From NCBI GenBank assembly GCA_965277715.1, contig OZ255836.1, positions 3,328,001 through 3,392,000 on the forward strand: a stretch of 64,000 nucleotides of DNA. The letters are read 5' to 3'. Below the pieces are notes generated by a model that searched no databases, was not told the origin of the DNA, and saw only the letters and a program-made list of their open reading frames with translations. Positions 1-64,000 of the stretch are shown here, in pieces. This DNA is from Gammaproteobacteria bacterium. Lineage in GTDB: Bacteria; Pseudomonadota; Gammaproteobacteria; JBCCGL01. The translations under genes were made by a program, and so were the position numbers. Position 1 is the first letter of the stretch, and the number at the start of each line of letters is the position of its first letter.

Positions 1-657
1 GTCCGTGGTGATAAGATCTGCACCTTCGCAGGCGGCGCGTGGATCATCGGTCAGTGTGGTGTTGCTGGCACATTGCTGCAGTATCTGTGGGTCAGGTTGG
101 TATTCTTTGGGGCAGGCTACCCGCAGTTGAAAGTCGAGCAGGTGGGCGGTTTGCATATAGGAGTGGCACATATTGTGGCCATCGCCGATCCAGGCGACGG
201 TTTTACCGGCGATGTCACCACGCCGCTCAAACCAGGTTTGCATATCGGCGAGTAGCTGGCAGGGGTGCAGGCGGTCAGACAGGCCGTTGATCACCGGCAC
301 ACTGGATGCCCCGGCAAAGGCCTGAACAATATCGTGACCGGCGGTGCGGATCATTACACCGTCAACCATCTGTGATAGCACTTTTGCGGTGTCCTGAATC
401 GGCTCACCACGGCCAAGCTGGGTATCGTGTGGCGATAAAAATAACGCGTGACCGCCAAGCTGAGCCATACCTGTCTCAAATGATACGCGGGTGCGGGTAG
501 AGGATTTTTCAAAAATCATCGCCAGTATTTTGCCCTGCAATGATAAGTGCGGTGTGCCGCTGCGTTGTAGGGTTTTTAACTCGCTGGCCCGCGCCAGTAG
601 GCCGCGAAATTCATCTGCGCTGAGGTCCAGCTCGCTTAGGTAGTGTCGAAGGGTCAC
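1..657 (-). CDS. argF: Ornithine carbamoyltransferase (3' end outside window)
   Basis: Not in ORF track; manual translation from GTG at 657 gives ...LAMIFEKSSTRTRVSFE (carbamoyl-phosphate binding motif); directly downstream of argD. Confidence 0.93.
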   Translation of the reverse strand, partial: MTLRHYLSELDLSADEFRGLLARASELKTLQRSGTPHLSLQGKILAMIFEKSSTRTRVSFETGMAQLGGHALFLSPHDTQLGRGEPIQDTAKVLSQMVDGVMIRTAGHDIVQAFAGASSVPVINGLSDRLHPCQLLADMQTWFERRGDIAGKTVAWIGDGHNMCHSYMQTAHLLDFQLRVACPKEYQPDPQILQQCASNTTLTDDPRAACEGADLITTD

Positions 658-671
658 TGTCGGGTGGCGTG

Positions 672-1844
672 TTATTCAGATAAAAAGCCACGCACCAGCG
701 CGGCAATACGCGACACGATTTCATCGGCCTGTGCGTCACTGATAATATAGGCAGGCAGCAGGCGGATGACCGAGCCTTGGGTAACATTGATTAACAAACC
801 AACCTCAAGTGCGCGTTTAACCAGTGCGGAACAGTCGCGGTCGAGCTGAATGCCAAACATTAAACCCCGACCACGGATATCGACAACGCCCTGCTGCCCT
901 GCCAGTGCGCTTTTAAACCCATTGAGCATCTGCTCACCGAGTGTTGCCGTGCGGGCTAATAAACCGTCTGCGTCGATGGTGTCGATAACCGCCGAACCGA
1001 CGTGGCAGGCCAGCGGGTTGCCCCCAAATGTGGAGCCGTGATTGCCGGGCTGAATGAGTTCTGCCGCCTTGCCGTGTGCCAGGCAGGCGCCAATCGGAAA
1101 GCCGTTGCCGAGTGCTTTGGCGACACTGATAACGTCGGGCTGGCTGTTGCTGTGTTGAAAGGCAAACCACTCGCCGGTACGGCCCATACCCGACTGTATC
1201 TCGTCGAGCAGTAACAAGTAGTTGTTGGCATCACAGAGGCTGCGTACCTTGTCGATGTAGTCATCATCGGGCACTACAATGCCGCCTTCACCCAGAATTG
1301 GTTCAAGCATTACCGCCACCACGTGTGGGTTGTTCTCGGCAACGGCGCGCAGTGAGTCGATGTCGTTGTAAGGGATGCGCACAAAGCCCTGCACCAGGGG
1401 TTCAAATCCCGCCTGTACTTTGCGGTTGCCGGTGGCGGATAGGGTCGCCATTGTACGGCCGTGAAAGCTGTGTTCCATCACCACAATGCAGGGCGTTTCT
1501 ATTCCCCGGCTGCGCGCATGCAGCCGGGCAATTTTGATCATTGCCTCGTTGGCTTCTGCGCCTGAGTTACCGAAAAAGACTTTGTCCATGCCACTGATGG
1601 CACAGAGCCTGTCACCCAGGGCTGATTGGCTGGCGATATGGTAAATGTTGGAGGTGTGAATTAATTTGCCGGCCTGCGCGTTAATCGCCGCTATAACAGC
1701 GGGGTGCGCATGGCCGAGGGCGTTAACGGCGATGCCGCCCAGTGCATCCAGGTATTCGTTACCGTCGGTATCCCAGAGGCGTGCGCCCTCGCCACGATCC
1801 ATTGTGACAGGCAGTCTGTTATACGCGTTGATAAGTGATGACAT
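672..1844 (-). CDS. argD: Acetylornithine aminotransferase
   Basis: Class III aminotransferase motifs NSGAEANE, SFHGRT, DEIQSGMGRTG, AKALGNG; adjacent to argF. Confidence 0.93.
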   Translation of the reverse strand: MSSLINAYNRLPVTMDRGEGARLWDTDGNEYLDALGGIAVNALGHAHPAVIAAINAQAGKLIHTSNIYHIASQSALGDRLCAISGMDKVFFGNSGAEANEAMIKIARLHARSRGIETPCIVVMEHSFHGRTMATLSATGNRKVQAGFEPLVQGFVRIPYNDIDSLRAVAENNPHVVAVMLEPILGEGGIVVPDDDYIDKVRSLCDANNYLLLLDEIQSGMGRTGEWFAFQHSNSQPDVISVAKALGNGFPIGACLAHGKAAELIQPGNHGSTFGGNPLACHVGSAVIDTIDADGLLARTATLGEQMLNGFKSALAGQQGVVDIRGRGLMFGIQLDRDCSALVKRALEVGLLINVTQGSVIRLLPAYIISDAQADEIVSRIAALVRGFLSE

Positions 1845-1864
1845 GGGTATTCCATAAACTAAAA

Positions 1865-1887
1865 GCGGCAGCCGTTATAGCTGCCGC
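1865..1887 (-). terminator. Terminator-like hairpin just upstream of argD
   Basis: GCGGCAGC-N7-GCTGCCGC perfect 8-bp stem followed by TTTT on the minus strand. Confidence 0.45.
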
Positions 1888-2056
1888 AAAAGTAGAAATT
1901 ATAATGATCTGTTTTCAAAATGCGAGCGTGTTACCGGGTCTTGTAACAAAAAATGCGGTTTAACCTAAATTCCGCAGTTGAATCTACTGCGAGCACCTAA
2001 TGCACAGAATCCAAAGCGCTTTTACCAGCATTTCAGCTTCCTGAGCATATCTGAAA

Positions 2057-2917
2057 CTACCCCAGAAACCGCATTAGTATTATGCCAATGACGACAATAC
2101 CAGCGGCGAGCAAGCGTTGTCGGCCAAACGGTTCTTTCAGTATCAGTGTGCCGATAAGGGTGGCGAAGATAACGCTGGTTTCACGCAGTGACGAAACGAT
2201 GGCCATCGCCCCCAGGCTCATGGCGAAAATAACCAACCCATAGGCAATTGTGTTGGCGATACCGCCCATAACAATTTGTTTTGGGTTGTCCCGCATATAC
2301 GCACACCATTCGCGCCGTTGTGTGAAATATAAAAAACTGACAACAGGTATCGATTCGAGGGCGAATAGCCAAAAAATATAGCTCATGGGGGTTGTCGTGG
2401 CACGCACACCGAGACCATCGACAAGGGTGTACAGCGCTATGCATACGGAGGTGATGAGCCCCCAACGTAGCGCGGGCCGCGAGAGCCGTGCATGTTCTTT
2501 TGTTGGAAATGCCAGGTTTATGAGGCTGGGGCTCATAATGCCGAGGCTGATCACACCCACGCCAATCATACCGCCAATGGATAGATATTCGCCGGCGAAT
2601 ATGGCGGCTGCAATCGTAACCAGTACTGGTGCCAGCCCGCGAAACAGTGGGTAAACCTGAGAGAGATCACCGCTTTGATAGGCGCGTGCCAATGAGAAGT
2701 AATACAGCGTGTGAATGAAGACTGAGGCGATAAGCATTGGCCAACTGGCGGCAGTCGGCAGGTCGGTAAACGGCAGAAGTGCAACACACAGTAAACTGCT
2801 CACCAACTGATAGGCGGCGATATTAAATAAGGGGTTGGCACTGGATTTCGCCATGGCGTTCCAGGCGGCGTGCAGTAGCGCAGCACTGAGCGCCAGTGTC
2901 ACAATAAGGGGGGTCAT
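2057..2917 (-). CDS. EamA/DMT family transporter
   Basis: About 10 hydrophobic segments; LHAAWN, GDLSQVYP and SLRETSV motifs. Confidence 0.88.
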   Translation of the reverse strand: MTPLIVTLALSAALLHAAWNAMAKSSANPLFNIAAYQLVSSLLCVALLPFTDLPTAASWPMLIASVFIHTLYYFSLARAYQSGDLSQVYPLFRGLAPVLVTIAAAIFAGEYLSIGGMIGVGVISLGIMSPSLINLAFPTKEHARLSRPALRWGLITSVCIALYTLVDGLGVRATTTPMSYIFWLFALESIPVVSFLYFTQRREWCAYMRDNPKQIVMGGIANTIAYGLVIFAMSLGAMAIVSSLRETSVIFATLIGTLILKEPFGRQRLLAAGIVVIGIILMRFLG

Positions 2918-3061
2918 GGTATTTTATCGGCGTGTGTTTTTAGCCCATTCTAATGCGGCACCTCTTGTATAAACAACCCACAGTATGTACAACACACATT
3001 CGTGTTTATTTGTGTGTCAGTTAGTAATGGAGCTTAGGACGGATGCGGTGATATGGAGGGT

Positions 3062-4498
3062 TTATAAGGCGTTTGAGCGCAGTACCATCATTTTCTCTAT
3101 TTGCATGTCGTCAAATGTATAGGGGATGCCACCAACACCCAGCCCGGAGTGTTTTAGCCCGGCGAAGGGCATCCAGTCGACACGGTAGGCGGTGTGTTCG
3201 TTGACCATTACCGCCGAGGCGTCGAGCTGGGTGTAGCAGTGCATGGCGGTGTCAATGCTGCGGGTGAGTACTGAGGCCTGGAATGCTACGTCGAGGCTGT
3301 TGGCGCTGGCGATGGCCTGGTCGATGTTGTCGTAGGGGTAGACGCACATCACCGGGCCGAAGATTTCCTGGCAGCTCACTTTGCTATTGGCCGAGGGCTC
3401 GTATAAAACGGTGCTGTGGTAGCTGGTCGCTGAGTTAAGTTCGCCACCGATGATGCATTCGGCTCCCTGGTCGATGGCTTCCTGCACCCACTGATGCACC
3501 CGGTCGACTTCACGTGGCCGGATTAATGGGCCGATGGCGGTGGTATCGAGTGTCGGGTCGCCGATGGGCATGTGTGTGGTGGCCTCGGCGAGGGCGGCGG
3601 CGACATCACGGGCAATGCTGTGGTGGGCAAATACGCGCTGTACGGATACGCAAACCTGTCCCGCGTGGTAAAAACCCCCTTTGGCGATCAGCGGCAGGGT
3701 GTCCTGTAAATCGGCATCTTCGGCGATGATAACCGGTGCGACACCACCGTGTTCCAGCGCGCAGCGTGTACCGGCAGCCAATTTTGAGCGCAACATCCAA
3801 CCCACCTGGGCGCTGCCTATAAAGGAAAAAAAGGCGATGCGCGGGTCGGTGACCAGTTGTGAGGTAACCCCGAGATCGGCGCTCATCACCGCCTGGCAAT
3901 GGGTTTCTGGTAGCCCGGCTTCACGCAGAATCTGTACAAAGCGAAAGCACGAGAGCGGGGTGTCTGCGGCGGGCTTTACAATTACCGGGCAGCCCGTGGC
4001 AATTGCCGGTGCCACCTGGTGCACAATCAGGTTAAGTGGGTGGTTGAAGGCGCTTACCGCCATCACCACGCCAATGGGTTCACGGCGGGTAAACGCCAGC
4101 CGTTTGGCCGAGGCGGCATTCAGGTTCATCGGTATTTCACGGCCACTCCCGGTGCGTAGACAATCCGCTGCATTGCGGACACCATCGATAGCACGGGTGA
4201 CCTCGACGCGTGAATCCAACAGTGGCTTGCCGCCCTCGCTCGCCGCCTCCAGTGCCAGTTGGTCGAATCGCTGGTGCATGATCGTCGCGGTTTTTTCGAG
4301 AATGGTGATGCGTTGTTCAGGCGTCAACCAACGCTTTTTGTCACGGAAAACCGCATAGGCTGTCTGTAGTGCCTGTTCCGCCCCTTTGGCGTCGATTTCA
4401 GGGACAGCACCAATATCGGATAAGTCCCACGGTGAGGAAACGCGCCGTTCGCCGACAGAAACGGCACCAGGTACCATTAAATCAAATACTATACTCAT
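3062..4498 (-). CDS. Aldehyde dehydrogenase family protein
   Basis: FIGS, LEHGG, GQVCVS (catalytic Cys), EIFGP motifs. Confidence 0.92.
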   Translation of the reverse strand: MSIVFDLMVPGAVSVGERRVSSPWDLSDIGAVPEIDAKGAEQALQTAYAVFRDKKRWLTPEQRITILEKTATIMHQRFDQLALEAASEGGKPLLDSRVEVTRAIDGVRNAADCLRTGSGREIPMNLNAASAKRLAFTRREPIGVVMAVSAFNHPLNLIVHQVAPAIATGCPVIVKPAADTPLSCFRFVQILREAGLPETHCQAVMSADLGVTSQLVTDPRIAFFSFIGSAQVGWMLRSKLAAGTRCALEHGGVAPVIIAEDADLQDTLPLIAKGGFYHAGQVCVSVQRVFAHHSIARDVAAALAEATTHMPIGDPTLDTTAIGPLIRPREVDRVHQWVQEAIDQGAECIIGGELNSATSYHSTVLYEPSANSKVSCQEIFGPVMCVYPYDNIDQAIASANSLDVAFQASVLTRSIDTAMHCYTQLDASAVMVNEHTAYRVDWMPFAGLKHSGLGVGGIPYTFDDMQIEKMMVLRSNAL

Positions 4499-4568
4499 AA
4501 AATAATCCGCAATGGAGCAGTCCTGAATCCGACAGGCTTCTAGACAGCCTGGGCCGGGACGGCGTTAT

Positions 4569-6203
4569 TTATATCGGGCAAACCAGGTGGCCGAGTTTAT
4601 CGGTCAGTTTCATATTTTCGGAATAATCAACCGGGCAATCGATCAAGACTACTGTGTTATCGGCGATGGCCTGTTTCAGGGTGGGTAGCAGGTCGTTGGC
4701 GCGCTCTATACGGTAACCTTTGGCGCCGAAACTCTCGGCGTATTTAACCAGATCCGGGTTGTTGAAATCGATTTGCGTGTCGCGGCCAAAGCGCCTGTCC
4801 TGGTGCCATTTTATCAGGCCGTACTTGCTGTCGTTCCAGACCAGAATGACGATGGCAACACCAATGCGCAGCGCGGTTTCGATTTCCTGTGAGTTCATTA
4901 AAAAGCCCGCATCACCGGTCACGGTTAAGGCGGTACGGTCTGGGTGGGCGAGCTTGGCGGCAATGGCGCCGGGCAGGCCAATACCCATGGAGGCGAAGCC
5001 ATTGGAGATAATGCAGGTATTGGGGCGCTCTGCCTGGTACATGCGCGCCATCCACATTTTGTGCGCACCCACATCGGAGACGACAATATCATCGGCTGCC
5101 AGCGCTTCGCGCAGATCGAGGATAATGCGCTGCGGTAACATGGGGAATGCATCGTTATCGGCTTGGGCATTGAGCTCTTCGACAATCGTTTCACGTAGGT
5201 TTTGCGCCTGTGATCCGGGCTTTGGTGTCGCGGTCGCGGCAATGCCGCCAAGTGCGGCATTGATATCACCGATAACGCCACACGCCAGAATATAGTGTTC
5301 GTCAACTTCCGCCGGGCTCATGTCGACGTGAATGATTTTGGCGTGTTTGGATTTATTCCACAGGTGCGGGTGGTACTCGATCATATCGTAGCCGACACAA
5401 ATCACCACATCGGCGCGATCAAAGCCACAGGCGACATAATCGTGTGCCTGCAGGCCGACCGTACCCAGGGATAAATCGTGGGAAAAGGGTATGCTGCCCT
5501 TGGCCATAAATGTGGTGGCAACAGGGATATTCAGTGTCTCGGCAAAGCTGACCAGTGCCTGGTTGGCATTGGCGCGCACCACGCCATTACCCGCCATGAC
5601 TAATGGGTATTTGGCATTAGAGATAATCTCTGCCGCCTGGGTGATTTTCTCCTGCGGTGGCACGGGGGGTTTGGGGCTTTGCACTTTGAGGGGGTGTTTA
5701 CCCTCGACCGGCATGGCGGCGACGTTTTCTGGAAAATCGATAAAGCTGCCACCGGGTTTTTCTGCCTCAGCCGCTTTAAAGGCTTTGCGCACGATTTCAG
5801 CGACAATCTCCGGCTCGCGGATTTGTACGCTGTACTTTGAAATGGGGGCAAACAGGTTAACCAGATCGAGTACCTGGTGGCTTTCTTTGTGCAGGCGGGT
5901 TGTGGAGCCTTGACCGGCAATGCCGATAATGGGTGCGCGGTCCATATTGGCATCGGCAAAGCCGGTGACCAGATTGGTTGCACCTGGCCCCAGTGTGGCG
6001 AGGCAAACGCCCGCCTTCCCGGTTAAACGCCCGTAGACATCGGCCATAAAGGCGGCGCCCTGTTCGTGCCGTGTAGTGATGAATTTAATATTACTGCCGA
6101 TCATGGAGTCCATGACATCGAGGTTTTCTTCACCGGGGATACCAAAGATATATTCCACCCCTTCATTTTCCAGACAGCGGACAAACAGATCACTTGCTTT
6201 CAT
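4569..6203 (-). CDS. Acetolactate synthase large subunit-like TPP enzyme
   Basis: GIPGEEN, RHEQGAAFMAD, GDAGFLMN...WND TPP-binding motif. Confidence 0.9.
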   Translation of the reverse strand: MKASDLFVRCLENEGVEYIFGIPGEENLDVMDSMIGSNIKFITTRHEQGAAFMADVYGRLTGKAGVCLATLGPGATNLVTGFADANMDRAPIIGIAGQGSTTRLHKESHQVLDLVNLFAPISKYSVQIREPEIVAEIVRKAFKAAEAEKPGGSFIDFPENVAAMPVEGKHPLKVQSPKPPVPPQEKITQAAEIISNAKYPLVMAGNGVVRANANQALVSFAETLNIPVATTFMAKGSIPFSHDLSLGTVGLQAHDYVACGFDRADVVICVGYDMIEYHPHLWNKSKHAKIIHVDMSPAEVDEHYILACGVIGDINAALGGIAATATPKPGSQAQNLRETIVEELNAQADNDAFPMLPQRIILDLREALAADDIVVSDVGAHKMWMARMYQAERPNTCIISNGFASMGIGLPGAIAAKLAHPDRTALTVTGDAGFLMNSQEIETALRIGVAIVILVWNDSKYGLIKWHQDRRFGRDTQIDFNNPDLVKYAESFGAKGYRIERANDLLPTLKQAIADNTVVLIDCPVDYSENMKLTDKLGHLVCPI

Positions 6204-6283
6204 ATTTTTTTCTCTGGGTATTATTAATATTTTAAATTCTGTACTAAGAGTTTATAGGGCCAAAAAAAGTTCATGCGGGCAGG

Positions 6284-7435
6284 CTAACGCACCAATAAAT
6301 CCAGTGGTTGACGGCTCAATAATTCACAGCCGCTATCGGTAACGCGCACGCTGTGGCCCAAGGTCATGGCGTTACCGGAATGGCTGTTGACAAAAATCAT
6401 ATGCAGGAAGAACACCATATCAGCTTGCGCGATAACCGGGTTACCGGTGTAAAACATTGGCCAGTCCATCCAGGTTGGGGTAAAGGTGGTGCCCATGCTG
6501 TAACCACAGGCGTTCATACGGTGTTCGCGCAGGTTATTGGCATCGGCCACGCGTGCGTGCGCATCGAATACATTGCCGATAGGGTCACCGGGTTTGAGTG
6601 AGGCAGTACAGGCGTGCATAGCCTCGACGGCGACCTTGTGCATATGCTGATGTTCCTGATTGGCCGCGCCGATAATGACGGTGCGCATCATTGCTGCGTG
6701 GTAATGCCGGTAGGCACCTGCCCATTCCAGTGTGAGTTGGTCTTGCGCGTCGAGTGTGCGTCTGCCGCTCTTGTAACGGCACAGCAGTGCATCCGGCCCG
6801 GAGCCGATGATGTATTCATTGCCCGAGTAATCACCACCGCCGGAAAAGACAGCACTGTGCATATCGGCGAGAATCCGGCCCTCATCGGCACCGGCACCGC
6901 TGATTGCCAGTGCGGCATCGAGTGCGTCATCGGCCAGCTCGGCGGCGCGCCGTGTGTAGGCAATTTCGCTGGGGGACTTTATCAGGCGTAATTCACTGAC
7001 CAGCATCGAGGCGTCTTCCAGCGTGCAAAAGCCATTGAGCGCTGCGTCAACTTTTTTGCCGTTGGCGGCGGTTAGCCCATAGGCCTCGTACTCGATACCG
7101 AGCTTTTGCCCTTTGCAGGCGAAATCTGTCAGCATATCGCGCAGTTGGGCGGCGGGGTTGTGCCCGGCTTTATCAACCCAAACACGAATATCCTGAATAT
7201 CTGAGGTGTGTTGTGCCTGGCGTAAATCCGGGGCGCGTGTCAGCAAGGCAAAGCGGCCGTCTGCACCCAGGTAGAGGCATTGAAAAAAACAGTAACCGAA
7301 CGTGTCATAACCGGTTAAGTAGTACATGCTTTCCTGGCGGAATATTAATAGCCCATCAAGCCCGGCCTGCTGGAGTTTTTTGCACGTATTGTCGCGGCGG
7401 GATTGTAGTTCTTCTTCGCTAAAATGGATGGCCAT
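6284..7435 (-). CDS. M24 family (Xaa-Pro peptidase/creatinase/ectoine hydrolase-like) protein
   Basis: YYLTGY, LRLIKSPSEI, YHAAMMRT motifs; canonical metal ligands appear altered. Confidence 0.8.
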   Translation of the reverse strand: MAIHFSEEELQSRRDNTCKKLQQAGLDGLLIFRQESMYYLTGYDTFGYCFFQCLYLGADGRFALLTRAPDLRQAQHTSDIQDIRVWVDKAGHNPAAQLRDMLTDFACKGQKLGIEYEAYGLTAANGKKVDAALNGFCTLEDASMLVSELRLIKSPSEIAYTRRAAELADDALDAALAISGAGADEGRILADMHSAVFSGGGDYSGNEYIIGSGPDALLCRYKSGRRTLDAQDQLTLEWAGAYRHYHAAMMRTVIIGAANQEHQHMHKVAVEAMHACTASLKPGDPIGNVFDAHARVADANNLREHRMNACGYSMGTTFTPTWMDWPMFYTGNPVIAQADMVFFLHMIFVNSHSGNAMTLGHSVRVTDSGCELLSRQPLDLLVR

Positions 7436-7523
7436 AGTGTCCTCATACTTTTGGAGGTGGATTGAGGCATCAATTCGGCTGAATTGAATGTGGTCGGGAT
7501 GGTATCACGCTCAAACACCCTCA

Positions 7524-7548
7524 ACCCCCTCTTTGTGAAAGAGGGGGT
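7524..7548. terminator. Hairpin downstream of the ligase gene
   Basis: ACCCCCTCTTT-GTG-AAAGAGGGGGT, 11-bp perfect stem. Confidence 0.5.
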
Positions 7549-7558
7549 GTTCACTTTC

Positions 7559-8431
7559 TTATGGTATTGGCAAAACCTTTCCAGCGTGCGTTGTATCGAT
7601 TCGCTCGCGCAAAAAACTGGCAAATCTGGGTAGGCCATTACGTGTGAGTCCATAGTATTTGTAAGTGATTATCGCGCCAACCCTGGGCGGGTTTTCACGT
7701 TGTTTATCTGTAAATCCGCTGCCGATACGAAAGTGTTTGCCGGTGGCAGTCTGCACAAGCAGCGCCCCCAATCGACCGGTATGTTTACCTTTACCCGGCA
7801 GGTGGGCAATCACCCTGGCCTCGGCATCCCGGTAGCGTTTTAGTTTAAACAATGCATCGCTGCGGCCTGTGTGATAGTGGGCATTCTGGTGGTGAAGCAT
7901 CAAGCCTTCACCGCCGTTGTCTACCAGTGTATCCAGTACCGCCATTAACGCCTTGTGACTGTCTACCCGAAACTGCTTTACTGCACGTAAATGCGGGTTA
8001 TTGGCCACCTCGACGATATGATTAATTTTTTTAATGCGATCAGAAAAATTCCCCACAGCCCCCGGCAGTTCAAATACATAATAATTAACGAACCGCCATT
8101 CATCTTCGATAGGTGCACGTTTTTTAACGGTGCTGACAGTGCGCTCGAAACTGTTTCTGTCGATCCATAATTCGCCATCGAGTGGTGTGTTGGGGAAATT
8201 CCGGGTAAACCAATCCGGTGGGTAAAAGCGGTTGCCCTGTCTGGATACCAGGAATGTCCCGTTCCAATAGGCACGCACCCCGTCGAGTTTTTCGCTCACC
8301 CAGTAATCCTGTGCATTGACACCGGGGTGAAATTTTTTAGCGTGTATCAGTTCTGGGGCCGTGTTGGCCAGTGCTGTACCCAACAGCAGGGCATTGAATA
8401 GCACAGCGATGAGGCAATCAATCCTTTTCAT
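7559..8431 (-). CDS. ATP-dependent DNA ligase, minimal LigE type with signal peptide
   Basis: SEKLDGVR (KxDG), LDGELW, EGLML, KLK motifs, OB domain; MKRIDCLIAVLFNALLLGTALA leader; start set at 8431. Confidence 0.9.
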   Translation of the reverse strand: MKRIDCLIAVLFNALLLGTALANTAPELIHAKKFHPGVNAQDYWVSEKLDGVRAYWNGTFLVSRQGNRFYPPDWFTRNFPNTPLDGELWIDRNSFERTVSTVKKRAPIEDEWRFVNYYVFELPGAVGNFSDRIKKINHIVEVANNPHLRAVKQFRVDSHKALMAVLDTLVDNGGEGLMLHHQNAHYHTGRSDALFKLKRYRDAEARVIAHLPGKGKHTGRLGALLVQTATGKHFRIGSGFTDKQRENPPRVGAIITYKYYGLTRNGLPRFASFLRERIDTTHAGKVLPIP

Positions 8432-8553
8432 AGTGCGTCCTTTGGTTCGGTTGCGTTGTGATAGACACACCATAATGCCATAGAACAATGAAAAATCCGA
8501 ATTGTTGGCTACACTCAAGAGACACTTTGTTCCGGTTGGCAAGGGGAAAGCCT

Positions 8554-9090
8554 GTGAAAGGTATTGTGTTTACATTACTTAATGAAATGGTCGAAGAACA
8601 GTTTGGGCTTGAAGCGTGGGATCAATTAATTACCCAGTCGGGATCAGACGGTCTGTATATATCAACTGAGACGTATACCGATGAAGAACTGATGCGTTTG
8701 GTGGCGACAGCCAGTGAGATGACGGGTATCGCCGTAAATGACCTTGTCCGGGCATTTGGCGCGTATATGTTTCCTCATTTTTACGCGAAATACCCGGTTT
8801 TTTTTAAACCCGATATGACGTTAAAATCTTTTCTATTAACCGTCGATAGGGTTATTCATGTCGAAGTGCGAAAACTGTACCCGGACGCTGGGCTGCCCAA
8901 TTTTGACTATAAGGATGAGAACGATAACGAGTTGACGATGATCTACAGCTCACCGAGGAAGCTGTGTGCGTTGGCGGAAGGGTTGATTGCCGGAGCGGCC
9001 AAGCACTTTGGCACGCAATACACAATGGAACACACGGTTTGTATGCACAAGGGTGATGATTGTTGCCATTTGAAAATGACTCTGGGGTAA
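8554..9090 (+). CDS. H-NOX (heme NO-binding) protein
   Basis: (M)KGIVF start at GTG, IHVEVRKLYP proximal His, YSSPR (YxSxR) motif. Confidence 0.9.
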   Translation: MKGIVFTLLNEMVEEQFGLEAWDQLITQSGSDGLYISTETYTDEELMRLVATASEMTGIAVNDLVRAFGAYMFPHFYAKYPVFFKPDMTLKSFLLTVDRVIHVEVRKLYPDAGLPNFDYKDENDNELTMIYSSPRKLCALAEGLIAGAAKHFGTQYTMEHTVCMHKGDDCCHLKMTLG

Positions 9091-9097
9091 GTGAACG

Positions 9098-10057
9098 GTG
9101 GAAATTGCTACACTACAGCGCGCTTATGAGCGGGAGAAGGCCAAGAGGGTGCAAGCGGAATCATTGTTGGAGGATAAGTCGCGTGAGCTGTTCCTTTCTT
9201 ACGAGGCGTTACAAAAATCCCACAATGAAATAAAGCAGGCTCACGAGGAATTAATACTCAAGCAGAAGCAGTTGGTTCAATCTGAAAAGATGGCCTCGCT
9301 GGGTATTATTTCAGCGGGTGTCGCCCACGAGATAAACAACCCGATTGGGTTTGTGCTGAGTAATATTGTTACGCTTGGCGAAAATGTTGCTGTATTTACT
9401 ACGCTTTGCGAAAAGCTTGGTGTGCTTATTGACAAATGCAATGCCGGAGAGACAGTGGCTGAGGCGATTAATGCGCTGGCTGCATTTTCCGAACAGGAGG
9501 ATTTGGCATTTCTTATTGAGGATGGCCAAACACTGATCGATGAAACCACAGAGGGTATTGTGCGTGTGCGCGATATTGTTGCCGGGTTAAAATCTTTTGC
9601 GCGTGTTGATACTGGGGAAAAAGAAAGTGCGAATATTAACGAATGCATCGAGTCCACGTTAAAAATACTGGGTAATCAGACAAAATATACCTGCACGGTG
9701 GAAAAACAATTAGGTGATATTCCTGTTATTCACTGTTTTCCCGGTAAGCTTAATCAGGTGTTTATGAATCTTATTGTTAATGCGGTGCACGCTGTCGGTG
9801 ATGGCGGGGTGATTCGCATTGCGTCGGTATGGGAAAATAATCAGGTGGTTATTAGGATTGCTGATAATGGTAAGGGGATTCCGGCTGAAAATATCCCCAA
9901 TCTGTTTACGCCGTTTTTTACCACTAAACCGGTTGGGGAGGGGACGGGGCTTGGGCTGTCGATATCAATGGGGATTGTTGAAGAGCATGGTGGTGCTATT
10001 GATGTTAACAGTGAGGTGGGTAAAGGTACGGTATTTACTGTAAGGCTGCCTGGTTGA
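9098..10057 (+). CDS. Soluble sensor histidine kinase (H-NOX-associated)
   Basis: AHEINNP H-box, N/G1/F/G2 boxes, no TM segment. Confidence 0.9.
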   Translation: MEIATLQRAYEREKAKRVQAESLLEDKSRELFLSYEALQKSHNEIKQAHEELILKQKQLVQSEKMASLGIISAGVAHEINNPIGFVLSNIVTLGENVAVFTTLCEKLGVLIDKCNAGETVAEAINALAAFSEQEDLAFLIEDGQTLIDETTEGIVRVRDIVAGLKSFARVDTGEKESANINECIESTLKILGNQTKYTCTVEKQLGDIPVIHCFPGKLNQVFMNLIVNAVHAVGDGGVIRIASVWENNQVVIRIADNGKGIPAENIPNLFTPFFTTKPVGEGTGLGLSISMGIVEEHGGAIDVNSEVGKGTVFTVRLPG

Positions 10058-10091
10058 TTATTTAGGGGGGCTTTCAATTATGATGTTTCAC

Positions 10092-10275
10092 CACTGCTGT
10101 CCCGTTAACTTTCATAGCAACACCATTTGATTAATATCAGGCATACCATCTTGTATTGGATCACCACGGAGTAATGTCATGAAGTTATGCCTTGGCGTCA
10201 GGCTTTGGCAGCGTTGCAGTAATCTTCCAAAGCGTGCCTCGTATAATTCGCATGGCTTGCTCTCATTTTACCCAC
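10092..10275 (-). mobile_element. Right end and deleted transposase remnant of IS4-family element C
   Basis: End CACTGCTGTCCCGTTAAC; minus frame ...PCELYEARFGRLLQRCQSLTPRHNF/MTLLRGDPIQDGMPDINQMVLL* resembles IS4 DUF4372-type transposases; inner boundary approximate. Confidence 0.7.
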
Positions 10276-10653
10276 TGATAAACCTTCACTTAATCGCTGT
10301 ACAGCGAGTGTGTTGACAGCTTGTTGGCAGGACTGATCTGCACTCATTGTTTGGTATAAAAACAGCGATAAGGTGTCTAGAGGAGGATAGCGACGCGCTC
10401 GAAAATCCGGTTGTAATTCTTCCAGCTTCGTAAGTAACTGAGAGGATGTCAGCAAGTGATAAAAACTCAATGCATCCGAGGATTGAGTTCGGCTTTTGAT
10501 GCGACGTTGAAGAATGTTGACTTTTACATTACTCTGCATGATGGCTGGTTCCTGTGGGATAAAGGGTATTTGTGTTGGCAACAAATAACCTACCATAGAA
10601 CCAGCTTTTTTTGTAATTACTTCAAATACTTACAGCTTAATGAAGTGCCATTC
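10276..10653 (-). mobile_element. Left end and N-terminal transposase fragment of IS4-family element B
   Basis: IR GAATGGCACTTCATTAAG on minus strand; MQSNVK...FRARRYPPLDTLSLFLYQTMSADQSCQQAV (ATG 10539). Confidence 0.8.
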
Positions 10654-10671
10654 TGCCTTGACCCCTTTTTT

Positions 10672-11439
10672 CTCCACACACACAATTTTATCATGCAGAC
10701 AATCCGCTTTGGTAACGGCATTAAAACAAGCAAGGCCATCCGATATCACTGTTGTACCCGGTTCAATATGCTGCTTCGCCCACGCTTCAATCGCGTCACT
10801 ACGAAATCCCTCAACAACATTTAATTTTATGCGTATAGGTTGGCTGTTGGCTGTCGTTTCAACCGCCGCTACAAATGCTGTTTTCCCTTTTGCACCGCGT
10901 CCTCTCTTGCAACCTGAATGCTCACCCCCTAAATAAGCATCATCGAGTTCAACTAATCCTGATAACGGTTTTGATTCATCACGTTCATACATCACTTGCA
11001 TGATCTTGTGCTTTATATGCCAAGCGGCTTTATAGGAAATACCTAGATGCCTGTGTAACGCCATTGCAGACAGGCCTTTTTTATCTTGGGCAATCAAATA
11101 CAGTGCTTGAAACCAACAGGTTAACGGGCGTTTTGTGGCTTGAAAAATCGTACCGGCTGTAATCGATGTTTGGTGGTGGCAGCGATAGCACTGTTGGAGC
11201 TTACGTGTGGTTAATTGACACCCTTTATTATGTCCACAATTGGAACAGATAAACCCTTGGGGTCAGCGCCAATTGTAGCGTGCTGTAAAACACTGTTCCT
11301 CTGTGCCATAGGACTCAATGAAACGACTTAAGCTAAGGCCCATTTGAAACTGTACCGTATTGCGAGACATCATAAAAACCAATTAATTCAATAGCTTGTA
11401 TTTTATCATAGAGTAAGCTTAGCTTGGGTGGTAACTAGG
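10672..11439 (-). pseudogene. IS1595-family transposase, internal stop and 3'-truncated
   Basis: ATG 11370, Zn-ribbon, VELDDAYLGG, ISDG motifs; in-frame TGA near 11265; CCTAGTTACC end at 11439; cut at the TGACCCC motif. Confidence 0.85.
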
Positions 11440-11539
11440 AAATATTATGATCGATAATTTGGAAATTTATACGATTAGAAAATGGCACGCTACATTTTCA
11501 TCTTTTAAATAGTAAATAACTAGCCTGACCCCTTTTTCC

Positions 11540-12162
11540 ATCACCCTGGCCTCGGCATCCCGGTGGCGTTTTAGCTTAAACAATGCATCGCTACGGCCTG
11601 TGTGATAGTGGGCATTCTGGTGGTGAAGCATCAAGCCTTCACCGCCGTTGTCTACCAGTGTATCCAGTATCGCCATTAACGCCTTGTGACTGTCTACCCG
11701 AAACTGCTTTACTGCACGTAAATGCGGGTTATTGGCCACCTCGACGATATGATTAATTTTTTTAATGCGATCAGAAAAATTCCCCACAGCCCCCGGCAGT
11801 TCAAATACATAATAATTAACGAACCGCCATTCATCTTCGATAGGTGCACGTTTTTTAACGGTGCTGACAGTGCGCTCGAAACTGTTTCTGTCGATCCATA
11901 ATTCGCCGTCGAGTGGTGTGTTGGGGAAATTCCGGGTAAACCAATCCGGTGGGTAAAAGCGGTTGCCCTGTCTGGATACCAGGAATGTCCCGTTCCAATA
12001 GGCACGCACCCCGTCGAGTTTTTCGCTCACCCAGTAATCCTGTGCATTGACACCGGGGTGAAATTTTTTAGCGTGTATCAGTTCTGGGGCCGTGTTGGCC
12101 AGTGCTGTACCCAACAGCAGGGCATTGAATAGCACAGCGATGAGGCAATCAATCCTTTTCAT
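11540..12162 (-). pseudogene. Second DNA ligase copy lacking the C-terminal OB domain
   Basis: Nearly identical to copy 1 up to DAEARV, then reads into the GGGGTCAGG repeat. Confidence 0.9.
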
Positions 12163-12284
12163 GGTGCGTCCTTTGGTTCGGTTGCGTTGTGATAGGCACA
12201 CCATAATGCCATAGAACAATGAAAAATCCGAATTGTTGGCTACACTCAAGAGACACTTTGTTCCGGTTGGTAAGGGGAAAGCCT

Positions 12285-12821
12285 GTGAAAGGTATTGTGT
12301 TTACATTACTTAATGAAATGGTCGAAGAACAGTTTGGGCTTGAAGCGTGGGATCAATTAATTACCCAGTCGGGATCAGACGGTCTGTATATATCAACTGA
12401 GACGTATACCGATGAAGAACTGATGCGTTTGGTGGCGACAGCCAGTGAGATGACGGGTATCGCCGTAAATGACCTTGTCCGGGCATTTGGCACGTATATG
12501 TTTCCTCATTTTTACGCGAAATACCCGGTTTTTTTTAAACCCGATATGACGTTAAAATCTTTTCTATTAACCGTCGATAGGGTTATTCATGTCGAAGTGC
12601 GAAAACTGTACCCGGACGCTGGGCTGCCCAATTTTGACTATAAGGATGAGAACGATAACGAGTTGACGATGATCTACAGCTCACCGAGGAAGCTGTGTGC
12701 GTTGGCGGAAGGGTTGATTGCCGGAGCGGCCAAGCACTTTGGCACGCAATACACAATGGAACACACGGTTTGTATGCACAAGGGTGATGATTGTTGCCAT
12801 TTGAAAATGACTCTGGGGTAA
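12285..12821 (+). CDS. H-NOX protein, copy 2
   Basis: One aa difference from copy 1 (FGAY vs FGTY). Confidence 0.9.
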   Translation: MKGIVFTLLNEMVEEQFGLEAWDQLITQSGSDGLYISTETYTDEELMRLVATASEMTGIAVNDLVRAFGTYMFPHFYAKYPVFFKPDMTLKSFLLTVDRVIHVEVRKLYPDAGLPNFDYKDENDNELTMIYSSPRKLCALAEGLIAGAAKHFGTQYTMEHTVCMHKGDDCCHLKMTLG

Positions 12822-12828
12822 GTGAACG

Positions 12829-13788
12829 GTGGAAATTGCTACACTACAGCGCGCTTATGAGCGGGAGAAGGCCAAGAGGGTGCAAGCGGAATCATTGTTG
12901 GAGGATAAGTCGCGTGAGCTGTTCCTTTCTTACGAGGCGTTACAAAAATCCCACAATGAAATAAAGCAGGCTCACGAGGAATTAATACTCAAGCAGAAGC
13001 AGTTGGTTCAATCTGAAAAGATGGCCTCGCTGGGTATTATTTCAGCGGGTGTCGCCCACGAGATAAACAACCCGATTGGGTTTGTGCTGAGTAATATTGT
13101 TACGCTTGGCGAAAATGTTGCTGTATTTACTACGCTTTGCGAAAAGCTTGGTGTGCTTATTGACAAATGCAATGCCGGAGAGACAGTGGCTGAGGCGATT
13201 AATGCGCTGGCTGCATTTTCCGAACAGGAGGATTTGGCATTTCTTATTGAGGATGGCCAAACACTGATCGATGAAACCACAGAGGGTATTGTGCGTGTGC
13301 GCGATATTGTTGCCGGGTTAAAATCTTTTGCGCGTGTTGATACCGGGGAAAAAGAAAGTGCGAATATTAACGAATGCATCGAGTCCACGTTAAAAATACT
13401 GGGTAATCAGACAAAATATACCTGCACGGTGGAAAAACAATTAGGTGATATTCCTGTTATTCACTGTTTTCCCGGTAAGCTTAATCAGGTGTTTATGAAT
13501 CTTATTGTTAATGCAGTGCACGCTGTCGGTGATGGCGGGGTGATTCGCATTGCGTCGGTATGGGAAAATAATCAGGTGGTTATTAGGATTGCTGATAATG
13601 GTAAGGGGATTCCGGCTGAAAATATCCCCAATCTGTTTACGCCGTTTTTTACCACTAAACCGGTTGGGGAGGGGACGGGGCTTGGGCTGTCGATATCAAT
13701 GGGGATTGTTGAAGAGCATGGTGGTGCTATTGATGTTAACAGTGAGGTGGGTAAAGGTACGGTATTTACTGTAAGGCTGCCTGGTTGA
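12829..13788 (+). CDS. Histidine kinase, copy 2
   Basis: Protein identical to 9098-10057. Confidence 0.9.
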   Translation: MEIATLQRAYEREKAKRVQAESLLEDKSRELFLSYEALQKSHNEIKQAHEELILKQKQLVQSEKMASLGIISAGVAHEINNPIGFVLSNIVTLGENVAVFTTLCEKLGVLIDKCNAGETVAEAINALAAFSEQEDLAFLIEDGQTLIDETTEGIVRVRDIVAGLKSFARVDTGEKESANINECIESTLKILGNQTKYTCTVEKQLGDIPVIHCFPGKLNQVFMNLIVNAVHAVGDGGVIRIASVWENNQVVIRIADNGKGIPAENIPNLFTPFFTTKPVGEGTGLGLSISMGIVEEHGGAIDVNSEVGKGTVFTVRLPG

Positions 13789-13822
13789 TTATTTAGGGGG
13801 GCTTTCAATTATGATGTTTCAC

Positions 13823-14384
13823 CACTGCTGTCCCGTTAACTTTCATAGTAACTTCATTTGATTAATATCAGGCATACCATCTTGTATTGGATCACCACGG
13901 AGTAATGCCATGAAGTTATGCCTTGGCGTCAGGCTTTGGCAGCGTTGCAGTAATCTCCCAAAGCGTGCCTCGTATAATTCGCATGGCTTGTTCTCATTTT
14001 ACCCACTGATAAACCTTCACTTAATCGCTGTACAGCGAGTGTGTTGACAGCTTGTTGGCAGGACTGATCTGCACTCATTGTTTGGTATAAAAACAGCGAT
14101 AAGGTGTCTAGAGGAGGATAGCGACGCGCTCGAAAATCCGGTTGTAATTCTTCCAGTTTCGTAAGTAACTGAGAGGATGTCAGCAAGTGATAAAAACTCA
14201 ATGCATCCGAGGATTGAGCTCGGCTTTTGATGCGACGTTGAAGAATGTTGACTTTTACATTACTCTGCATGATAGCTGGTTCCTGTGGGATAAAGGGTAT
14301 TTGTGTTGGCAATAAATAACCTACCATAGAACCAGCTTTTTTTGTAATTACTTCAAATACTTACAGCTTAAGGAAGTGCCATTC
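13823..14384 (-). mobile_element. Duplicated IS4 remnants (element C right end plus element B left end)
   Basis: Copy of 10092-10653. Confidence 0.8.
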
Positions 14385-14404
14385 AGGATTGACCCCTTTT
14401 TTCT

Positions 14405-14472
14405 TTGCCGTAAAAACGCTGTATATCCTCATTAACCCCTTGGTCTACATAGTCTGTGTAACGTTGACAGTT
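14405..14472 (-). pseudogene. About 70-bp internal fragment of the RAYT-like gene
   Basis: Reverse complement matches about 19410-19476 (TGTCAACGTTACACAGACTATGTAGACCAAGGGGTT...). Confidence 0.85.
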
Positions 14473-14475
14473 TCA

Positions 14476-14937
14476 TTACTTTGACTTGGCAACTAATACA
14501 CCAAGGCCAACAATTATTGCACCTACGATAACCCCTACCCAAAACTTGTCCACTTTTATTTTTTCTGAAATAACCTCTATTTTTTGATGTAGCAACTCAG
14601 GGGCGGAATTTATGTCTATTGCTTGGTGGTTGCCTACCCATCCGGGTAATTCTTCAGGGGTAATATCTATTAGTACTGGGATGATGTTTTTTTCTTGAAT
14701 TAGAGATGCCCCAAGTTCTTGCTGGACAGCAGCTGATTTTATTGAGCTTTTAGTTGCTAAAAAGAACACCCATTTAGCTTCATCTAAATGTTTGAATACT
14801 GCGTCAGTCCAGTTACTACCTGGCTTGATAGATATACCAGCTAAGAAAGTATCGATGCCAGCCATTGATGTCATGGTATGTAAATTTTTAGCTAGAGATT
14901 CATCTTTTACCGAATAACTAATAAATGCTGTTGCCAT
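14476..14937 (-). CDS. TIR-domain protein with C-terminal membrane helix (cassette gene)
   Basis: AFISYS...PGSNW...SAAVQQELG; hydrophobic tail FWVGVIVGAIIVGLGVLVA. Confidence 0.85.
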   Translation of the reverse strand: MATAFISYSVKDESLAKNLHTMTSMAGIDTFLAGISIKPGSNWTDAVFKHLDEAKWVFFLATKSSIKSAAVQQELGASLIQEKNIIPVLIDITPEELPGWVGNHQAIDINSAPELLHQKIEVISEKIKVDKFWVGVIVGAIIVGLGVLVAKSK

Positions 14938-14962
14938 GTGATGCCCTTATTTTGTTGAAGAA

Positions 14963-15010
14963 ATATAACGCTGCGTTCACCGGCTTGTCCGGTGCAACGC
15001 CTTGTTATAC
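14963..15010 (-). other. attC site (short)
   Basis: Minus strand GTATAAC-AAGGCGTTGCACCGGACAAGCCGGTGAACGCAGC-GTTATAT, imperfect palindrome right after the HEPN stop. Confidence 0.8.
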
Positions 15011-15012
15011 TA

Positions 15013-15519
15013 TTATCTGGTCATGGTCTCAGCAAGACAATGGATTACCTCTTTTCCATCCTCATAAGCCTGAACCACCTCTCTGTATGTGGTAATTGAA
15101 TTGATTTTCCCTTCATGAGCAAAGTCGTTTCGCCAAGTGATTAAATTCGCATATGAGTTTGCTAAGTCTCTCTTATTTGTAACCAAGTAGGATTTAGAGG
15201 CCTTACCGAGTTTTCTCTTAAACCTTTTTTGATACTTATCGCCAAACTTTGAGATATATTCATCACGGATGACGTTTATTTTTATTTTCCCATTTATCCT
15301 ATGAAAATATGCTTCTGTAAAGTTGCCCAGCACCTTGTGCTTTCTTTGTGAAAAATTAATAAATATTTCTTTTACTGCTTGTTCATATACAGTAACAGCA
15401 GCGACTGACACAAAGCCTACATATTTGGCTTGCAATAGCGAGTCAGTAATGGATGGCATTACTGTATCAAGGTGCGTAATGACATCATCAGCATGCTGAA
15501 AATGATCTACGTAACTCAT
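15013..15519 (-). CDS. HEPN-domain protein (putative RNase)
   Basis: RNDFAH (Rx4H) motif; abuts the DUF262 gene. Confidence 0.8.
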   Translation of the reverse strand: MSYVDHFQHADDVITHLDTVMPSITDSLLQAKYVGFVSVAAVTVYEQAVKEIFINFSQRKHKVLGNFTEAYFHRINGKIKINVIRDEYISKFGDKYQKRFKRKLGKASKSYLVTNKRDLANSYANLITWRNDFAHEGKINSITTYREVVQAYEDGKEVIHCLAETMTR

Positions 15520-16605
15520 TTAGCCACCAAATAAAACGCATTTAACACGTTTCGTTCTGCTACTAACTGTTTTAATATCTGTAGTATTCACGCTTGTATC
15601 TTCTAAAAATTTTTCATCAACAATAAGTTTATTAAATCTTTCTGAAAGACTGAATTTAGATAGTTTGGAGTGGTTTTCAATCATTACAGACATAACAGAA
15701 TCCAAAGCAGAAATGTTAATTGGACCTCTTAAATTGAATGGTTTTTCTCCTAACTCAGAAATTATTTGCTCCGTGACTTCAGGAAATATCTTTAGAAAAT
15801 TAACCACTTTTTTAGTATTACCGCCTTGATGCTTCTTCATTGCCTTATTGAGATATTCTTTCATCGGCTTTTCGTATCCACCTTGTGAGCCAACAAGAGA
15901 AAATATCCTTAACAAAAGTTCGACATCTTTTTGGTGTTTATCTAGATTTTTCCTACCCAGGATCAAACGCCAGTTTGGATCTCTATTAGCTTCTTTTAAT
16001 AGACTGCTAAATTTACCTCGGAACACGCAGTTGCGAATCTCTTGAGGTTTTAACGGAGTTCCGCCAGTATTCAACCTTTCAAATATATGATAAGCACTGG
16101 TGCTCTCTCCAATCGGATTGAGCTGCCTAATATTAATGGCTCGCAATACTGCTTGTTTCAACTTCCTTTGGTCTGACTCACCCAAGTCTTCAAATTTTTT
16201 ACCATTGTAAGGATTGCCATCGCCAAGCCCTGAGAGTCTAAAAACCTGCCGTTTACCATGTGTACTTTCTTTTCCAAAGTATCCTTCCATAAAAAAAACG
16301 ATACTTAAAATCCTCTGCTGTCCATCAATAACAGAATTCATACTATTCTCGTCAATGTAGAAAAATACAGGCGGTACAGGTAGTCCGGCTAAAAAGGAAT
16401 CTACTAAAAGAGATGATTGCTTTATTCCCCAGACAAACTCGCGTTGGTAGTCCGGAATTTCAATATCTCCATCTTTCCACATCTGAGCAATACCGGATAA
16501 TGTATAGTCTGATGGGTAGCTTGCAATATCGTATTGAACCGTAACCGCATCCTCATCTTCTTCCACTTCGGTAGCTACGTCATCTTCCGCGAATTTTAAA
16601 TTCAT
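15520..16605 (-). CDS. DUF262 (ParB-like/GmrS-like) domain protein
   Basis: PDYQREFVW, IDGQQR, FERLNTGG motifs. Confidence 0.88.
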   Translation of the reverse strand: MNLKFAEDDVATEVEEDEDAVTVQYDIASYPSDYTLSGIAQMWKDGDIEIPDYQREFVWGIKQSSLLVDSFLAGLPVPPVFFYIDENSMNSVIDGQQRILSIVFFMEGYFGKESTHGKRQVFRLSGLGDGNPYNGKKFEDLGESDQRKLKQAVLRAINIRQLNPIGESTSAYHIFERLNTGGTPLKPQEIRNCVFRGKFSSLLKEANRDPNWRLILGRKNLDKHQKDVELLLRIFSLVGSQGGYEKPMKEYLNKAMKKHQGGNTKKVVNFLKIFPEVTEQIISELGEKPFNLRGPINISALDSVMSVMIENHSKLSKFSLSERFNKLIVDEKFLEDTSVNTTDIKTVSSRTKRVKCVLFGG

Positions 16606-16645
16606 ATATATAACTTATTAAAAAAATTTCTTAATCGAACCGTAA

Positions 16646-16707
16646 GCATAACGCCTACCATCAGCGGCGCGCACCTTTGGCGCGTCCGCTGGATGGTTTT
16701 GTTAGGG
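16646..16707 (-). other. attC site
   Basis: Minus strand CCCTAAC-AAAACCATCCAGCGGACGCGCC...GCGCGCCGCTGATGGTAGGC-GTTATGC. Confidence 0.88.
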
Positions 16708-18065
16708 CCTGATTTCAACTGCAAGAACACCACCATCAACTCGAGACGTGACTTGGCCGACATTTGGATTAGCATGGCTTATTGCTAGCGACTCTACCAA
16801 TTTGCTGCCTTTCATCTTGTTGACTTGAACGGAGTATCTTTCTTTCGGTTGATGTAATCCAGGTGGTGTGGCTAGGTTAAAAGAAAACGAAAGTTCTCCT
16901 GGGATGCCATTTTTTGAAACTTGGACAGGGCTAGTGTTTGTGTTTGGTAGGACTCTTTTCTTATTAGCGTTATATTGTAATTTAGCCAGCCTCTGCCCTT
17001 ACAACCTAACCAGGTTTTAAACGGGCCCCGGATGGCGCCACAACCACCAACCTTACCTCTCGCTAATACACAACGATTTCCGCTTGGTACCGTACCTTCA
17101 AAAGCAGAATGGCAGCTTTCGCCGGTTACTGAGACATCTGCTCTGATCAATGTTCCAGGGCCACTAATACACCATTCGCGGTCTACCCTATAGCTATCAT
17201 CACATATGCTACTTCCAGTATTTGCAAAAGGCTGTACTGGCTCTGCTACCTCTCTAAATGCTGTGTGCTCTACATGAGTAGAACCTGAAAGCTCATAGCG
17301 AAAAGGGGGTTCAAGAACAGTCAAACCAATTGGGCTTGAGCTAGCTGTGGCTGTATTTTCATGGCAACCGAGAACCCCCCATAACCACAAAGAACGGCTT
17401 ATTTCTTCAAGATTATCTACTTTAACGCTAACAATAACGTCGTTTTGATCTGCGGATTCCACTACAGATTTCGATATCTCAACAGATATTGCTGAGTCAA
17501 GGCGTTCAATAATTCTTGCCTCTATACCATTGACCAAAACCTTTAGGTTTTCTCCTTGGCGTAAAAAATTACCTTTTAGTGTTAATTTAGGAATGTCTTG
17601 GCCCACTTGTAATGTTGGAGGAAAGGAAGCAACAACTCTCGGCTTAGAATCTCTGCAAGGTAACGAATAACTTGTGTTGTATGCCAATATGTCCGCATCG
17701 ACTATAGTTGTTCTTGCTTCTTCACCAGCTTTCGCAATTATTTTCTGAGTTGCGACTTTCATGGTTCGAGTTAACTCTTGAGCATCTTCTACTAGCCTTA
17801 ATTCTGCCCCTTCGAGTTTATCTACAGTGTATTCCAGTTTGTGACCTAGCATTCTGTCAATGTCAGCTAGTACATTTTGCGCATTAGCCTGTAATGAGTT
17901 TCCTATGCTTTGAATGTCTTCGGTTCCTTCGTACATTGCTTCTCGAAATGACTCTATAAATCCTTCCAAAGTACTTTTTATAGCTAGAATAGTCAGAGGT
18001 TCCGCGGATACGGTATTTGAAGCCATTAATGTAATAGCGCAGATAAATAGACGTAATTTTTTCAT
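16702..18065 (-). pseudogene. Secreted hypothetical cassette protein with a frameshift near 16945
   Basis: Signal peptide; track ORF stops at 16872 but an alternative frame runs ...TNTSPVQVSKNGIPGE...VLAVEIRP* to the TAA in the attC core. Confidence 0.7.
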
Positions 18066-18339
18066 TTGATCATTTCTACTTTGGTTTTTTTATTACCCTA
18101 ACAGTATTTTACAAAGGCCAAAGACCTCTGTAACATTATTATGAGGTGACCTCTTAATTCTTCCCAAGTATTGAGAAATTTTTGTAAGTGGCTGATTCAT
18201 ATCACTATATTTTTCTCATTTTGATACTAAAAACAATACAGAAGTCTTTGATATTTAGTATTATTGTTTTTTAGCTACAGTTAGAGTAGCAGAAAATTTC
18301 AGGGGCAGCCAATTTTAATTAATTTTTTTAATTCTTAAC

Positions 18340-18490
18340 CTTGAAAGCGATGGTATCGACTACGCTATTGCTGGTGACTATGCTGTAGCGTTACACGGGG
18401 TTATCCGTGGCACGATTTCGGCAGGCGTTGGCAAACCATGATCAGAATATCGAGGACATAAAGACCTTACGTTTGCTGAAAGAAGACGAT
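18340..18490 (+). pseudogene. Nucleotidyltransferase-like gene remnant
   Basis: ESDGIDYAIAGDYAVALHGVIRGT fragment and ...QNIEDIK... tail. Confidence 0.45.
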
Positions 18491-18510
18491 GAAAACAAAA
18501 AGAACAAAAA

Positions 18511-18850
18511 GGGGTCAATCGTATTTAATATTTTTCAAACGGTTGCAAACCTGCTCAAACACGCCCTTCAAGCCGCCGTCTGACAGCCCACTCTTTACAT
18601 AATCAATTGCAGGAGAAAGGCTACTAACACGACTATATCCAAACATATCAACCAGCGTTTTTAACGGCATATCCCCCAATTGCTGACAACAATATATCGC
18701 TACTTTACGAGGCAGATTCGCCCGTTGTCTCCCCCGCTGTCGCGTAAGTACATCACTCGCGTTAACGCCAAACACCGCTGCCACTGCATCGACTATAGCT
18801 GCACCCTTTGGCTTGTTCGTCACAATATGGGACAAGTCCCCCGATATGTG
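18511..18850 (-). pseudogene. C-terminal part of a second, divergent RAYT-like transposase with its terminal repeat
   Basis: RANLPRKVAIYCCQQLGDMPLK homologous to the 19.6-19.8 kb region; stop codon inside ATTGACCCC. Confidence 0.8.
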
Positions 18851-18855
18851 GAAAA

Positions 18856-19882
18856 GGGGTCAGGCTAGTTATTTATCATAGATTATGTCAATATCACCCC
18901 ATGCCAAGACCTCACCGCATAGAATATGAAAACGCCTTCTACCATATAATAAACCGTGGTCGGGAGCGTAAGACGGTTTTTCATAGCGAAGCTTACTACC
19001 AAGCGTTTCTCGCCACATTGACCGAAGCCGCAGAGCGTTTTCACGCCGTGATTCACGCTTATTGCCTAATGGGCAATCACTACCACCTACTGCTGGAAAC
19101 ACCTGATGCTAACCTCAGTCGCATTATGCAGCATATCGATGGTGTCTATACACAGCGTTATAACCGCCTTAAAAAAACGGATGGTTCTCAGTTTAGAGGG
19201 CGATTTAAAGCCATCAATGTCGATGAAGATGCGTATCTATTACCCCTGTCTCGCTATATACATAGAAACCCCATTGAGACTAAACGACCTCTGGTTCAAT
19301 CGCTAAAGAACTATTCCTGGTCTAGTTACCCGGCTTACATAGGAAAAGCATTGAGCCCTACTTGGTTGTGTCGTGATCGTGTTTATGCCTGTTTACCGGT
19401 GAAAAACGACTGTCAACGTTACACAGACTATGTAGACCAAGGGGTTGATGAGGATATACAGCGCTTTTACGGCAAAAATAACCTATCGACGGTGTTAGGT
19501 GACAAGGTGTTCCGCTCACAGTTGGCCGAGTACAAAGAAAGCCAGAGTGGCGTTGATGTGCGGCCCCAATTGCGGGAAAAGGTAGCCAGCAGTGTGATAG
19601 TAAAAACGGTGGCAAATTGTTGCCGAGTGAGTGAAGGCAGTGTTTCGGGTAGTCAAGGTAAGGGGGGTAGCGCGAACATTCCCCGCAAATTGGCCATGTA
19701 CTACTGCCAGCGGTTTGGTGATATGTCGTTAAAGGCGATTACTCAACATTTTGGGTTAAGTCACCCTGGTGGTGTGTCGAGTGCAATAGCTCACGTCAAG
19801 AAGGCGCTGGACAAGGGAGAACTTAAAGAGGTGATGCATCAAATTGAAAATCAGTTGAATAGTAAATAACTTGCCTGACCCC
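18856..19882 (+). mobile_element. Inverted-repeat-bounded RAYT-like element
   Basis: GGGGTCAGGCTAGTTATTTA ... TAAATAACTTGCCTGACCCC (19/20 inverted match). Confidence 0.9.
18901..19869 (+). CDS. HUH Y1 transposase (RAYT/TnpA-REP-like) with C-terminal DnaA_C-like HTH
   Basis: MPRPHR...YHIINRG, YCLMGNHYHLL (HUH), RYIHRNP (catalytic Tyr), WSSY. Confidence 0.92.
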   Translation: MPRPHRIEYENAFYHIINRGRERKTVFHSEAYYQAFLATLTEAAERFHAVIHAYCLMGNHYHLLLETPDANLSRIMQHIDGVYTQRYNRLKKTDGSQFRGRFKAINVDEDAYLLPLSRYIHRNPIETKRPLVQSLKNYSWSSYPAYIGKALSPTWLCRDRVYACLPVKNDCQRYTDYVDQGVDEDIQRFYGKNNLSTVLGDKVFRSQLAEYKESQSGVDVRPQLREKVASSVIVKTVANCCRVSEGSVSGSQGKGGSANIPRKLAMYYCQRFGDMSLKAITQHFGLSHPGGVSSAIAHVKKALDKGELKEVMHQIENQLNSK

Positions 19883-19905
19883 TTTCTTAGCGGGTCAATA
19901 TATGA

Positions 19906-21596
19906 CCCCTTTCTTTCGGACACCCTGCAATTACAACTCGTCAGCTAACAAGCCTATTTTAGCGGGCGCTTCAAACAAAATATTAATATCAAAATTACAG
20001 ACCATCAATGCACCACACTGACTTTGCCTGATCGGCAAGCCATGTCTGATGATTCTCCAGGTTCGCTATATTCCAGCCGTCGTACTCAGCTATTTTCTGG
20101 TTAATCACAAACGGGCTTTTCGCAAGCATTGCTTTCTTTTGTATAAAAGATTCTTGGGCCATATTATCGCTCTTCGATAAAATCGCCATATTGCCCAGTC
20201 GGTCAATTGCGTCGTTATAATTCTCTTCGCCAAATGCTTCCTGCCAATCATCATTGGGTCGATAGGGCAACACATGCTCTAGTGTTAAGCTGACAGGAGA
20301 TTGGTAACCCTCGGATAATTTCTCTTCTATCCGGCATAATAAAAACACGATTTTTTTACTGCTTTGACGGCTCGGCATAGTTTTTTGCTTAAAAGCATTT
20401 TTAAATTCTTTATCCGATGGATAAATCGATTTAAGAAATTGCTTCACTTCATCAAAAGAAATTTCAGGCAATATGAAAATTTTATTCGCCAGTTTATTAT
20501 AAATGCTCTCTTGTTCACCCGCCGATTTATTGCAAATAATATTATACCGAACAGAAATAACCGTAATCCAACGCAGCAACTTGATGAAATCTTTTACTGA
20601 ATAATTACGATAAGCGACCATAAGCACACTCAATGGTGTTTTAATATTGAAAGTATTTAATAACTCTAGATAAGGTTTGGCCTCAGTGTATTGGCCACCT
20701 TCATATTCAAGCCAAAATCCATCCTGGTGGTTTTGTAAAGCTGCGTAAACTGGTGCATTCTTCTTAATCTCATAGATGTAAGGCATGACTTTATCAAAAG
20801 CATTAATTTTCTTTTTCACAATTCGATATAGATCTTTTTTATACGGCAAAGAATCACTAATACCTATATGGCTTCTCAAAAAATTAGTGAAATCTGTGGC
20901 ACCTAATTGACCCAAAATATCACCCCAATGCCGTTCAAATATTCCAAAATTATTTTCTGTCATTTGAGAACCCGTTGACAGAGTGGATAAAAAATAGTTT
21001 TTTAGCAAATCAGGCGCTGATAAATGCATACCACGTGCATTCAAAGTTTCAAAGACAAGGTAAGCATTTAAGTCATCTTTAACTGTAATTGTAGTGAACA
21101 TTAAACCATCAGTGATATTATTAATTAGCTTCGCCACTTCCTCGCCACTTTTAAAAGCACGCATCTTCTTTTGAAAAAAATCGAACGTTTTATTAAGCTT
21201 TCTATTAGTCCTTGTGATGCCTCTTTTTCTGGGCACACCATACTGATCTAACATATCGATAAAATGCGGGTTATTGTGGCGGTTCAACTCTAATTTTGAA
21301 GAGGTTTGTAATGTTACCGTATCGAGTAAACCGAGATAGGTTTGGTGATAAGTAACCATTCTCTTGTCATTGCGCTCGCTATCTTCACCTTGCTCGATCA
21401 TTTTTTTAAACACGTCGAGTGCCGACAGAATCAACAGCAAAATAGTCGTCAGCCTTTGTTGCCCATCAATGATTTCAAAACGTTTGTTGTCGTCAGATTG
21501 AAAAACCAAATAACCCATAAAATGCTGAATCTGTGCTTCCAGCATTTGCTCAACATCCTGCCAAAACTCTTCCAGTTGAGGTTCTTCCCAAGAGTA
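19906..21596. repeat. Copy 1 of a 1691-bp duplication (5'-truncated GmrSD-like gene)
   Basis: Matches 21909-23599 at offset 2003; bracketed by TGACCCC and GGGGTCAGG. Confidence 0.95.
19995..21596 (-). pseudogene. GmrSD-like DUF262/DUF1524 gene lacking its first ~32 codons
   Basis: VPPFQRD motif lost at the repeat junction. Confidence 0.85.
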
Positions 21597-21601
21597 GCAA
21601 A

Positions 21602-21692
21602 GGGGTCAGGCTTATTATTCACCATACAACGACTAATACGGATAAAAACAGTGATTTCCAGCAAGAAGTATAGGAAATAACTGCATTGACCC
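21602..21692. repeat. Miniature non-coding element with RAYT-type ends
   Basis: GGGGTCAGGCTTATTATT...AAATAACTGCATTGACCC. Confidence 0.7.
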
Positions 21693-21900
21693 GAATGGCA
21701 CTTCCTTAAGACGTAAGCAACTGATAGTAAAGAGTTTATTTATTATTTCTAAGAAAAAAAATGATATTTTGAAAGTTGCCGCCAATGATAACCGGGATAG
21801 TTTTACAAATATTGCTTTCAAGAACCATATGCCAAGTTATCTGAACCAAGCATGTAGTACCAATACTTTCAAATACTTACAGCTTAAGGAAGTGCCATTC
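21693..21900. mobile_element. MITE of IS4 element B (208 bp)
   Basis: TIR GAATGGCACTTCCTTAAG at both ends; inverted copy at 54759-54967. Confidence 0.9.
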
Positions 21901-21997
21901 TTGCCTGCCCCCTTTCTTTCGGACACCCTGCAATTACAACTCGTCAGCTAACAAGCCTATTTTAGCGGGCGCTTCAAACAAAATATTAATATCGAAA

Positions 21998-23695
21998 TTA
22001 CAGACCATCAATGCACCACACTGACTTTGCCTGATCGGCAAGCCATGTCTGATGATTCTCCAGGTTCGCTATATTCCAGTCGTCGTACTCAGCTATTTTC
22101 TGGTTAATCACAAACGGGCTTTTCGCAAGCATTGCTTTCTTTTGTATAAAAGATTCTTGGGCCATATTATCGCTCTTCGATAAAATCGCCATATTGCCCA
22201 GTCGGTCAATTGCGTCGCTATAATTCTCTTCGCCAAATGCTTCCTGCCAATCATCATTGGGTAGATAGGGCAACACATGCTCTAGTGTTAAGCTGACAGG
22301 AGATTGGTAACCCTCGGATAATTTCTCTTCTATCCGGCATAATAAAAACACGATTTTTTTACTACTTTGACGGCTCGGCATAGTTTTTTGCTTAAAAGCA
22401 TTTTTAAATTCTTTATCCGATGGATAAATCGATTTAAGAAATTGCTTCACTTCATCAAAAGAAATTTTAGGCAATATGAAAATTTTATTCGCCAGTTTAT
22501 TATAAATGCTCTCTTGTTCACCCGCCGATTTATTGCAAATAATATTATACCGAACAGAAATAACCGTAATCCAACGCAGCAACTTGATGAAATCTTTTAC
22601 TGAATAATTATGATAAGCGACCATAAGCACACTCAATGGTGTTTTAATATTGAAAGTATTTAATAACTCTAGATAAGGTTTGGCCTCAGTGTATTGGCCG
22701 CATTCATATTCAAGCCAAAATCTATCCTGGTGGTTTTGTAAAGCTGCGTAAACTGGTGCATTCTTCTTAATCTCATAGATGTAAGGCATGACTTTATCAA
22801 AAGCATTAATTTTCTTTTTCACAATTCGATATAGATCTTTTTTATACGGCAAAGAATCACTAGTACCTATATGGCTTCTCAAAAAATTAGTGAAATCTGT
22901 GGCACCTAATTGACCCAAAATATCACCCCAATGCCGTTCAAATATTTCAAAATCATTTTCTGTCATTTGAGAACCCGTTGACAGAGTGGATAAAAAATAG
23001 TTTTTTAGCAAATCAGGCGCTGATAAATGCATACCACGTGCATTCAAAGTTTCAAAGACAAGGTAAGCATTTAAGTCATCTTTAACTGTAATTGTAGTGA
23101 ACATTAAACCATCAGTGATATTATTAATTAGCTTCGCCACTTCCTCGCCACTTTTAAAAGCACGCATCTTCTTTTGAAAAAAATCGAACGTTTTATTAAG
23201 CTTTCTATTAGTCCTTGTGATGCCTCTTTTTCTGGGCACACGATACTGATATAACATATCGGCAAAATGCGGGTTATTGTGGCGGTTCAACTCTAATTTT
23301 GAAGAGGTTTGTAATGTTACCGTATCAAGTAAACCGAGATAGGTTTGGTGATAAGTAACCATTCTCTTTTCATTGCGCTCGCTATCTTCACCTTGCTTGA
23401 TCATTTTTTTAAACACGTCGAGTGCCGACAGAATCAACAGCAAAATAGTCGTCAGCCTTTGTTGCCCATCAATGATTTCAAAACGTTTGTTGTCGTCAGA
23501 TTGAAAAACCAAATAACCCATAAAATGCTGAATCTGTGCTTCCAGCATTTGCTCAACATCCTGCCAAAACTCTTCCAGTTGAGGTTCTTCCCAAGAGTAA
23601 TCTCGTTGAAAAGGCGGCACTCGATAACTTTTACCGTTGCTCATCACCTCGGCAAATGTTTTATTTTCTGGTTCTAAATAAATTTTTTTGAACAT
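21998..23695 (-). CDS. GmrSD-like DUF262 + DUF1524 (HNH) protein, putative type IV restriction
   Basis: VPPFQRDYSW, IIDGQQRLTT, FETLNARG, LEHVLP...RLGNMAIL...N. Confidence 0.9.
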   Translation of the reverse strand: MFKKIYLEPENKTFAEVMSNGKSYRVPPFQRDYSWEEPQLEEFWQDVEQMLEAQIQHFMGYLVFQSDDNKRFEIIDGQQRLTTILLLILSALDVFKKMIKQGEDSERNEKRMVTYHQTYLGLLDTVTLQTSSKLELNRHNNPHFADMLYQYRVPRKRGITRTNRKLNKTFDFFQKKMRAFKSGEEVAKLINNITDGLMFTTITVKDDLNAYLVFETLNARGMHLSAPDLLKNYFLSTLSTGSQMTENDFEIFERHWGDILGQLGATDFTNFLRSHIGTSDSLPYKKDLYRIVKKKINAFDKVMPYIYEIKKNAPVYAALQNHQDRFWLEYECGQYTEAKPYLELLNTFNIKTPLSVLMVAYHNYSVKDFIKLLRWITVISVRYNIICNKSAGEQESIYNKLANKIFILPKISFDEVKQFLKSIYPSDKEFKNAFKQKTMPSRQSSKKIVFLLCRIEEKLSEGYQSPVSLTLEHVLPYLPNDDWQEAFGEENYSDAIDRLGNMAILSKSDNMAQESFIQKKAMLAKSPFVINQKIAEYDDWNIANLENHQTWLADQAKSVWCIDGL

Positions 23696-23915
23696 AACTT
23701 CAGATTATATGCAAGATGCAGAAAGAAAAACAGTTGATCAATATAGCCACTGCACGCCTATCGTATAAGCTGATTATCAGGCATAGAATGCCATGCATCC
23801 GCTAGAGCCTGCTGATGTTTCACGCTAAGCTATTGAATTTATTGGTTTTTATGCAAATTATTATTTTAGAAATTTTATTATAAATCAACAAGTTACGACC
23901 AAACGCCAACAAGCC

Positions 23916-24578
23916 TTAGCGTTTATGCGCCAAAGTAAAGCCATCACCTATCGGCACAAGGCAAGCGTTCACGCGGGCATCTTCGAATACTTTCTGGTTG
24001 AAAGCACGAATCGCAATCGTATCTGGCTCCTGATTACTTTCATCTACGACCGAACCACCCCACAATGTATTATCGATGCCTATCGCGCCACCAGGACGTA
24101 GCAACGCCAAACAACACTCGTAGTAATCGGCATAGCGTTCTTTGTCTGCATCGATAAAAGCAAAATCAAATTTCCCGGCTTGTCCATCTGCAAGCAATGC
24201 ATCAAGGGTTTCGAGGGCCGGTGCAATCTTGAGATCGATTTTGTGCGCAACACCCGCCTCGGCCCAGTAACGCTCGCCGACTGTCGTCCACTCGTGGCTG
24301 ATATCACACGCGATCAATCGCCCCTCATCGGGCAGTGCTCTTGCCATGCAAAGCGCGCTGTAACCGGTAAAAGTGCCCACTTCAATAATTTTCTTCACAC
24401 CCAACAAAGGCATCAATACAGACATAAACTGCCCTTGTTCGGGTGAGATTTGCATATTAAAACCGGCTACTTCAATCGTCTCCTTTTGAAGCCGTTCCCA
24501 AAGAGGATCCGATGGGACTGAGACGGATAGCATGTAGTCATAAAGTTGATCTGAAATATCAATGGTTCGAGTAGACAA
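23916..24578 (-). CDS. Class I SAM-dependent O-methyltransferase (CCoAOMT-like)
   Basis: MQISPEQGQF, EVGTFTGYS, FIDADK, DNTLWGG; TTG start after GAGG. Confidence 0.9.
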   Translation of the reverse strand: MSTRTIDISDQLYDYMLSVSVPSDPLWERLQKETIEVAGFNMQISPEQGQFMSVLMPLLGVKKIIEVGTFTGYSALCMARALPDEGRLIACDISHEWTTVGERYWAEAGVAHKIDLKIAPALETLDALLADGQAGKFDFAFIDADKERYADYYECCLALLRPGGAIGIDNTLWGGSVVDESNQEPDTIAIRAFNQKVFEDARVNACLVPIGDGFTLAHKR

Positions 24579-24692
24579 AGCAATTTCCTCAGCGAAAACA
24601 AAAAGACACGATGGGGGTATTATTGTGATGATTGCAATCACTTAAACGCCATACTATGTACACCACTGTACGCATAAAACTATAGTGGTGAC

Positions 24693-24937
24693 ATACAAAA
24701 ATCATACAATTACGACGCTGAAAAAAACCCACCAACCTCAACATAAATAGTGATTTACTAAATAAAACCAAAGCACTCAGTATTAATCTCTCTGCAATAT
24801 TGGAGCAGACACTTAGAGAAAAACTTGCCGAGAAAAAAACGGACCAATGGCAAAAGAAAAATAAAAACGCTATTCGCGCTTACAATCGCTTTGTTGAAGA
24901 GAACGGGCTCTTTGCTGATGATTACAAGTCATTTTAA
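24693..24937 (+). pseudogene. ccdA: CcdA-family antitoxin, degraded
   Basis: PTNLNINSDLLNKTKALSINLSAILE...W...NKNAIRAYNRFVEENGLFADDYKSF*; no ATG, apparent frameshift in the A7 run. Confidence 0.75.
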
Positions 24938-25020
24938 TGACTCAATTTTCTCTTTATACAAATCCGAATAAAAACACTAAAAAAGCCTACCCATACATTA
25001 TGGACATTCAAAATAGTTTA
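24937..25020 (+). pseudogene. ccdB: CcdB-family toxin N-terminal fragment
   Basis: MTQFSLYTNPNKNTKKAYPYIMDIQNSL overlapping the ccdA stop (TAATG). Confidence 0.7.
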
Positions 25021-25203
25021 AAAAGAAGGACAGGCATTATCATAGAATACAAAAACAATCTAAAAATGAAAAATAATATTTTATGGGGGTCAAGAAACAT
25101 TTGATTTTAGGTCAAGTATCATTTCATATGCTTAATGGTTTTTGCGGATGCTCTGTTACCCCAATTTTTTCTTCTGGAAGAGAGCGGGGTTTAGGCCAGA
25201 TTG

Positions 25204-25328
25204 GTAGGGTGCAATAACCAATTCTTCAATTGATAGACCATCAGTTTTATTTGAAAAAAGGGATAGTGATCGGGTTTGTGTGGTTTTTAAGAATTGTGGC
25301 GCAATGCCCGTTGGTTATTGCGCCCTAC
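25204..25328. repeat. Inverted pair of GTAG-type REP-like sequences
   Basis: GTAGGGTGCAATAACCAA ... TTGGTTATTGCGCCCTAC (17/18). Confidence 0.7.
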
Positions 25329-25462
25329 GGTTTAAAGAATCCATATATGCGCTTGGTTCTTTCTTATTGTATTTACATCATCTTAAATGATGCAAAATAA
25401 ATATTGCACATAGGAAGCCTTGTACTACTGTTAATAACATTATTCTAAATATTGTTAAAAAA

Positions 25463-26059
25463 ATGATAACAACACTCGCCGACTGTACCACTATTCAATC
25501 CGGGCATCCATTTCGTGGGGCTATTGCTGAAAAGCCAGGCAGTGGTATCCGGGCTATTCAAATTAAGGATGCCTCTGGCGACGGTGGTATTCAGTGGTCG
25601 CAGTTGGTCGAGACGGAAGCCGTCACGCAAAAGCCACCTGTGGGTCTGCAAAAAAACGATATATTGTTCGCCGCCCGCAATAGCCGCCACTATGCGGTGC
25701 TGGTCGATCAATCTGGCGCGCTTACGCTTTGCTCACCGCACTTTTATGTGCTGACGATCAAGTGCCCTCAGTTGCTGCCCGCGTTTCTCGTTTGGCAGCT
25801 CAACCAACCTGAGTTGCAGCGTTATTTTAAGCAGCAGGCCGAAGGCAGCACAACGAAAAGTATCAGTTGCCCCAATTTGGGCAAAGCCCGCATTAGCTTG
25901 CCCCCGTTGGCTATCCAGCAAAAAATTGTGCAGTTGCACGCTAATCTGCAACAGCAAAAGCGTGTCTATCAGCAACTGATTCTCAACACCGACAAATTCA
26001 TGCATAGTATCGGTTCGGCCATCCTCGGTCAGGATCATCCCTCTTCGGAAAATGTATGA
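25463..26059 (+). CDS. Single-TRD HsdS-like protein
   Basis: IQSGHPFRG, LQKNDILFAAR, LPPLAIQQKIV; overlaps the hsdM start. Confidence 0.8.
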   Translation: MITTLADCTTIQSGHPFRGAIAEKPGSGIRAIQIKDASGDGGIQWSQLVETEAVTQKPPVGLQKNDILFAARNSRHYAVLVDQSGALTLCSPHFYVLTIKCPQLLPAFLVWQLNQPELQRYFKQQAEGSTTKSISCPNLGKARISLPPLAIQQKIVQLHANLQQQKRVYQQLILNTDKFMHSIGSAILGQDHPSSENV

Positions 26060-27591
26060 ATAGCAGTATTAACCAAGACAGTATTAACAGCGCCCTGTGG
26101 AGTGTGTGTGATGTATTCCGTGGCACTGTCAGCCCGGATACGTATAAAGATTTCATCCTCACTATGTTGTTTTTAAAGTACGTCTCTGACGTGTGGCAGG
26201 ATCACTACGATACCTTCCAGGCAACCTATAGTGATGCTGATCTGATCACCGAAATGCTAAAAAATGAACGCTTTGTGCTGCCTGAGACGGCCAATTTTTA
26301 CTATTTGTATGCACATCGCCACACGCCGGGCAATGGCGAGCGTATCGATACTGCGCTGTATACGCTGGAGGAAGCCAACGGTAGCAAGCTTAACGATGGC
26401 AATAAATCGGTCTTTCAGGATATCAGTTTCAACACTGACCGCCTCGGCGAGGTGAAGCAAAAAAATACCATGCTGCGCGAGATGCTGGAGATCTTCGCCA
26501 AACCCACGCTCAACCTGCGCCCTAGCCGCGTGGGCAATATCGACGTGATCGGCAACGCCTATGAGTACCTGATTAAGCAATTTGCCTCCACCAGCGGTAA
26601 AAGCGCGGGGGAGTTTTACACTCCGCCGGAGGTCTCCGACCTGATGGCCGAGCTGCTCGACCCACAAGTGGGGGATCGCATCTGTGACCCGGCGTGTGGC
26701 TCGGCCTCACTGCTGATGAAATGCGGGCGCAAGATCCGCGAGCGCCACGACAGCAGGCACTATGAGCTGTACGGTCAGGAAGCGATTGGCGCTACCTGGT
26801 CACTGGCGAAGATGAATATGTTTCTACACGGTGAAGACAACCACCGCATCGAGTGGGGGGATACCATCCGCAACCCGAAATTGCTGGATGCCGAAGGCGG
26901 GCTGATGCGATTTGATATTGTCACCGCCAACCCACCGTTTAGCCTGGATAGGTGGGGTTATGACGATGTGGGCAAAGACCCCTACGAACGCTTTGCCCGT
27001 GGTATGCCGCCGAAAACCAAGGGCGACTACGCTTTTATACTGCATATGCTGAAAACCCTGGGGATGCCGTCCCCCGATAAACACCCGGCGCGGATGGGCG
27101 TAGTGGTGCCGCACGGCGTGTTGTTTCGTGGCAGTAGCGAGGCAAAGATTCGTAGCCAGTTGATCGATGAAAACTTGCTCGATTGTGTGATTGGCCTACC
27201 CGAAAAGCTGTTTTTTGGCACCGGCATCCCGGCGGCTATTTTACTGTTTAAACGCGAAAAGTTGGACAGCAGCGTGCTCTTTATTGATGCCAGCCACGCC
27301 TTTAAATCGATCAAAAACCAGAATCAGTTATTACCCGAACATATCGATAAAATTATTAACACCTACCGTGCGCGTAAAAGCGTGGATAAATACGCCTACC
27401 TGGCAAGCCCTGCAGAGATTCAGGAAAACGACTACAACCTGAATATACCGCGCTATGTGGATACCTTTGAGGAGGAGGAAGAGATTGATTTAATGGCGGT
27501 GCGTAAGGAACAGCAAAGCTTGCAGGTAGAGCTAAATAGGCTTGAAGAGGAGATGGCGGGGTATTTGAAGGAGTTAGGGTATGGGGATTAA
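26056..27591 (+). CDS. hsdM: Type I R-M methyltransferase subunit
   Basis: GEFYTP, DPACGS, NPPF, YNLNIPRYV. Confidence 0.95.
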   Translation: MNSSINQDSINSALWSVCDVFRGTVSPDTYKDFILTMLFLKYVSDVWQDHYDTFQATYSDADLITEMLKNERFVLPETANFYYLYAHRHTPGNGERIDTALYTLEEANGSKLNDGNKSVFQDISFNTDRLGEVKQKNTMLREMLEIFAKPTLNLRPSRVGNIDVIGNAYEYLIKQFASTSGKSAGEFYTPPEVSDLMAELLDPQVGDRICDPACGSASLLMKCGRKIRERHDSRHYELYGQEAIGATWSLAKMNMFLHGEDNHRIEWGDTIRNPKLLDAEGGLMRFDIVTANPPFSLDRWGYDDVGKDPYERFARGMPPKTKGDYAFILHMLKTLGMPSPDKHPARMGVVVPHGVLFRGSSEAKIRSQLIDENLLDCVIGLPEKLFFGTGIPAAILLFKREKLDSSVLFIDASHAFKSIKNQNQLLPEHIDKIINTYRARKSVDKYAYLASPAEIQENDYNLNIPRYVDTFEEEEEIDLMAVRKEQQSLQVELNRLEEEMAGYLKELGYGD

Positions 27592-28810
27592 CAGGGTGAG
27601 ACCAAGAAACACTTGTAAGAGAAATGTATTGGGGGAGTGGAAAATCACGAATATAGGAAAAATAACAGAAACAGTTACAAGTGGCTCGCGTGATTGGGCA
27701 AAATACTATTCATCTCAAGGCAGTAAATTCATACGAATGACCAACTTAAATAGAAATGGTATTAAGTTATTGCTACATGATTTAAAGTATGTTGACGTTC
27801 AGGGCAATTCATCTGACGGAAAACGCACATCCTTAAAAGCAGGTGATGTTCTTATATCAATTACTGCGGAATTAGGAAAAATTGGCTATGTGCCAGACTC
27901 ATTGGGAGAGGCGTATATCAATCAACATATTGCATTGCTAAGATTTCAAAAAAGTAAAGCTATATCGCGCTATATTGCTTATTTATTATCATCTAAACGA
28001 GTCAACTATTTAATTAATACATTGAATGACTCTGGTGTTAAAGCCGGTTTAAATTTAACCACTATTAAAAGTATTAATATTTATTTGCCTCCTGTAATAG
28101 AACAACAAAAAATCGCAAAAATACTCACCACCTGGGACCAGGCAATTACTACCACTGAGCATTTGATCGCCAATAGTCAAAAACAGAAAAAAGCGTTGAT
28201 GCGGCAGTTATTATTAGGGGGAAGGCGCTTTCCCAATTCTAAAGAAAAATGGCAAAAACATAAACTCAAGAAAATTGCAGATATAAAAAAAGGGAAATCA
28301 CTTAGTAGAAAAAGAATTGAAGTTGGCATATATGCTGTAATAGCAGGTGGAAAAACTAGTCCATATGCTCATTCACAGTATACAGATGAAAATGTAATCA
28401 CTATTAGCGCCAGTGGCGCGTATGCAGGGTATGTTGCATACCATAATTACAAAATATGGGCTTCAGATTGCTCAGTAGCAAAAGCAAAAGAAGGCTCTTG
28501 TACAAAATTTATTTATTATTTTCTAAAAATGATACAAAAAAACATATACTTTATGCAAAGCAGAGGTGTTCAACCACACGTTTACCCAAAGGATTTGCAT
28601 GCAATTGAATTGAAAGTACCAAGCTTAAAAGAACAACAAAAAATCGCATCAGTGCTAACCTGCACTGACAAAAAAATCGAAACGCTGCAACAGAAGCTAG
28701 ATTACTTAAAACAACAAAAACAATCCCTAATGCAACAATTGCTCACTGGTAAACGCCGGGTGCAAATTGACCCTTCTGGCAGCTATCAGCAACAGGTTGC
28801 CTGCGACTAA
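27581..28810 (+). CDS. hsdS: Type I R-M specificity subunit
   Basis: Two TRDs, PPVIEQQKIA and PSLKEQQKIA conserved regions, LMQQLLTGK. Confidence 0.93.
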   Translation: MGINRVRPRNTCKRNVLGEWKITNIGKITETVTSGSRDWAKYYSSQGSKFIRMTNLNRNGIKLLLHDLKYVDVQGNSSDGKRTSLKAGDVLISITAELGKIGYVPDSLGEAYINQHIALLRFQKSKAISRYIAYLLSSKRVNYLINTLNDSGVKAGLNLTTIKSINIYLPPVIEQQKIAKILTTWDQAITTTEHLIANSQKQKKALMRQLLLGGRRFPNSKEKWQKHKLKKIADIKKGKSLSRKRIEVGIYAVIAGGKTSPYAHSQYTDENVITISASGAYAGYVAYHNYKIWASDCSVAKAKEGSCTKFIYYFLKMIQKNIYFMQSRGVQPHVYPKDLHAIELKVPSLKEQQKIASVLTCTDKKIETLQQKLDYLKQQKQSLMQQLLTGKRRVQIDPSGSYQQQVACD

Positions 28811-31800
28811 TGCATACGCCTCTACTGCCCAGGTTTGAAGAGGAATACAGCGCCAAGCTCCCGGCGCTGATGCTGTTGCAAACGCTGGGCTGGGCGTATC
28901 TCTCGCCTCGGCAGGCACTGGCGGCACGCCAGGGTAAAACCCGCCAGGTGGTGCTGCGCGATAGTTTGCGCACGCAATTGCAGCAGCGGCGCTTTTTGTA
29001 CGCCGGTCAGCTTTATCCGTTTTCTACCGATACCATCGAAAAGGCCATTGATACGCTGTGCGCGCCCGCGCTCAATGAGGGCTTGCCCCACGCCAACGAA
29101 AAACTGACCAACCATTTGCTGTACGGCATGGCGGTGCGCGAGTTTGTCGATGGGCGAAAGCTGAGCCCGACGTTGGCGGTTATCGATTGGGAGGAACCTG
29201 AAAATAATCAGTTTTATATAACCGAGGAGTTTACCGTGCAACGCCACCACGGGGTGGAAACGCGGCGGCCGGATATCGTTTGTTTTGTCAATGGTTTGCC
29301 GCTGGCGGTGATCGAGGCAAAGCGGCCAGACGGCTATAGCCAACGCCAGGCGACGGTTGACGAGGGTATTTCACAGCAATTGCGCAATCAACGCCCGGAT
29401 GAAATTCCGGCGCTGTTTGCCTACGCGCAATTATTGCTGTCGATCAACGGTGTTGATGGCCGCTACGCCACGCTGGGCACGGCGAAAAAATTCTGGGCGC
29501 CGTGGCAAGAGCAAACCTTGAGTGAGGCGCAACTACACACGTTAAAAAACACCCCGCTAACAGCCGAGGCGAAAACGGCGCTACTGGCGGAGCGCCCGGC
29601 AGCGGCGCAGGATTGGTATACCCAGCTCACGCAGGGCGGGGCGCTGAAGGTCAGCGGGCAGGATCGTTTGTTGATCGGTGTGTTGTCACCGCAGCGTTTG
29701 CTGGAAATGGTGCGCTTTTACACGCTGTTTGATCAACACAAGGGCAAGATGGTGGCGCGCTACCCGCAGGTGCAGGCGGTTAAGGCGGTATTGGCGCAGA
29801 TCGACACCCCCGCCACGCAGCAACGAACGGCCCGCCAGGGTGGGGTGATTTGGCATACCACTGGCTCTGGTAAATCTCTGACGATGGTGTTTTTGTGCAA
29901 GGCGTTAATTTTGCACGAGACCTTAAAGCAATGCCGGATTTTGCTGGTGACCGACCGCACCGATCTGGAAAAACAACTCAGCGAGACATTTAAGGCCACC
30001 GGCGAGCTGAGCGGCAAGCAGGCGAAGTACAACGCCATCGCACGCACGGGTAGGCAATTGGCCGAGGCGATTAGTCACGGCAATCAGCGCGTGATGTTTT
30101 CGATGATTCACAAGTTTGTGAGCGCGGCAAAAGCCAGGGATTGCTATAACGATACACGCGATTTGGTAGTGCTGGTCGATGAGGGCCATCGCTCACAGGG
30201 TGGCTTGAATTACTTGCATATGCGGCGCGTATTGCCAAACGCCGCTTTTATTGCCTATACCGGCACGCCGCTATTAAAAGACAGCGAGACCACGCACAGC
30301 TTTGGCCCCATTGTGCATGCCTACACCATGCGGCAGGCGGAGCAAGACGGCGCGGTAACGCCGCTGTTGTACGAAGAGCGCAAGCCAACCTTGTCGGTTA
30401 ATGAGCAGGCAATCGACAATCGATTCGAGGCGATGACGGCCAGGCTGACGCCGAGGCAAAAAGGCCAGTTAAAAAAACAATACGCCCGCAAGGGCTATGT
30501 GTATGGCGCGCAAGACCGTATCCAGTTGATCGCCTACGATATTGCCAATCATTTGGATGACCATATCGATCAGGGGCTAAAAGGCCAATTGGCGTGTGAC
30601 AGCAAGCTTTCGGCGGTGCGGTATAAGCAGGCGCTGGATGAATGCGGGTTGTTTGACTCGGCGATTGTGATGTCGGCACCGGATAGCCGCGAGGGAAATA
30701 TAGCCGTGGATGAATCTGCCATACCCGAGGTGACCCAGTGGTGGCGGAAGACCGTTGGCACGCAGCATGAAAAAGCCTATACCGACGGTGTTATCGAGCG
30801 CTTTGATAAGGACGATACTTTAAAGCTGGTGATTGTGGTCGATAAGCTATTAACGGGGTTCGATGAACCCAAAAACGCCGTGCTGTATATCGATAAGCCG
30901 TTAAAGGCGCACAATTTAATTCAGGCGATTGCCCGGGTTAACCGTTTGCACACAAAAAAGGAGTTTGGTTATTTAATCGACTATCGCGGTATTTTGGCAG
31001 AGCTGGATACCACCATCGCGAAATATCAGGATTTGGCCGATCAAACCCAGGGCGGGTTTTATATTGCGGATATTCAAGGCTTGTATCGGCGTATGCAGCT
31101 TGAGTATCGACGCTTGCCCGATTTGCACCAGGCGCTCTGGGCCATTTTTGCCGGGGTTAATAACACGGCCGATATTGAACAGTTGCGGGCGGTATTGGTG
31201 CCCAGGCTCGTCTCGCGCAATGGGCGCTCGGTGGATAGCCATCTGGAAGTGCGCGAGGCGTTTTACGCGGCGCTGGATGATTTTGCCCGGTGTTTAAAAG
31301 TGGCTTCGCAGTCGGCGGACTATTACACGGATAGTCGTTTTACTGAGCGGGATAGGCAGCACTACCACGAGACCCTTAAACAGTTCTCTTTTCTGCGCCG
31401 CTGCGTTAAGGCGGATGCCAACGAATCGGTGGATTACGATGCGTTCGATAACAAGTTTAAAAAACTGATGGATCAGCATGTGGTTGGGCTGGGCGTGGCG
31501 CAACCGGAGGGGGTGTACGAGGTGAATAAGCTGGGCCAGGGGCGGCTGGATCAAGGTGCGCCGACGAGTTGGCCCCCCGAAAAAACCCGCAATGAAACCG
31601 ATATTATTCGCACCCGTGTGACGCGCACCATCGAGCAGCAACTGCGCGATGACCCTTACGCGCAGGCGGTATTTTCTGAATTATTACTGCAAGTGATTAA
31701 AGATGCCGAGGCACTTTTTGAGTCCCCACTAAAGCAGTATTTATTATTCCGCACCTTTGAAGAAAACGTAACCCGGCGTGCGCTAGACGATATACCGGCA

Positions 31801-32100
31801 GTGTTGTCATCGAATAAACCGGCGCAGGCGTATTTTGGGGTGTTTAAATTGCATTATCAGCACCCAGACGATGAGGTTATCACCCGTTGGATTGCCTTGG
31901 CCGAGCAGATCGACGCAACGGTAAAAGAGGTGGTGGCAACGTTTTCGATCAACCCCGAAGTGATGGAGATGACTATCCGTCAGCAATTATTGGCGGTGCT
32001 GTTTGCGGAGTGCCAATTGTTGGGTAAGGGTCTCGACCAAGCAAAGGTAATTGTCGAGCAAATGATCGATATTGTGCGTGAAGGGTGCCGCCGGGGATGA
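28810..32100 (+). CDS. hsdR: Type I R-M restriction subunit
   Basis: RPDIV...IEAK nuclease, WHTTGSGKS, DEGHRSQ, TGTP, LLTGFD, QAIARVNR. Confidence 0.95.
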   Translation: MHTPLLPRFEEEYSAKLPALMLLQTLGWAYLSPRQALAARQGKTRQVVLRDSLRTQLQQRRFLYAGQLYPFSTDTIEKAIDTLCAPALNEGLPHANEKLTNHLLYGMAVREFVDGRKLSPTLAVIDWEEPENNQFYITEEFTVQRHHGVETRRPDIVCFVNGLPLAVIEAKRPDGYSQRQATVDEGISQQLRNQRPDEIPALFAYAQLLLSINGVDGRYATLGTAKKFWAPWQEQTLSEAQLHTLKNTPLTAEAKTALLAERPAAAQDWYTQLTQGGALKVSGQDRLLIGVLSPQRLLEMVRFYTLFDQHKGKMVARYPQVQAVKAVLAQIDTPATQQRTARQGGVIWHTTGSGKSLTMVFLCKALILHETLKQCRILLVTDRTDLEKQLSETFKATGELSGKQAKYNAIARTGRQLAEAISHGNQRVMFSMIHKFVSAAKARDCYNDTRDLVVLVDEGHRSQGGLNYLHMRRVLPNAAFIAYTGTPLLKDSETTHSFGPIVHAYTMRQAEQDGAVTPLLYEERKPTLSVNEQAIDNRFEAMTARLTPRQKGQLKKQYARKGYVYGAQDRIQLIAYDIANHLDDHIDQGLKGQLACDSKLSAVRYKQALDECGLFDSAIVMSAPDSREGNIAVDESAIPEVTQWWRKTVGTQHEKAYTDGVIERFDKDDTLKLVIVVDKLLTGFDEPKNAVLYIDKPLKAHNLIQAIARVNRLHTKKEFGYLIDYRGILAELDTTIAKYQDLADQTQGGFYIADIQGLYRRMQLEYRRLPDLHQALWAIFAGVNNTADIEQLRAVLVPRLVSRNGRSVDSHLEVREAFYAALDDFARCLKVASQSADYYTDSRFTERDRQHYHETLKQFSFLRRCVKADANESVDYDAFDNKFKKLMDQHVVGLGVAQPEGVYEVNKLGQGRLDQGAPTSWPPEKTRNETDIIRTRVTRTIEQQLRDDPYAQAVFSELLLQVIKDAEALFESPLKQYLLFRTFEENVTRRALDDIPAVLSSNKPAQAYFGVFKLHYQHPDDEVITRWIALAEQIDATVKEVVATFSINPEVMEMTIRQQLLAVLFAECQLLGKGLDQAKVIVEQMIDIVREGCRRG

Positions 32101-32852
32101 TGGTTACTGGTGACAATAGGGAACGGCCAACCCACGGCTCGGTTTATTACGGTGAGCGGTTTATTCCCTTTACTATTGAGCCGCGCACAGGTCATGGCCA
32201 CAAAGTGCGCATTAAAGTGTATGCCGATAAACGCGTTGTGGTACAGGCACCGCTACAGGCCAATTACGATGACATTATCGAGGCCGCGCAAAAACGCGCC
32301 CGCTGGATTCAGCAGCAGCTAATTATTTTTTCAACCCACTGTAACGATGTGCTGCCGCGCTTGTATGTCAGCGGGGAGAGCCATTTTTATTTAGGCCGTC
32401 GGCATTTATTAAAAGTCACCGTGGATCGACAACACGCGGCGCAGGTGAAGTTATTGCAAGGTGTTTTGCAGGTGTACACGCCCTCTGCCGAGAAGACCCG
32501 CACGCTGTTAATGGGGTGGTATAAACAGCGTGCCAACGATGTTTTTGATCGTCGACTTGAGGCGTTGCTGGATAAGATTTGGTGGCTGGAAGATAAGCCC
32601 GCATTTACTTTGCGGATGATGCAGACACAATGGGGCAACTGCTCACCTGCTGGTGTGCTTACGTTAAATCCGCACCTGGTGAAGGCGCCCACACCGTGTA
32701 TTGATTATGTTTTATTACACGAGATTTGCCATATTGCCGAGCATAATCATAGTCAACAGTTTTATCGTTTGGTCGAGCAAATAATGCCGCAGTGGCAATC
32801 GGTCAAAACCCGGCTGGATAACATGGCTTATTTTTATTTGAATGATGCGTAA
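32097..32852 (+). CDS. M48/YgjP (DUF45) metallopeptidase-like protein
   Basis: QWGNCS, YVLLHEICH...HNH; usual position after hsdR. Confidence 0.88.
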   Translation: MMVTGDNRERPTHGSVYYGERFIPFTIEPRTGHGHKVRIKVYADKRVVVQAPLQANYDDIIEAAQKRARWIQQQLIIFSTHCNDVLPRLYVSGESHFYLGRRHLLKVTVDRQHAAQVKLLQGVLQVYTPSAEKTRTLLMGWYKQRANDVFDRRLEALLDKIWWLEDKPAFTLRMMQTQWGNCSPAGVLTLNPHLVKAPTPCIDYVLLHEICHIAEHNHSQQFYRLVEQIMPQWQSVKTRLDNMAYFYLNDA

Positions 32853-32965
32853 ACCTGAATTAATTAATTACGCCTAAAAAACCCGGAGCACTATCTATTA
32901 TTCATGCGCTGAAGCGGGTGGATGAAGAGTACAACAATAAAATTTTACTATGAGGAGCTATACCG

Positions 32966-33262
32966 ATGTCAAATTTCCCCAATATCCCTGTACGAAAACC
33001 GATTGAGCTGGATTTTTATAAACTACCGCCCAATCACAACCCGATGATTCAGGTGGATGCCGATAGCACCTTCGATAATGTTCAGTCTTCCTTATGCCTG
33101 CTAATGCGCCTGGTAATGGACTCGGAACAAATGGAGCTGCATTACTCAGAGCGAGAAACGCGTGGTTTATTGTGTGTGTTGGAGTGTATGGAAAAGGCGA
33201 TGCGATTTGAGTTATATCATCGGGCTGATGAGAATGAGGGGGGTGAGTGTAATCAATCGTGA
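32966..33262 (+). CDS. Hypothetical protein
   Basis: Good RBS (GAGGAG), 98 aa, no recognised motif. Confidence 0.55.
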   Translation: MSNFPNIPVRKPIELDFYKLPPNHNPMIQVDADSTFDNVQSSLCLLMRLVMDSEQMELHYSERETRGLLCVLECMEKAMRFELYHRADENEGGECNQS

Positions 33263-33296
33263 ATTTGGGGTAAGGTAAGTTTATCTACGGATTGTG

Positions 33297-33892
33297 CTAA
33301 ACCCATTCATGTGCATTATGGGCGCACCTATCGCTCGCAATAATCACATGCTCCTGACGGGAACGAAAACACGATAAATAGACGCTCTCTCCCCAAACAG
33401 ATCGAGCGTCTGTCAATGCACAGATTTGTTCTACACCCCGCAAAAATAGCGCTGATGCCTTCACTTTTTTGCCTTTTTTTGTCCTGACCTGAGTATTGTC
33501 AGGAATGCGGATAGAAAACGGAATATTCTTCTTTTTCAAATACATAATCCATTCTTTACCTCGAAATTCACGGTCAGCCAATAAGGCACTGATCGTCTGT
33601 ACAGGAAAAACAGTCAAATAACGATTAACCCGATCAATCCGCTCCTGAGTATGGCTGTTTCCCGCTTTGTCTAAAATAGGGGAACCGCTACATTGTGCCA
33701 GTCAATGGAAAGAACCAATAGGTTTACATGCGTCATACCCAACTTCCAGTGGGTTCGGTCAATGCTTACAGTCCAAGGCGGACATTGGGCAATCAGCTTA
33801 ATTAACAACGGGGCAATAGTATTCGGCTTCAAATCAAAATGACGCAAAAAACGTTTATTTCAATACCTTAATTTATTTTGTCCTGTACAGAG
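33297..33892 (-). mobile_element. IS4-family (ISAba1/IS10-like) remnant
   Basis: End CTCTGTACAGGACAAAA; fragments WTVSIDRTHWKLG and LLADREFRGKEW. Confidence 0.8.
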
Positions 33893-33926
33893 TGGCGTTA
33901 CTATGAAAGTTAACGGGACAGCAGTG
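33893..33926 (+). mobile_element. Right end of IS4 element C, inverted relative to 10092/13823
   Basis: 33897-33926 is the exact 30-bp reverse complement of 13823-13852; followed by ATGTTTCAC. Confidence 0.85.
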
Positions 33927-34226
33927 ATGTTTCACTCGTGATGTTCAGGGTATTTCTCTATTCTTTCACGGGCGAAACCACTGCTGCCCGGCAACTGCTC
34001 CTGTGTTGCTCTATTTTTATAAAACTATTTAAAAATGGCACATTGTTTAAATAATATTTATAAAAAAGAAAGTTATTTCGTGGGCACTCTTTATTTATCA
34101 ATACAGGTGTACGCCAACTGTTTCTATGCAAAGCAGGCTGACGCTGAAAGCATGAAGCTGTGTTTCTGATGCATTGCCTGCTTATTTATATCGCTTTATA
34201 TCGGTCAATTTAAAGCTGGGACAATG

Positions 34227-34973
34227 TTAGAGTATCTGGCTTAAAAATTCCTGCGTTCGCGGGTCTTTTGCTTCGGTGAAGAAGGTCGATGGCGGCCCGT
34301 GTTCGACGATAACGCCTCGGTCCGTGAAGTAGATGTGGTCGGCGATTTCACGCGCAAAACCCATTTCGTGGGTGACGAGGATACATGTCATGCCATCTTG
34401 TGCCAGGTTTTTGATCGCGATGAGGACTTCTTTGACTGTTTCCGGGTCGAGCGCGGCGGTGACTTCGTCGAATAACATTATGTCAGGGTTCATCGCCAGG
34501 GAGCGGGCAATCGCGACGCGTTGTTGTTGGCCACCCGATAATTCGCCGGGGTAGCTGTGCTCCTTGTCTTGTAGGTTGACGCGCTGCATTAACGCATGTG
34601 CGCGTTGCTCAACTTCAGCGGGGTTTTGTTTTAGTACTTTGATGGGGGCCATCATCACATTTTGCAGGGCGGTTTTGTGTGGAAATAAATTGTATTGCTG
34701 GAAAACCATGCCGACTTTTTTGCGCAGTGCCAGTTTGTCCAGTTGGGGGTCGTGAACCTCTTGCCCCTGTACTTTAATGGAACCGGAATTGATGTCGTTG
34801 AGTGCATTGATGCAACGAATTAATGTCGATTTTCCAGAACCGGATGGGCCGATAATGCAAATTACCTCACCCTTCATTACATTGATGGAAATACCCTTGA
34901 GTACTTCGAGCGAACCAAAGGATTTGTATACGTCTTTTATCGATATGATGGGTTGATCTTGTGTCCAGCTCAT
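34227..34973 (-). CDS. Polar amino acid ABC transporter ATP-binding protein
   Basis: GPSGSGKS, LSGGQQQRVAIAR, LFDE. Confidence 0.93.
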   Translation of the reverse strand: MSWTQDQPIISIKDVYKSFGSLEVLKGISINVMKGEVICIIGPSGSGKSTLIRCINALNDINSGSIKVQGQEVHDPQLDKLALRKKVGMVFQQYNLFPHKTALQNVMMAPIKVLKQNPAEVEQRAHALMQRVNLQDKEHSYPGELSGGQQQRVAIARSLAMNPDIMLFDEVTAALDPETVKEVLIAIKNLAQDGMTCILVTHEMGFAREIADHIYFTDRGVIVEHGPPSTFFTEAKDPRTQEFLSQIL

Positions 34974-34989
34974 CGGCCAGCAGCCCTCT

Positions 34990-35889
34990 TTAAAGTTTTA
35001 CCGCAAAGCGCTTTTCCAGTGCCATTGTGAGGCGTGCGATGGGGTAGCAATAAGCAAAAAATATAAGCAGTGCAAAGCTGTAAAACGGCACCAATAGTTC
35101 GGGGTGGTTGTTTTCTGCTTCGATAGCCTGGCGGCTCAATGTAATCAGTTCTTCGACGCCGAGTAGCGAGCATAATGGCGTGGCCATCGTGAGGATGGCG
35201 TACCAGTTCATCCACGGTGGGAGCATGCGCTTGAAGCACTGTGGCATGATAACTTGCCACAGTGTTTGCTGGCGCGTATAGGCCAGCGATTCGGCTGCTT
35301 CCCACTGCCCGGATGGCACCGACTGCACCGCACCGCGCACCAGCTCTGCCACATTGGCCATAATGGGGAGTGACAGGCCAAACACGGCTTTCATCCAGTC
35401 AGGCACACGGATAATCCAGTCGCCGATGACAATTTCAAACGGCAGTGCGAGGAGTACGATAAACAACAAAACCAGCCACGGTGAGTTGCGAAATAATTGG
35501 GTGAAAAATTTTGCTGGCAGGCGGATAGCGGCGAACGGCGATAGCTGCGCCAAGCCCAATAACACACCGGCGATGGTGCCGATCAGCATGGTCATCAGCG
35601 AGATGATGATATTGAATAAAAAGCCACCACTGACTAAGAAGGGCAGCCATTTGAATAGTGCCTGGAGTGCGTGTGTGTACGTGTATTGTGACGCCGCCAG
35701 TGTACTCAGGGGCCAGGCAAATATCAGCGCGATCAATAGGGCGAGTGTCCAGGGGGAAAACCCTGCGAGCCAGCGGCAGAAACCGAGGCTGTCACTGCCA
35801 ATATAGCCGGTATTGGCAAGCGGCAGTAATACCGGCAAATCGGTTTGCATATTGGCGTTGACGCCGGGAATGTGTTTCTTTTTCACCAT
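34990..35889 (-). CDS. Amino acid ABC transporter permease
   Basis: FRNSP, ELVRGAVQSVPSGQWEAA (EAA loop). Confidence 0.92.
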   Translation of the reverse strand: MVKKKHIPGVNANMQTDLPVLLPLANTGYIGSDSLGFCRWLAGFSPWTLALLIALIFAWPLSTLAASQYTYTHALQALFKWLPFLVSGGFLFNIIISLMTMLIGTIAGVLLGLAQLSPFAAIRLPAKFFTQLFRNSPWLVLLFIVLLALPFEIVIGDWIIRVPDWMKAVFGLSLPIMANVAELVRGAVQSVPSGQWEAAESLAYTRQQTLWQVIMPQCFKRMLPPWMNWYAILTMATPLCSLLGVEELITLSRQAIEAENNHPELLVPFYSFALLIFFAYCYPIARLTMALEKRFAVKL

Positions 35890-35905
35890 TTACCGGGCGC
35901 CTGCT

Positions 35906-36664
35906 CTACTGACCATAGCCGGGAATGCGTAAGGACGTCTCCCAGCGGTTCATGCCACTGACCAGTACACCGACCAGTAAAATAAAGGTAATAAATAATA
36001 CCAACATGGTCGGGTACAACGCGCTTGGGTAGTCGTTCCATATGCCGACACTTTCATACAGCAGCTCGGGCACGGCAATGCCAATTGCCTGGGTGGTGGT
36101 TTTAACCAGGTTGACGAGGTTATTGTTGAGCGCGGGTAAGGAGACGCGAAATGCCAGAGGCAAAACCACATTGGTGTACGTTTGCAACCGGGAAAACCCC
36201 AGCGCACTGGCGGCTTCCTTGGTGGATTCGGGGACTGCTTCAATACCGGCGCGAAATATTTCCACATTGAAGGCCCCGGCGAAAAATGACAGGGAGATAA
36301 TCGCCCAGCCGACGTTGGAGATCAGGGGTATTTCCGTCCAGCCGTCGGGGCCGGTAACAGTTGGGGTCAAGTGCCCCAAGGCAAAATAGAAAAACAGTAG
36401 TTGTACAAAGGGGGGCGTGTTGCGAAAAAACTGGATATAGCCTTGTACGATAAGCCGCAACCCTTTATTCGGTGAATTTTGCAGCCAGGCGCCGACGACA
36501 CCGATAAGCACTGAAAACAACACGCAGGCAATGGATAGGATGATAGTGGTCTTGAGCCCGCCGACAATCCGCCACCACTGAAACGCATCGTAGAAAAAGA
36601 TGAAATTCCAGCGCGGATACTCATCCGCTATGTGGCGGAAGAACTCGGTAAATACTTCAAGCAT
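35906..36664 (-). CDS. Amino acid ABC transporter permease
   Basis: FRNTP, EIFRAGIEAVP...EAA. Confidence 0.92.
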   Translation of the reverse strand: MLEVFTEFFRHIADEYPRWNFIFFYDAFQWWRIVGGLKTTIILSIACVLFSVLIGVVGAWLQNSPNKGLRLIVQGYIQFFRNTPPFVQLLFFYFALGHLTPTVTGPDGWTEIPLISNVGWAIISLSFFAGAFNVEIFRAGIEAVPESTKEAASALGFSRLQTYTNVVLPLAFRVSLPALNNNLVNLVKTTTQAIGIAVPELLYESVGIWNDYPSALYPTMLVLFITFILLVGVLVSGMNRWETSLRIPGYGQ

Positions 36665-36751
36665 TTAGGTGGTGAGATCGATTGGTTTAGGGAGTGTACA
36701 GGGCGCTGGCAACCTGGAAAAAACTGGCTGCCAGCGCGTTGATACACAAAA

Positions 36752-37597
36752 CTATTTAGCTAACCAATCTTTATATTTGGCGTTGTGATCGGCGAGAAAG
36801 GCGGTAGGCTTGATGCCCCATTTCTTTTCCCATTCAATCAGTTGGCCAGACTGATGCCAGTTAAACGTCATGCCAGACATAAACTGACCAAATATGCAGT
36901 CTTTTTCAGCCAGTGGTACGGCCAGTGCCCAGGGGTTGTCGTCTTCTGATCGCAGCGGCATTTCAAACGCATCGTAGTCACCTGAGGCGAGGTCAGAGCC
37001 AATCGATGAGTCGTCGTACACCCAGGCGACACATTTTTTATCGCGCAGTGCCTGCTTGGCTTCGGCATTGCCTGTAAAAGCGACGACGGTTACCCCGTAG
37101 CGCTCGGTGACGATTTTATTGTAAAACGCCCCCTGTTTGCCGCACACAGGTTTGCCGCGCAGGTCTTCCCAGTTTTTGAAGCCAAGCGCTTTGGGTGCCA
37201 TGACATTGGTGCCAGAGGTGTAGTAGTTGGGCTGGGTGATGCCGACAATTTTGCGCCGGTCGTCACGGTCTGACATGGTGGCGATAAACATATCGGTTTT
37301 GCCCTGTTCGAGGAATTGCATACGGTTTGACGATTGCACCGCGACCAGTTCCAGCTCAACTCCCATGGTTTCAGCGACATCTTTGGCCATATCGATTTCC
37401 ATGCCGACAATGCTGCCGTCACTGTCGCGAAACCCCCAGGGCTTATAGTCTGCTTTGACACCGACGACAAGCTTGCCACGGCTCATCACCTTGTTCCACG
37501 TATCGTTGCTGCATTGTGCCGCGTACGCTGCGCTACTGCTCATCAGTAGTGCTGCTGCGGCTGTGCTAATGCCAAATGTGGCGAGTTTTTTATACAT
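36752..37597 (-). CDS. Amino acid ABC transporter substrate-binding protein
   Basis: Signal peptide, GKLVVGVKADYKPWGF family-3 SBP motif. Confidence 0.92.
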   Translation of the reverse strand: MYKKLATFGISTAAAALLMSSSAAYAAQCSNDTWNKVMSRGKLVVGVKADYKPWGFRDSDGSIVGMEIDMAKDVAETMGVELELVAVQSSNRMQFLEQGKTDMFIATMSDRDDRRKIVGITQPNYYTSGTNVMAPKALGFKNWEDLRGKPVCGKQGAFYNKIVTERYGVTVVAFTGNAEAKQALRDKKCVAWVYDDSSIGSDLASGDYDAFEMPLRSEDDNPWALAVPLAEKDCIFGQFMSGMTFNWHQSGQLIEWEKKWGIKPTAFLADHNAKYKDWLAK

Positions 37598-37807
37598 AGG
37601 TAAATCCTCCAGTGAGTATTGGATTGGGGGGCAGTAAGGTATTTATCGTGTTTGTGTGTCAGCTTGCCTGCCACACGTTTATTAACCTTCGATTGTTATA
37701 CTGAACAGTTGGCGAATTTAAGTCAACACTTCAGGGTTACATGATAACCTTAGTAGATTTCAGCCAGATCATCTGGGTTTTCTCACTGGGTATTATCGCT
37801 ACTAATT

Positions 37808-38596
37808 ATGTGCCGTCACGCTGCTTATCTTGGAAATACTATTTCACTCGCCCGGTTTATGCTCGAATCTGAGCACAACCTGATCGAGCAGGCTATCTAC
37901 CCAAAAGAAATGCGCATCGGGCGGTTTAATGCGGATGGCTTTGGTATCGGGTGGTTTCTTGAAGGTGGTAAACCCGTTTGTTACAAAAATATCCAGCCTA
38001 TCTGGTCAGACACCAATTTACCCGCACTGGGTGCCTCGCTGCACAGCGATCAGTGGATTGCGCTGGCGCGGGGGGCCTCACCAGGCTTAGGCGTGAGCAT
38101 TGATAATACCCACCCATTTGCCGACCATCGCTGGCTGTTTACCTTAAACGGCATCATCACTGATTTTGCCGATACGCTGCGCCCGGCCATCACGGCCAGA
38201 CTTTCCGACAACATCGCAGCGAGCACGCGGGGCCACACGGATGCCGAATTTATTTTTGCCCTGCTACGCCAGTTGTCGATGGAGGATGAGCAGGCGACGA
38301 CAGCGGATCTGTTGGTACGGCTTATCGCTTATATTGAAAGCATTGCGGGCGCTGTTGAGGTGGCATTAAGTATTTTACTGTGTGAACACGGTGCGCTATA
38401 CGCGGTTCGCCATGCGATTAATCTGCCTAATCCTACGCTTTATTACAGTGATAATTATTGTGGCGGCCAGGCGGTGTCGTCCGAACCGATGGGGGATCGC
38501 AAGCAGTGGCAGATGCTGCCGGAGCAACATTTGTTGGTGGTAAAAAGGGCGGGTGAAGCGCGATTGCTGCCCTTGAACCGGGGGGCGTTTTCTTGA
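37808..38596 (+). CDS. Class II glutamine amidotransferase, EgtC-like
   Basis: MCRHAAYLG N-terminal Cys, NADGFGIGW, NTHPF, TDAE. Confidence 0.85.
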   Translation: MCRHAAYLGNTISLARFMLESEHNLIEQAIYPKEMRIGRFNADGFGIGWFLEGGKPVCYKNIQPIWSDTNLPALGASLHSDQWIALARGASPGLGVSIDNTHPFADHRWLFTLNGIITDFADTLRPAITARLSDNIAASTRGHTDAEFIFALLRQLSMEDEQATTADLLVRLIAYIESIAGAVEVALSILLCEHGALYAVRHAINLPNPTLYYSDNYCGGQAVSSEPMGDRKQWQMLPEQHLLVVKRAGEARLLPLNRGAFS

Positions 38597-39432
38597 GCAC
38601 GCCATCATTGTCTGCGTCTATTCAGTTGAGTGTTGCCAATGCGCTCAGTGAGGATATTGGTAGTGGTGACATTACAGCCAGGTTGATCGATGCGCAGGCA
38701 ATGGCCTACGCCACCGTTATTTCACGGCAGTCGGCGACCTTGTGTGGGACGGCCTGGTTCGATGAAGTATTTGTACAATTGGCGGGAAAAACGGAGATAA
38801 CCTGGTCAGCGGCTGATGGTGGGGTAATCGAGGCCGGGCAGGTTCTGTGCACCATTACCAGCCCGGCGCGCACATTGTTAACGGGAGAGCGCACGGCGTT
38901 GAATTTTTTACAGGTGCTGTCAGCGACGGCCACCACGACGCGTCGCTACGTCGATATTATTGCCGGTACGGGGGCGCGTTTACTGGATACGCGCAAAACA
39001 ATACCGGGGATGCGTGTGGCACAAAAATACGCGGTGCAGTGCGGCGGTGGTTGCAACCACCGCATAGGGTTGTTCGATGCATTTTTAATTAAGGAAAACC
39101 ACATCATTGCCGCCGGTGGGATTGTCAACGCCTGCCAGCAGGCACGGGCGCTGTCTGCTGACAAACTGCTGGAAATTGAAGTGGAGACGCTCGATGAGCT
39201 TGAGCAGGCCCTGTCTGCCGGGGTCGACAGGGTGATGCTGGATAATTTTGACCTGGACACAATGCGCCAGGCGGTGGCGTTGAACAGGCGGCGCGTGGCC
39301 CTTGAAGCCTCTGGCAATGTGGATGAGCATACGTTGCGGTCGATTGCTGAAACAGGCGTCGATTATATTTCTGTCGGTGCGTTAACCAAGCATATCGAGG
39401 CGATTGATTTGTCGATGCGGTTTGATTGTTAA
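38593..39432 (+). CDS. nadC: Nicotinate-nucleotide diphosphorylase
   Basis: EDIGSGDIT, LLDTRKT, NHRIGL, KENH, MLDN. Confidence 0.95.
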   Translation: MSTPSLSASIQLSVANALSEDIGSGDITARLIDAQAMAYATVISRQSATLCGTAWFDEVFVQLAGKTEITWSAADGGVIEAGQVLCTITSPARTLLTGERTALNFLQVLSATATTTRRYVDIIAGTGARLLDTRKTIPGMRVAQKYAVQCGGGCNHRIGLFDAFLIKENHIIAAGGIVNACQQARALSADKLLEIEVETLDELEQALSAGVDRVMLDNFDLDTMRQAVALNRRRVALEASGNVDEHTLRSIAETGVDYISVGALTKHIEAIDLSMRFDC

Positions 39433-39448
39433 CCGCACCATGACCGTT

Positions 39449-41017
39449 TTATTGTAGCCTTTTGCCAATCCAATGGATGCCTTTCTTTGTTTTATTCAAC
39501 GTCCCAAAGATTTCAACATCCCCAGTATCTGAAAATTTGTAAGTTCCCTTGACTTGATCACCCCCCGTGCACTTCAATATCCATGTGCCACTATTGTTTT
39601 TATTGCGTAATGAGAAAATCCCGTCACAAACCTGGTCGGTGATTCGAATTTGTATCTCGCTTGAAAATTCATTATCAATAATCAAGCCGATGGCTGAAAT
39701 ACTGGTATTGTCGGTGGGCCATTCGCCCGTTATTCTGAGTGGGTAAATCTTAGGTAATTGTGATGCGCCGCTGCTGGCTTTGCGCAGTGCCAAAGGATTG
39801 ATGCTACTGACCCGGATATTGCTGAGAAATGCCTGAGCGTCAGACTTTGCCATGGGTTTTTTGATGCTTTGACAATAATAACCAGACATTACTTCATGCC
39901 CACCAAGATCCAGGGCGCCAGCATTTTTATATTTTATGGTGTACAAGCAGGAATATTTCTCTGAGTCGCCGATTGTATAATGCATCGTTGACCAATTATT
40001 TTTTACCCAATCTTCATCCCGTTGTGTAATAGGGCCAAATACATCTTCAAGTTGTTCAACAAAGCCGCCCAGTTTTCTTTTATTACGAAAAATACGATCA
40101 TGGGAGAGCTTATGGTATTCAATATAGGCATATTCACCACTGGAAAATAAATTTCCATACTGGGCGCCTATTACAACGCTACCGTATTTGTTTCTTTTAA
40201 ACGTGATATGTTTTGAGCTGTTGATCAAGGTTGGCATGTTCAATGTCAATGGGCTTTCGCTCTCCAGAATTTCCAAGCTGATATCCTGGGGTGTATAGCG
40301 GTTCGCCGACGATTGGTTACGCGGGGACAGTATGCTGTAGAGAGTAGTAATTGCATCACCCATATGCATATTGGGGTGAATTTTTTCACCGTACAAAAGT
40401 TTTATCAATTGTCGATCGGTTGGTGAGATGTTGTCCTGGCGGCTATTTGTATAGCTCAGCACACTGTATAAACGGTGAGGGTGCCCACCAAAGCCCAGTG
40501 TATGCATGGCTTCGTGCACGATACACCTCGAATCCTTATCTTCGACTGCTGACCGGGTCATGACGATTTTTGCTAATGTGATGACTCCATTAGATGCTTT
40601 GCTAATACTCGCGTAGCAACGGGTGATGAAGTTATTGACTGACAGGGACTTTTTCTCACTGATTTCAAATGAAAGTACAGCAGAATTTCTTTTTGGTGTA
40701 TCAATAAGCTCAATACCAGCCAGGGAGTAAACAGATTTAACCTGCTTAAATATCGATTGTCCCAACGGTGAGTAAATGTTTTCTCCACGCATTGAGAGGT
40801 ATACCGGTGTTTTAACATCCCACCTAATGACCTTGTTACGGTTTACAGTGGCGTGTTGTGCTTTAGGTTCGATACCAAGGCCAAATACTGCCTCGGCAAA
40901 CCCCAGTGTTAACGTTGAGTTGTCGGGCTTTGGCGCTACCTGACAAGATATAAGATGTACCAGAATTAATGAGAGAATAGAGGCACGTATAACGCCTCTT
41001 AGGTTGAAATATTTCAT
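39449..41017 (-). CDS. Lipoprotein with DUF2927-like zincin domain
   Basis: Lipobox-like LISC; CIVHEAMHTLG (HExxH). Confidence 0.65.
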   Translation of the reverse strand: MKYFNLRGVIRASILSLILVHLISCQVAPKPDNSTLTLGFAEAVFGLGIEPKAQHATVNRNKVIRWDVKTPVYLSMRGENIYSPLGQSIFKQVKSVYSLAGIELIDTPKRNSAVLSFEISEKKSLSVNNFITRCYASISKASNGVITLAKIVMTRSAVEDKDSRCIVHEAMHTLGFGGHPHRLYSVLSYTNSRQDNISPTDRQLIKLLYGEKIHPNMHMGDAITTLYSILSPRNQSSANRYTPQDISLEILESESPLTLNMPTLINSSKHITFKRNKYGSVVIGAQYGNLFSSGEYAYIEYHKLSHDRIFRNKRKLGGFVEQLEDVFGPITQRDEDWVKNNWSTMHYTIGDSEKYSCLYTIKYKNAGALDLGGHEVMSGYYCQSIKKPMAKSDAQAFLSNIRVSSINPLALRKASSGASQLPKIYPLRITGEWPTDNTSISAIGLIIDNEFSSEIQIRITDQVCDGIFSLRNKNNSGTWILKCTGGDQVKGTYKFSDTGDVEIFGTLNKTKKGIHWIGKRLQ

Positions 41018-41177
41018 TTCACTGTGATCCTTGTTGTTTTAACCTAACAATCAGTTGAGTTGTAACGCGAACGCCTACGGTGCTAAAGCTTCCACTCTTT
41101 ATCTATTTGCTTAAAAAAATAAAGTGTATTGAGTATTTGTAGTAGATTCAACTAATTGTTAGGTTTAAATATAATGG

Positions 41178-41783
41178 TTAAAACGCAAACTTAACATAAA
41201 CGCTGCCATAATCAGCGTCCAGTGTGCTGGTAACTTCGCCTGTTGAGTTGTTTCGTATTGTGCCGCCCGCTGCATCGTTGCGACCATAAGCAATGCCGGT
41301 GTACCTTGCGCCAAGTGAAAAGTGCTCAAAGAGATCAAATTCCAGTTGTAGTACGTACCCGGCTTGAGAGTCAAAGCCAATATCGGCAACCCCGGCAGGT
41401 TGTTCCAGGGTGGGTTCAAGGTGGTAGGTTATGCCGACGCCGTATTCAATCCAGTCCTGGTCATAAATTAATAATAAATCCGCTGGAAACGCGGTAAATG
41501 TAAAGCCACCAGCGCTATTTTGCTTATAACCGATACCCAGGCGTATCTTCCAGTCAAGCTCATTATAAAAATCATAGCCGATAGATCCAGCGATACCATC
41601 ACCCAAATCCAGGTTTTCGTTAGGGTCGGATTGGCTGGATACCAGTGTGTTATTGCCACGATCCAACTGTAATTGCAGGTAAATTTTACTCAGTGTTTCG
41701 TTGCTTTCTTCAGCGTGAACCCCTGAGACCAACAAAGCACCCAACAGGCATAATACTGTCGATAATCGGTTGTTTGGTAGCAT
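41178..41783 (-). CDS. Outer-membrane beta-barrel protein
   Basis: Signal peptide, amphipathic strands, terminal Phe (YVKFAF). Confidence 0.7.
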   Translation of the reverse strand: MLPNNRLSTVLCLLGALLVSGVHAEESNETLSKIYLQLQLDRGNNTLVSSQSDPNENLDLGDGIAGSIGYDFYNELDWKIRLGIGYKQNSAGGFTFTAFPADLLLIYDQDWIEYGVGITYHLEPTLEQPAGVADIGFDSQAGYVLQLEFDLFEHFSLGARYTGIAYGRNDAAGGTIRNNSTGEVTSTLDADYGSVYVKFAF

Positions 41784-41899
41784 GACACAGCTCCACTGTT
41801 TGTGTTTGATTCGAGAATAATGCGCTAAGTTACCTTAATCATTAGCAAAAGTATATCTGAAAATAAAACTATTACAGGGGTAAATGACGATGGCGAGTG

Positions 41900-42601
41900 T
41901 TAAAAGGCCAGTAAATACCCACCATAACCGATTGACATAAGCCCAATCACAGCGCGGAAACCTTGGATAAACCGGCTACCAAGATGGGCAAAATGTGCAA
42001 AAACCACGCCGAGAACACCACCAAAAAGTAGCATGGCCATTACCACACCGATGGAGAAGACCAATAGATAGAGAACTCCCTGCCAGGGTGAGGTCATTTG
42101 CCCCAGGGGCAGTAGTAACAATAACGGCGCCGAGCCTGCCATGCCGTGTAGTGCGCCGACCATGGTCGCTGTGTGTGGGTGTCGGTGTGCGGTATCGTCG
42201 TGCTTGCCAGAGGCGTCACCAGAAGCGTCACATGGATGGTTATGTGTGTGCCAGTGGGCGTGCTCAGGCAGGTGGTCGTGGCGGTGAAAGTGTATATGTG
42301 CGCGCTTGCGGTATAAGTCGTGAAAAATCATTGCACCGATACCGATCAGTACGGCGCCTACCGCCTGTTCGGCGAGGGCACTGAGGTCGTCGGGGATTGC
42401 CATGCCGAGTAAAAAAACGGCACCAGCCACGATGAGTAATACCGTGCCGTGGCCCAGCGCCCAGCGCAGACAGAATTGCACGCTCGATTTTAATCCAGCC
42501 CGGTGGCTGGCCATACCTGATACCGCTGCAATATGGTCAGCATCCAACGCATGCAGTAAGCCGAGACCAAAAGCCAAGGCAAATAAGCCAGAGAGATCCA
42601 T
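41900..42601 (-). CDS. Nickel/cobalt transporter-like (UreH/NiCoT-related) membrane protein
   Basis: HALDADH, WALGH, His-rich loop, HGMAGSA; start set at MDLSGL. Confidence 0.85.
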   Translation of the reverse strand: MDLSGLFALAFGLGLLHALDADHIAAVSGMASHRAGLKSSVQFCLRWALGHGTVLLIVAGAVFLLGMAIPDDLSALAEQAVGAVLIGIGAMIFHDLYRKRAHIHFHRHDHLPEHAHWHTHNHPCDASGDASGKHDDTAHRHPHTATMVGALHGMAGSAPLLLLLPLGQMTSPWQGVLYLLVFSIGVVMAMLLFGGVLGVVFAHFAHLGSRFIQGFRAVIGLMSIGYGGYLLAF

Positions 42602-42629
42602 AAGTACCAAGACCGTTAGTGTGGGGTGT

Positions 42630-44552
42630 TTAGGGGTTGTTTGCGTGTTCTTCCATGCGTTTTGATCGCACACTGGCGATAGCTTCGCGAACCTGGCTAC
42701 TGATACCGGCGGCGTCCAGTCGGCACTCGGCGAGTAATTCCTCGCGGCTGCCCTGTTCGATAAAGTTGTCCGGCAGGCCAATGTTGATAATGGGTGTGTG
42801 CCCCCGCTGTTGGTTGAGCAACTCATTGATGCCACTGCCCGCGCCACCGGCGACGACGTTTTCTTCCAGGGTGATCAGCAGGCTATGCGAGGCGGCCAGT
42901 TGTAAGATCATTGTTTCATCAAGGGGTTTTACAAACCGCATGTTGACTAATGTCGCATCGAGCTGGTCGGCGCAGTCTCTGGCCGCATAAACCATTGTGC
43001 CAAAGGCCAGCAGGGCAACGCTGTGCCCCTGATTACTATGCCTCTGGCGAAGTATCTCGGCTCTGCCAATTGGTAGCGTGTCGAGTGTGGCGTCAACGGC
43101 GATTCCCGGGCCAGTGCCGCGTGGGTAGCGCACAGAGGCAGGGCCGTTGTGGTTGAACCCGGTACTGAGCATCTTTCGGCACTCGTTTTCATCTGCGGGT
43201 GCCATAACCAGCACACCAGGCAAGCAGCGCATATAGCTGAAATCGAAGCTCCCGGCGTGGGTGGCGCCGTCTGGGCCGACTAGTCCGGCGCGATCCAGGG
43301 CGAACAATACAGGGAGTTTTTGCAGTACAACATCGTGAATTAGTTGGTCGTAACCGCGCTGTAAAAAAGTGGAGTAAATAGCCAGCACCGGTTTGAGTGA
43401 TTCGCAGGCCATACCCGCCGCAAGGGTGACTGAGTGTTGCTCGGCAATGCCGACATCAAAGTAGCGCTCTGGGTATTTTTTTTCAAACTCAACCAGCCCT
43501 GACCCCTCGCGCATAGCGGGTGTGATGGCGACCAGGCGCTCATCGTGCGCGGCCATATCGCATAGCCAGTCACTGAATACCTGTGTGTATTTCAGACCTG
43601 TCGGTGATGCGCTTTTTTTCAGGTTTTTGCCAGTTTTGGGGTCGAAGGGTTCCACCGCATGCAGTGCCAGTGAGTCCTGCTCGGCAAAGCTGTAGCCCTT
43701 GCCCTTTTTGGTGGCGACGTGCAACAGCAGTGGTCCGGGCAGTTTTTGCAGGTTTTGCAGGATTTTGATCAGTGCGTTGAGGTCGTGGCCGTCGACCGGC
43801 CCGTAGTAATTGAAGCCCAGTTCCTCGAACAGTGTACCGGGGGCGACCATGCCTTTGGCGTGTTCTTCCCAGCGGCGGGCAAATTCCCAGACAGGCGGCA
43901 TTTTGCTCAGTACTTTTTTGCCGGTTTCGCGTGCGCTGGAGTAGATCTGGCCAGAAATAATGCGGGTGAAGTACTGGTTGAGTGCACCTACATTGGGTGA
44001 AATTGACATGTCGTTGTCGTTAAGTATCACCAGCATATTGGCTTTCCAGGCACCGGCGTTGTTAAGTGCCTCGAAGGCCATGCCCGCTGTCATGGCACCA
44101 TCGCCGATAACGGCAATGCATTGGCGTTGTTCGCCGCGCAGGCGCGCACTGATTGCCATGCCCAGCGCTGCGCTGATAGAGGTGCTGGAGTGGCCAACAC
44201 CAAAGGTGTCATATTCGCTTTCGTCGCGCTTATTAAAACCGGCCAGGCCGTCTTTCATGCGGATGGTGTGCATCCGTTCACGGCGTCCGGTGAGGATTTT
44301 GTGTGGGTAGGATTGGTGGCCTACATCCCATACGAGTCTGTCGTGTGGGGTATTGAAAACGTAGTGAAGGGCCACTGTAAGTTCGACTGTGCCGAGGCTG
44401 GCACCGAGGTGGCCACCGGTCTGCGCTACCGACTCAATCAGAAATTCACGCAACTCCTGGCTAAGCGGTAGTAGTTCGCCTGGCTCAAGTTGGCGTAGAT
44501 CCTCTGGGGAGTGGATGGTGCGTAGGTGTGGGTATTTGTCCAGATCGATCAT
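42630..44552 (-). CDS. dxs: 1-deoxy-D-xylulose-5-phosphate synthase
   Basis: [36 protein letters not shown]. Confidence 0.97.
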
Positions 44553-44707
44553 AAATGAAGAGGGCCGGAGTTAATTACCTATTATGGAATTTGCATTGTA
44601 CCCGTGCAAGCAACTTGTTTATCGATAGGGTCGTTCGCCAACTGTTTCTGTGGAGAGTCGGCTGACACTGATTGTTGGTAGTTTGGGATTTGTGCTTCTA
44701 CTATTAA

Positions 44708-45295
44708 TCAGGTGTTGGCCAGGATGTGGCTAATTTTTGTTGCGATGAAGGGGATTACTTCTGTTGCGTACCAGGGGTTCTTTTTTAACCATAGCTGGTT
44801 GCGTGGTGAGGGGTGGGGGAGTGGCAGGTAACCCGGTGTCGCGTCGCGCCAGTGTTTTACCCGCTCGGTGAGTGTTTTGAAGTTGTCCTGCAGGTAGTAT
44901 TGCTGGGCGTATTGGCCAATTAATAGGGTCAGTTCGACAGCGGGCAGGTGGGCTAGTACTTTTTTATGCCATAAGGGCGCGCATTCGGGGCGCGGTGGCA
45001 GGTCGCCGGATTTGCCTTTTCCAGGGTAGCAAAATCCCATAGGTACTATGGCAAACAGTTGTTCATTGTAAAATTGCTGTTTGTCGACTCCCATCCAGTC
45101 ACGCAGGCGGTCGCCGCTGGGGTCGTCCCAGGGGATGCCACTGGCGTGTACGCGGGTGCCGGGTGCCTGGCCGATGATTAATACACGTGATGAATGACTG
45201 GCCCGCACTATTGGCCGTGGGCCAAGGGGGAGTGAGTCGGCGCATTGTGTGCACTCACGAATATCCGCCAGTAATGTAGACAATGAATCAGCCAT
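44708..45295 (-). CDS. Uracil-DNA glycosylase family protein
   Basis: IIGQAPG, FCYPG, LPHPSPRN. Confidence 0.9.
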   Translation of the reverse strand: MADSLSTLLADIRECTQCADSLPLGPRPIVRASHSSRVLIIGQAPGTRVHASGIPWDDPSGDRLRDWMGVDKQQFYNEQLFAIVPMGFCYPGKGKSGDLPPRPECAPLWHKKVLAHLPAVELTLLIGQYAQQYYLQDNFKTLTERVKHWRDATPGYLPLPHPSPRNQLWLKKNPWYATEVIPFIATKISHILANT

Positions 45296-45307
45296 GTGTA
45301 GCCTCTG

Positions 45308-45982
45308 TTAAAGTAATCCCAGTTCGGCAAACGATACATGACAACCGTCACCAATGATAACGTGATCCAGTACCCGTACTTCCACTAATTCCAGTGCTTG
45401 CTTTAGCTGCTGGGTAATGCGCTCATCATTACGGCTTGGCTCGGCGAGGCCGGAGGGGTGGTTGTGTGAAAGAATAATTGCCGCCGCATTGTGTTGCAGC
45501 GCTATTTTAACGATTTCGCGAGGGTGGACGGTAGCGCTGTGCAGGCTGCCACGGAACACTTCTTCAAAGTGCAGGAGCCGGTGTTGGTTGTCGAGAAACA
45601 GGCAGGCAAATACCTCATAAGATAAGCCGTGCAGGCGGTTGGCGAGAAACTGAAGGGTAACTTCAGGTGAGGTGAATGCATCGGAGAGGGTGAGGGTTTG
45701 TTGCAGGTAGCGGCGTGACATTTCCAATACCGCTTGTAGCTGTGCAAATTTGGCATCACCCAGCCCTTTGTTATGGCAAAACGATTTGTGTGTCGCGACT
45801 AATAAGCCGTGCAGGCCTTTATAGTGTGTGATGAGTTGGCTGGCCAGGTCGACCGCCGATTTACCGGCGACCCCGGTACGTAAAAAAATTGCCAGCAACT
45901 CTGCATCGGTAAGCGCTGCGGCGCCGCGTTTAATCAGTTTTTCGCGGGGGCGGTTTTCTTCTAGCCAATCGTTAATTGCCAT
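45308..45982 (-). CDS. radC: RadC/JAB domain protein
   Basis: RPREKL, VHPRE, HNHPSG, LDH; start set at MAINDW. Confidence 0.95.
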   Translation of the reverse strand: MAINDWLEENRPREKLIKRGAAALTDAELLAIFLRTGVAGKSAVDLASQLITHYKGLHGLLVATHKSFCHNKGLGDAKFAQLQAVLEMSRRYLQQTLTLSDAFTSPEVTLQFLANRLHGLSYEVFACLFLDNQHRLLHFEEVFRGSLHSATVHPREIVKIALQHNAAAIILSHNHPSGLAEPSRNDERITQQLKQALELVEVRVLDHVIIGDGCHVSFAELGLL

Positions 45983-46152
45983 GCTGTCTTCCCTAACAAG
46001 TGGAGGTGATTCGCTGTATGTTAACCACAAATGGCCGGTTTCACAAATTGTGATTTTCAGGGTGATTTTTTCGGATTAAGTAAACTACCCCAAAACTTCA
46101 AGAGGTAAGCCAGCGGAAACGGCTGAGTGGGTGTTCACGAGCACCCCTGAGA

Positions 46153-47544
46153 TCAATCCAGTAGGCAGCGAACTACATCCGGCAGGCGCTCGACCAAATA
46201 CAAAGGCAGCGAGGCCAAAGTATAACGCGCTCGTTGCGACTGATTGCCGGATTTGATCGTTGCCTCGGTGCTATGCACCGAAGGCAGTGAGGCGTCGAAA
46301 CGTACCGCCAGTGGCAATTGTTTTTCCCCCATAAACTGGTGCAGCGACTTCAAGCTGCCGGTTGCACCGGCTTTTACTTCGATAGGGATAATCTGCCCTT
46401 CTAGCGCGACGACAAAATCCAGCTCGGCGTTATAGGAGCGACCCTCGCGCAGCCAATAAGTTAACTCTCGGTTGGGTGAGTCAGTCAATAGCGCTTGTAG
46501 ATGCTGCCCTACGAATTGCTCGGCGACAGGGCCGTCGTTAACTCCCTGTGTTTCGTTCAACTGGGAAAAGGCGCGCCAATTGAGATCGCAGATGGTGTTC
46601 ATCAACCCCACGTCCAGAAATAGCAGTTTGTAGACATTTTCCTTGAGGGTTGATTGCAGCGGCAAGCCTGTGCAGTGACTGTGAATCACTTTATTAACGA
46701 CTCTGGCCATGCAAAGTAATTCCAAGTCGCGTTTGATCGTTGCGCTCTGGTCGTCGCGGGAAAAGTGACTGTATTTGACCTTTGTGCCCACGCTGCGAGC
46801 AGCTATGTTGAAGACGTTGAGAATCCGGTTGCGGTCGCGGTTACCGATATATTTAGGGAAGTCGTCTCGATACGTTTCAATTATCGATGTGTGAGTTTCA
46901 CTCACCGGTCCTAGGCGCCGTTGTTCAGCATAAGCGGCGACGGCCTCGGGCATACCTCCGACAAAACAATACTCGTGTAACAGCCGTCGCAATCGTTGAT
47001 GGACTATCGGACCGATCAAATCGCCCGGCATGTAAGTGTTAACAATATGTGCCAATTTTTTTTCATCTAATGCCTGAAGAAACTCTGAAAATGTCATTGG
47101 CCCCATCGGTAAATAACGAATTCTGCCGACAGGCATCGAGAATCTGCGATCAGACAGTGCGAATTCAAGCAGTGAGCCAGCACAAATCAAAGGTAACTCT
47201 GGGCGCTCCTCATAAAAGTAGCGCAGCGCGGATATGGCTGCGGGCGCAGCTTGTATCTCATCAAGAAACAGCAATGAGTTTTCATCGACGCTCGCCATTC
47301 GTGGCAGTGCTTCGATTTGTTGCAAAATATAGTGAGGATCGTTGCTGGCGAACACCTCTCCGAGCTGTGGGTAGCGCTCTAAATTGACCTCGATCAGATT
47401 TCGATTCGATTGCTCGGCGAATAGCCTGACAAGGGTAGATTTACCGACCTGGCGGGCGCCTCTAATAACCAGCGGTTTGCGCGTTTTGCTCTGTGCCCAG
47501 TGTTGTAAAAAGCCTAGTTGGTGTCGTTTCATGGTCTCTGTCAC
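46153..47544 (-). CDS. AAA_14 ATPase with DUF4143 / C-terminal PD-(D/E)xK-like domain
   Basis: GARQVGKS, LDEIQ, GGMPE, ELDFV...IEVK. Confidence 0.88.
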   Translation of the reverse strand: MTETMKRHQLGFLQHWAQSKTRKPLVIRGARQVGKSTLVRLFAEQSNRNLIEVNLERYPQLGEVFASNDPHYILQQIEALPRMASVDENSLLFLDEIQAAPAAISALRYFYEERPELPLICAGSLLEFALSDRRFSMPVGRIRYLPMGPMTFSEFLQALDEKKLAHIVNTYMPGDLIGPIVHQRLRRLLHEYCFVGGMPEAVAAYAEQRRLGPVSETHTSIIETYRDDFPKYIGNRDRNRILNVFNIAARSVGTKVKYSHFSRDDQSATIKRDLELLCMARVVNKVIHSHCTGLPLQSTLKENVYKLLFLDVGLMNTICDLNWRAFSQLNETQGVNDGPVAEQFVGQHLQALLTDSPNRELTYWLREGRSYNAELDFVVALEGQIIPIEVKAGATGSLKSLHQFMGEKQLPLAVRFDASLPSVHSTEATIKSGNQSQRARYTLASLPLYLVERLPDVVRCLLD

Positions 47545-47585
47545 CCATTTTCCTTAAGCACTATAGCAAAGATTTATACCACTTA

Positions 47586-47640
47586 TATGATTTTATGGGT
47601 ATCTTTTCAGTTTTTCTGTATGATTTTATGGGTATCTTTT
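47586..47640. repeat. Two 22-bp direct repeats upstream of the AAA gene
   Basis: TATGATTTTATGGGTATCTTTT at 47586 and 47619. Confidence 0.85.
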
Positions 47641-47744
47641 AATACTTACTTTACCTAAAAACACCGATAGTGACTCAACAGGCCTTGTATCTAAAGAAAA
47701 GGCTCAGGTCATAAGCGACTACGGCAGATGGTCAACAATGTGCT

Positions 47745-48092
47745 TCAGCAGGAATACACCACGGGAATTCGAGGTGTTTTGCGTGAACGAACGGCATCCA
47801 CATTTTCCAGTGGGCGTTTCAATACACGGGTATATAAAAAAACTAAGGCATTAAATGCCTGGTTTTGCGTGGCCGCAGCCACATTGGCTTTTGTTGCCAA
47901 ATATCCCAGAAAATCCTCAGTCTTACGCTCTGGTTCAACAAACAGTGCTTTCCGTGCCTGCATTGGGTGAAAACGTATAAAGCGGACAATCCAATTGCAG
48001 TAAGCGCGCTCGGTATGAATAGAATAATGGAGGCGTCTCATGAGGTCACGCATTTCCGTAAGCAGTTTTTTGTCCTTTGTTGAAGTTGACAT
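47745..48092 (-). pseudogene. intI: Integron integrase, N-terminal domain only
   Basis: RRLHYSIHTERAYCNWIVRFIRFH...FLGYLA...VAAATQNQAFNALVFLY...RIPVV; catalytic domain absent; divergent from cassettes. Confidence 0.88.
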
Positions 48093-48167
48093 ACTTGTCT
48101 TATTCCCCTATAGGTTCGGGTAAGTTTTATAGTTTCAGCCTGCCTGATTTGCCAGGTGATATCAACT

Positions 48168-48203
48168 TATCAGGGCGAACTTGCCTGATACTAATTGTTA
48201 TGT
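48168..48203 (+). other. Putative attI site
   Basis: TATCAGG-N9-CCTGATA then CTAATT-GTTATGT; GTTATGT is complementary to ACATAAC of the first attC. Confidence 0.7.
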
Positions 48204-48209
48204 TTTTGT

Positions 48210-48566
48210 ATGAAAAATGTCCTGACAATAATTGCCTGCGCATTCTGCATCAATGCTGGTGCCTGCGAGCTAACGTCTGAATACTTGGCGCTGCGAGTGG
48301 AGGCGGCGAAAGAGATTCGGCAACTATACCGTCAGTGCAAAAAAGCAGCTGATGCTCATTTCTTTTACAAAGCGGTCGCTGAGTGCATCAAAGAAGGTAA
48401 AGGTAAAAAGGTGGCAGGCGGTTGTTTTCATGTAGTGGGTTATGAGGAAACTCACAGTTCAGCTGATATCGAGCACTGTGAACTTCTAAAACCATCAAGT
48501 GATCAATTTATCGCTTATCTACATCAGGTTTCGCAGCAGAAAGGTGTGAAAAAGTGCATACATTAA
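48210..48566 (+). CDS. First cassette gene: Cys-rich secreted hypothetical protein
   Basis: Between attI and attC; signal-like MKNVLTIIACAFCINAGA. Confidence 0.75.
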   Translation: MKNVLTIIACAFCINAGACELTSEYLALRVEAAKEIRQLYRQCKKAADAHFFYKAVAECIKEGKGKKVAGGCFHVVGYEETHSSADIEHCELLKPSSDQFIAYLHQVSQQKGVKKCIH

Positions 48567-48572
48567 CTCAAA

Positions 48573-48636
48573 ACATAACAAGAGCTTCGTGCGGGACGCT
48601 CCGCGTTGCTACCCGCCCCACAAGCAGGAGTTAGGT
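48573..48636 (+). other. attC site
   Basis: ACATAAC-AAGAGCTTCGTGCGGGAC...CCCGCCCCACAAGCAGGA-GTTAGGT. Confidence 0.8.
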
Positions 48637-48695
48637 ATTCGGAACGGGAATATATGAAATGAAAATTTTTGCATCTTATGGGGTCAAGATCTTAT

Positions 48696-48940
48696 GGGGT
48701 CAGGCCAGTTATTCACTGTTCAATTGACTTTCAATCTGGCACATGACCTCTCTTGCCTTGGCTGAACAAAATACTGCTTTCGCTCACCCGGCAACAACTT
48801 GCCACAGTGATTACTATCAAGTGGCTGGCCAACTTTTCCCGCAACTGTGGCCGCACATCAAGGCCACTCTGACTTTCTTTGTGTTCGGCCAAGCATAAGC
48901 GAAAAGCTTTGTTGTCTAACACAGTCGAGACGTTATTTTT
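48696..48940 (-). pseudogene. Partial, internally deleted RAYT-like element
   Basis: GGGGTCAGGCCAGTTATTCAC end plus part of the C-terminal coding region. Confidence 0.85.
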
Positions 48941-48943
48941 TAC

Positions 48944-49903
48944 GGGGTCAGGCCAGTTATTCACTATTCAATTGACTTTCAATCTGGTACATCATCTCAT
49001 AGAACTCTCCGGTGTCTAACTGCTTCCTAATATAGGCTATTGCGCTCGATACACCACCAGGATGACTTAGACCGAAAATAGTGAGTAATCGCTTTTAGTG
49101 ACATACCGCTAAACCGCTGGCAGTAATACATCGCCAGTTTACGGGGGATGTTCACACTGCCTCCCTTGCCTTGACTGAACAAAATACTGCTTTCGCTCAC
49201 CCAGCAACAACTTGCCACAGTGATTACTATCAAGTGGCTGGCCAACTTTTCCCGCAACTGTGGCCGCACATCAAGGCCACTCTGGCTTTCTTTGTGTTCG
49301 GCCAAGCATAAGCGAAAAGCTTTGTTGTCTAACACAGTCGAGACGTTATTTTTGCCGTAAAATCGTTGTATATCCTCATCAACCCCTTGATCTACATAAT
49401 CTACGCAGCGTTGATAGCTGTTTCGCGCCGGTAAACAGGCATAAACGTGATTGCGGCATAACCAAGTGAGGCTCGATGCCTTTCCTATATAAGCGGGGTA
49501 ACGAGACCAGGGATAGCTCTCTAGCGATTGAACCAGTGGCCGTTTGGTTTCAAGGGTTTCTATGAATATAGCGAGACAGTGGCAATAGATAGGCGTCTTC
49601 ATCGACATTCAGGGCCTTAAACCGTCCTCTAAACTAGGAGCCATCGGTTTTTTTAAGACGGTTATAACGCTGTGTATAAACTCCATCGACATGCTGTATG
49701 ATGCGACTGAGGTTAACATCCGGTGTTTCCAGCAGTAGGTGGTAGTGGTTGCCCGTTAGGCAGTAAACTTCGCCATGAAAAATCGCCTTATGCTCCCGAC
49801 AACGGTTCATTATGTGGTAGAAGGCGTTTTCGTATTCTATGCGCTGAGGCCTTGGCATTGGTTGGTATTGGTACAGCCTATACTAAATAACTAGCCTGAC
49901 CCC
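48944..49903 (-). mobile_element. Degenerate RAYT-like element with both ends
   Basis: Split ORFs 49634-49858 and 49027-49608; both inverted repeats present. Confidence 0.9.
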
Positions 49904-49977
49904 CTTTTTTTGAACGCTAAAAAATGAATGAACGATTAAAAAATTGTTGAATTTAACTGCGGGTCCATATATGACCC

Positions 49978-51537
49978 CAATGGCACTAAGTTAAGCGGTT
50001 TTAGCGGGTAAAATAAACGAAAAAATAACTGTAATAAACCCAATAAAAAAGGCTGAAATGTTATAATTTTGTATGAAAAATACAACCTTATTTCTACCCG
50101 GATTCAACATCCAAACACTCCGCAAAACACCCCGTTCAGCCATTCAAATCTTGCACGATAAGATAGCAAAAATACGTCACAAATCACTGAGTGAACTACC
50201 TGTTTTTCTTGGCGATATTATACCCACGAATATTCTTAAACCGAATGATTTTGGTGTGAATAGTCGTCGACGTATTTTCAGTAAAGAAAATACTTTCTGG
50301 TTGTTTTTTTCACAAATAATGAACGCCGATGGTGGCTGTAAAGAAGTCGTTAGACAACTGCAAAATGTCGCCCACAACCAAGGCATTCCCATACCTTCAT
50401 CATCCACCTCCGCCTATTGCCAAGCACGTAAAAAACTACCCATGGACGATCTTAAAAACGTATTTTCAGGGACGTGTCGATTATCGCCACCTCAACCCAA
50501 AGCGCTCCAAGGTCGACCGGTTATCGTTGCCGATGGGACAGGCCTATCCATGCCCGATACGCCCGCGAATCAACAAACTTACCCACAACCGAAATCACAA
50601 AAACAGGGATGCGGATTTCCTCAAGCACGGCTTTTAGCTTGTTTTAATCTTTATAGCGGTTTAATTCTGAGCTATGCACTAGGAAATAAAAAAAGTCATG
50701 AGCTAAGACTTTTAGAAGAACAATGGGATACCTTCAATGAAGGTGACATTTTCTTAGGTGATAAAGGTTTTTGCAGCTTCTACGATATTGACTGCCTCTC
50801 TCGACGAACGGTTGACAGTGTCGTTACATTGGCGCGGAGAACGCCCAGCACTGCCTCCCAGGCCAAAAAGAAGATAGCCGATAATGACCTTCATATTGAA
50901 TGGCAAAAACCTAAACACACAAAAGCGACCCGTTACACAAAAGAGCAGCATAGCGACCTTCCAAAGACCTTAACTTTACGACAAATACACGTCAGTATTG
51001 TACGAAAAGGATTTAGGACGAACCATTTTTATATCATCACGACACTACTTGATGCTCAGCAATATCCCGCTATAGAAATTATCGACCTCTATGCACAGCG
51101 CTGGAATGTGGAACTGTATTTTCGCAATATTAAAACCACCATGGGTATGGATATATTACGCTGTAAAACACCTGATATGGTTCGTAAGGAAATCATCATG
51201 CACATGATTGTTTACAACACGATCAGGCACATCATGTGTGTCGCTTCATACCGACATGACACACCGGTTGATCGGCTAAGTCTTAAAGGTGTTTTGCAAA
51301 CACTCCGACAAAGCACTTCATCACTTGGTAGTGGGCAGAGTCCAGCACAAAAAAGACGGCAATATCTTGATTATTTATATGCAGCGATTGCGGATGATCG
51401 TGTGCTTCATCGACCTTTTAGATTTGAACCAAGAGTGGTAAAAAGGCGACCTAAACCACGGGCATTAATGACTCGACCAAGGAACGTTTTAAAAACTGAA
51501 TATTGGCAAGCTAAAGCGGCTTAACTTAGTGCCATTG
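49978..51537 (+). mobile_element. Complete IS4-family element A (1560 bp)
   Basis: TIR CAATGGCACTAAGTTAAGC; 11-bp TSD ATATATGACCC (49967-49977 and 51538-51548). Confidence 0.95.
50073..51524 (+). CDS. IS4-family DDE transposase
   Basis: SAYCQARKKL, ADGT, GDKGF, YAQRWNVELYFRNIK (YREK signature). Confidence 0.95.
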   Translation: MKNTTLFLPGFNIQTLRKTPRSAIQILHDKIAKIRHKSLSELPVFLGDIIPTNILKPNDFGVNSRRRIFSKENTFWLFFSQIMNADGGCKEVVRQLQNVAHNQGIPIPSSSTSAYCQARKKLPMDDLKNVFSGTCRLSPPQPKALQGRPVIVADGTGLSMPDTPANQQTYPQPKSQKQGCGFPQARLLACFNLYSGLILSYALGNKKSHELRLLEEQWDTFNEGDIFLGDKGFCSFYDIDCLSRRTVDSVVTLARRTPSTASQAKKKIADNDLHIEWQKPKHTKATRYTKEQHSDLPKTLTLRQIHVSIVRKGFRTNHFYIITTLLDAQQYPAIEIIDLYAQRWNVELYFRNIKTTMGMDILRCKTPDMVRKEIIMHMIVYNTIRHIMCVASYRHDTPVDRLSLKGVLQTLRQSTSSLGSGQSPAQKRRQYLDYLYAAIADDRVLHRPFRFEPRVVKRRPKPRALMTRPRNVLKTEYWQAKAA

Positions 51538-51558
51538 ATATATGACCCCCTTTTTTTC

Positions 51559-51660
51559 CGGTTCATTATGTGGTAGAAAGCGTTTTCGTATTCTATGTGC
51601 TGAGGCCTTGACATCGGTTGGTGTTGGTACAGTCTATACTAAATAACTAGCCTGACCCCC
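51559..51660 (-). pseudogene. 5' fragment of RAYT-like element with terminal repeat
   Basis: Matches about 49803-49904. Confidence 0.85.
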
Positions 51661-51666
51661 TTTTCC

Positions 51667-52137
51667 GACCTACGCCATATAAAAACGACAATGAAGATGC
51701 ACACTTTCCGTTGTAAGACGCCAGAAATGGTTGAGAAGGAAATGTGGGTGCACATATTAGCTTACAACCTTATTCGCTTATTAATGGCGCAATCTGCCTT
51801 ACTAGTGGACATACTGCCTCGACAGATAAGTTTTAAGCATACGTTACAAATTTGGGTAGCGTATCGTTATCAGAAAGGCGGTAGCCCTCTGGGTAGTGAT
51901 AAGGTGTTGGCGCTATGTGCGTTGATTGCAGAAAACTGTGTGGGTAATCGACCGGGGCGTATTGAACCAAGAGTGGTTAAACGAAGGCCCAAACCGTATC
52001 CTTTATTGATGCAGCCAAGGGACGTGGCCAGAAGTGTTGTTAAAAAATATGGCCATCCCAAAAAACAGAAATAGGTCATTTACAATGAAAGTACTTCCAT
52101 ATTTTTCATGTACTTAGAGCTTAAGGAAGTGCCATTC
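51667..52137 (+). mobile_element. C-terminal transposase fragment and right end of IS4 element B
   Basis: FRCKTPEMVEKE...RPGRIEPRVVKRRPK; end CTTAAGGAAGTGCCATTC. Confidence 0.85.
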
Positions 52138-52340
52138 AGGTCATACCCATAAATTTGGCTATGAATTCAGAAGTAATTACCTTTAGATGTGTTTCTCAAA
52201 ATGCAAGACAGAGCATATTATTTAAGCAAAAATTTGAAAGAGATGAATCTTCATCTATAGGCTGGAAACCTGTTTGGAATGACAGAGTAGAAAAAGCCAT
52301 ATCCTCACTTGAAGGGTATAGCAGGTATTAGGAACTAATT

Positions 52341-52559
52341 ATGAGCATTAATTTTGATAAAGAGGAAATTGATATTCCGTGTGAGGGATGTAAAAGAAAA
52401 AACAAGAAAACAATTGGTTGGATAAAAAGAAATAAACAACTAAATTGTACGTGTGGTGCAATAATAAATTTAGAAACATCTCAATTTACAAGAGAGTTAC
52501 AGAAAATTGAAAAATCATTTTTAGACCTTGAAAAAATATTTAAAGGACTTGGGAAATAA
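52341..52559 (+). CDS. Small zinc-ribbon protein (cassette gene)
   Basis: CEGC...CTCG; followed by a GCATAAC attC half. Confidence 0.75.
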   Translation: MSINFDKEEIDIPCEGCKRKNKKTIGWIKRNKQLNCTCGAIINLETSQFTRELQKIEKSFLDLEKIFKGLGK

Positions 52560-52579
52560 AAAGCATAACAAAGCACTCC

Positions 52580-52720
52580 CTAGGCGACTATACAGAATGG
52601 CTTGTAGCAAACGCCCTAAGTCTAGAGTTAGAGAGCAATTCTAAAGCTGGGTATGATGGTGTTTGTAAAAATGGTGTTCGTGTCCAAATAAAAGGACGGC
52701 GAGTAACAAAAAATGGTTCT
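52580..52720 (+). pseudogene. PD-(D/E)xK-like nuclease gene fragment
   Basis: LGDYTEWLVANALSLELESNSKAGYDGVCKNGVRVQIKGRR. Confidence 0.55.
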
Positions 52721-53016
52721 TCCCCGATTATTGTGAAGCCACTGGTTCCATATCCCCCTGTGTCAGGCTAGTTGTTCCTCTCCCTAAATTGGGATTCAAT
52801 AAGTTTTTACAGGAGGCAAAAAGAGAGTGACATGGGTTATCCAATAGAAAGAAAGGCCCCTGTGTGTCAACCTCACCTCAAGCCACTATGATTTAAGATA
52901 ACATCTAAATCAGGGCAGATATCAAGAGTGAGAACAATGCCAAAACCTATATCAGATAAACCCCAGCCAGAGTCATGTGAGGCCAAGCCTGACCCGACAC
53001 GGGAGAAAAAGCTTAC

Positions 53017-53976
53017 GGGGTCAGGCCAGTTATTCACTGTTCAATTGACTTTCAATCTGGTACATCATCTCATAGAACTCTCCGGTGTCTAACTGCTTTC
53101 TGATATAGGCTATTGCGCTCGATACACCACCAGGATGACTTAGACCGAAAATAGTGAGTAATCGCTTTTAGTGACATACCGCTAAACCGCTGACAGTAAT
53201 ACATCGCCAGTTTACAGGGAATGTTCACACTGTCTCCCTTGCCTTGGCTGAACAAAATACTGCTTTCGCTCACCCGGCAACAACTTGCCACAGTGCTTAC
53301 TATCAAGTGGCTGGCCAACTTTTCCCGCAACTGTGGGTGCACATCAAGGCCACTCTGGCTTTCTTTGTGTTCGGCCAAGCATAAGCGAAAAACTTTGTTG
53401 TCTAACACAGTCGAGACGTTATTTTTGCCGTAAAATCGTTGTATATCCTCATCAACCCCTTGATCTACATAATCTACGCAGCGTTGATAGCTGTTTCGCG
53501 CCGGTAAACAGGCATAAACGTGATTGCGGCATAACCAAGTGAGACTCGATGCCTTTCCTATATAAGCGGGGTAACGAGACCAGGGATAGCTCTCTAGCGA
53601 TTGAACCAGTGGCCGTTTGGTTTCAAGGGTTTCTATGAATATAGCGAGACAGTGGCAATAGATAGGCGTCTTCATCGACATTCAGGGCCTTAAGCCGTCC
53701 TCTAAACTAGGAGCCATCGGTTTTTTTAAGACGGTTATAACGCTGTGTATAAAGTCCATCGACATGCTGCATGATGCGACTGAGGTTAACATCCGGTGTT
53801 TCCAGCAGTAGGTGGTGGTGGTTGCCCGTTAGGCAGTAAACTTCGCCATGAAAAATCGCCTTACGCTCCCGACCACGGTTCATTATGTGGTAGAAGGCGT
53901 TTTCGTATTCTATGCGCTGAGGCCTTGGCATCGGTTGGTATTGGTACAGTCTATACTAAATAACTAGCCTGACCCC
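53017..53976 (-). mobile_element. Degenerate RAYT-like element with both ends
   Basis: Near copy of 48944-49903 with the same lesions. Confidence 0.9.
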
Positions 53977-53980
53977 CTTT

Positions 53981-54217
53981 TCTTCTTCATCGATAGCGAA
54001 AAGTAACTACCAAAAAAATAATTGGCATCGTAAACAGAATTTATATTCACTGCATGATATTGAATATAATAATTTGAATGACGCAATTAATAAACACTGC
54101 AAGACTGATTTTGATACAAATTCAAACTTTAAAAGACTGAGTGAATTTATCGCTATAACTAGAGAGTCGGCACAAGTTTCTATTGGGAACTGGCAGCATG
54201 CGTTAAAAGACTGCTAA
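53981..54217 (+). pseudogene. 5'-truncated cassette gene
   Basis: Open frame SSIAKSNYQ...WQHALKDC* from the repeat junction to the TAA within attC. Confidence 0.65.
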
Positions 54218-54289
54218 CAAGGCCATAAAATTCGCTCCCTACAGTCGCCGGACGCTCGCAAGCTCGCGCCGTTTATGGCGGCGTTATGT
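54212..54289 (+). other. attC site
   Basis: TGCTAAC-AAGGCCATAAAA...GTTTATGGCGGC-GTTATGT. Confidence 0.85.
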
Positions 54290-54302
54290 GTAGAAATTAA
54301 TA

Positions 54303-54608
54303 ATGAGCAAAGAATCAATATTTATAATAAGTCCATTTATTTTTGGACTCATGCTTTTAAGTATTAGCCTTTATGACCTGCATCAATTTGATGTGGGTGG
54401 TATAGCGGTTACTGAGATGCTGCGAAGAGAAATGCCATTTTTTGTTCTCGGTATTTTGAGTAGCTTTTGTTTGTTTGTAAAATCAATATATTGGCTTTGG
54501 ACGAGATGCTGGATTAAATCATTCGTTTCTGTGTTTAGCATTCTTTCATTTTTTGTTTTATTTGCAGTAGGCGGGTCATTGGGGGCTGCTTATCTTAATG
54601 CAACTTAG
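54303..54608 (+). CDS. Small membrane protein (cassette gene)
   Basis: Three hydrophobic segments; between GTTATGT and ACATAAC (54617). Confidence 0.75.
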   Translation: MSKESIFIISPFIFGLMLLSISLYDLHQFDVGGIAVTEMLRREMPFFVLGILSSFCLFVKSIYWLWTRCWIKSFVSVFSILSFFVLFAVGGSLGAAYLNAT

Positions 54609-54746
54609 CAGGGTACACATAACAAACCGTTGAAGTCGGACAGTCACGGTGTTTGTCAAGGTAGTTGTCCGTTTTACTATGCTACTTGCTTTTCAATTCC
54701 ATTGTGCTTTTGTCTCATGGCCAAGCCTTCCCTTTCCGAGTCTTAT

Positions 54747-55493
54747 GGGGTCAGGCCAGAATGGCACTTCTTTAAGCTGTAAGTATTTGAAAGTATTGGT
54801 ATTACGTGCTTGGTTCAGATAACTTGGCATATGGTTCTTGAAAGCAATATTTGTAAAACTATCCCGGTTATCATTGGCGGCAACTTTCAAAATATCATTT
54901 TTGTTTCTTAGAAAGAATAAATAAACTCTTTACTATCAGTTGCTTACGCCTTAAGGAAGTGCCATTCGGGTCAGGCCAGTTATTCACTGTTCAATTGACT
55001 TTCAATCTGGTACATCATCTCATAGAACTCTCCGGTGTCTAACTGCTTCCTGATATAGGCTATTGCGCTCAATACACCACCAGGATGACTTAGACCGAAA
55101 ATAGTGAGTAATCGCTTTTAGTGACATACCGCTAAACCGCTGGCAGTAATACATCGCCAGTTTACGGGGAATGTTCACACTGCCTCCCTTGCCTTGACTG
55201 AACAAAATACTGCTTTCGCTCACCCGGCAACAACTTGCCACAGTGCTTATTATCAAGTGGCTGGCCAACTTTTCCCGCAACTGTGGGCGCACATCAAGGC
55301 CACTCCGGAAGCGATCTGCAGCTTCGGCCAATGTAGTGAGAAACGCTTGGTAGTAAGCTTCGCCATGAAAAATCGCCTTACGCTCCCGACAACGGTTGGT
55401 TATGTGGTAGAAGGCGTTTTCGTATTCTATGCGCTGAGGCCTTGGCATCGGTTGATATCGACACAATCTATACTAAATAACTAGCCTGCCCCC
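54747..55493 (-). mobile_element. Internally deleted RAYT-like element with a MITE inserted in its terminal repeat
   Basis: ORF 55020-55466 fuses N- and C-terminal parts, HUH/Y core missing. Confidence 0.85.
54759..54967. mobile_element. MITE of IS4 element B (209 bp)
   Basis: TIRs GAATGGCACTTC; 11-bp TSD GGGTCAGGCCA (54748-54758 and 54968-54978). Confidence 0.93.
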
Positions 55494-55661
55494 TTTTATT
55501 CACTCTACCCACTACACGCCCAACATTGAATTGGTTCACATATAAGGCGATCTAAGCCAAACCAACTGGAGCGCCTGTTTCATCCAGGGTCGGGCTGATG
55601 TAACGGGCAATGTTCGCTATACTGGCTGTTTGTGCTAATAGGGTGGTCAGGCGTTATTTAA

Positions 55662-56894
55662 ATGCATGAGCAAAAAGGTAGTGAGCCGGACGGTGTTTTG
55701 TTAGGCCGTATTTTACTCGGCGTAAGTGGCGGTATCGCTGCGTATAAAAGCCCAGACTTAGTGCGCCGCCTGCGTGATATAGGCGCCGAGGTGCGTGTTG
55801 TGATGACACCCGCTGCGCAGGCATTCGTTACTCCACTGACGTTCCAGGCCACTTCAGGCCACCCCGTGCACAGTGAACTGCTGGATGCAGCGGCAGAAGC
55901 AGGTATGGGGCATATCGAGCTGGCCCGCTGGGCGGATGCTGTGCTGATTGCCCCGGCTTCTGCCAACCGTATTGCGGCGCTGGCACAGGGCTTCGCCGAT
56001 GATTTATTGAGCACCGTTTGCCTGGCCAGTGATGCACCCTTGTTTATCGCCCCCGCGATGAATCAGGCGATGTGGAAACACCCGGCAGTACAGGAGAATA
56101 TCGCTATTTTACGCCGACGTGGCGCCATCATCCTCGGCCCAGGTGAGGGCGGGCAGGCCTGCGGCGATACGGGTGCAGGGCGTATGCTGGAGCCTATCGC
56201 GCTGCGTGACGCACTGCGCGATCAGTTGCACGCCCCCCATTCCAACGCACTGTGCAATAAGCGTGTGCTGCTGAGCGCCGGGCCTACGCGGGAGGCGCTC
56301 GATCCCGTGCGCTATTTAAGTAATCACAGCTCCGGCAAGATGGGGTTTGCACTGGCCGCTGCCGCGCAGCGTGCGGGGGCGTCGGTGACGCTGATTGCCG
56401 GCCCTGTGCAGCAGGATACACCGGCAAATGTCGAGCGTATCGACGTGGTTTCCGCCCAGGATATGCACGCCGCAGTGATGCAGCACGCGGCCAGTGCCGA
56501 TATATTTATCAGCGTTGCGGCGGTTGCCGATTACCGGGTGCGTGAACCGCAGCCTGAAAAAATCAAAAAGTCACAACACAACATGGTGCTGGCGTTGACG
56601 CGCAACCCGGATATTCTCGCCGGGGTTGCCGCGCTCGATAATAAGCCTTTTTGTGTCGGCTTCGCCGCCGAGACACACCGCGTGGAGGACTACGCGGCGG
56701 AAAAAATGCAACGCAAAAACCTGGATATGATCGCCGCCAATCAGGTGGGGGTTGTCGGGAGTGGCTTTGCCAGTGACAACAATAGCCTGCTTGTTTTAGC
56801 GCGTGATGGCAGCCGGGCAGTACTGGCAGATGCCCCCAAAACGCGTATTGCCGCACAGCTGATCGAACTGATTGCCAAACACACCACACACTAA
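55662..56894 (+). CDS. coaBC: Phosphopantothenoylcysteine decarboxylase/ligase
   Basis: [33 protein letters not shown]. Confidence 0.96.
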
Positions 56895-56901
56895 GCGACT
56901 T

Positions 56902-57357
56902 ATGAAATCCATTGATGTAAAAATTCTCGATCCGCGCCTGGGTGCGGAAATTCCTTTGCCGGAATACGCAACAACGGGTTCCGCCGGGCTGGATTTGCGC
57001 GCCTGCCTGGACAGTGAGCTGGTGTTGGAGGCGGGACAAACGCATTTGATTCCCACTGGAATGGCAATTTATATCGCCGATCCGGCCTACGCTGCGATCA
57101 TCCTGCCACGCTCGGGGCTTGGTCATAAGCACGGTATTGTGCTCGGTAACCTGGTTGGGTTGATCGATGCCGATTACCAGGGGCAGTTGTTTGTCTCCTG
57201 CTGGAACCGTGGTGATGCCGCTTTTACGGTTGAAGTGGGTGAGAAAATTGCCCAGTTGGTTATTGTACCTGTGGTGCAGGCGCAGTTTAACCTCGTCGAC
57301 AGTTTTGACAGTAGCGGGCGTGGAGGCCGTGGTTTTGGCTCCTCGGGCCGTCAATGA
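56902..57357 (+). CDS. dut: dUTPase
   Basis: [27 protein letters not shown]. Confidence 0.96.
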
Positions 57358-57397
57358 GCGTTATGTACGTCTAACTTACTGATTTAAGGAGGTTTAT

Positions 57398-58771
57398 ATG
57401 CAAATTTCACCCGCTATTTTTCGCGCCTATGATATTCGCGGTGTTGTCACTGAATCACTTACCCCGGATGTCGTTCGCGAGATTGGCCGGGCGTTTGCCA
57501 GCGAATGCCAGCAGCGTGGACAGCAAACGGTGGTACTGGCACGCGATGGCCGCCTGTCCGGCCCGGCGCTGATTGGCGCACTGACAGAAGGTTTGCTGTC
57601 GACTGGCTGCGATGTGATCGATATTGGCATGGTGCCAACCCCGGTACTGTATTTTGCCACCCACAGTCTGAAAACCGGCACGGGTATTATGGTCACCGGT
57701 AGTCACAATCCACCCGAGTACAATGGCCTGAAAATGATGATTGGGGGTGATCCGCTATCGGGTGATGGTATCACCGGGCTGTATCGGCGGCTCGTCAGTG
57801 GTGATCTCGCTTGTGGCCAAGGTGTCCGTAGCGAACAATTGATTGCCGATAGCTATTTGCAACGCATTCTCGGTGATATTGCGCTCGGCAAAAAAATGCG
57901 TATTGGCATCGATTGTGGCAATGGTGTTGCCGGTGCAGTAGCCCCTGAATTATTCCGGCAACTCGGCTGCGAGGTGGTGGAATTTTTCTGTGAGGTCGAC
58001 GGTACATTTCCCAATCACCACCCCGATCCCAGCAAAGTTGAAAACATGCAGGATTTGATCGCCGCAGTGAAAAGCCAGCAACTCGATATCGGCCTGGCAT
58101 TTGATGGTGACGGTGACCGTGTAGGGGTGATCGACAATGACGGCAACCTGATCTGGCCAGATCGGCAGATGATTTTATTTGCAGAGGATATTCTTGGCCG
58201 CAACCCCGGTGCGCGTATTATCTACGATGTAAAGTGCTCACGGTTACTGCCGCAGGCCATCCGTGCAATGGGAGGGGAGCCGGAAATGTGGAAAACCGGG
58301 CATTCATTTATAAAGGCGCGTATCAAGGAAACGGGTGCACTGCTGGGTGGTGAGATGAGCGGCCATATTTTTTTTAAGGAGCGCTGGTATGGTTTTGATG
58401 ATGCCTTGTATGCGGGCGCCCGGTTGTTAGAGATTTTGTCACACCGCGATGTGTCAGCCGAGGCAATTTTTTCAGCGATACCCAATAGTATTAACACCCC
58501 TGAATTGAACATTGCCTTTGCCGAAGGGGAACACCATCGGTTTATTCAACGGTTTGTCCAGCGGGCCACATTTGATGGGGCGCAACTGACGACTATCGAC
58601 GGAGTGCGGGCAGATTTTGACGATGGCTGGGGCCTGGTGCGTGCATCCAATACCACACCTGTACTGGTTATCCGTTTTGAGGCGGATACGCCGCTGGCGC
58701 TTGAGCGGATCCAGGCGGTTTTTCGTGAACAAATGTTAAAGCTGGCGCCTGGGTTAGCGTTGCCGTTTTGA
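57398..58771 (+). CDS. algC: Phosphomannomutase/phosphoglucomutase
   Basis: TGSHNP, FDGDGDR, GEMSGH, RASNT. Confidence 0.93.
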   Translation: MQISPAIFRAYDIRGVVTESLTPDVVREIGRAFASECQQRGQQTVVLARDGRLSGPALIGALTEGLLSTGCDVIDIGMVPTPVLYFATHSLKTGTGIMVTGSHNPPEYNGLKMMIGGDPLSGDGITGLYRRLVSGDLACGQGVRSEQLIADSYLQRILGDIALGKKMRIGIDCGNGVAGAVAPELFRQLGCEVVEFFCEVDGTFPNHHPDPSKVENMQDLIAAVKSQQLDIGLAFDGDGDRVGVIDNDGNLIWPDRQMILFAEDILGRNPGARIIYDVKCSRLLPQAIRAMGGEPEMWKTGHSFIKARIKETGALLGGEMSGHIFFKERWYGFDDALYAGARLLEILSHRDVSAEAIFSAIPNSINTPELNIAFAEGEHHRFIQRFVQRATFDGAQLTTIDGVRADFDDGWGLVRASNTTPVLVIRFEADTPLALERIQAVFREQMLKLAPGLALPF

Positions 58772-58841
58772 TGCGCGGTATTTTCCGGCGCTCCCTAATG
58801 AGGGGCGGAAAGCCACCGTGCCTGTGAGGTTTTATAGCCCT

Positions 58842-60062
58842 CTACGCTGAAAAGCGCTGAAACACCAGCGTGGCATTGGTGCCCCCGAAGCCAAAACTGT
58901 TCGACATAACGCGATCCAGTTGTACACCGTCACGGCGTTCCAGTGCAATCGGTATGCCCTCTGCGCCAGGGTCGAGTTGTTCGATATTTGCCGATGCGGC
59001 GATGAACCCCTCCTGCTGCATCAACAGGCTGTAGATCGACTCCTGTACGCCAGCGGCCCCCAGTGAGTGACCAGAGAGTGATTTGGTCGAACCGATCACG
59101 GGAATCGGCTTGTCAGCGAAGGCTTCACGCACGGCGTTTAGTTCGGTGATATCCCCCGCCGGGGTGCTGGTGCCGTGGGCATTGATGTAATCCACCGGGC
59201 CTTCGACGGTCGCCATCGCCTGTTGCATGCACCGCACTGCGCCCTCGCCGGATGGCGCGACCATGTCGTGGCCGTCAGACGTGGCGCCGTAACCGACAAT
59301 TTCGGCGTAAATTTTTGCGCCGCGTGCCTGTGCGTGTTCGAGTGATTCGATGACCAGCATACCGCCACCGCCCGCGATGACAAAACCGTCGCGGTTGGCA
59401 TCGTAGGCGCGTGAAGCGCACTCTGGGGTGTCGTTGTATTTGCTGGATAGCGCGCCCATCGCATCGAACAGGCAGCTCATGGTCCAGTGTTCTTCCTCGC
59501 CGCCACCGGCAAACACGATGTCTTGCTTGCCGAGCTGAATTTGCTCCATTGCCGCCCCCACGCAGTGTGCGCTGGTCGAGCAGGCCGAGGAAATCGAATA
59601 GTTGACCCCCTTGATAGCGAACGGTGTCGCCAGGCATGCCGAGACGGTACTACTCATGGTTTGCGTTACCCGATAGGGGCCAACGCGGCGAATACCACGC
59701 TGGCGCAATATGTCCGCCGCTTGGTTCAGGTTGTCAGTGGAGCCACCACCGGAGCCAGCGATAACGCCGGTGCGTACATTGGAGACTTGATCGGCCTGCA
59801 GCCCGGCATCGGCAATCGCCTGCTGCATAGCGATAAACGCATAAGCGGCGGCCGGACCCATAAAGCGTAGCTGCTTGCGATCAATAAAGTCACTTAACTC
59901 AATGTCCGGTGCACCGGCTACATGGCTGCGCATACCGAGATCGGCGTACGCCTGGCGAAAACCAATACCCGATCGACCCGCTCGCAGCGATTCGATAACC
60001 GCTTGTGCATTATTGCCAAGACACGAAACAATGCCTAACCCTGTAACGACAACGCGTTGCAT
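58842..60062 (-). CDS. fabB: 3-oxoacyl-ACP synthase I
   Basis: [27 protein letters not shown]; downstream of fabA. Confidence 0.95.
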
Positions 60063-60215
60063 AGTAACCCCCGAATAATCTTTGCCTGTAGAGGGTGTCA
60101 GAAAACGACTGCGCCCGGTGATGCGGTGTTGGAGCGCTTTGGCTCACCTTTGCACGCGATGTTTTCCGATACCTCTGTGTGTGCCAATAAATGTTTGCTA
60201 ATACACCGTCTACCA

Positions 60216-60731
60216 CTAAAAATCTTTCGTTGAGGTAAACAGGCCTACCCGCAAGTCTTTGGCATTGTAGATGTCGCGGCCATCGACAGACAACGTGCCA
60301 TCGGCAATGCCCATTACCAGTTTGCGCTCAATCACGCGTTTAAAATTGATTTCATAGCGCACTTTTTTTGCCGAGGGTAATACCTGGCCGGAAAATTTCA
60401 CCTCGCCGGAACCGAGTGCGCGACCATGCCCCGGATTGCCTTTCCAGGCGAGAAAAAAACCCACCAATTGCCACATTGCATCCAGGCCAAGGCAGCCGGG
60501 CATCACCGGGTCACCAATAAAATGGCAATCAAAGAACCACTGTTGTGGGTTGATATCGAGTTCGGCAATAATCTGCCCCTTGCCATAGCGGCCACCTTCT
60601 ACACTAATGTGAGTAACCCGATCAATCATTAACATATTGGGTGCGGGTAATTGTGCATTGCCGGGACCAAACATTTCCCCGCGACCGCACTGCAGGAGTT
60701 CTTCACGTGTGAAAGCACTTTGTGATGTCAT
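60216..60731 (-). CDS. fabA: 3-hydroxyacyl-ACP dehydratase/isomerase
   Basis: [24 protein letters not shown]. Confidence 0.96.
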
Positions 60732-60993
60732 AAGTTTATCTGGGTGTCAGTAATAAGGGGTGTCGAAGCAGAACTGCCTAATGATATTCAAACGAGTGAG
60801 CCTATCAATCGGGTTGTCAGGTTCAAAAACGGTCGGTGGTAGACAGAGAATAGTAGGGTATAGGGCAAAGGTTACAATAGCGTGTTCAAAAGATGGTGTA
60901 ATTATACCCTCTCGCCATTGGCGGACGCTACCGTTAGGTTGGTAGGGTGTAAGCCCAGATATAAACAAGCTGTATTATGAGGAAACAAGATTG

Positions 60994-61599
60994 ATGAATA
61001 GCGAAATCCAACGAATTTATGATTTTTGGTTTGGTGACATCGTGAGCAACCCCAGAGCGGAGAGCCGCCACGCGCTTTGGTATATGGGGGGCGAAGCCGT
61101 CGATACGGACATTCGCAATCAGTTCGAGGCATTGGTGCAACAGGCGCAGGCGGGGGAGCTGGCCGATTGGCAACAAACGGCGCAGGGGTCGACGGCACTT
61201 ATTATTCTGCTCGATCAGTTTCCGCTGAATATGTACCGGGGTGAGGCGCGTGCATTTGCTTCAGAACAACACAGCGTGGCGGTTTGCCTGAGTGGGATTG
61301 AAAATGGCCAGGATAGGGCGTTATCGTTTTATGAGAAGACGTTTTTCTACCTGCCACTGGAGCACTCAGAGGCCGCTCAACACCAGCAACTCAGTATTAA
61401 ATACTTCACGCAATTGCGCGATGAAGCACCACCAGCACACCGCCAGGCTGGCGAGGCCGCGCTGGAGTTTGCTATCAGCCACAAAGCGATTGTCGATCGC
61501 TTTGGTCGCTACCCCCACCGCAACAAGGCGTTGGGGCGGGTGTCGACAGCGGCAGAAATTGCCTGGCTTGAATCGGGGGGTGAGACTTATGGGCAATAA
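60994..61599 (+). CDS. DUF924 family protein
   Basis: FWFG, LLDQFP, YLPLEHSE, RFGRYPHRN. Confidence 0.9.
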   Translation: MNSEIQRIYDFWFGDIVSNPRAESRHALWYMGGEAVDTDIRNQFEALVQQAQAGELADWQQTAQGSTALIILLDQFPLNMYRGEARAFASEQHSVAVCLSGIENGQDRALSFYEKTFFYLPLEHSEAAQHQQLSIKYFTQLRDEAPPAHRQAGEAALEFAISHKAIVDRFGRYPHRNKALGRVSTAAEIAWLESGGETYGQ

Positions 61600-61621
61600 C
61601 GCGTTGATTATTGAGGTACGT

Positions 61622-62194
61622 TCAGGTCGACACTTCGCTATAGCGAAAACAATCGACCAAATGGTCATTGACCATGCCGGTTGCCTGCATAAAGGCATAA
61701 CAAATGGTGGGGCCGACAAATTTGAACCCCCGCTTTTTGAGTGATTTGCTCATCGCTTCAGATTGTGGCGTGCTGGCGGGCACATCACCGCTTGTTTGCC
61801 GGGCATTTTGAATAACCTGATTGTCGACAAATGACCATAGGTAGTCGCTGAATGATTCGCCTTTTTCCTGCATGTCGAGGTAGCACCTGGCGTTGGTGAT
61901 AAACGCGTTGACCTTCAGGCGGTTGCGGATAATGCCGGGGTCATTGAGTAACCGCTCGATCTTTTTATCACTGTAACGGGCGATTTTTTGGGGGTCAAAA
62001 TTATCGAAAGCTTTGCGGTAGTGCGCCCGCTTTTTCAAAATGGTGATCCAGCTTAATCCTGCCTGTGCACCTTCCAAATTGAGCATTTCAAACAGGTGTT
62101 GGTCATCGCGCTGGGGCGTGCCCCATTCATTGTCGTGGTAGTGTTGATAGATTTCGGAATCACCGCACCACCAACAGCGTATTTTATCGTTCAT
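61622..62194 (-). CDS. tag: DNA-3-methyladenine glycosylase I
   Basis: YHDNEWG, LEGAQAGLSW, GFKFVGPT, NDHLVDC. Confidence 0.95.
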   Translation of the reverse strand: MNDKIRCWWCGDSEIYQHYHDNEWGTPQRDDQHLFEMLNLEGAQAGLSWITILKKRAHYRKAFDNFDPQKIARYSDKKIERLLNDPGIIRNRLKVNAFITNARCYLDMQEKGESFSDYLWSFVDNQVIQNARQTSGDVPASTPQSEAMSKSLKKRGFKFVGPTICYAFMQATGMVNDHLVDCFRYSEVST

Positions 62195-62227
62195 CGTTTC
62201 CCCAATTTAAACAACCCGGCTTTTTAT

Positions 62228-63265
62228 CTACCGTCCCATCTCGCGGCTAAACGCCAGCATTCGCTCCAGCGGCATAACGGCACGCTGGCGAATGTTTTCT
62301 TCAATATGAATTTCGTTATCGCCCGATTCGAGCACATGGGTCAGTTTTTGCAAATCGTTCATCGCCATCCACGGGCAATGAGCGCAACTGCGACAGGTGG
62401 CCCCGTGCCCACCTGTGGGGGCGGCGACAAGTGTTTTATCGGGTGCGGCCTGTTGCATTTTGTAGAAAATCTGATTGTCCGTGGCGACGATAAAGGCATT
62501 GTGGGGCAGCTCGACGGCAGCGCGAATAAGCTGCGAGGTCGAGCCGACGGCATCGGCGGCATCGATCATTTCCGCCGGGGATTCCGGGTGGACCAACAAC
62601 CCGGCACCGGGGTACTGCTCGCGCAGCTTATCGATGCCAAATGTTTTGAACTCCTCGTGAACGATACAGGCGCCGTCCCACAGCAGCATATCTGCGCCCG
62701 TTTTGCGCTGGATATAGCTGCCGAGGTATTTATCCGGCGCCCACAGTACCTGTTCGCCCTGGGCATCCAGGTGTTCAATCACATCCACGGCAATACTGGA
62801 GGTCACCACCCAGTCGGCGCGGGCTTTTACAGCGGCGCTGGTATTGGCATAAACCACTACTGTGTGCTGTGGATGCTGGTCGCAAAATGCTGAAAAACGT
62901 TCGATTGGGCAGCCCAGATCAAGCGAGCAGGTGGCCTCTAAGGTTGGCATGAGTATGCGTTTGTCAGGGCTGAGAATTTTTGCTGTTTCACCCATAAAAC
63001 GCACGCCGGCGACAATCAGCGTAGTCGCCGGGTGTTCGCTGCCAAAGCGCGCCATCTCCAGAGAGTCGGCAACGCAGCCGCCGGTTTGCTCGGCGATCAT
63101 TTGCAGGTCGTTGTGTGTGTAATAATGCGCGATAAGGGCCGCGTTGTGTTGTTTCAACAGGCCTGTAATTTTATCGATCAGTTGGTCGCGTTCGCGCCTG
63201 GAGTAACTGTGTTGCGTACGCAACACCTCGGCGGTAATCGGGTAATTGGGGTGAGCAGTGGCCAT
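62228..63265 (-). CDS. nadA: Quinolinate synthase
   Basis: AHYY, GVRFMGE, ATCSL, YANTSA, CIVH, HPES, CPWM. Confidence 0.96.
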
Positions 63266-63278
63266 AAGCAGATAGGGG

Positions 63279-64000
63279 CTATTGAGTATGGACGGGGAAT
63301 TCTAGCACAGCGCGATTTCCCTGTGCCTGTAACTGTGTGCCCCGTTCCAGCGAGAGCATTTGCAACCCGGCAATCGCCTGTTGGGCCTGTTCGCCCTGCA
63401 GTGGGGTGGGCTGAAATAATACACGCTGGTTGAATATGTCGATAGGTATCAGTTCCAGGCGTCGCAAATGATTATCGACAAATTTTACCTGGGCTATCGC
63501 ACCGCTCACGAAATCGCTGCTATAGCTGCCAAAGGTAAAGTTACCCAGGCTGTAGAGGATAACACCGTGTTTATAGCGCTCCACGGCTTGCAAAACATGT
63601 GGATGATGGCCGATGACCAGCGCCGCACCTGCATCGATGGCAGCCCGCCCCAGTAACGGCTGGTAGTCACGTAGCTCGGTAGTGCCCTCCCGGCCCCAGT
63701 GAAACGAGACCACGACAATATTGATGCCTTGTGCTTTTAGTGCCTGTACGTCGTCACGCACGTGTTCTTCATGGCCAAAGGCGGTGCCGGGTTTATCCTG
63801 CTCGGCCCAGAATTCGGGTGGAAAGGTGTTGGAGTAGGCGAGAAAACCGACCCGTTGGCCATCGATGGTGATAATCGCTGCACGGCGTGCCTCGGCCAGG
63901 GTATCCCCGGCCCCGATAGTCTTAATGTTCTGTGCGTTGAGTACCTGGCGCGTTTGTGTCAGGCCAGTGTAACCGTAATCGAGTGAGTGGTTATTGGCGA
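63279..64000 (-). CDS. CapA/PGA-synthesis family metallophosphatase (5' end outside window)
   Basis: ANNHSLDYG at window edge, [20 protein letters not shown]. Confidence 0.88.

Follow-up and report, generated by a model that had tools for sequence, protein, structure and literature searches.

IS4-subgroup insertion sequences and MITEs join their targets in a fixed 11-bp register that points to a palindromic motif with half-sites in TIRtron tips

At nine junctions in the 64,000-nucleotide stretch of DNA analysed here (the window), the ends of IS4-subgroup insertion sequences (ISs) and of MITEs adjoin 11 bp in a fixed register; every 11-mer re-read from the sequence is identical to that listed in the first-pass annotation, and the register is confirmed as real. 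Judging from these flanks and from those in other genomes and metagenomes, the target consensus appears to be the palindrome G/GGGWC-N-GWCCC/C (slashes marking the edges of the 11 bp) with A/T-rich arms, of which the five seemingly variable bases would be the weaker half. Most probably, IS4-subgroup insertions and MITEs read this palindromic target, with one half-site sufficing, and the tips of the HUH elements known as TIRtrons are hot spots as a consequence.

The two IS4 elements that had been announced are both present, one intact and the other as a remnant. The intact IS (49978..51537, plus strand, 1560 bp) has 19-bp perfect terminal inverted repeats (CAATGGCACTAAGTTAAGC) at both ends and encodes a 483-aa transposase (50073-51524) with DDE_Tnp_1 and Nterm_IS4 domains, which scores 92.5 bits against Pfam PF01609 (E = 3.7e-26; cut-off 23), 27.9 bits against PF13006 (cut-off 25) and 205.6 bits against NCBIfam NF033592 (cut-off 115) and shows the Y-(2)-R-(3)-E-(6)-K signature (YREK) as YAQRWNVELYFRNIK at residue 340. 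Its ends fit the IS4-subgroup consensus '-AATR--------WTW----', for which direct repeats of 10-13 bp are given (PMC2266710 Table 1), and both its length (1400-1650 bp in the subgroup) and the 11-bp target duplications of the window fall within the subgroup ranges. The left duplication (49967..49977, plus strand) forms the loop and 3' arm of the hairpin GGGTCCATATATGACCC (49961-49977), and after the right one (51538..51548, plus strand) come a C and a run of Ts.

The second element is represented by a 3' remnant (51691..52137, plus strand) that comprises the right end and a C-terminal 127-aa transposase fragment, 40% identical to residues 357-475 of the intact transposase and matching NF033592 positions 301-332; it is flanked by AGGTCATACCC (52138-52148). 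A probable 5' remnant (10198..10653, minus strand), in which an end repeat (10621-10653) accompanies an N-terminal transposase-like ORF of 132 aa, is found at the right edge of copy 1 (7809-10653) of a 3.7-kb duplicate, beside the flank TGCCTTGACCC (10654-10664), and recurs at 13929..14384 (minus strand) in copy 2 (11540-14384), beside AGGATTGACCC (14385-14395). The ORF has weak matches only (E = 1.8e-4 for NCBIfam; E = 8e-5, collinear residues 65-107), and we infer that the 5' pieces ending at 10653 and 14384 belong to the second IS4 element from their terminal repeats, which have its type of sequence. The MITE reported alongside exists in two copies without an ORF, 93-96% alike (I7 96%, I11 93%), which have second-IS4-type ends with 18 identical terminal bases on both sides; the MITE end matches 52105-52137 and 10621-10653. 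Copy 1 (54759..54967, 209 bp) has the duplication GGGTCAGGCCA on both sides, and copy 2 (21693..21900, 208 bp) lies between TGCATTGACCC (21682-21692) and TTGCCTGCCCC (21901-21911), flanks that both look like TIRtron end repeats and that differ, so that copy 2 lacks a target duplication. The MITEs are probably mobilised in trans, and recent movement of IS4-subgroup elements is suggested by the perfect duplications and by copies that are nearly identical.

Both perfect 11-bp target duplications of the window, ATATATGACCC at 49967-49977 and 51538-51548 and GGGTCAGGCCA at 54748-54758 and 54968-54978 (reverse complement TGGCCTGACCC), are in the common register. Exact TGACCC terminates five of the seven distinct 11-mers and the remaining two are one base off (TGCCCC and ATACCC), whereas a given hexamer would fall exactly in register by chance at a rate of about 1/4096 per site. 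IS and MITE ends were defined by their longer inverted repeats of 18-25 bp and not by the 9-mer AATGGCACT, which alone is not distinctive (21 matches in the window with at most one mismatch versus 20.4 expected from shuffles); one of its 10 exact matches, at 35018, lies inside a transporter gene by chance.

It is very unlikely that the flank goes back to a single ancestral insertion and its later duplication, or that it is part of a longer IS end. Such shared ancestry could be suspected for junctions 10654 and 14385, which close the two copies of the 3.7-kb duplicated segment and have 15 bp in common (TGACCCCTTTTTTCT) beyond the five variable bases; the two flanks differ, yet they need not stem from independent transpositions. 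However, the five variable bases are different at every junction, the sequence past the motif is unrelated between sites, and the same register is found in unrelated genomes and metagenomes. Since two insertions have perfect duplications of their own, which are direct and not inverted, the 11 bp do not belong to the element. The duplications and the flanks in relatives and metagenomes also contradict an origin of all junctions in one ancestral insertion, and the earlier claim that the conserved core in register reflects a target preference instead of an inherited flank is borne out.

Flanks from relatives and metagenomes, collected as the first-pass annotation had proposed, are not random, and the register holds strongly outside the window. 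Among the best 80 of 149 stretches encoding a relative, both ends are present in 59, with 21 bp or more of flank per side, and 37 of these carry a recognisable duplication (at least 9 of 11 positions matching) with transposases 49-59% identical and from many phyla. G[AT]CCC stands at one end of the duplication in 31 of these 37 relatives, and the half-site is incomplete (3-4 of 5 bases) in 6 of the 37 validated duplications; the full 8-mer STSWCCC/C is matched by 16 of the 37, and in 27 the duplication is directly preceded by G. One duplication, in genome G003, measures 12 bp. The other 22 of the 59 full relatives have no recognisable duplication, several of them with inverted flanks, and this may be due to recombination between copies. 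The metagenome sample comprised at least 120 stretches with the MITE-type end of the window, with 135 flanks among the matches listed. In these, GGGWC is found at position 1 in 22 flanks and 0-1 times at any other position, and GWCCC at position 7 in 31, at position 8 in 9 and elsewhere at most twice; their consensus is GGGTCWGACCC with a C and a run of Ts behind it, and is still visible among the 83 of the 135 listed flanks that have no perfect in-register half-site. Across these samples, the register is a property of the whole clade and not local to the window.

Such flanks would be expected if a symmetric DDE transposase complex cut the target with an 11-bp stagger and read a half-site at each cut, preferring G/GGGWC-N-GWCCC/C set between an upstream A-rich and a downstream T-rich arm. 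A single good half-site would suffice for insertion, so that the 11 bp would start with GGGWC or end with GWCCC while the other five vary, which gives the impression of a "fixed register". The half-sites are probably read by the transposase protein itself, and cut-and-paste chemistry seems likely by analogy with IS10, IS50 and IS231A. The target preference had previously been called programmable-looking, and the mere appearance of a constant core beside a variable stretch may indeed recall IS110/IS1111 bridge-RNA elements, in which sequence or RNA carried by the element would set the variable five bases. We consider this extremely improbable here: the enzyme is a DDE/YREK IS4 transposase and not of the DEDD IS110 type, the "variable" half is a weaker mirror image of the core, and the MITE copies of the window, for all their likeness, differ in it. 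Programmable targeting is rejected because identical IS copies adjoin different variable halves (L024 and L025, 1554/1554 bases; L066 and L067, 1557/1557 bases). A guide-RNA IS of the IS110/IS1111 type is ruled out by the DDE IS4 enzyme together with these non-covarying halves of identical copies.

The HUH element of the window had been labelled a RAYT and is better described as a TIRtron with its TIRYT gene, since it has inverted repeats instead of REPs and scores 59.6 bits against NCBIfam REP_Tyr_transpos, under the cut-off of 80. No GTAG-tagged REP hairpins were found beside the TIRYT gene of the window, whose flanks are inverted repeats without GTAG. TIRtron copy A (18856..19882, plus strand, 1027 bp) is the sole copy with an intact TIRYT gene (18901-19869, 322 aa), the product of which matches Pfam Y1_Tnp PF01797 (E = 5e-14, 52.9 bits; cut-off 23), carries HYH at residue 60 and YIHRNP at residue 119 (the HUH motif and the YxHxNP motif with the catalytic Tyr) and has a C-terminal Bac_DnaA_C-like region (E = 6.3e-7; 29.8 bits, slightly below the Pfam cut-off of 31.5) that also matches NCBIfam DnaA models. 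Its inverted repeats AAAGGGGTCAGGCTAGTTATTTA and TAAATAACTTGCCTGACCCCTTT (23 nt, 96% complementary) start (AAA)GGGGTCAG. Copy B (48944..49903, minus strand, 960 bp) is degenerate, with its HUH part (49634-49882) and HTH part (49027-49608) in different frames; copy C (53017..53976, minus strand, 960 bp) is 95-97% identical to copy B over shared repeat families; and copy D (54968..55500, minus strand) is partial, its outermost G (54747) split off by MITE copy 1, which is inserted 1 bp inside its tip. Copies B to D also have inverted repeats carrying GGGGWSAS, and the inverted repeats of the TIRtrons in the window begin AAAGGGGTCAGGC.

GGGGWSAS is the repeat motif with which TIRYT and TIRtron are defined in PMC3733652 and PMC6006769, the name TIRtron dating from 2013 (Di Nocera et al. 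2013, PMC3733652). Measured against these descriptions (subclass 2.1 in Quentin et al. 2018, PMC6006769), the element of the window is a member with no difference found, sharing the Y1_Tnp domain with HUH and Tyr motifs and repeats whose start fits GGGGWSAS, and with a putative C-terminal Bac_DnaA_C-like HTH. Full-length TIRYT genes of three other genomes have repeats about 1 kb apart on either side, starting GGGGTCA or GGGACAC.

TIRtron tips carry an outer G, a perfect half-site, which the motif GGGGWSAS contains, and an A/T run, and this would turn TIRtron ends into hot spots, and with them miniature TIR pairs and similar hairpins. Insertion would occur 1 bp inside the tip, with the duplication keeping the terminal 11 bp of the TIRtron side intact. 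The role of HUH-element ends as IS landing sites is real, but the wording that the IS4 lineage "specifically parasitises" them does not hold, as a TIRYT gene lies beside few insertions: 6 of 80 relatives' loci by tblastn (best 80 of 149), 5 by profile among 66 relatives' loci with paired ends, and 5 of 120 metagenome loci among the matches listed. Relatives adjoin TIRYT genes in other genomes at loci L062, L068, L032/L131, L115, L186 and L194. In genome G003, the IS flank GGGACACTGCCCCTATTTAA is identical to the repeat of the local TIRtrons. Flanks starting with a half-site are enriched in inverted partners within 1.6 kb (16 of 77 versus 19 of 1534 in the control); of the 16 partners, twelve are 43-110 bp away, three about 1 kb and one 1547 bp. 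Insertions thus favour TIRtron tips and miniature TIR pairs but are not confined to them.

It is possible, though doubtful, that the clade has become adapted to the TIRtron terminal repeat itself, co-evolving with TIRtrons across phyla through a read-out that extends beyond the 11-13 bp motif or senses the TIRYT-bound or hairpin form of the repeat. IS ends lie exactly at the tip of a TIRYT element in the window and at six other loci, an identical 19-bp flank (GGGGACAGACCACGATTTT) occurs in loci of different classes (L061, L067 and L069), and the centre base is asymmetric in the listed metagenome flanks (A after GGGWC in 18 of 22, T before GWCCC in 25 of 31), which fits the one-sided TIRtron word GGGGWSAS and less a free palindrome. 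The enrichment of inverted partners would fit this reading as well. The 5 metagenome loci with a TIRYT ORF come from 120 listed loci that total 441 kb; the five genomes searched gave about 1.4 matches per Mb (28 matches in 23.9 Mb). However, most insertion sites are without a TIRYT gene, and no Y1_Tnp gene was found in genome G001 despite several IS copies beside GGGACAGACCA. An IS end adjoins 2 of the 28 TIRYT loci. The intact T-type TIRtrons of G003 (L105 and L108) are empty, with the IS copies of this genome beside GGGAC sites, many in unique sequence, and both sides of the motif follow the palindrome, which is what a symmetric enzyme should give. In its full form—an ancient, phylum-spanning IS4-subgroup clade acting as a dedicated TIRtron hyperparasite, with a read-out tuned to the GGGGWSAS tip (probably TIRYT's own site), a duplication that restores the TIRtron end, and spread with MITEs wherever TIRtrons and miniature TIR pairs occur—this scenario stays tentative; if true, mobile DNA would be nested at three levels in a way that is conserved across bacteria.

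The preferred reading, recognition of a palindrome by half-sites, has a precedent in IS231A of the IS4 family, whose 11-bp duplications go with the motif GGGNNNNNCCC (PMC2577343 Table 1), the only earlier-described target motif of this kind that we found in the literature; the palindrome proposed here extends it. IS231A (IS231 subgroup, Bacillus thuringiensis) resembles the IS of the window in its DDE/YREK enzyme, duplication length and palindromic target, whereas the latter belongs to a different subgroup with an Nterm_IS4 domain and '-AATR' ends, has a longer half-site (GGGWC plus the outer G) and comes from a clade with Gram-negative and environmental hosts. The target-bearing element is a Y1/HUH TIRtron here and a Tn3-family transposon for IS231A; a 1987 paper in Gene reportedly described IS231A as structurally associated with Tn4430, and IS231A inserts in the Tn4430 terminal repeats.

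Some IS4-subgroup members show "spectacular apparent insertion specificity" with strongly conserved target arms (De Palmenaer, Siguier, and Mahillon 2008, PMC2266710) and are like the IS of the window in end consensus and direct-repeat length (10-13 bp), the two features compared; TIRtrons are not mentioned in the available part of that text. REP-targeting ISs (ISRm22 of the IS4 family, IS1397/ISKpn1 of IS3, and ISPpu9, ISPpu10, ISPa11 and IS621 of IS110; Tobes & Pareja 2006, PMC1525189) likewise nest in short repeated extragenic palindromes as a multi-copy safe landing place. Their targets are classical REPs, in contrast to the tip of the TIRtron inverted repeat here, and the IS110 members differ in their enzyme and, for some, in RNA guides. 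The available parts of PMC3733652 and PMC6006769 hold no mention of ISs landing on TIRtron repeats, and "IS4" appears 0 times in that of PMC3733652.

The case of the window is real and mechanistically ordinary, palindromic target choice being usual for this transposase family; it reveals no new targeting principle, and the link from IS4 to TIRtrons is modestly new. For annotation, it accounts for IS ends that often stand beside GGGAC/GTCCC or GGGTC/GACCC words and warns that these words are not to be taken as IS sequence, and occupied and empty sites could mark TIRtron ends. The case also provides a sharp natural target motif and an exact cut register for a widespread, little-studied branch of the IS4 family.

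The nine junctions of IS4 and MITE ends in the window (11-bp flanks at 10654, 14385, 21682, 21901, 49967/51538, 52138 and 54748/54968) read as the first-pass annotation had written them, with TGACCC exact at positions 6 to 11 in 5 of the 7 distinct flanks and a one-base difference in the remaining 2. An intact insertion sequence of the IS4 subgroup (49978-51537, 1560 bp) encodes a 483-aa protein (gene 50073-51524) with DDE_Tnp_1 and Nterm_IS4 domains and the YREK signature, which scores 205.6 bits with the NCBIfam IS4 model against a cut-off of 115. Its perfect 19-bp ends, CAATGGCACTAAGTTAAGC, match the IS4-subgroup end consensus "-AATR--------WTW----" (PMC2266710, Table 1), and the perfect 11-bp duplication ATATATGACCC lies on either side. 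The best relatives in the plasmid collection are just 32-38% identical (Nostoc and Acaryochloris are among the sources; the annotation is "IS4 family transposase"), and no named ISfinder relative was found among these matches.

A fixed register had been claimed from these junctions alone, and it holds as a real target preference in the duplications of relatives and in metagenome flanks. As relatives we used the best 80 of 149 genome-collection stretches encoding one, at 49-59% identity and from many phyla. Among these best 80 of 149, 59 have both ends and a flank of 21 bp or longer beyond each, and in 37 of the 59 a duplication can be matched at no fewer than 9 of its 11 positions; G[AT]CCC stands at one end of the duplication in 31 of these 37, a G immediately precedes it in 27, and the full 8-mer (STSWCCC|C) is matched in 16. 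Metagenome contigs scanned for the MITE-type end of the window gave at least 120 stretches and at least 135 flanks. For 135 flanks among the matches listed, the half-site GGGWC is found at position 1 in 22 and in 0 to 1 at each other position, and GWCCC is found at position 7 in 31, at position 8 in 9 (12-bp duplications) and elsewhere in at most 2; a perfect in-register half-site is present in 52 of them, and the other 83 still show the consensus. Summed, this consensus reads GGGTCWGACCC and continues with C and a T run; adding the upstream G and A-rich arm yields the 13-bp palindrome G|GGGWC-N-GWCCC|C, written GGGGTCAGACCCC without its A/T arms. A single ancestral insertion and a longer IS end were both considered as sources of the conserved flank and rejected. 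At one pair of loci in a related genome (L084/L085, G003:C1:263861-263899), two IS ends stand face to face across exactly 11 bp, GGGAGCGTCCC, a near-perfect GGGWC-N-GWCCC palindrome, suggesting that one copy inserted right beside another.

A palindromic motif that is cut at a fixed stagger and used in both orientations is what a symmetric DDE transpososome would give. The five bases described as variable are the weaker mirror half of the motif and are not encoded by the element. The targeting had also been called programmable-looking, but a guide-encoded specificity is rejected because IS copies identical over 1554/1554 and 1557/1557 bases carry different variable halves. The flanks are inverted, not direct, at several loci (L013, L021, L024, L026, L066, L078 and others), for which we infer, as the simplest explanation, recombination between copies sharing the repeated target. 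Among documented cases, the closest is another IS4-family member, IS231A, which reportedly inserts in the terminal repeats of Tn4430. Its duplication is 11 bp long, with the motif GGGNNNNNCCC (PMC2577343, Table 1).

The target element had been labelled a RAYT element, a name that we replace. Its protein has a Y1_Tnp domain, HUH and YxHxNP motifs and a probable DnaA-like HTH at the C-terminus and scores below the RAYT model cut-off, and the element has the published TIRtron/TIRYT architecture, in which a TIRYT gene lies between inverted repeats. These repeats (23 nt, AAAGGGGTCAGGCTAGTTATTTA) are ~1 kb apart; one TIRtron end reads AAAGGGGTCAGGCTAGTTATT, and the tip of the repeat starts with an outer G, to which a perfect half-site and an A/T run are joined. 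Published TIRtron/TIRYT repeats share GGGGWSAS (PMC3733652; PMC6006769, subclass 2.1), and TIRYT homologues in three other genomes likewise have flanking repeats, beginning GGGGTCA or GGGACAC; the RAYT papers PMC3686654 and PMC5581495, searched for TIRYT, DnaA and IS4, added nothing. Copy A (18856-19882) is the only intact TIRtron in the window, copies B (48944-49903) and C (53017-53976) are degenerate, and further copies are partial. Copies B and C, which look like decayed copies, are 67 bp shorter than A, with the stretch before the HUH motif shortened and the HUH and HTH parts in different frames. A partial TIRtron has ATCTTATGGGGTCA in tandem duplicate at its left tip (duplication at 48680-48702), which puts GGGGTCA there twice at a spacing of 16 bp.

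The landing site of the intact IS is a hairpin, GGGTCC-ATATA-TGACCC, 57 bp past TIRtron copy B, and a nearly identical hairpin is present after copy A. Beyond the right ends of both copies (19888-19905 and 49959-49978) lies the near-identical palindrome GCGGGTCMATATATGACCCC, in one of which the intact IS landed; it may be either a miniature TIR pair or a separate repeat. An exact 9-mer match at 35018 lies inside a transporter gene and is a chance occurrence.

A second, distinct IS4-type element survives in the window as fragments only: a C-terminal transposase fragment with the right end (51691-52137), 40% identical to the first, intact enzyme, and a probable 5' piece that is present twice (10198-10653 and 13929-14384), each time with an end repeat and a 132-aa N-terminal ORF with weak matches. 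Two MITE copies (54759-54967 and 21693-21900), 93-96% alike, have the ends of this second type. The first is bordered by a perfect duplication, GGGTCAGGCCA, and inserted 1 bp inside the tip of the partial TIRtron copy D (54968-55500); the left and right flanks of the second are unlike, and both resemble TIRtron ends. A candidate 92-bp miniature TIRtron at 21602-21693 was discarded, its outer arms not being reported as a pair by the repeat finder.

A 3.7-kb segment occurs twice in the window (7809-10653 and 11540-14384, ~99% identity); besides the truncated IS 5' piece, it contains genes for an H-NOX protein and a histidine-kinase ATPase. Both copies terminate at an IS end, next to which TGACCCCTTTTTTCT follows an N5 that differs between them, and copy 2 adjoins a TIRtron-type end (…AATAACTAGCCTGACCCCTTTTT) at its left edge. 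The left edges of the two copies showed no second IS end, although the segment stands beside two different TGACCCCTTTTTT sites. The domain of an ISXO2-like (IS1595-family) transposase fragment on the reverse strand (10630-11097) is truncated at the IS4 junction, and the IS4 end, or the duplicated segment, appears to interrupt this other IS.

A defence-type cluster (14476-23695) comprises TIR_2 (14476-14937), HEPN RiboL-PSP (15013-15519) and three GmrSD-type genes (15520-16605, 19995-21545 and 21998-23695); a 300-bp stretch common to the 3' ends of two GmrSD genes (19903-20202 = 21906-22205, 99% identity) starts exactly at the TGACCCC/TGCCCCC word. At 25463-32852 is a type I restriction-modification system with two specificity-domain (HsdS-type) genes, the first of them short, an HsdM and an HsdR, and a YgjP-like metallopeptidase comes after it. 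An AAA_14/DUF4143 ATPase gene (46153-47544) lies immediately upstream of the TIRtron/IS cluster, as does a short ORF (47745-48092) in which a phage integrase is represented by its N-terminal SAM-like domain alone; the two hint at an integrated-element border. Otherwise the window carries chromosomal housekeeping genes (dxs, nadC, radC, coaBC).

An IS4 lineage had been proposed to parasitise the ends of the HUH element specifically; TIRtron ends are favoured, but not exclusively. IS ends adjoin TIRYT genes or fragments at L062, L068, L032/L131, L033, L040 and L115 among relatives and at L186 and L194 in metagenomes, and the IS flank in genome G003 is identical to the repeat of local TIRtrons. 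An inverted partner is present for 16 of 77 flanks starting with the half-site, compared with 19 of 1534 in the control; 12 of the 16 lie at 43-110 bp and are miniature TIR pairs, 3 lie at ~1 kb, the size of a TIRtron, and 1 lies at 1547 bp. On the other side, 66 relatives have paired ends (at least 1 kb of flank is present for 53 of these), and a TIRYT ORF adjoins only 5 of the 66; tblastn places TIRYT in 6 of 80 loci, both among the best 80 of 149; the profile search places it in 5 of 120 metagenome loci among the matches listed, and only 2 of 28 TIRYT loci have an abutting IS end. Many IS copies in G003 have a single GGGAC next to them, in sequence that appears to be unique. No Y1_Tnp gene was found in G001, where IS ends border 8 of the 12 copies of GGGACAGACCA and three empty ones lie within a longer repeat. 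At L257, L261 and L262 (G001:C1:2147563-2159650), GGGACAGACCA is the start of a repeat 55 bp or more in length (…CGATTTTGATCGGAAATGACC…) with empty and IS-occupied copies, and no Pfam family was found for this repeat in 10 ORFs from L257 and L262.

Palindromic 11-bp targets are already known in the IS4 family, as are TIRtrons with GGGGWSAS repeats. "Spectacular" site specificity has been noted for some IS4-subgroup members (PMC2266710, whose figure may already show this consensus), and insertion sequences nesting in REPs, including the IS4-family ISRm22, are described in PMC1525189. The term "IS4" has 0 occurrences in PMC3733652, and a link between this IS4 clade and TIRtron tips was not found in the passages of the literature searched. 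The original observation is confirmed and its interpretation partly supported: the link between IS4 elements and TIRtrons is real but partial, and the association is modestly new.

Follow-up and report, generated by a model that had tools for sequence, protein, structure and literature searches.

A 64,000-nucleotide stretch of a gammaproteobacterial genome (henceforth the window) carries at positions 18856-19882, on the + strand, what is probably an intact TIRtron, an insertion-sequence-like element whose one gene encodes a TIRYT, a RAYT-like Y1 HUH tyrosine nuclease with a DnaA-domain-IV-type helix-turn-helix (HTH). As part of the same explanation, which we hold as a whole to be likely, this TIRtron acts as a multicopy transposon in its genome, with several intact masters and with non-autonomous derivatives that have the same ends. 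The TIRYT/TIRtron class is already described; its multicopy status is what is new here.

In this element (copy A, the only intact copy in the window), the gene lies on the + strand at 18901-19869, with a left terminal inverted repeat (TIR) at 18856-18875 and a right TIR at 19863-19882. It encodes a 322-residue protein that joins a Y1 HUH nuclease (H60-Y61-H62, with Y119 in RYIHRNP) to a DnaA-domain-IV-like HTH at about residues 225-320. Against Pfam, residues 11-123 match Y1_Tnp at E 4e-14, while Bac_DnaA_C is matched at E 5e-7 with 30.1 bits, slightly below the cut-off of 31.5; a profile of 23 homologues matched DnaA domain IV chains at E 8e-15. H60, Y61, H62, Y119, H121, N123, and P124 are invariant in the alignment of these 23 sequences. 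Among PDB entries, Foldseek ranks the RAYT-REP complex 4er8 (E 1.7e-7, TMt 0.77) first for the AF2 model (pLDDT 87); ISDra2 and IS608 TnpA come next (ranks 2-26), and the C-terminus matches the fold of DnaA domain IV (1j1v and 3pvp, TMt 0.77-0.80). An initial annotation of this DNA had recognized an intact Y1 HUH gene with an extra C-terminal HTH, and the matches to Y1_Tnp, Bac_DnaA_C, and DnaA domain IV confirm it. The protein scores below the cut-offs of the NCBIfam RAYT model NF047646 (59.6 bits vs 80) and of the IS200 TnpA model NF033573 (26.1 bits vs 55). TIRYT/TIRtron elements are very common, with matches at E <= 1e-30 in at least 6654 protein clusters; Y1_Tnp together with Bac_DnaA_C occurs in nearly all of 120 clusters among the matches listed.

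The two inverted repeats of copy A (18856-18875 and 19863-19882) are identical at 19 of 20 positions, and each contains GGGGTCAG, which fits the published consensus GGGGWSAS. Around 41 of 80 homologous loci from many taxa we found pairs of TIRs that begin with GGGGTCA, and the spacing from the first G (G1) to the ATG, 45 nt in copy A, is similar (43-51 nt) at 25 of those 41. Over positions 8-28 of 36 pairs, left and right TIRs are 0.58-0.97 identical within an element and 0.26-0.67 between elements; left-right identity is at background from position 29 inward and from -3 outward. As delimited by this sequence comparison, the TIRs are about 28 bp long and start with a family-invariant GGGGTCA. 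The ends of copy A probably also include the purine/A-run extensions at 18851-18855 and 19883-19888. The initial annotation had seen inverted repeats of about 20 bp bounding the gene with no target duplication, which the 19/20 match and the flanks of copies A, B, and C (no direct repeat) uphold; the GGGGWC-type repeats that it mentioned near some RAYT subclasses are real and were published as TIRYT/TIRtron repeats with the consensus GGGGWSAS.

Comparison of flanks revealed no direct repeat beside copies A, B, or C. None of the copies in the window is a simple insertion with both target halves recognizable, so that the exact ends and the lack of a target duplication are read from flank comparison only. 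Hairpin folding of the TIRYT ends does not exceed that of shuffled sequence (z +0.8 to -1.4), and a single-strand, hairpin-guided mechanism is therefore suggested by the enzyme fold and not by the DNA. In the mechanism that we propose, the enzyme would be positioned on the TIR by its HTH, and its HUH/Tyr centre would cut a single strand at the TIR's outer edge, either at G1 or a few bases beyond it in the purine/A-run; the element would then move without target duplication, in the manner of IS200/IS605 and RAYT enzymes acting on single-stranded DNA. Two candidate features of the ends were set aside. A DnaA box (TTATTCAC, matching the literature consensus TT[AT]TNCACA at 8 of 9 positions) lies in the B-type right end and in the MITE, but as a general rule it failed, the profile of 36 pairs having no conserved box at those positions. 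TTAY stands beside all four B-type right ends and was considered as an IS608-like target; the flank in the family is mostly (T)AA at both ends, and TTAY is more likely part of the end itself.

Evidence for multicopy status comes from beyond the window and from within it. Five distinct intact 322-residue variants, 97-98% alike, occur on one 4.29-Mb contig (90% protein cluster), which amounts to at least five intact paralogues. In the window, subfamilies A, B, and E lie together within 64 kb. Copy B (48944-49903, - strand; 82% DNA identity to A) is defective through a deletion of about 60 bp in the HUH domain and two frameshifts, and copy C (53017-53976, - strand) is defective through the same lesions; the two are 95-97% alike over the repeats listed, and their flanks differ directly outside the termini. 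Copy D (54968-55493, - strand) is defective as well, having lost internally what corresponds to A 19041-19541. Run X8 has a 3438-nt contig in which an element with a 190-bp deletion stands between other flanks, and runs X3 and X5 contain the same deletion joint. In run X1, the summed contig depth of the element is 1185-3388 vs 261 for unique flank, about 4- to 13-fold, a ratio that is not a copy number. We saw neither a transposition event nor an empty site nor an excision product, and no contig among the runs skips exactly 18856-19882; some joints in the runs have short sides of 23-29 nt and are hints only. The further claim that the element proliferates locally goes beyond what these data show.

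Shorter pieces of the family surround these copies. Immediately before copy A lies copy E (18511-18850, - strand), a diverged TIRYT reduced to its 3' 340 bp, with a 106-residue DnaA_C-only open reading frame; it has its own terminus at 18511 and is cut at the start of copy A, its homology ending at 18850, and contigs of runs X1, X3, and X5 carry E sequence past this point. After copy A, at 19892-19909, two facing termini form an 18-nt palindrome (GGGTCA-ATATA-TGACCCC) that recurs at 49961-49978 and as single-stranded DNA folds well against shuffles (z -5.5). An 88-bp TIR-bounded MITE of the TIRYT family (21602-21689, + strand) adjoins the N-terminally truncated GmrSD-1, cut at 21596, and has different left flanks in X3 and X5 contigs. 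An A-type right-end remnant (11505-11532, + strand) is followed by TTTTTCC and then by the 3'-truncated ligase copy 2 from 11540. An internal fragment (14404-14471, - strand) is 97% identical to A 19409-19476 and is cut beside a TIRYT-like terminus; fragment B' (48696-48940, - strand), 245 bp from the right end of a B-type copy, is cut by copy B at about A-coordinate 19474; and a solo B-type left end with the first 18-21 codons lies at 51559-51663 (- strand). The B-type deletion copies, the 190-bp-deletion copy, the 88-bp MITE, and the 18-nt palindromes would be non-autonomous derivatives of the intact masters.

From the nearest genome in the set compared (Dxs 78% identical, alone in its order) this TIRYT is absent, the best match having 33% identity; GGGGTCAGGC occurs there 13 times in 4.4 Mb (control 6), and that genome is too distant for breakpoint comparison. 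Another genome (G002) has two full-length TIRYT copies only 67% alike in DNA, for which no element borders were obtained. A search of metagenomes with an 18-nt TIR pattern returned 22 loci, none with a TIRYT relative, which possibly reflect chance or another element. Rfam gave no match within the window.

A second mobile element is interleaved with the TIRYT copies. IS4-B (49979-51536, + strand; transposase 50073-51524, 205.6 bits against NF033592 with a cut-off of 115) is inserted in the palindrome and flanked by a 12-bp target duplication, ATATATGACCCC, at 49967-49978 and 51538-51549. A truncated IS4-family copy at 10089-10665 (- strand; inverted-repeat (IR) end at 10653, orf132 corresponding to the IS4 N-terminus) retains a 12-nt target half, GGGGTCAAGGCA, and is duplicated at 13820-14396. 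A second IS4-type copy is a 3' fragment (51667-52137, + strand) with 42% identity to IS4-B residues 350-475, which ends in the IR and is cut at a TIRYT left end. IS4-derived MITEs of about 210 bp are also present. One (54759-54967, within 54748-54978) sits 12 nt into the right end of copy D between 11-bp target duplications, GGGTCAGGCCA (54748-54758 and 54968-54978). The other (21690-21900) is followed by a 12-nt A-type right-end remnant (21901-21912) and is probably a recombinant, since the sequences on its two sides do not pair up as a target duplication. The IS4 target duplications thus measure 11-12 bp and are clean at the 54.7-kb MITE and at IS4-B; IS4-family elements are described as making target duplications of about 10 bp (De Palmenaer 2008).

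Each of the nine IS4-type IR ends in the window has a GGG-type motif on its outer side at a fixed distance: the motif either begins 12-13 nt away from the IR core or, in inverse orientation, directly abuts it. In five other genomes, seven of eight complete copies of this IS4 clade have 11-bp duplications starting GGG[TA], and the exact IS4 target 10-mers gave no match beside RAYT/TIRYT genes there. Insertion at TIRYT ends is thus shown in this window only, and elsewhere the clade displays just a preference for GGG[TA]CA-type sites. A brief literature search found no published description of the IR or target of the clade. Once this element is recognized, an attC proposed at 54747 must be given up: read in reverse, 54747-54984 shares 95% identity with 21676-21912, its 37-nt inverted repeats are the IS4-type IR, and its 11-bp direct repeat is the target duplication of the IS4-derived MITE. 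The initial annotation had in effect merged two mobile elements, as about half of the junction motifs belong to, or were duplicated by, the unrelated IS4-family element.

This mixture bears on how motif counts are read. The window holds 12 occurrences of GGGGTCAGG (0.24 expected), 26 of GGGGTCA (5.5 expected), and 12 of the 20-mer repeat with at most three mismatches (0.01 expected), all of the last within 11513-21621 or 48696-55493. On our own partition of the window into housekeeping and accessory blocks, the housekeeping blocks contain no full repeat (20-mer, at most three mismatches), only 6 of the 26 heptamers and one 9-mer (43498-43506, inside dxs), about chance level. The initial annotation's tally of some 20 motif copies in two accessory regions stands insofar as the 12 full repeats occur only there, but falls short in that IS4 target duplications and 18-nt palindromes are counted together with true TIRYT termini. 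For mapping motifs to breakpoints this counsels caution, as another insertion sequence that duplicates a short terminal motif can inflate the counts.

The motif was also correctly placed beside the cut ends of ligase copy 2 (11540), IS1595 (10672), a second TIRYT fragment (18850), GmrSD-1 (21596), and the IS4 C-terminal fragment (about 51667), and it adjoins the cut end of fragment B' (48940). By contrast with these, no cut gene was found at 53980, and 48680, listed as a cut cassette gene, lies outside any gene, just beyond an attC-like site recognized by eye only. In the explanation that we favour, three processes would account for the motifs at junctions: TIRYT copies would have inserted into each other and into genes; the IS4-family element and its MITE would insert at, and thereby duplicate, GGG(G)WCA-N5 sites, which here make up the outermost 11-12 bp of TIRYT ends; and recombination among the repeats would then have removed one side of most insertions.

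Alternatively, the TIRYT enzyme itself might make one-ended events, in which a single element end is linked to a new site or the reaction runs on past the end into neighbouring DNA, deleting or duplicating adjacent genes and acting as a diversifier of defence and cassette loci. The initial annotation had proposed this role, and we consider it doubtful. It draws on the fact that both partial duplications begin at a terminus: the GmrSD copies (19903-21596 and 21906-23599, 98.8% identical) both start TGACCCC or TGCCCCC, the short one stopping 5 nt before the MITE terminus at 21602, and the ligase/H-NOX/kinase copy (11540-14404, 99.1% identical to 7809-10673) starts 7 nt after the right-end remnant. 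In addition, fragment B', fragment 14404, and the 190-bp deletion joint each have a break, arisen independently, no more than about 10 nt from A-coordinate 19474, although the A/T-run there may be a preferred insertion or slippage site. In run X5, depth is zero across a 3.7-kb TIR/HEPN/GmrSD_N block, and 14400 is joined to 18099/18100 (shorter side 29 nt), which puts the left edge of the block at a terminus. A motif copy lies within 10 nt of 8 of the 13 listed truncation points, an association that nested insertion and repeat recombination explain as well as enzyme-made one-ended events do. Recombination between copies of any high-copy insertion sequence leaves truncated genes at its ends, and the non-matching flanks of the 21.7-kb MITE are expected from recombination between two MITE copies. 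The termini at 10665, 14396, 21912, 51549, and 54747 are IS4 target duplications and not free TIRYT ends, and no joint among the run contigs shows a new one-ended product. An extended version appears to us similarly improbable: TIRYT ends would be active break-and-join sites at which a single end is joined to A/T-run targets, including a pseudo-end within the element's own gene near A-coordinate 19474, while adjacent DNA is copied or deleted, and in parallel the IS4 clade would have evolved homing on the termini. If true, break-and-join at the ends would have produced the partial duplications of GmrSD and ligase/H-NOX/kinase and the presence or absence of the TIR/HEPN/GmrSD_N block, and a two-layer transposon ecology would be reshaping defence islands. 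With several intact masters, deletion copies, a MITE, and minimal palindromes that have the same ends, this genome offers a natural test set, on which it is directly testable whether TIRYT/TIRtron elements move and in what way a Y1 HUH enzyme would use their TIRs.

The gene could instead be a stationary, domesticated host gene of the RAYT type that maintains GGGGTCA as REP-like host repeats and is copied only by segmental duplication. RAYTs are indeed reported to occur, as a rule, about once per genome and to behave in a housekeeping-like way (Bertels 2017), the 18-nt palindromes are similar to REP hairpins, and copy A alone is intact in the window. This reading seems distinctly unlikely to us, as it is opposed by the five distinct intact paralogues on one contig, the differing flanks directly outside the termini of B and C, the deletion derivatives and MITE with other flanks in other runs, and the coexistence of subfamilies A, B, and E. 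Least probable of all, and in our estimate only barely conceivable, is that another enzyme, such as the neighbouring IS4-family DDE transposase, moves the GGGGTCA ends and carries the Y1 gene as passenger cargo. IS4-type ends abut the motif in nine of nine cases, but complete IS4 copies, with L109 as the sole exception, carry the motif on either side in direct orientation, as a target duplication, and not inverted. TIRYT copies moreover lack the target duplication of about 10 bp made by the IS4 family, the GGGGTCA TIR pairs keep a fixed distance from the Y1 gene at the 41 of 80 loci in many taxa, and this IS4 clade occurs in just 7 of 300 sampled gammaproteobacterial genomes.

Among known systems, copy A is closest to the published TIRtrons (Di Nocera et al. 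2013, PMC3733652; TIR consensus GGGGWSAS). Both have a RAYT-like Y1 HUH protein that is longer than RAYTs and ends in a Bac_DnaA_C-type HTH, both have the gene between TIRs sharing GGGGWSAS and not REP hairpins, and in both, TIR copies occur alone, in dimers, and in clusters. Subclass 2.1.2 of the TnpA-REP-like HUH proteins carries Bac_DnaA_C (Quentin et al. 2018, PMC6006769), and copy A resembles it in this C-terminal extension by Pfam, family profile, and fold matches. As the text of these papers has it, published TIRtrons are mainly single genes with TIR families that are at most moderately abundant, and that text gives no mobility data; in contrast, we find at least five intact paralogues, non-autonomous copies with shared lesions, an 88-bp MITE, and a second insertion sequence in the ends. 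In the literature covered, we found no demonstration of mobility of TIRYT/TIRtron elements or of TIR use by a Y1 HUH enzyme. The likeness to RAYT/TnpA-REP (4er8) lies in the best structural match, the HUH and Tyr motifs, the short palindromic derivatives, and a conserved tag at the outer edge, GTAG in RAYT/REP (PMC3733652) and GGGGTCA here. Unlike RAYT/REP/REPIN systems, copy A has no GTAG-tagged REP hairpins beside the gene and has 28-bp TIRs with no better-than-shuffle hairpin; unlike RAYTs, it is multicopy, has an extra HTH domain, and falls below the NCBIfam RAYT cut-off. With IS200/IS605 elements (IS608 and ISDra2 TnpA) it shares the Y1 HUH fold and the lack of target duplication, but those elements have subterminal hairpins and no TIRs (PMC6006769), whereas copy A has TIRs, no better-than-shuffle hairpin, and no TnpB gene. 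Finally, the IS4-family element recalls the REP-targeting insertion sequences IS1397, ISKpn1, ISPpu9, ISPa11, and the IS4-family ISRm22 (Tobes and Pareja 2006, PMC1525189), in which all copies of one insertion sequence lie within one kind of short repeat and of which one IS4-family example is thus known. It differs from them in its target, which here is another transposon's terminus or a palindrome derived from that terminus, with an 11- to 12-bp duplication that starts at the first G's of GGGGTCA.

The intact element, copy A, spans 18856-19882; its 20-nt terminal repeats are inverted and have a single mismatch, and its sole ORF (18901-19869, + strand) encodes a 322-residue protein. The N-terminal half of this protein matches Y1_Tnp (Pfam, E 4e-14) and the C-terminal part matches Bac_DnaA_C (Pfam, E 5e-7), narrowly missing the cut-off with 30.1 against 31.5 bits; scores with the NCBIfam RAYT model (59.6 bits, cut-off 80) and the IS200 model (26 bits, cut-off 55) also lie under threshold. 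Alignment with 22 homologues revealed an invariant HUH triad (H60, Y61, H62) and tyrosine motif (Y119, I120, H121, N123, P124). The structure nearest to an AlphaFold model of the protein (pLDDT 87) is the E. coli RAYT-REP complex (4er8, E 1.7e-7, TMt 0.77), followed by ISDra2 and IS608 TnpA, establishing both fold and catalytic residues. The modelled C-terminus resembles DNA-bound DnaA domain IV (3pvp and 1j1v, TMt 0.77-0.80), whose chains are matched by the family profile at E 8e-15, and the alignment shows its HTH recognition region to be conserved within the family and unlike that of DnaA. The domains, the catalytic residues and a repeat matching at 19 of 20 positions thus bear out the initial annotation of a RAYT-like Y1 HUH gene with a C-terminal HTH between 20-nt inverted repeats. 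We refer to such a gene, with its terminal inverted repeats (TIRs), as a TIRYT and to the whole unit as a TIRtron.

The family is large, with at least 6654 of 8000 scored clusters matching at E <= 1e-30; both Pfam domains occur in nearly all of the 120 clusters listed, which, where named, are called transposase or RayT. Reference genomes hold 558 tblastn-confirmed relatives of the copy A protein, the best only 56% identical, and the host species is therefore absent from them. Among the best 80 of these 558, an inverted-repeat pair beginning with GGGGTCA surrounds the gene at 41 loci, the other 39 including some that a contig end interrupts and some with the heptamer on one side only within the search span. 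The left repeat begins 43-51 nt before the start codon at 25 of the 41 loci, and at 45 nt in copy A. In the 36 TIR pairs with full flanks, positions 1-7 are always GGGGTCA, positions 8-28 agree between left and right at 0.58-0.97 within an element versus 0.26-0.67 between elements, and agreement is at background from position 29 inward and from -3 outward; A occupies positions -1 and -2 in about three-quarters of the ends, regardless of element. This gives a TIR length of about 28 bp, with an invariant outer heptamer and an element-specific interior; the TIRs are sharply bounded and match between left and right within each element.

BLAST with copy A as query located further copies in the window. 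Copies B (48944-49903, - strand) and C (53017-53976, - strand) are 81-82% identical to A in DNA sequence, 95-97% alike over the repeats listed, and have in common a ~60-bp deletion in the HUH domain plus two frameshifts; the flanks directly outside both termini differ between them. Copy D (54968-55493, - strand) carries a 500-bp internal deletion, and the search also found fragment B' (48696-48940, - strand), a solo left end that includes the initial codons (51559-51663, - strand), a right-end remnant (11505-11532, + strand) and an internal fragment (14404-14471, - strand). Copy E (18511-18850, - strand) represents a third type, more diverged, of which 340 bp from the 3' end are present. An 88-bp MITE has TIRYT-type ends (21602-21689, + strand), and two 18-nt palindromes (19892-19909 and 49961-49978), each made of two facing termini, fold as single strands far better than shuffles (z -5.5). 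The element thus occurs in many, mostly decayed copies with non-autonomous derivatives. It lacks a target duplication, as originally described. The 90% cluster of the A protein holds five distinct intact 322-residue variants, 97-98% alike, on one 4.29-Mb contig, together with a single variant from a 1.8-kb contig and a 135-residue fragment. No protein 60-98% identical to that of A was found among the cluster matches, and therefore no B-type gene is recorded in intact form; over 20 nt the B-type left end has the same sequence as that of A, which makes it plausible that the A-type enzyme moves B-type copies in trans. At 48670-48700, a 16-bp tandem duplication (ATCTTATGGGGTCA twice) extends from the outer flank through the initial 9 nt of a B-type right end. 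Adjoining the E terminus, 18330-18500 contains a frameshifted small-gene remnant that, by eye, resembles a nucleotidyltransferase or AbiEii-like protein.

The repeat is strongly enriched: GGGGTCAGG occurs 12 times in the window against 0.24 expected, GGGGTCA 26 times against 5.5, and the 20-mer with up to 3 mismatches 12 times against 0.01. As the initial annotation held, enrichment is confined to accessory regions, with all 12 20-mers in 11513-21621 or 48696-55493 and no full repeat in the housekeeping blocks of the window (1-7558, 34227-46152 and 55662-64000, partitioned from the Pfam scan), which contain six of the 26 heptamers and one 9-mer (inside dxs), about the chance level.

Many of these motif copies are owed to a second mobile element, of the IS4 family. 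A ~45-nt repeat at 10621-10665, 14352-14396, 21868-21912 and 54747-54791 is made up of 12 nt of GGGGTCA-type sequence and, after it, an IS4-family inverted repeat (IR); nine of 13 AATGGCAC matches run on as such an IR, all nine IR ends in the window have a GGG-type motif at a fixed outward distance, and the motif flanks complete copies as a direct repeat. The window contains the complete IS4-B (49979-51536, + strand; 483-residue transposase, NF033592 205.6 bits, cut-off 115), the IS4 N-terminus orf132 (10198-10596), which is present in duplicate, an IS4 C-terminus with an IR (51667-52137, + strand), and two IS4-derived MITEs of ~210 bp with 37-nt IRs (21690-21900 and 54759-54967). ATATATGACCCC lies on either side of IS4-B, which is inserted in an 18-nt palindrome, and GGGTCAGGCCA on either side of the 54.7-kb MITE, which interrupts the right end of copy D 12 nt in; what had been read as an attC at 54747 is this MITE with its direct repeat. 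The 21.7-kb MITE has mismatched flanks (GGGGCAGGCAA versus GGGTCAATGCA), the pattern expected had two MITE copies sitting in different TIRYT ends recombined.

Duplications of 11-12 bp starting GGG[TA] flank two of the three complete IS4-type elements in the window, and seven of eight complete copies in five other genomes obey the same rule (including loci L082-L084, L110, L111, L113 and L114). The clade, with IR core (G)AATGGCACT.A.TTAAG, is present in seven of 300 sampled gammaproteobacterial genomes. Three copies in one genome (G002) have 11-bp duplications beginning GGGT, and of five further copies whose ends are both visible, four show 11-bp duplications beginning GGGT or GGGA, the exception (L109) having inverted rather than direct flanks; two further loci are cut by contig ends. 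Exact target 10-mers gave no match beside the RAYT/TIRYT genes of those other genomes, and outside the window there is therefore only a GGG[TA]CA-type preference, not homing to TIRYT ends. The clade looks like a sequence-specific, REP-targeting-like IS; Tobes and Pareja (2006, PMC1525189) describe IS elements inserting in REPs, one IS4-family member among them. It also carries a warning, since another IS duplicates the very motif diagnostic of TIRYT ends.

Of 13 cut ends of recognisable features that we listed in the window, eight lie no more than 10 nt from a motif copy: ligase copy 2 (11540), IS1595 (10672), E (18850), the N-terminally truncated GmrSD-1 (21596), B' (48940), the TIRYT 5' fragment (51559), the IS4 C-terminal fragment (~51667) and the left cut of the 14404 fragment. 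No motif copy lies that near to the other five: the right cut of that last fragment (14471), the inner cut, near 10089-10198, in the truncated IS4 copy, the fragment of an integron integrase (47745-48092), an IS4 remnant at 33.3-33.9 kb and the hsdS fragment (25463). The proposed association of the motif with rearrangement junctions is real. Five of the motif copies involved (10665, 14396, 21912, 51549 and 54747) are IS4 target halves. The integrase fragment is N-terminal (TIGR02249 at E 2.5e-25, short of the cut-off); after it come a small ORF and, by eye, an attC-like site at ~48570-48635 whose ends resemble the attC motifs RYYYAAC and GTTRRRY; 47745-48635, between radC and coaBC, looks like a decayed integron. 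At three junctions the bases between the cut target and the first G of GGGGTCA are purine/A-runs foreign to the target (GAAAA for A/E; TTTTTCC, as read on the + strand, for the ligase; GCAAA for GmrSD-1), and the true ends would therefore probably reach 5-7 nt past GGGG.

Two partial duplications are present. The first (2865 bp, 99.1%; 7809-10673 and 11540-14404) combines a partial ATP-dependent DNA ligase with an H-NOX gene, a histidine kinase and the truncated IS4 copy, with an IS1595 fragment and the TIRYT right-end remnant between its copies; the second (1694 bp, 98.8%; 19903-21596 and 21906-23599) covers the GmrSD 3' part, its first copy being without the N-terminus. The initial annotation had the TIRYT enzyme making one-ended events that diversify defence and cassette loci. 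Both duplications do start at a terminus, and three breaks cluster within ~10 nt of position 19474 in copy A, at an A/T-run beside a GTTATTT string resembling the inner TIR; however, an insertion preference for A/T-runs, with subsequent recombinational loss of one side, explains these facts equally well, and we regard one-ended activity as unlikely.

Public sequencing runs support independent insertion sites. Three runs of one study contain 81-85% of the sampled words of 14476-22000, and four labelled sponge metagenome contain 29-32%. Run contigs end at element borders, and summed depth in run X1, which is not a copy number, is 1185-3388 over 18364-19887 versus 261 over unique 14554-17855. A 190-bp deletion (19283 joined to 19474) appears in X3, X5 and X8, a 3438-nt contig of X8 placing the deleted element between other flanks; the 21602 MITE has different left flanks in X3 and X5; and in X1, X3 and X5 the E sequence continues past 18850, which shows that complete E-type copies exist. 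No run contig skips exactly 18856-19882, and neither an empty site nor excision was seen in these contigs. The stretch 18110-18363 has 4-5x the unique depth in X1 and so is also repeated. The block 14401-18099 (genes for a TIR-domain protein, a HEPN (RiboL-PSP) protein, a GmrSD_N protein and an unknown, secreted-looking protein of 397 residues) has zero depth in X5, where two contigs link 14400 to 18099/18100 (shorter side 29 nt); it is a strain-variable defence block with its left edge at a TIRYT-type terminus.

We propose that the HTH docks on the TIR and that the HUH/Tyr centre would cut one strand at its outer edge, a single-stranded intermediate then carrying movement by analogy with IS200/IS605. 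Once single-stranded, the two TIRs, or the halves of the MITE or palindromes, could pair mutually like REPIN arms, which would account for left-right matching without local hairpins. The window copies offer a natural substrate set for the first functional tests of TIRYTs.

An 18-nt GGGGTCAGGC.AGTTATT occurs in 22 metagenome contigs, often with TT before and a T-run after and with no TIRYT gene nearby in any of the 22; these loci may be another element family or chance. In genome G118, three GGGGTCAG-type motifs stand in tandem within 45 nt (locus L132, ~1469-1512), resembling the TIR-repeat clusters described by Di Nocera et al. (2013, PMC3733652). That paper names RAYT-like genes with long terminal inverted repeats TIRYTs and their units TIRtrons, and gives GGGGWSAS as common to many TIRs; Quentin et al. 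(2018, PMC6006769) assign 20 of the 26 Di Nocera TIRYTs to subclass 2.1 and a Bac_DnaA_C-like C-terminal domain to subgroup 2.1.2. Multicopy TIRtrons may already be on record. The window element belongs to this described TIRYT/TIRtron class, and its end GGGGTCAG matches the TIRtron consensus.
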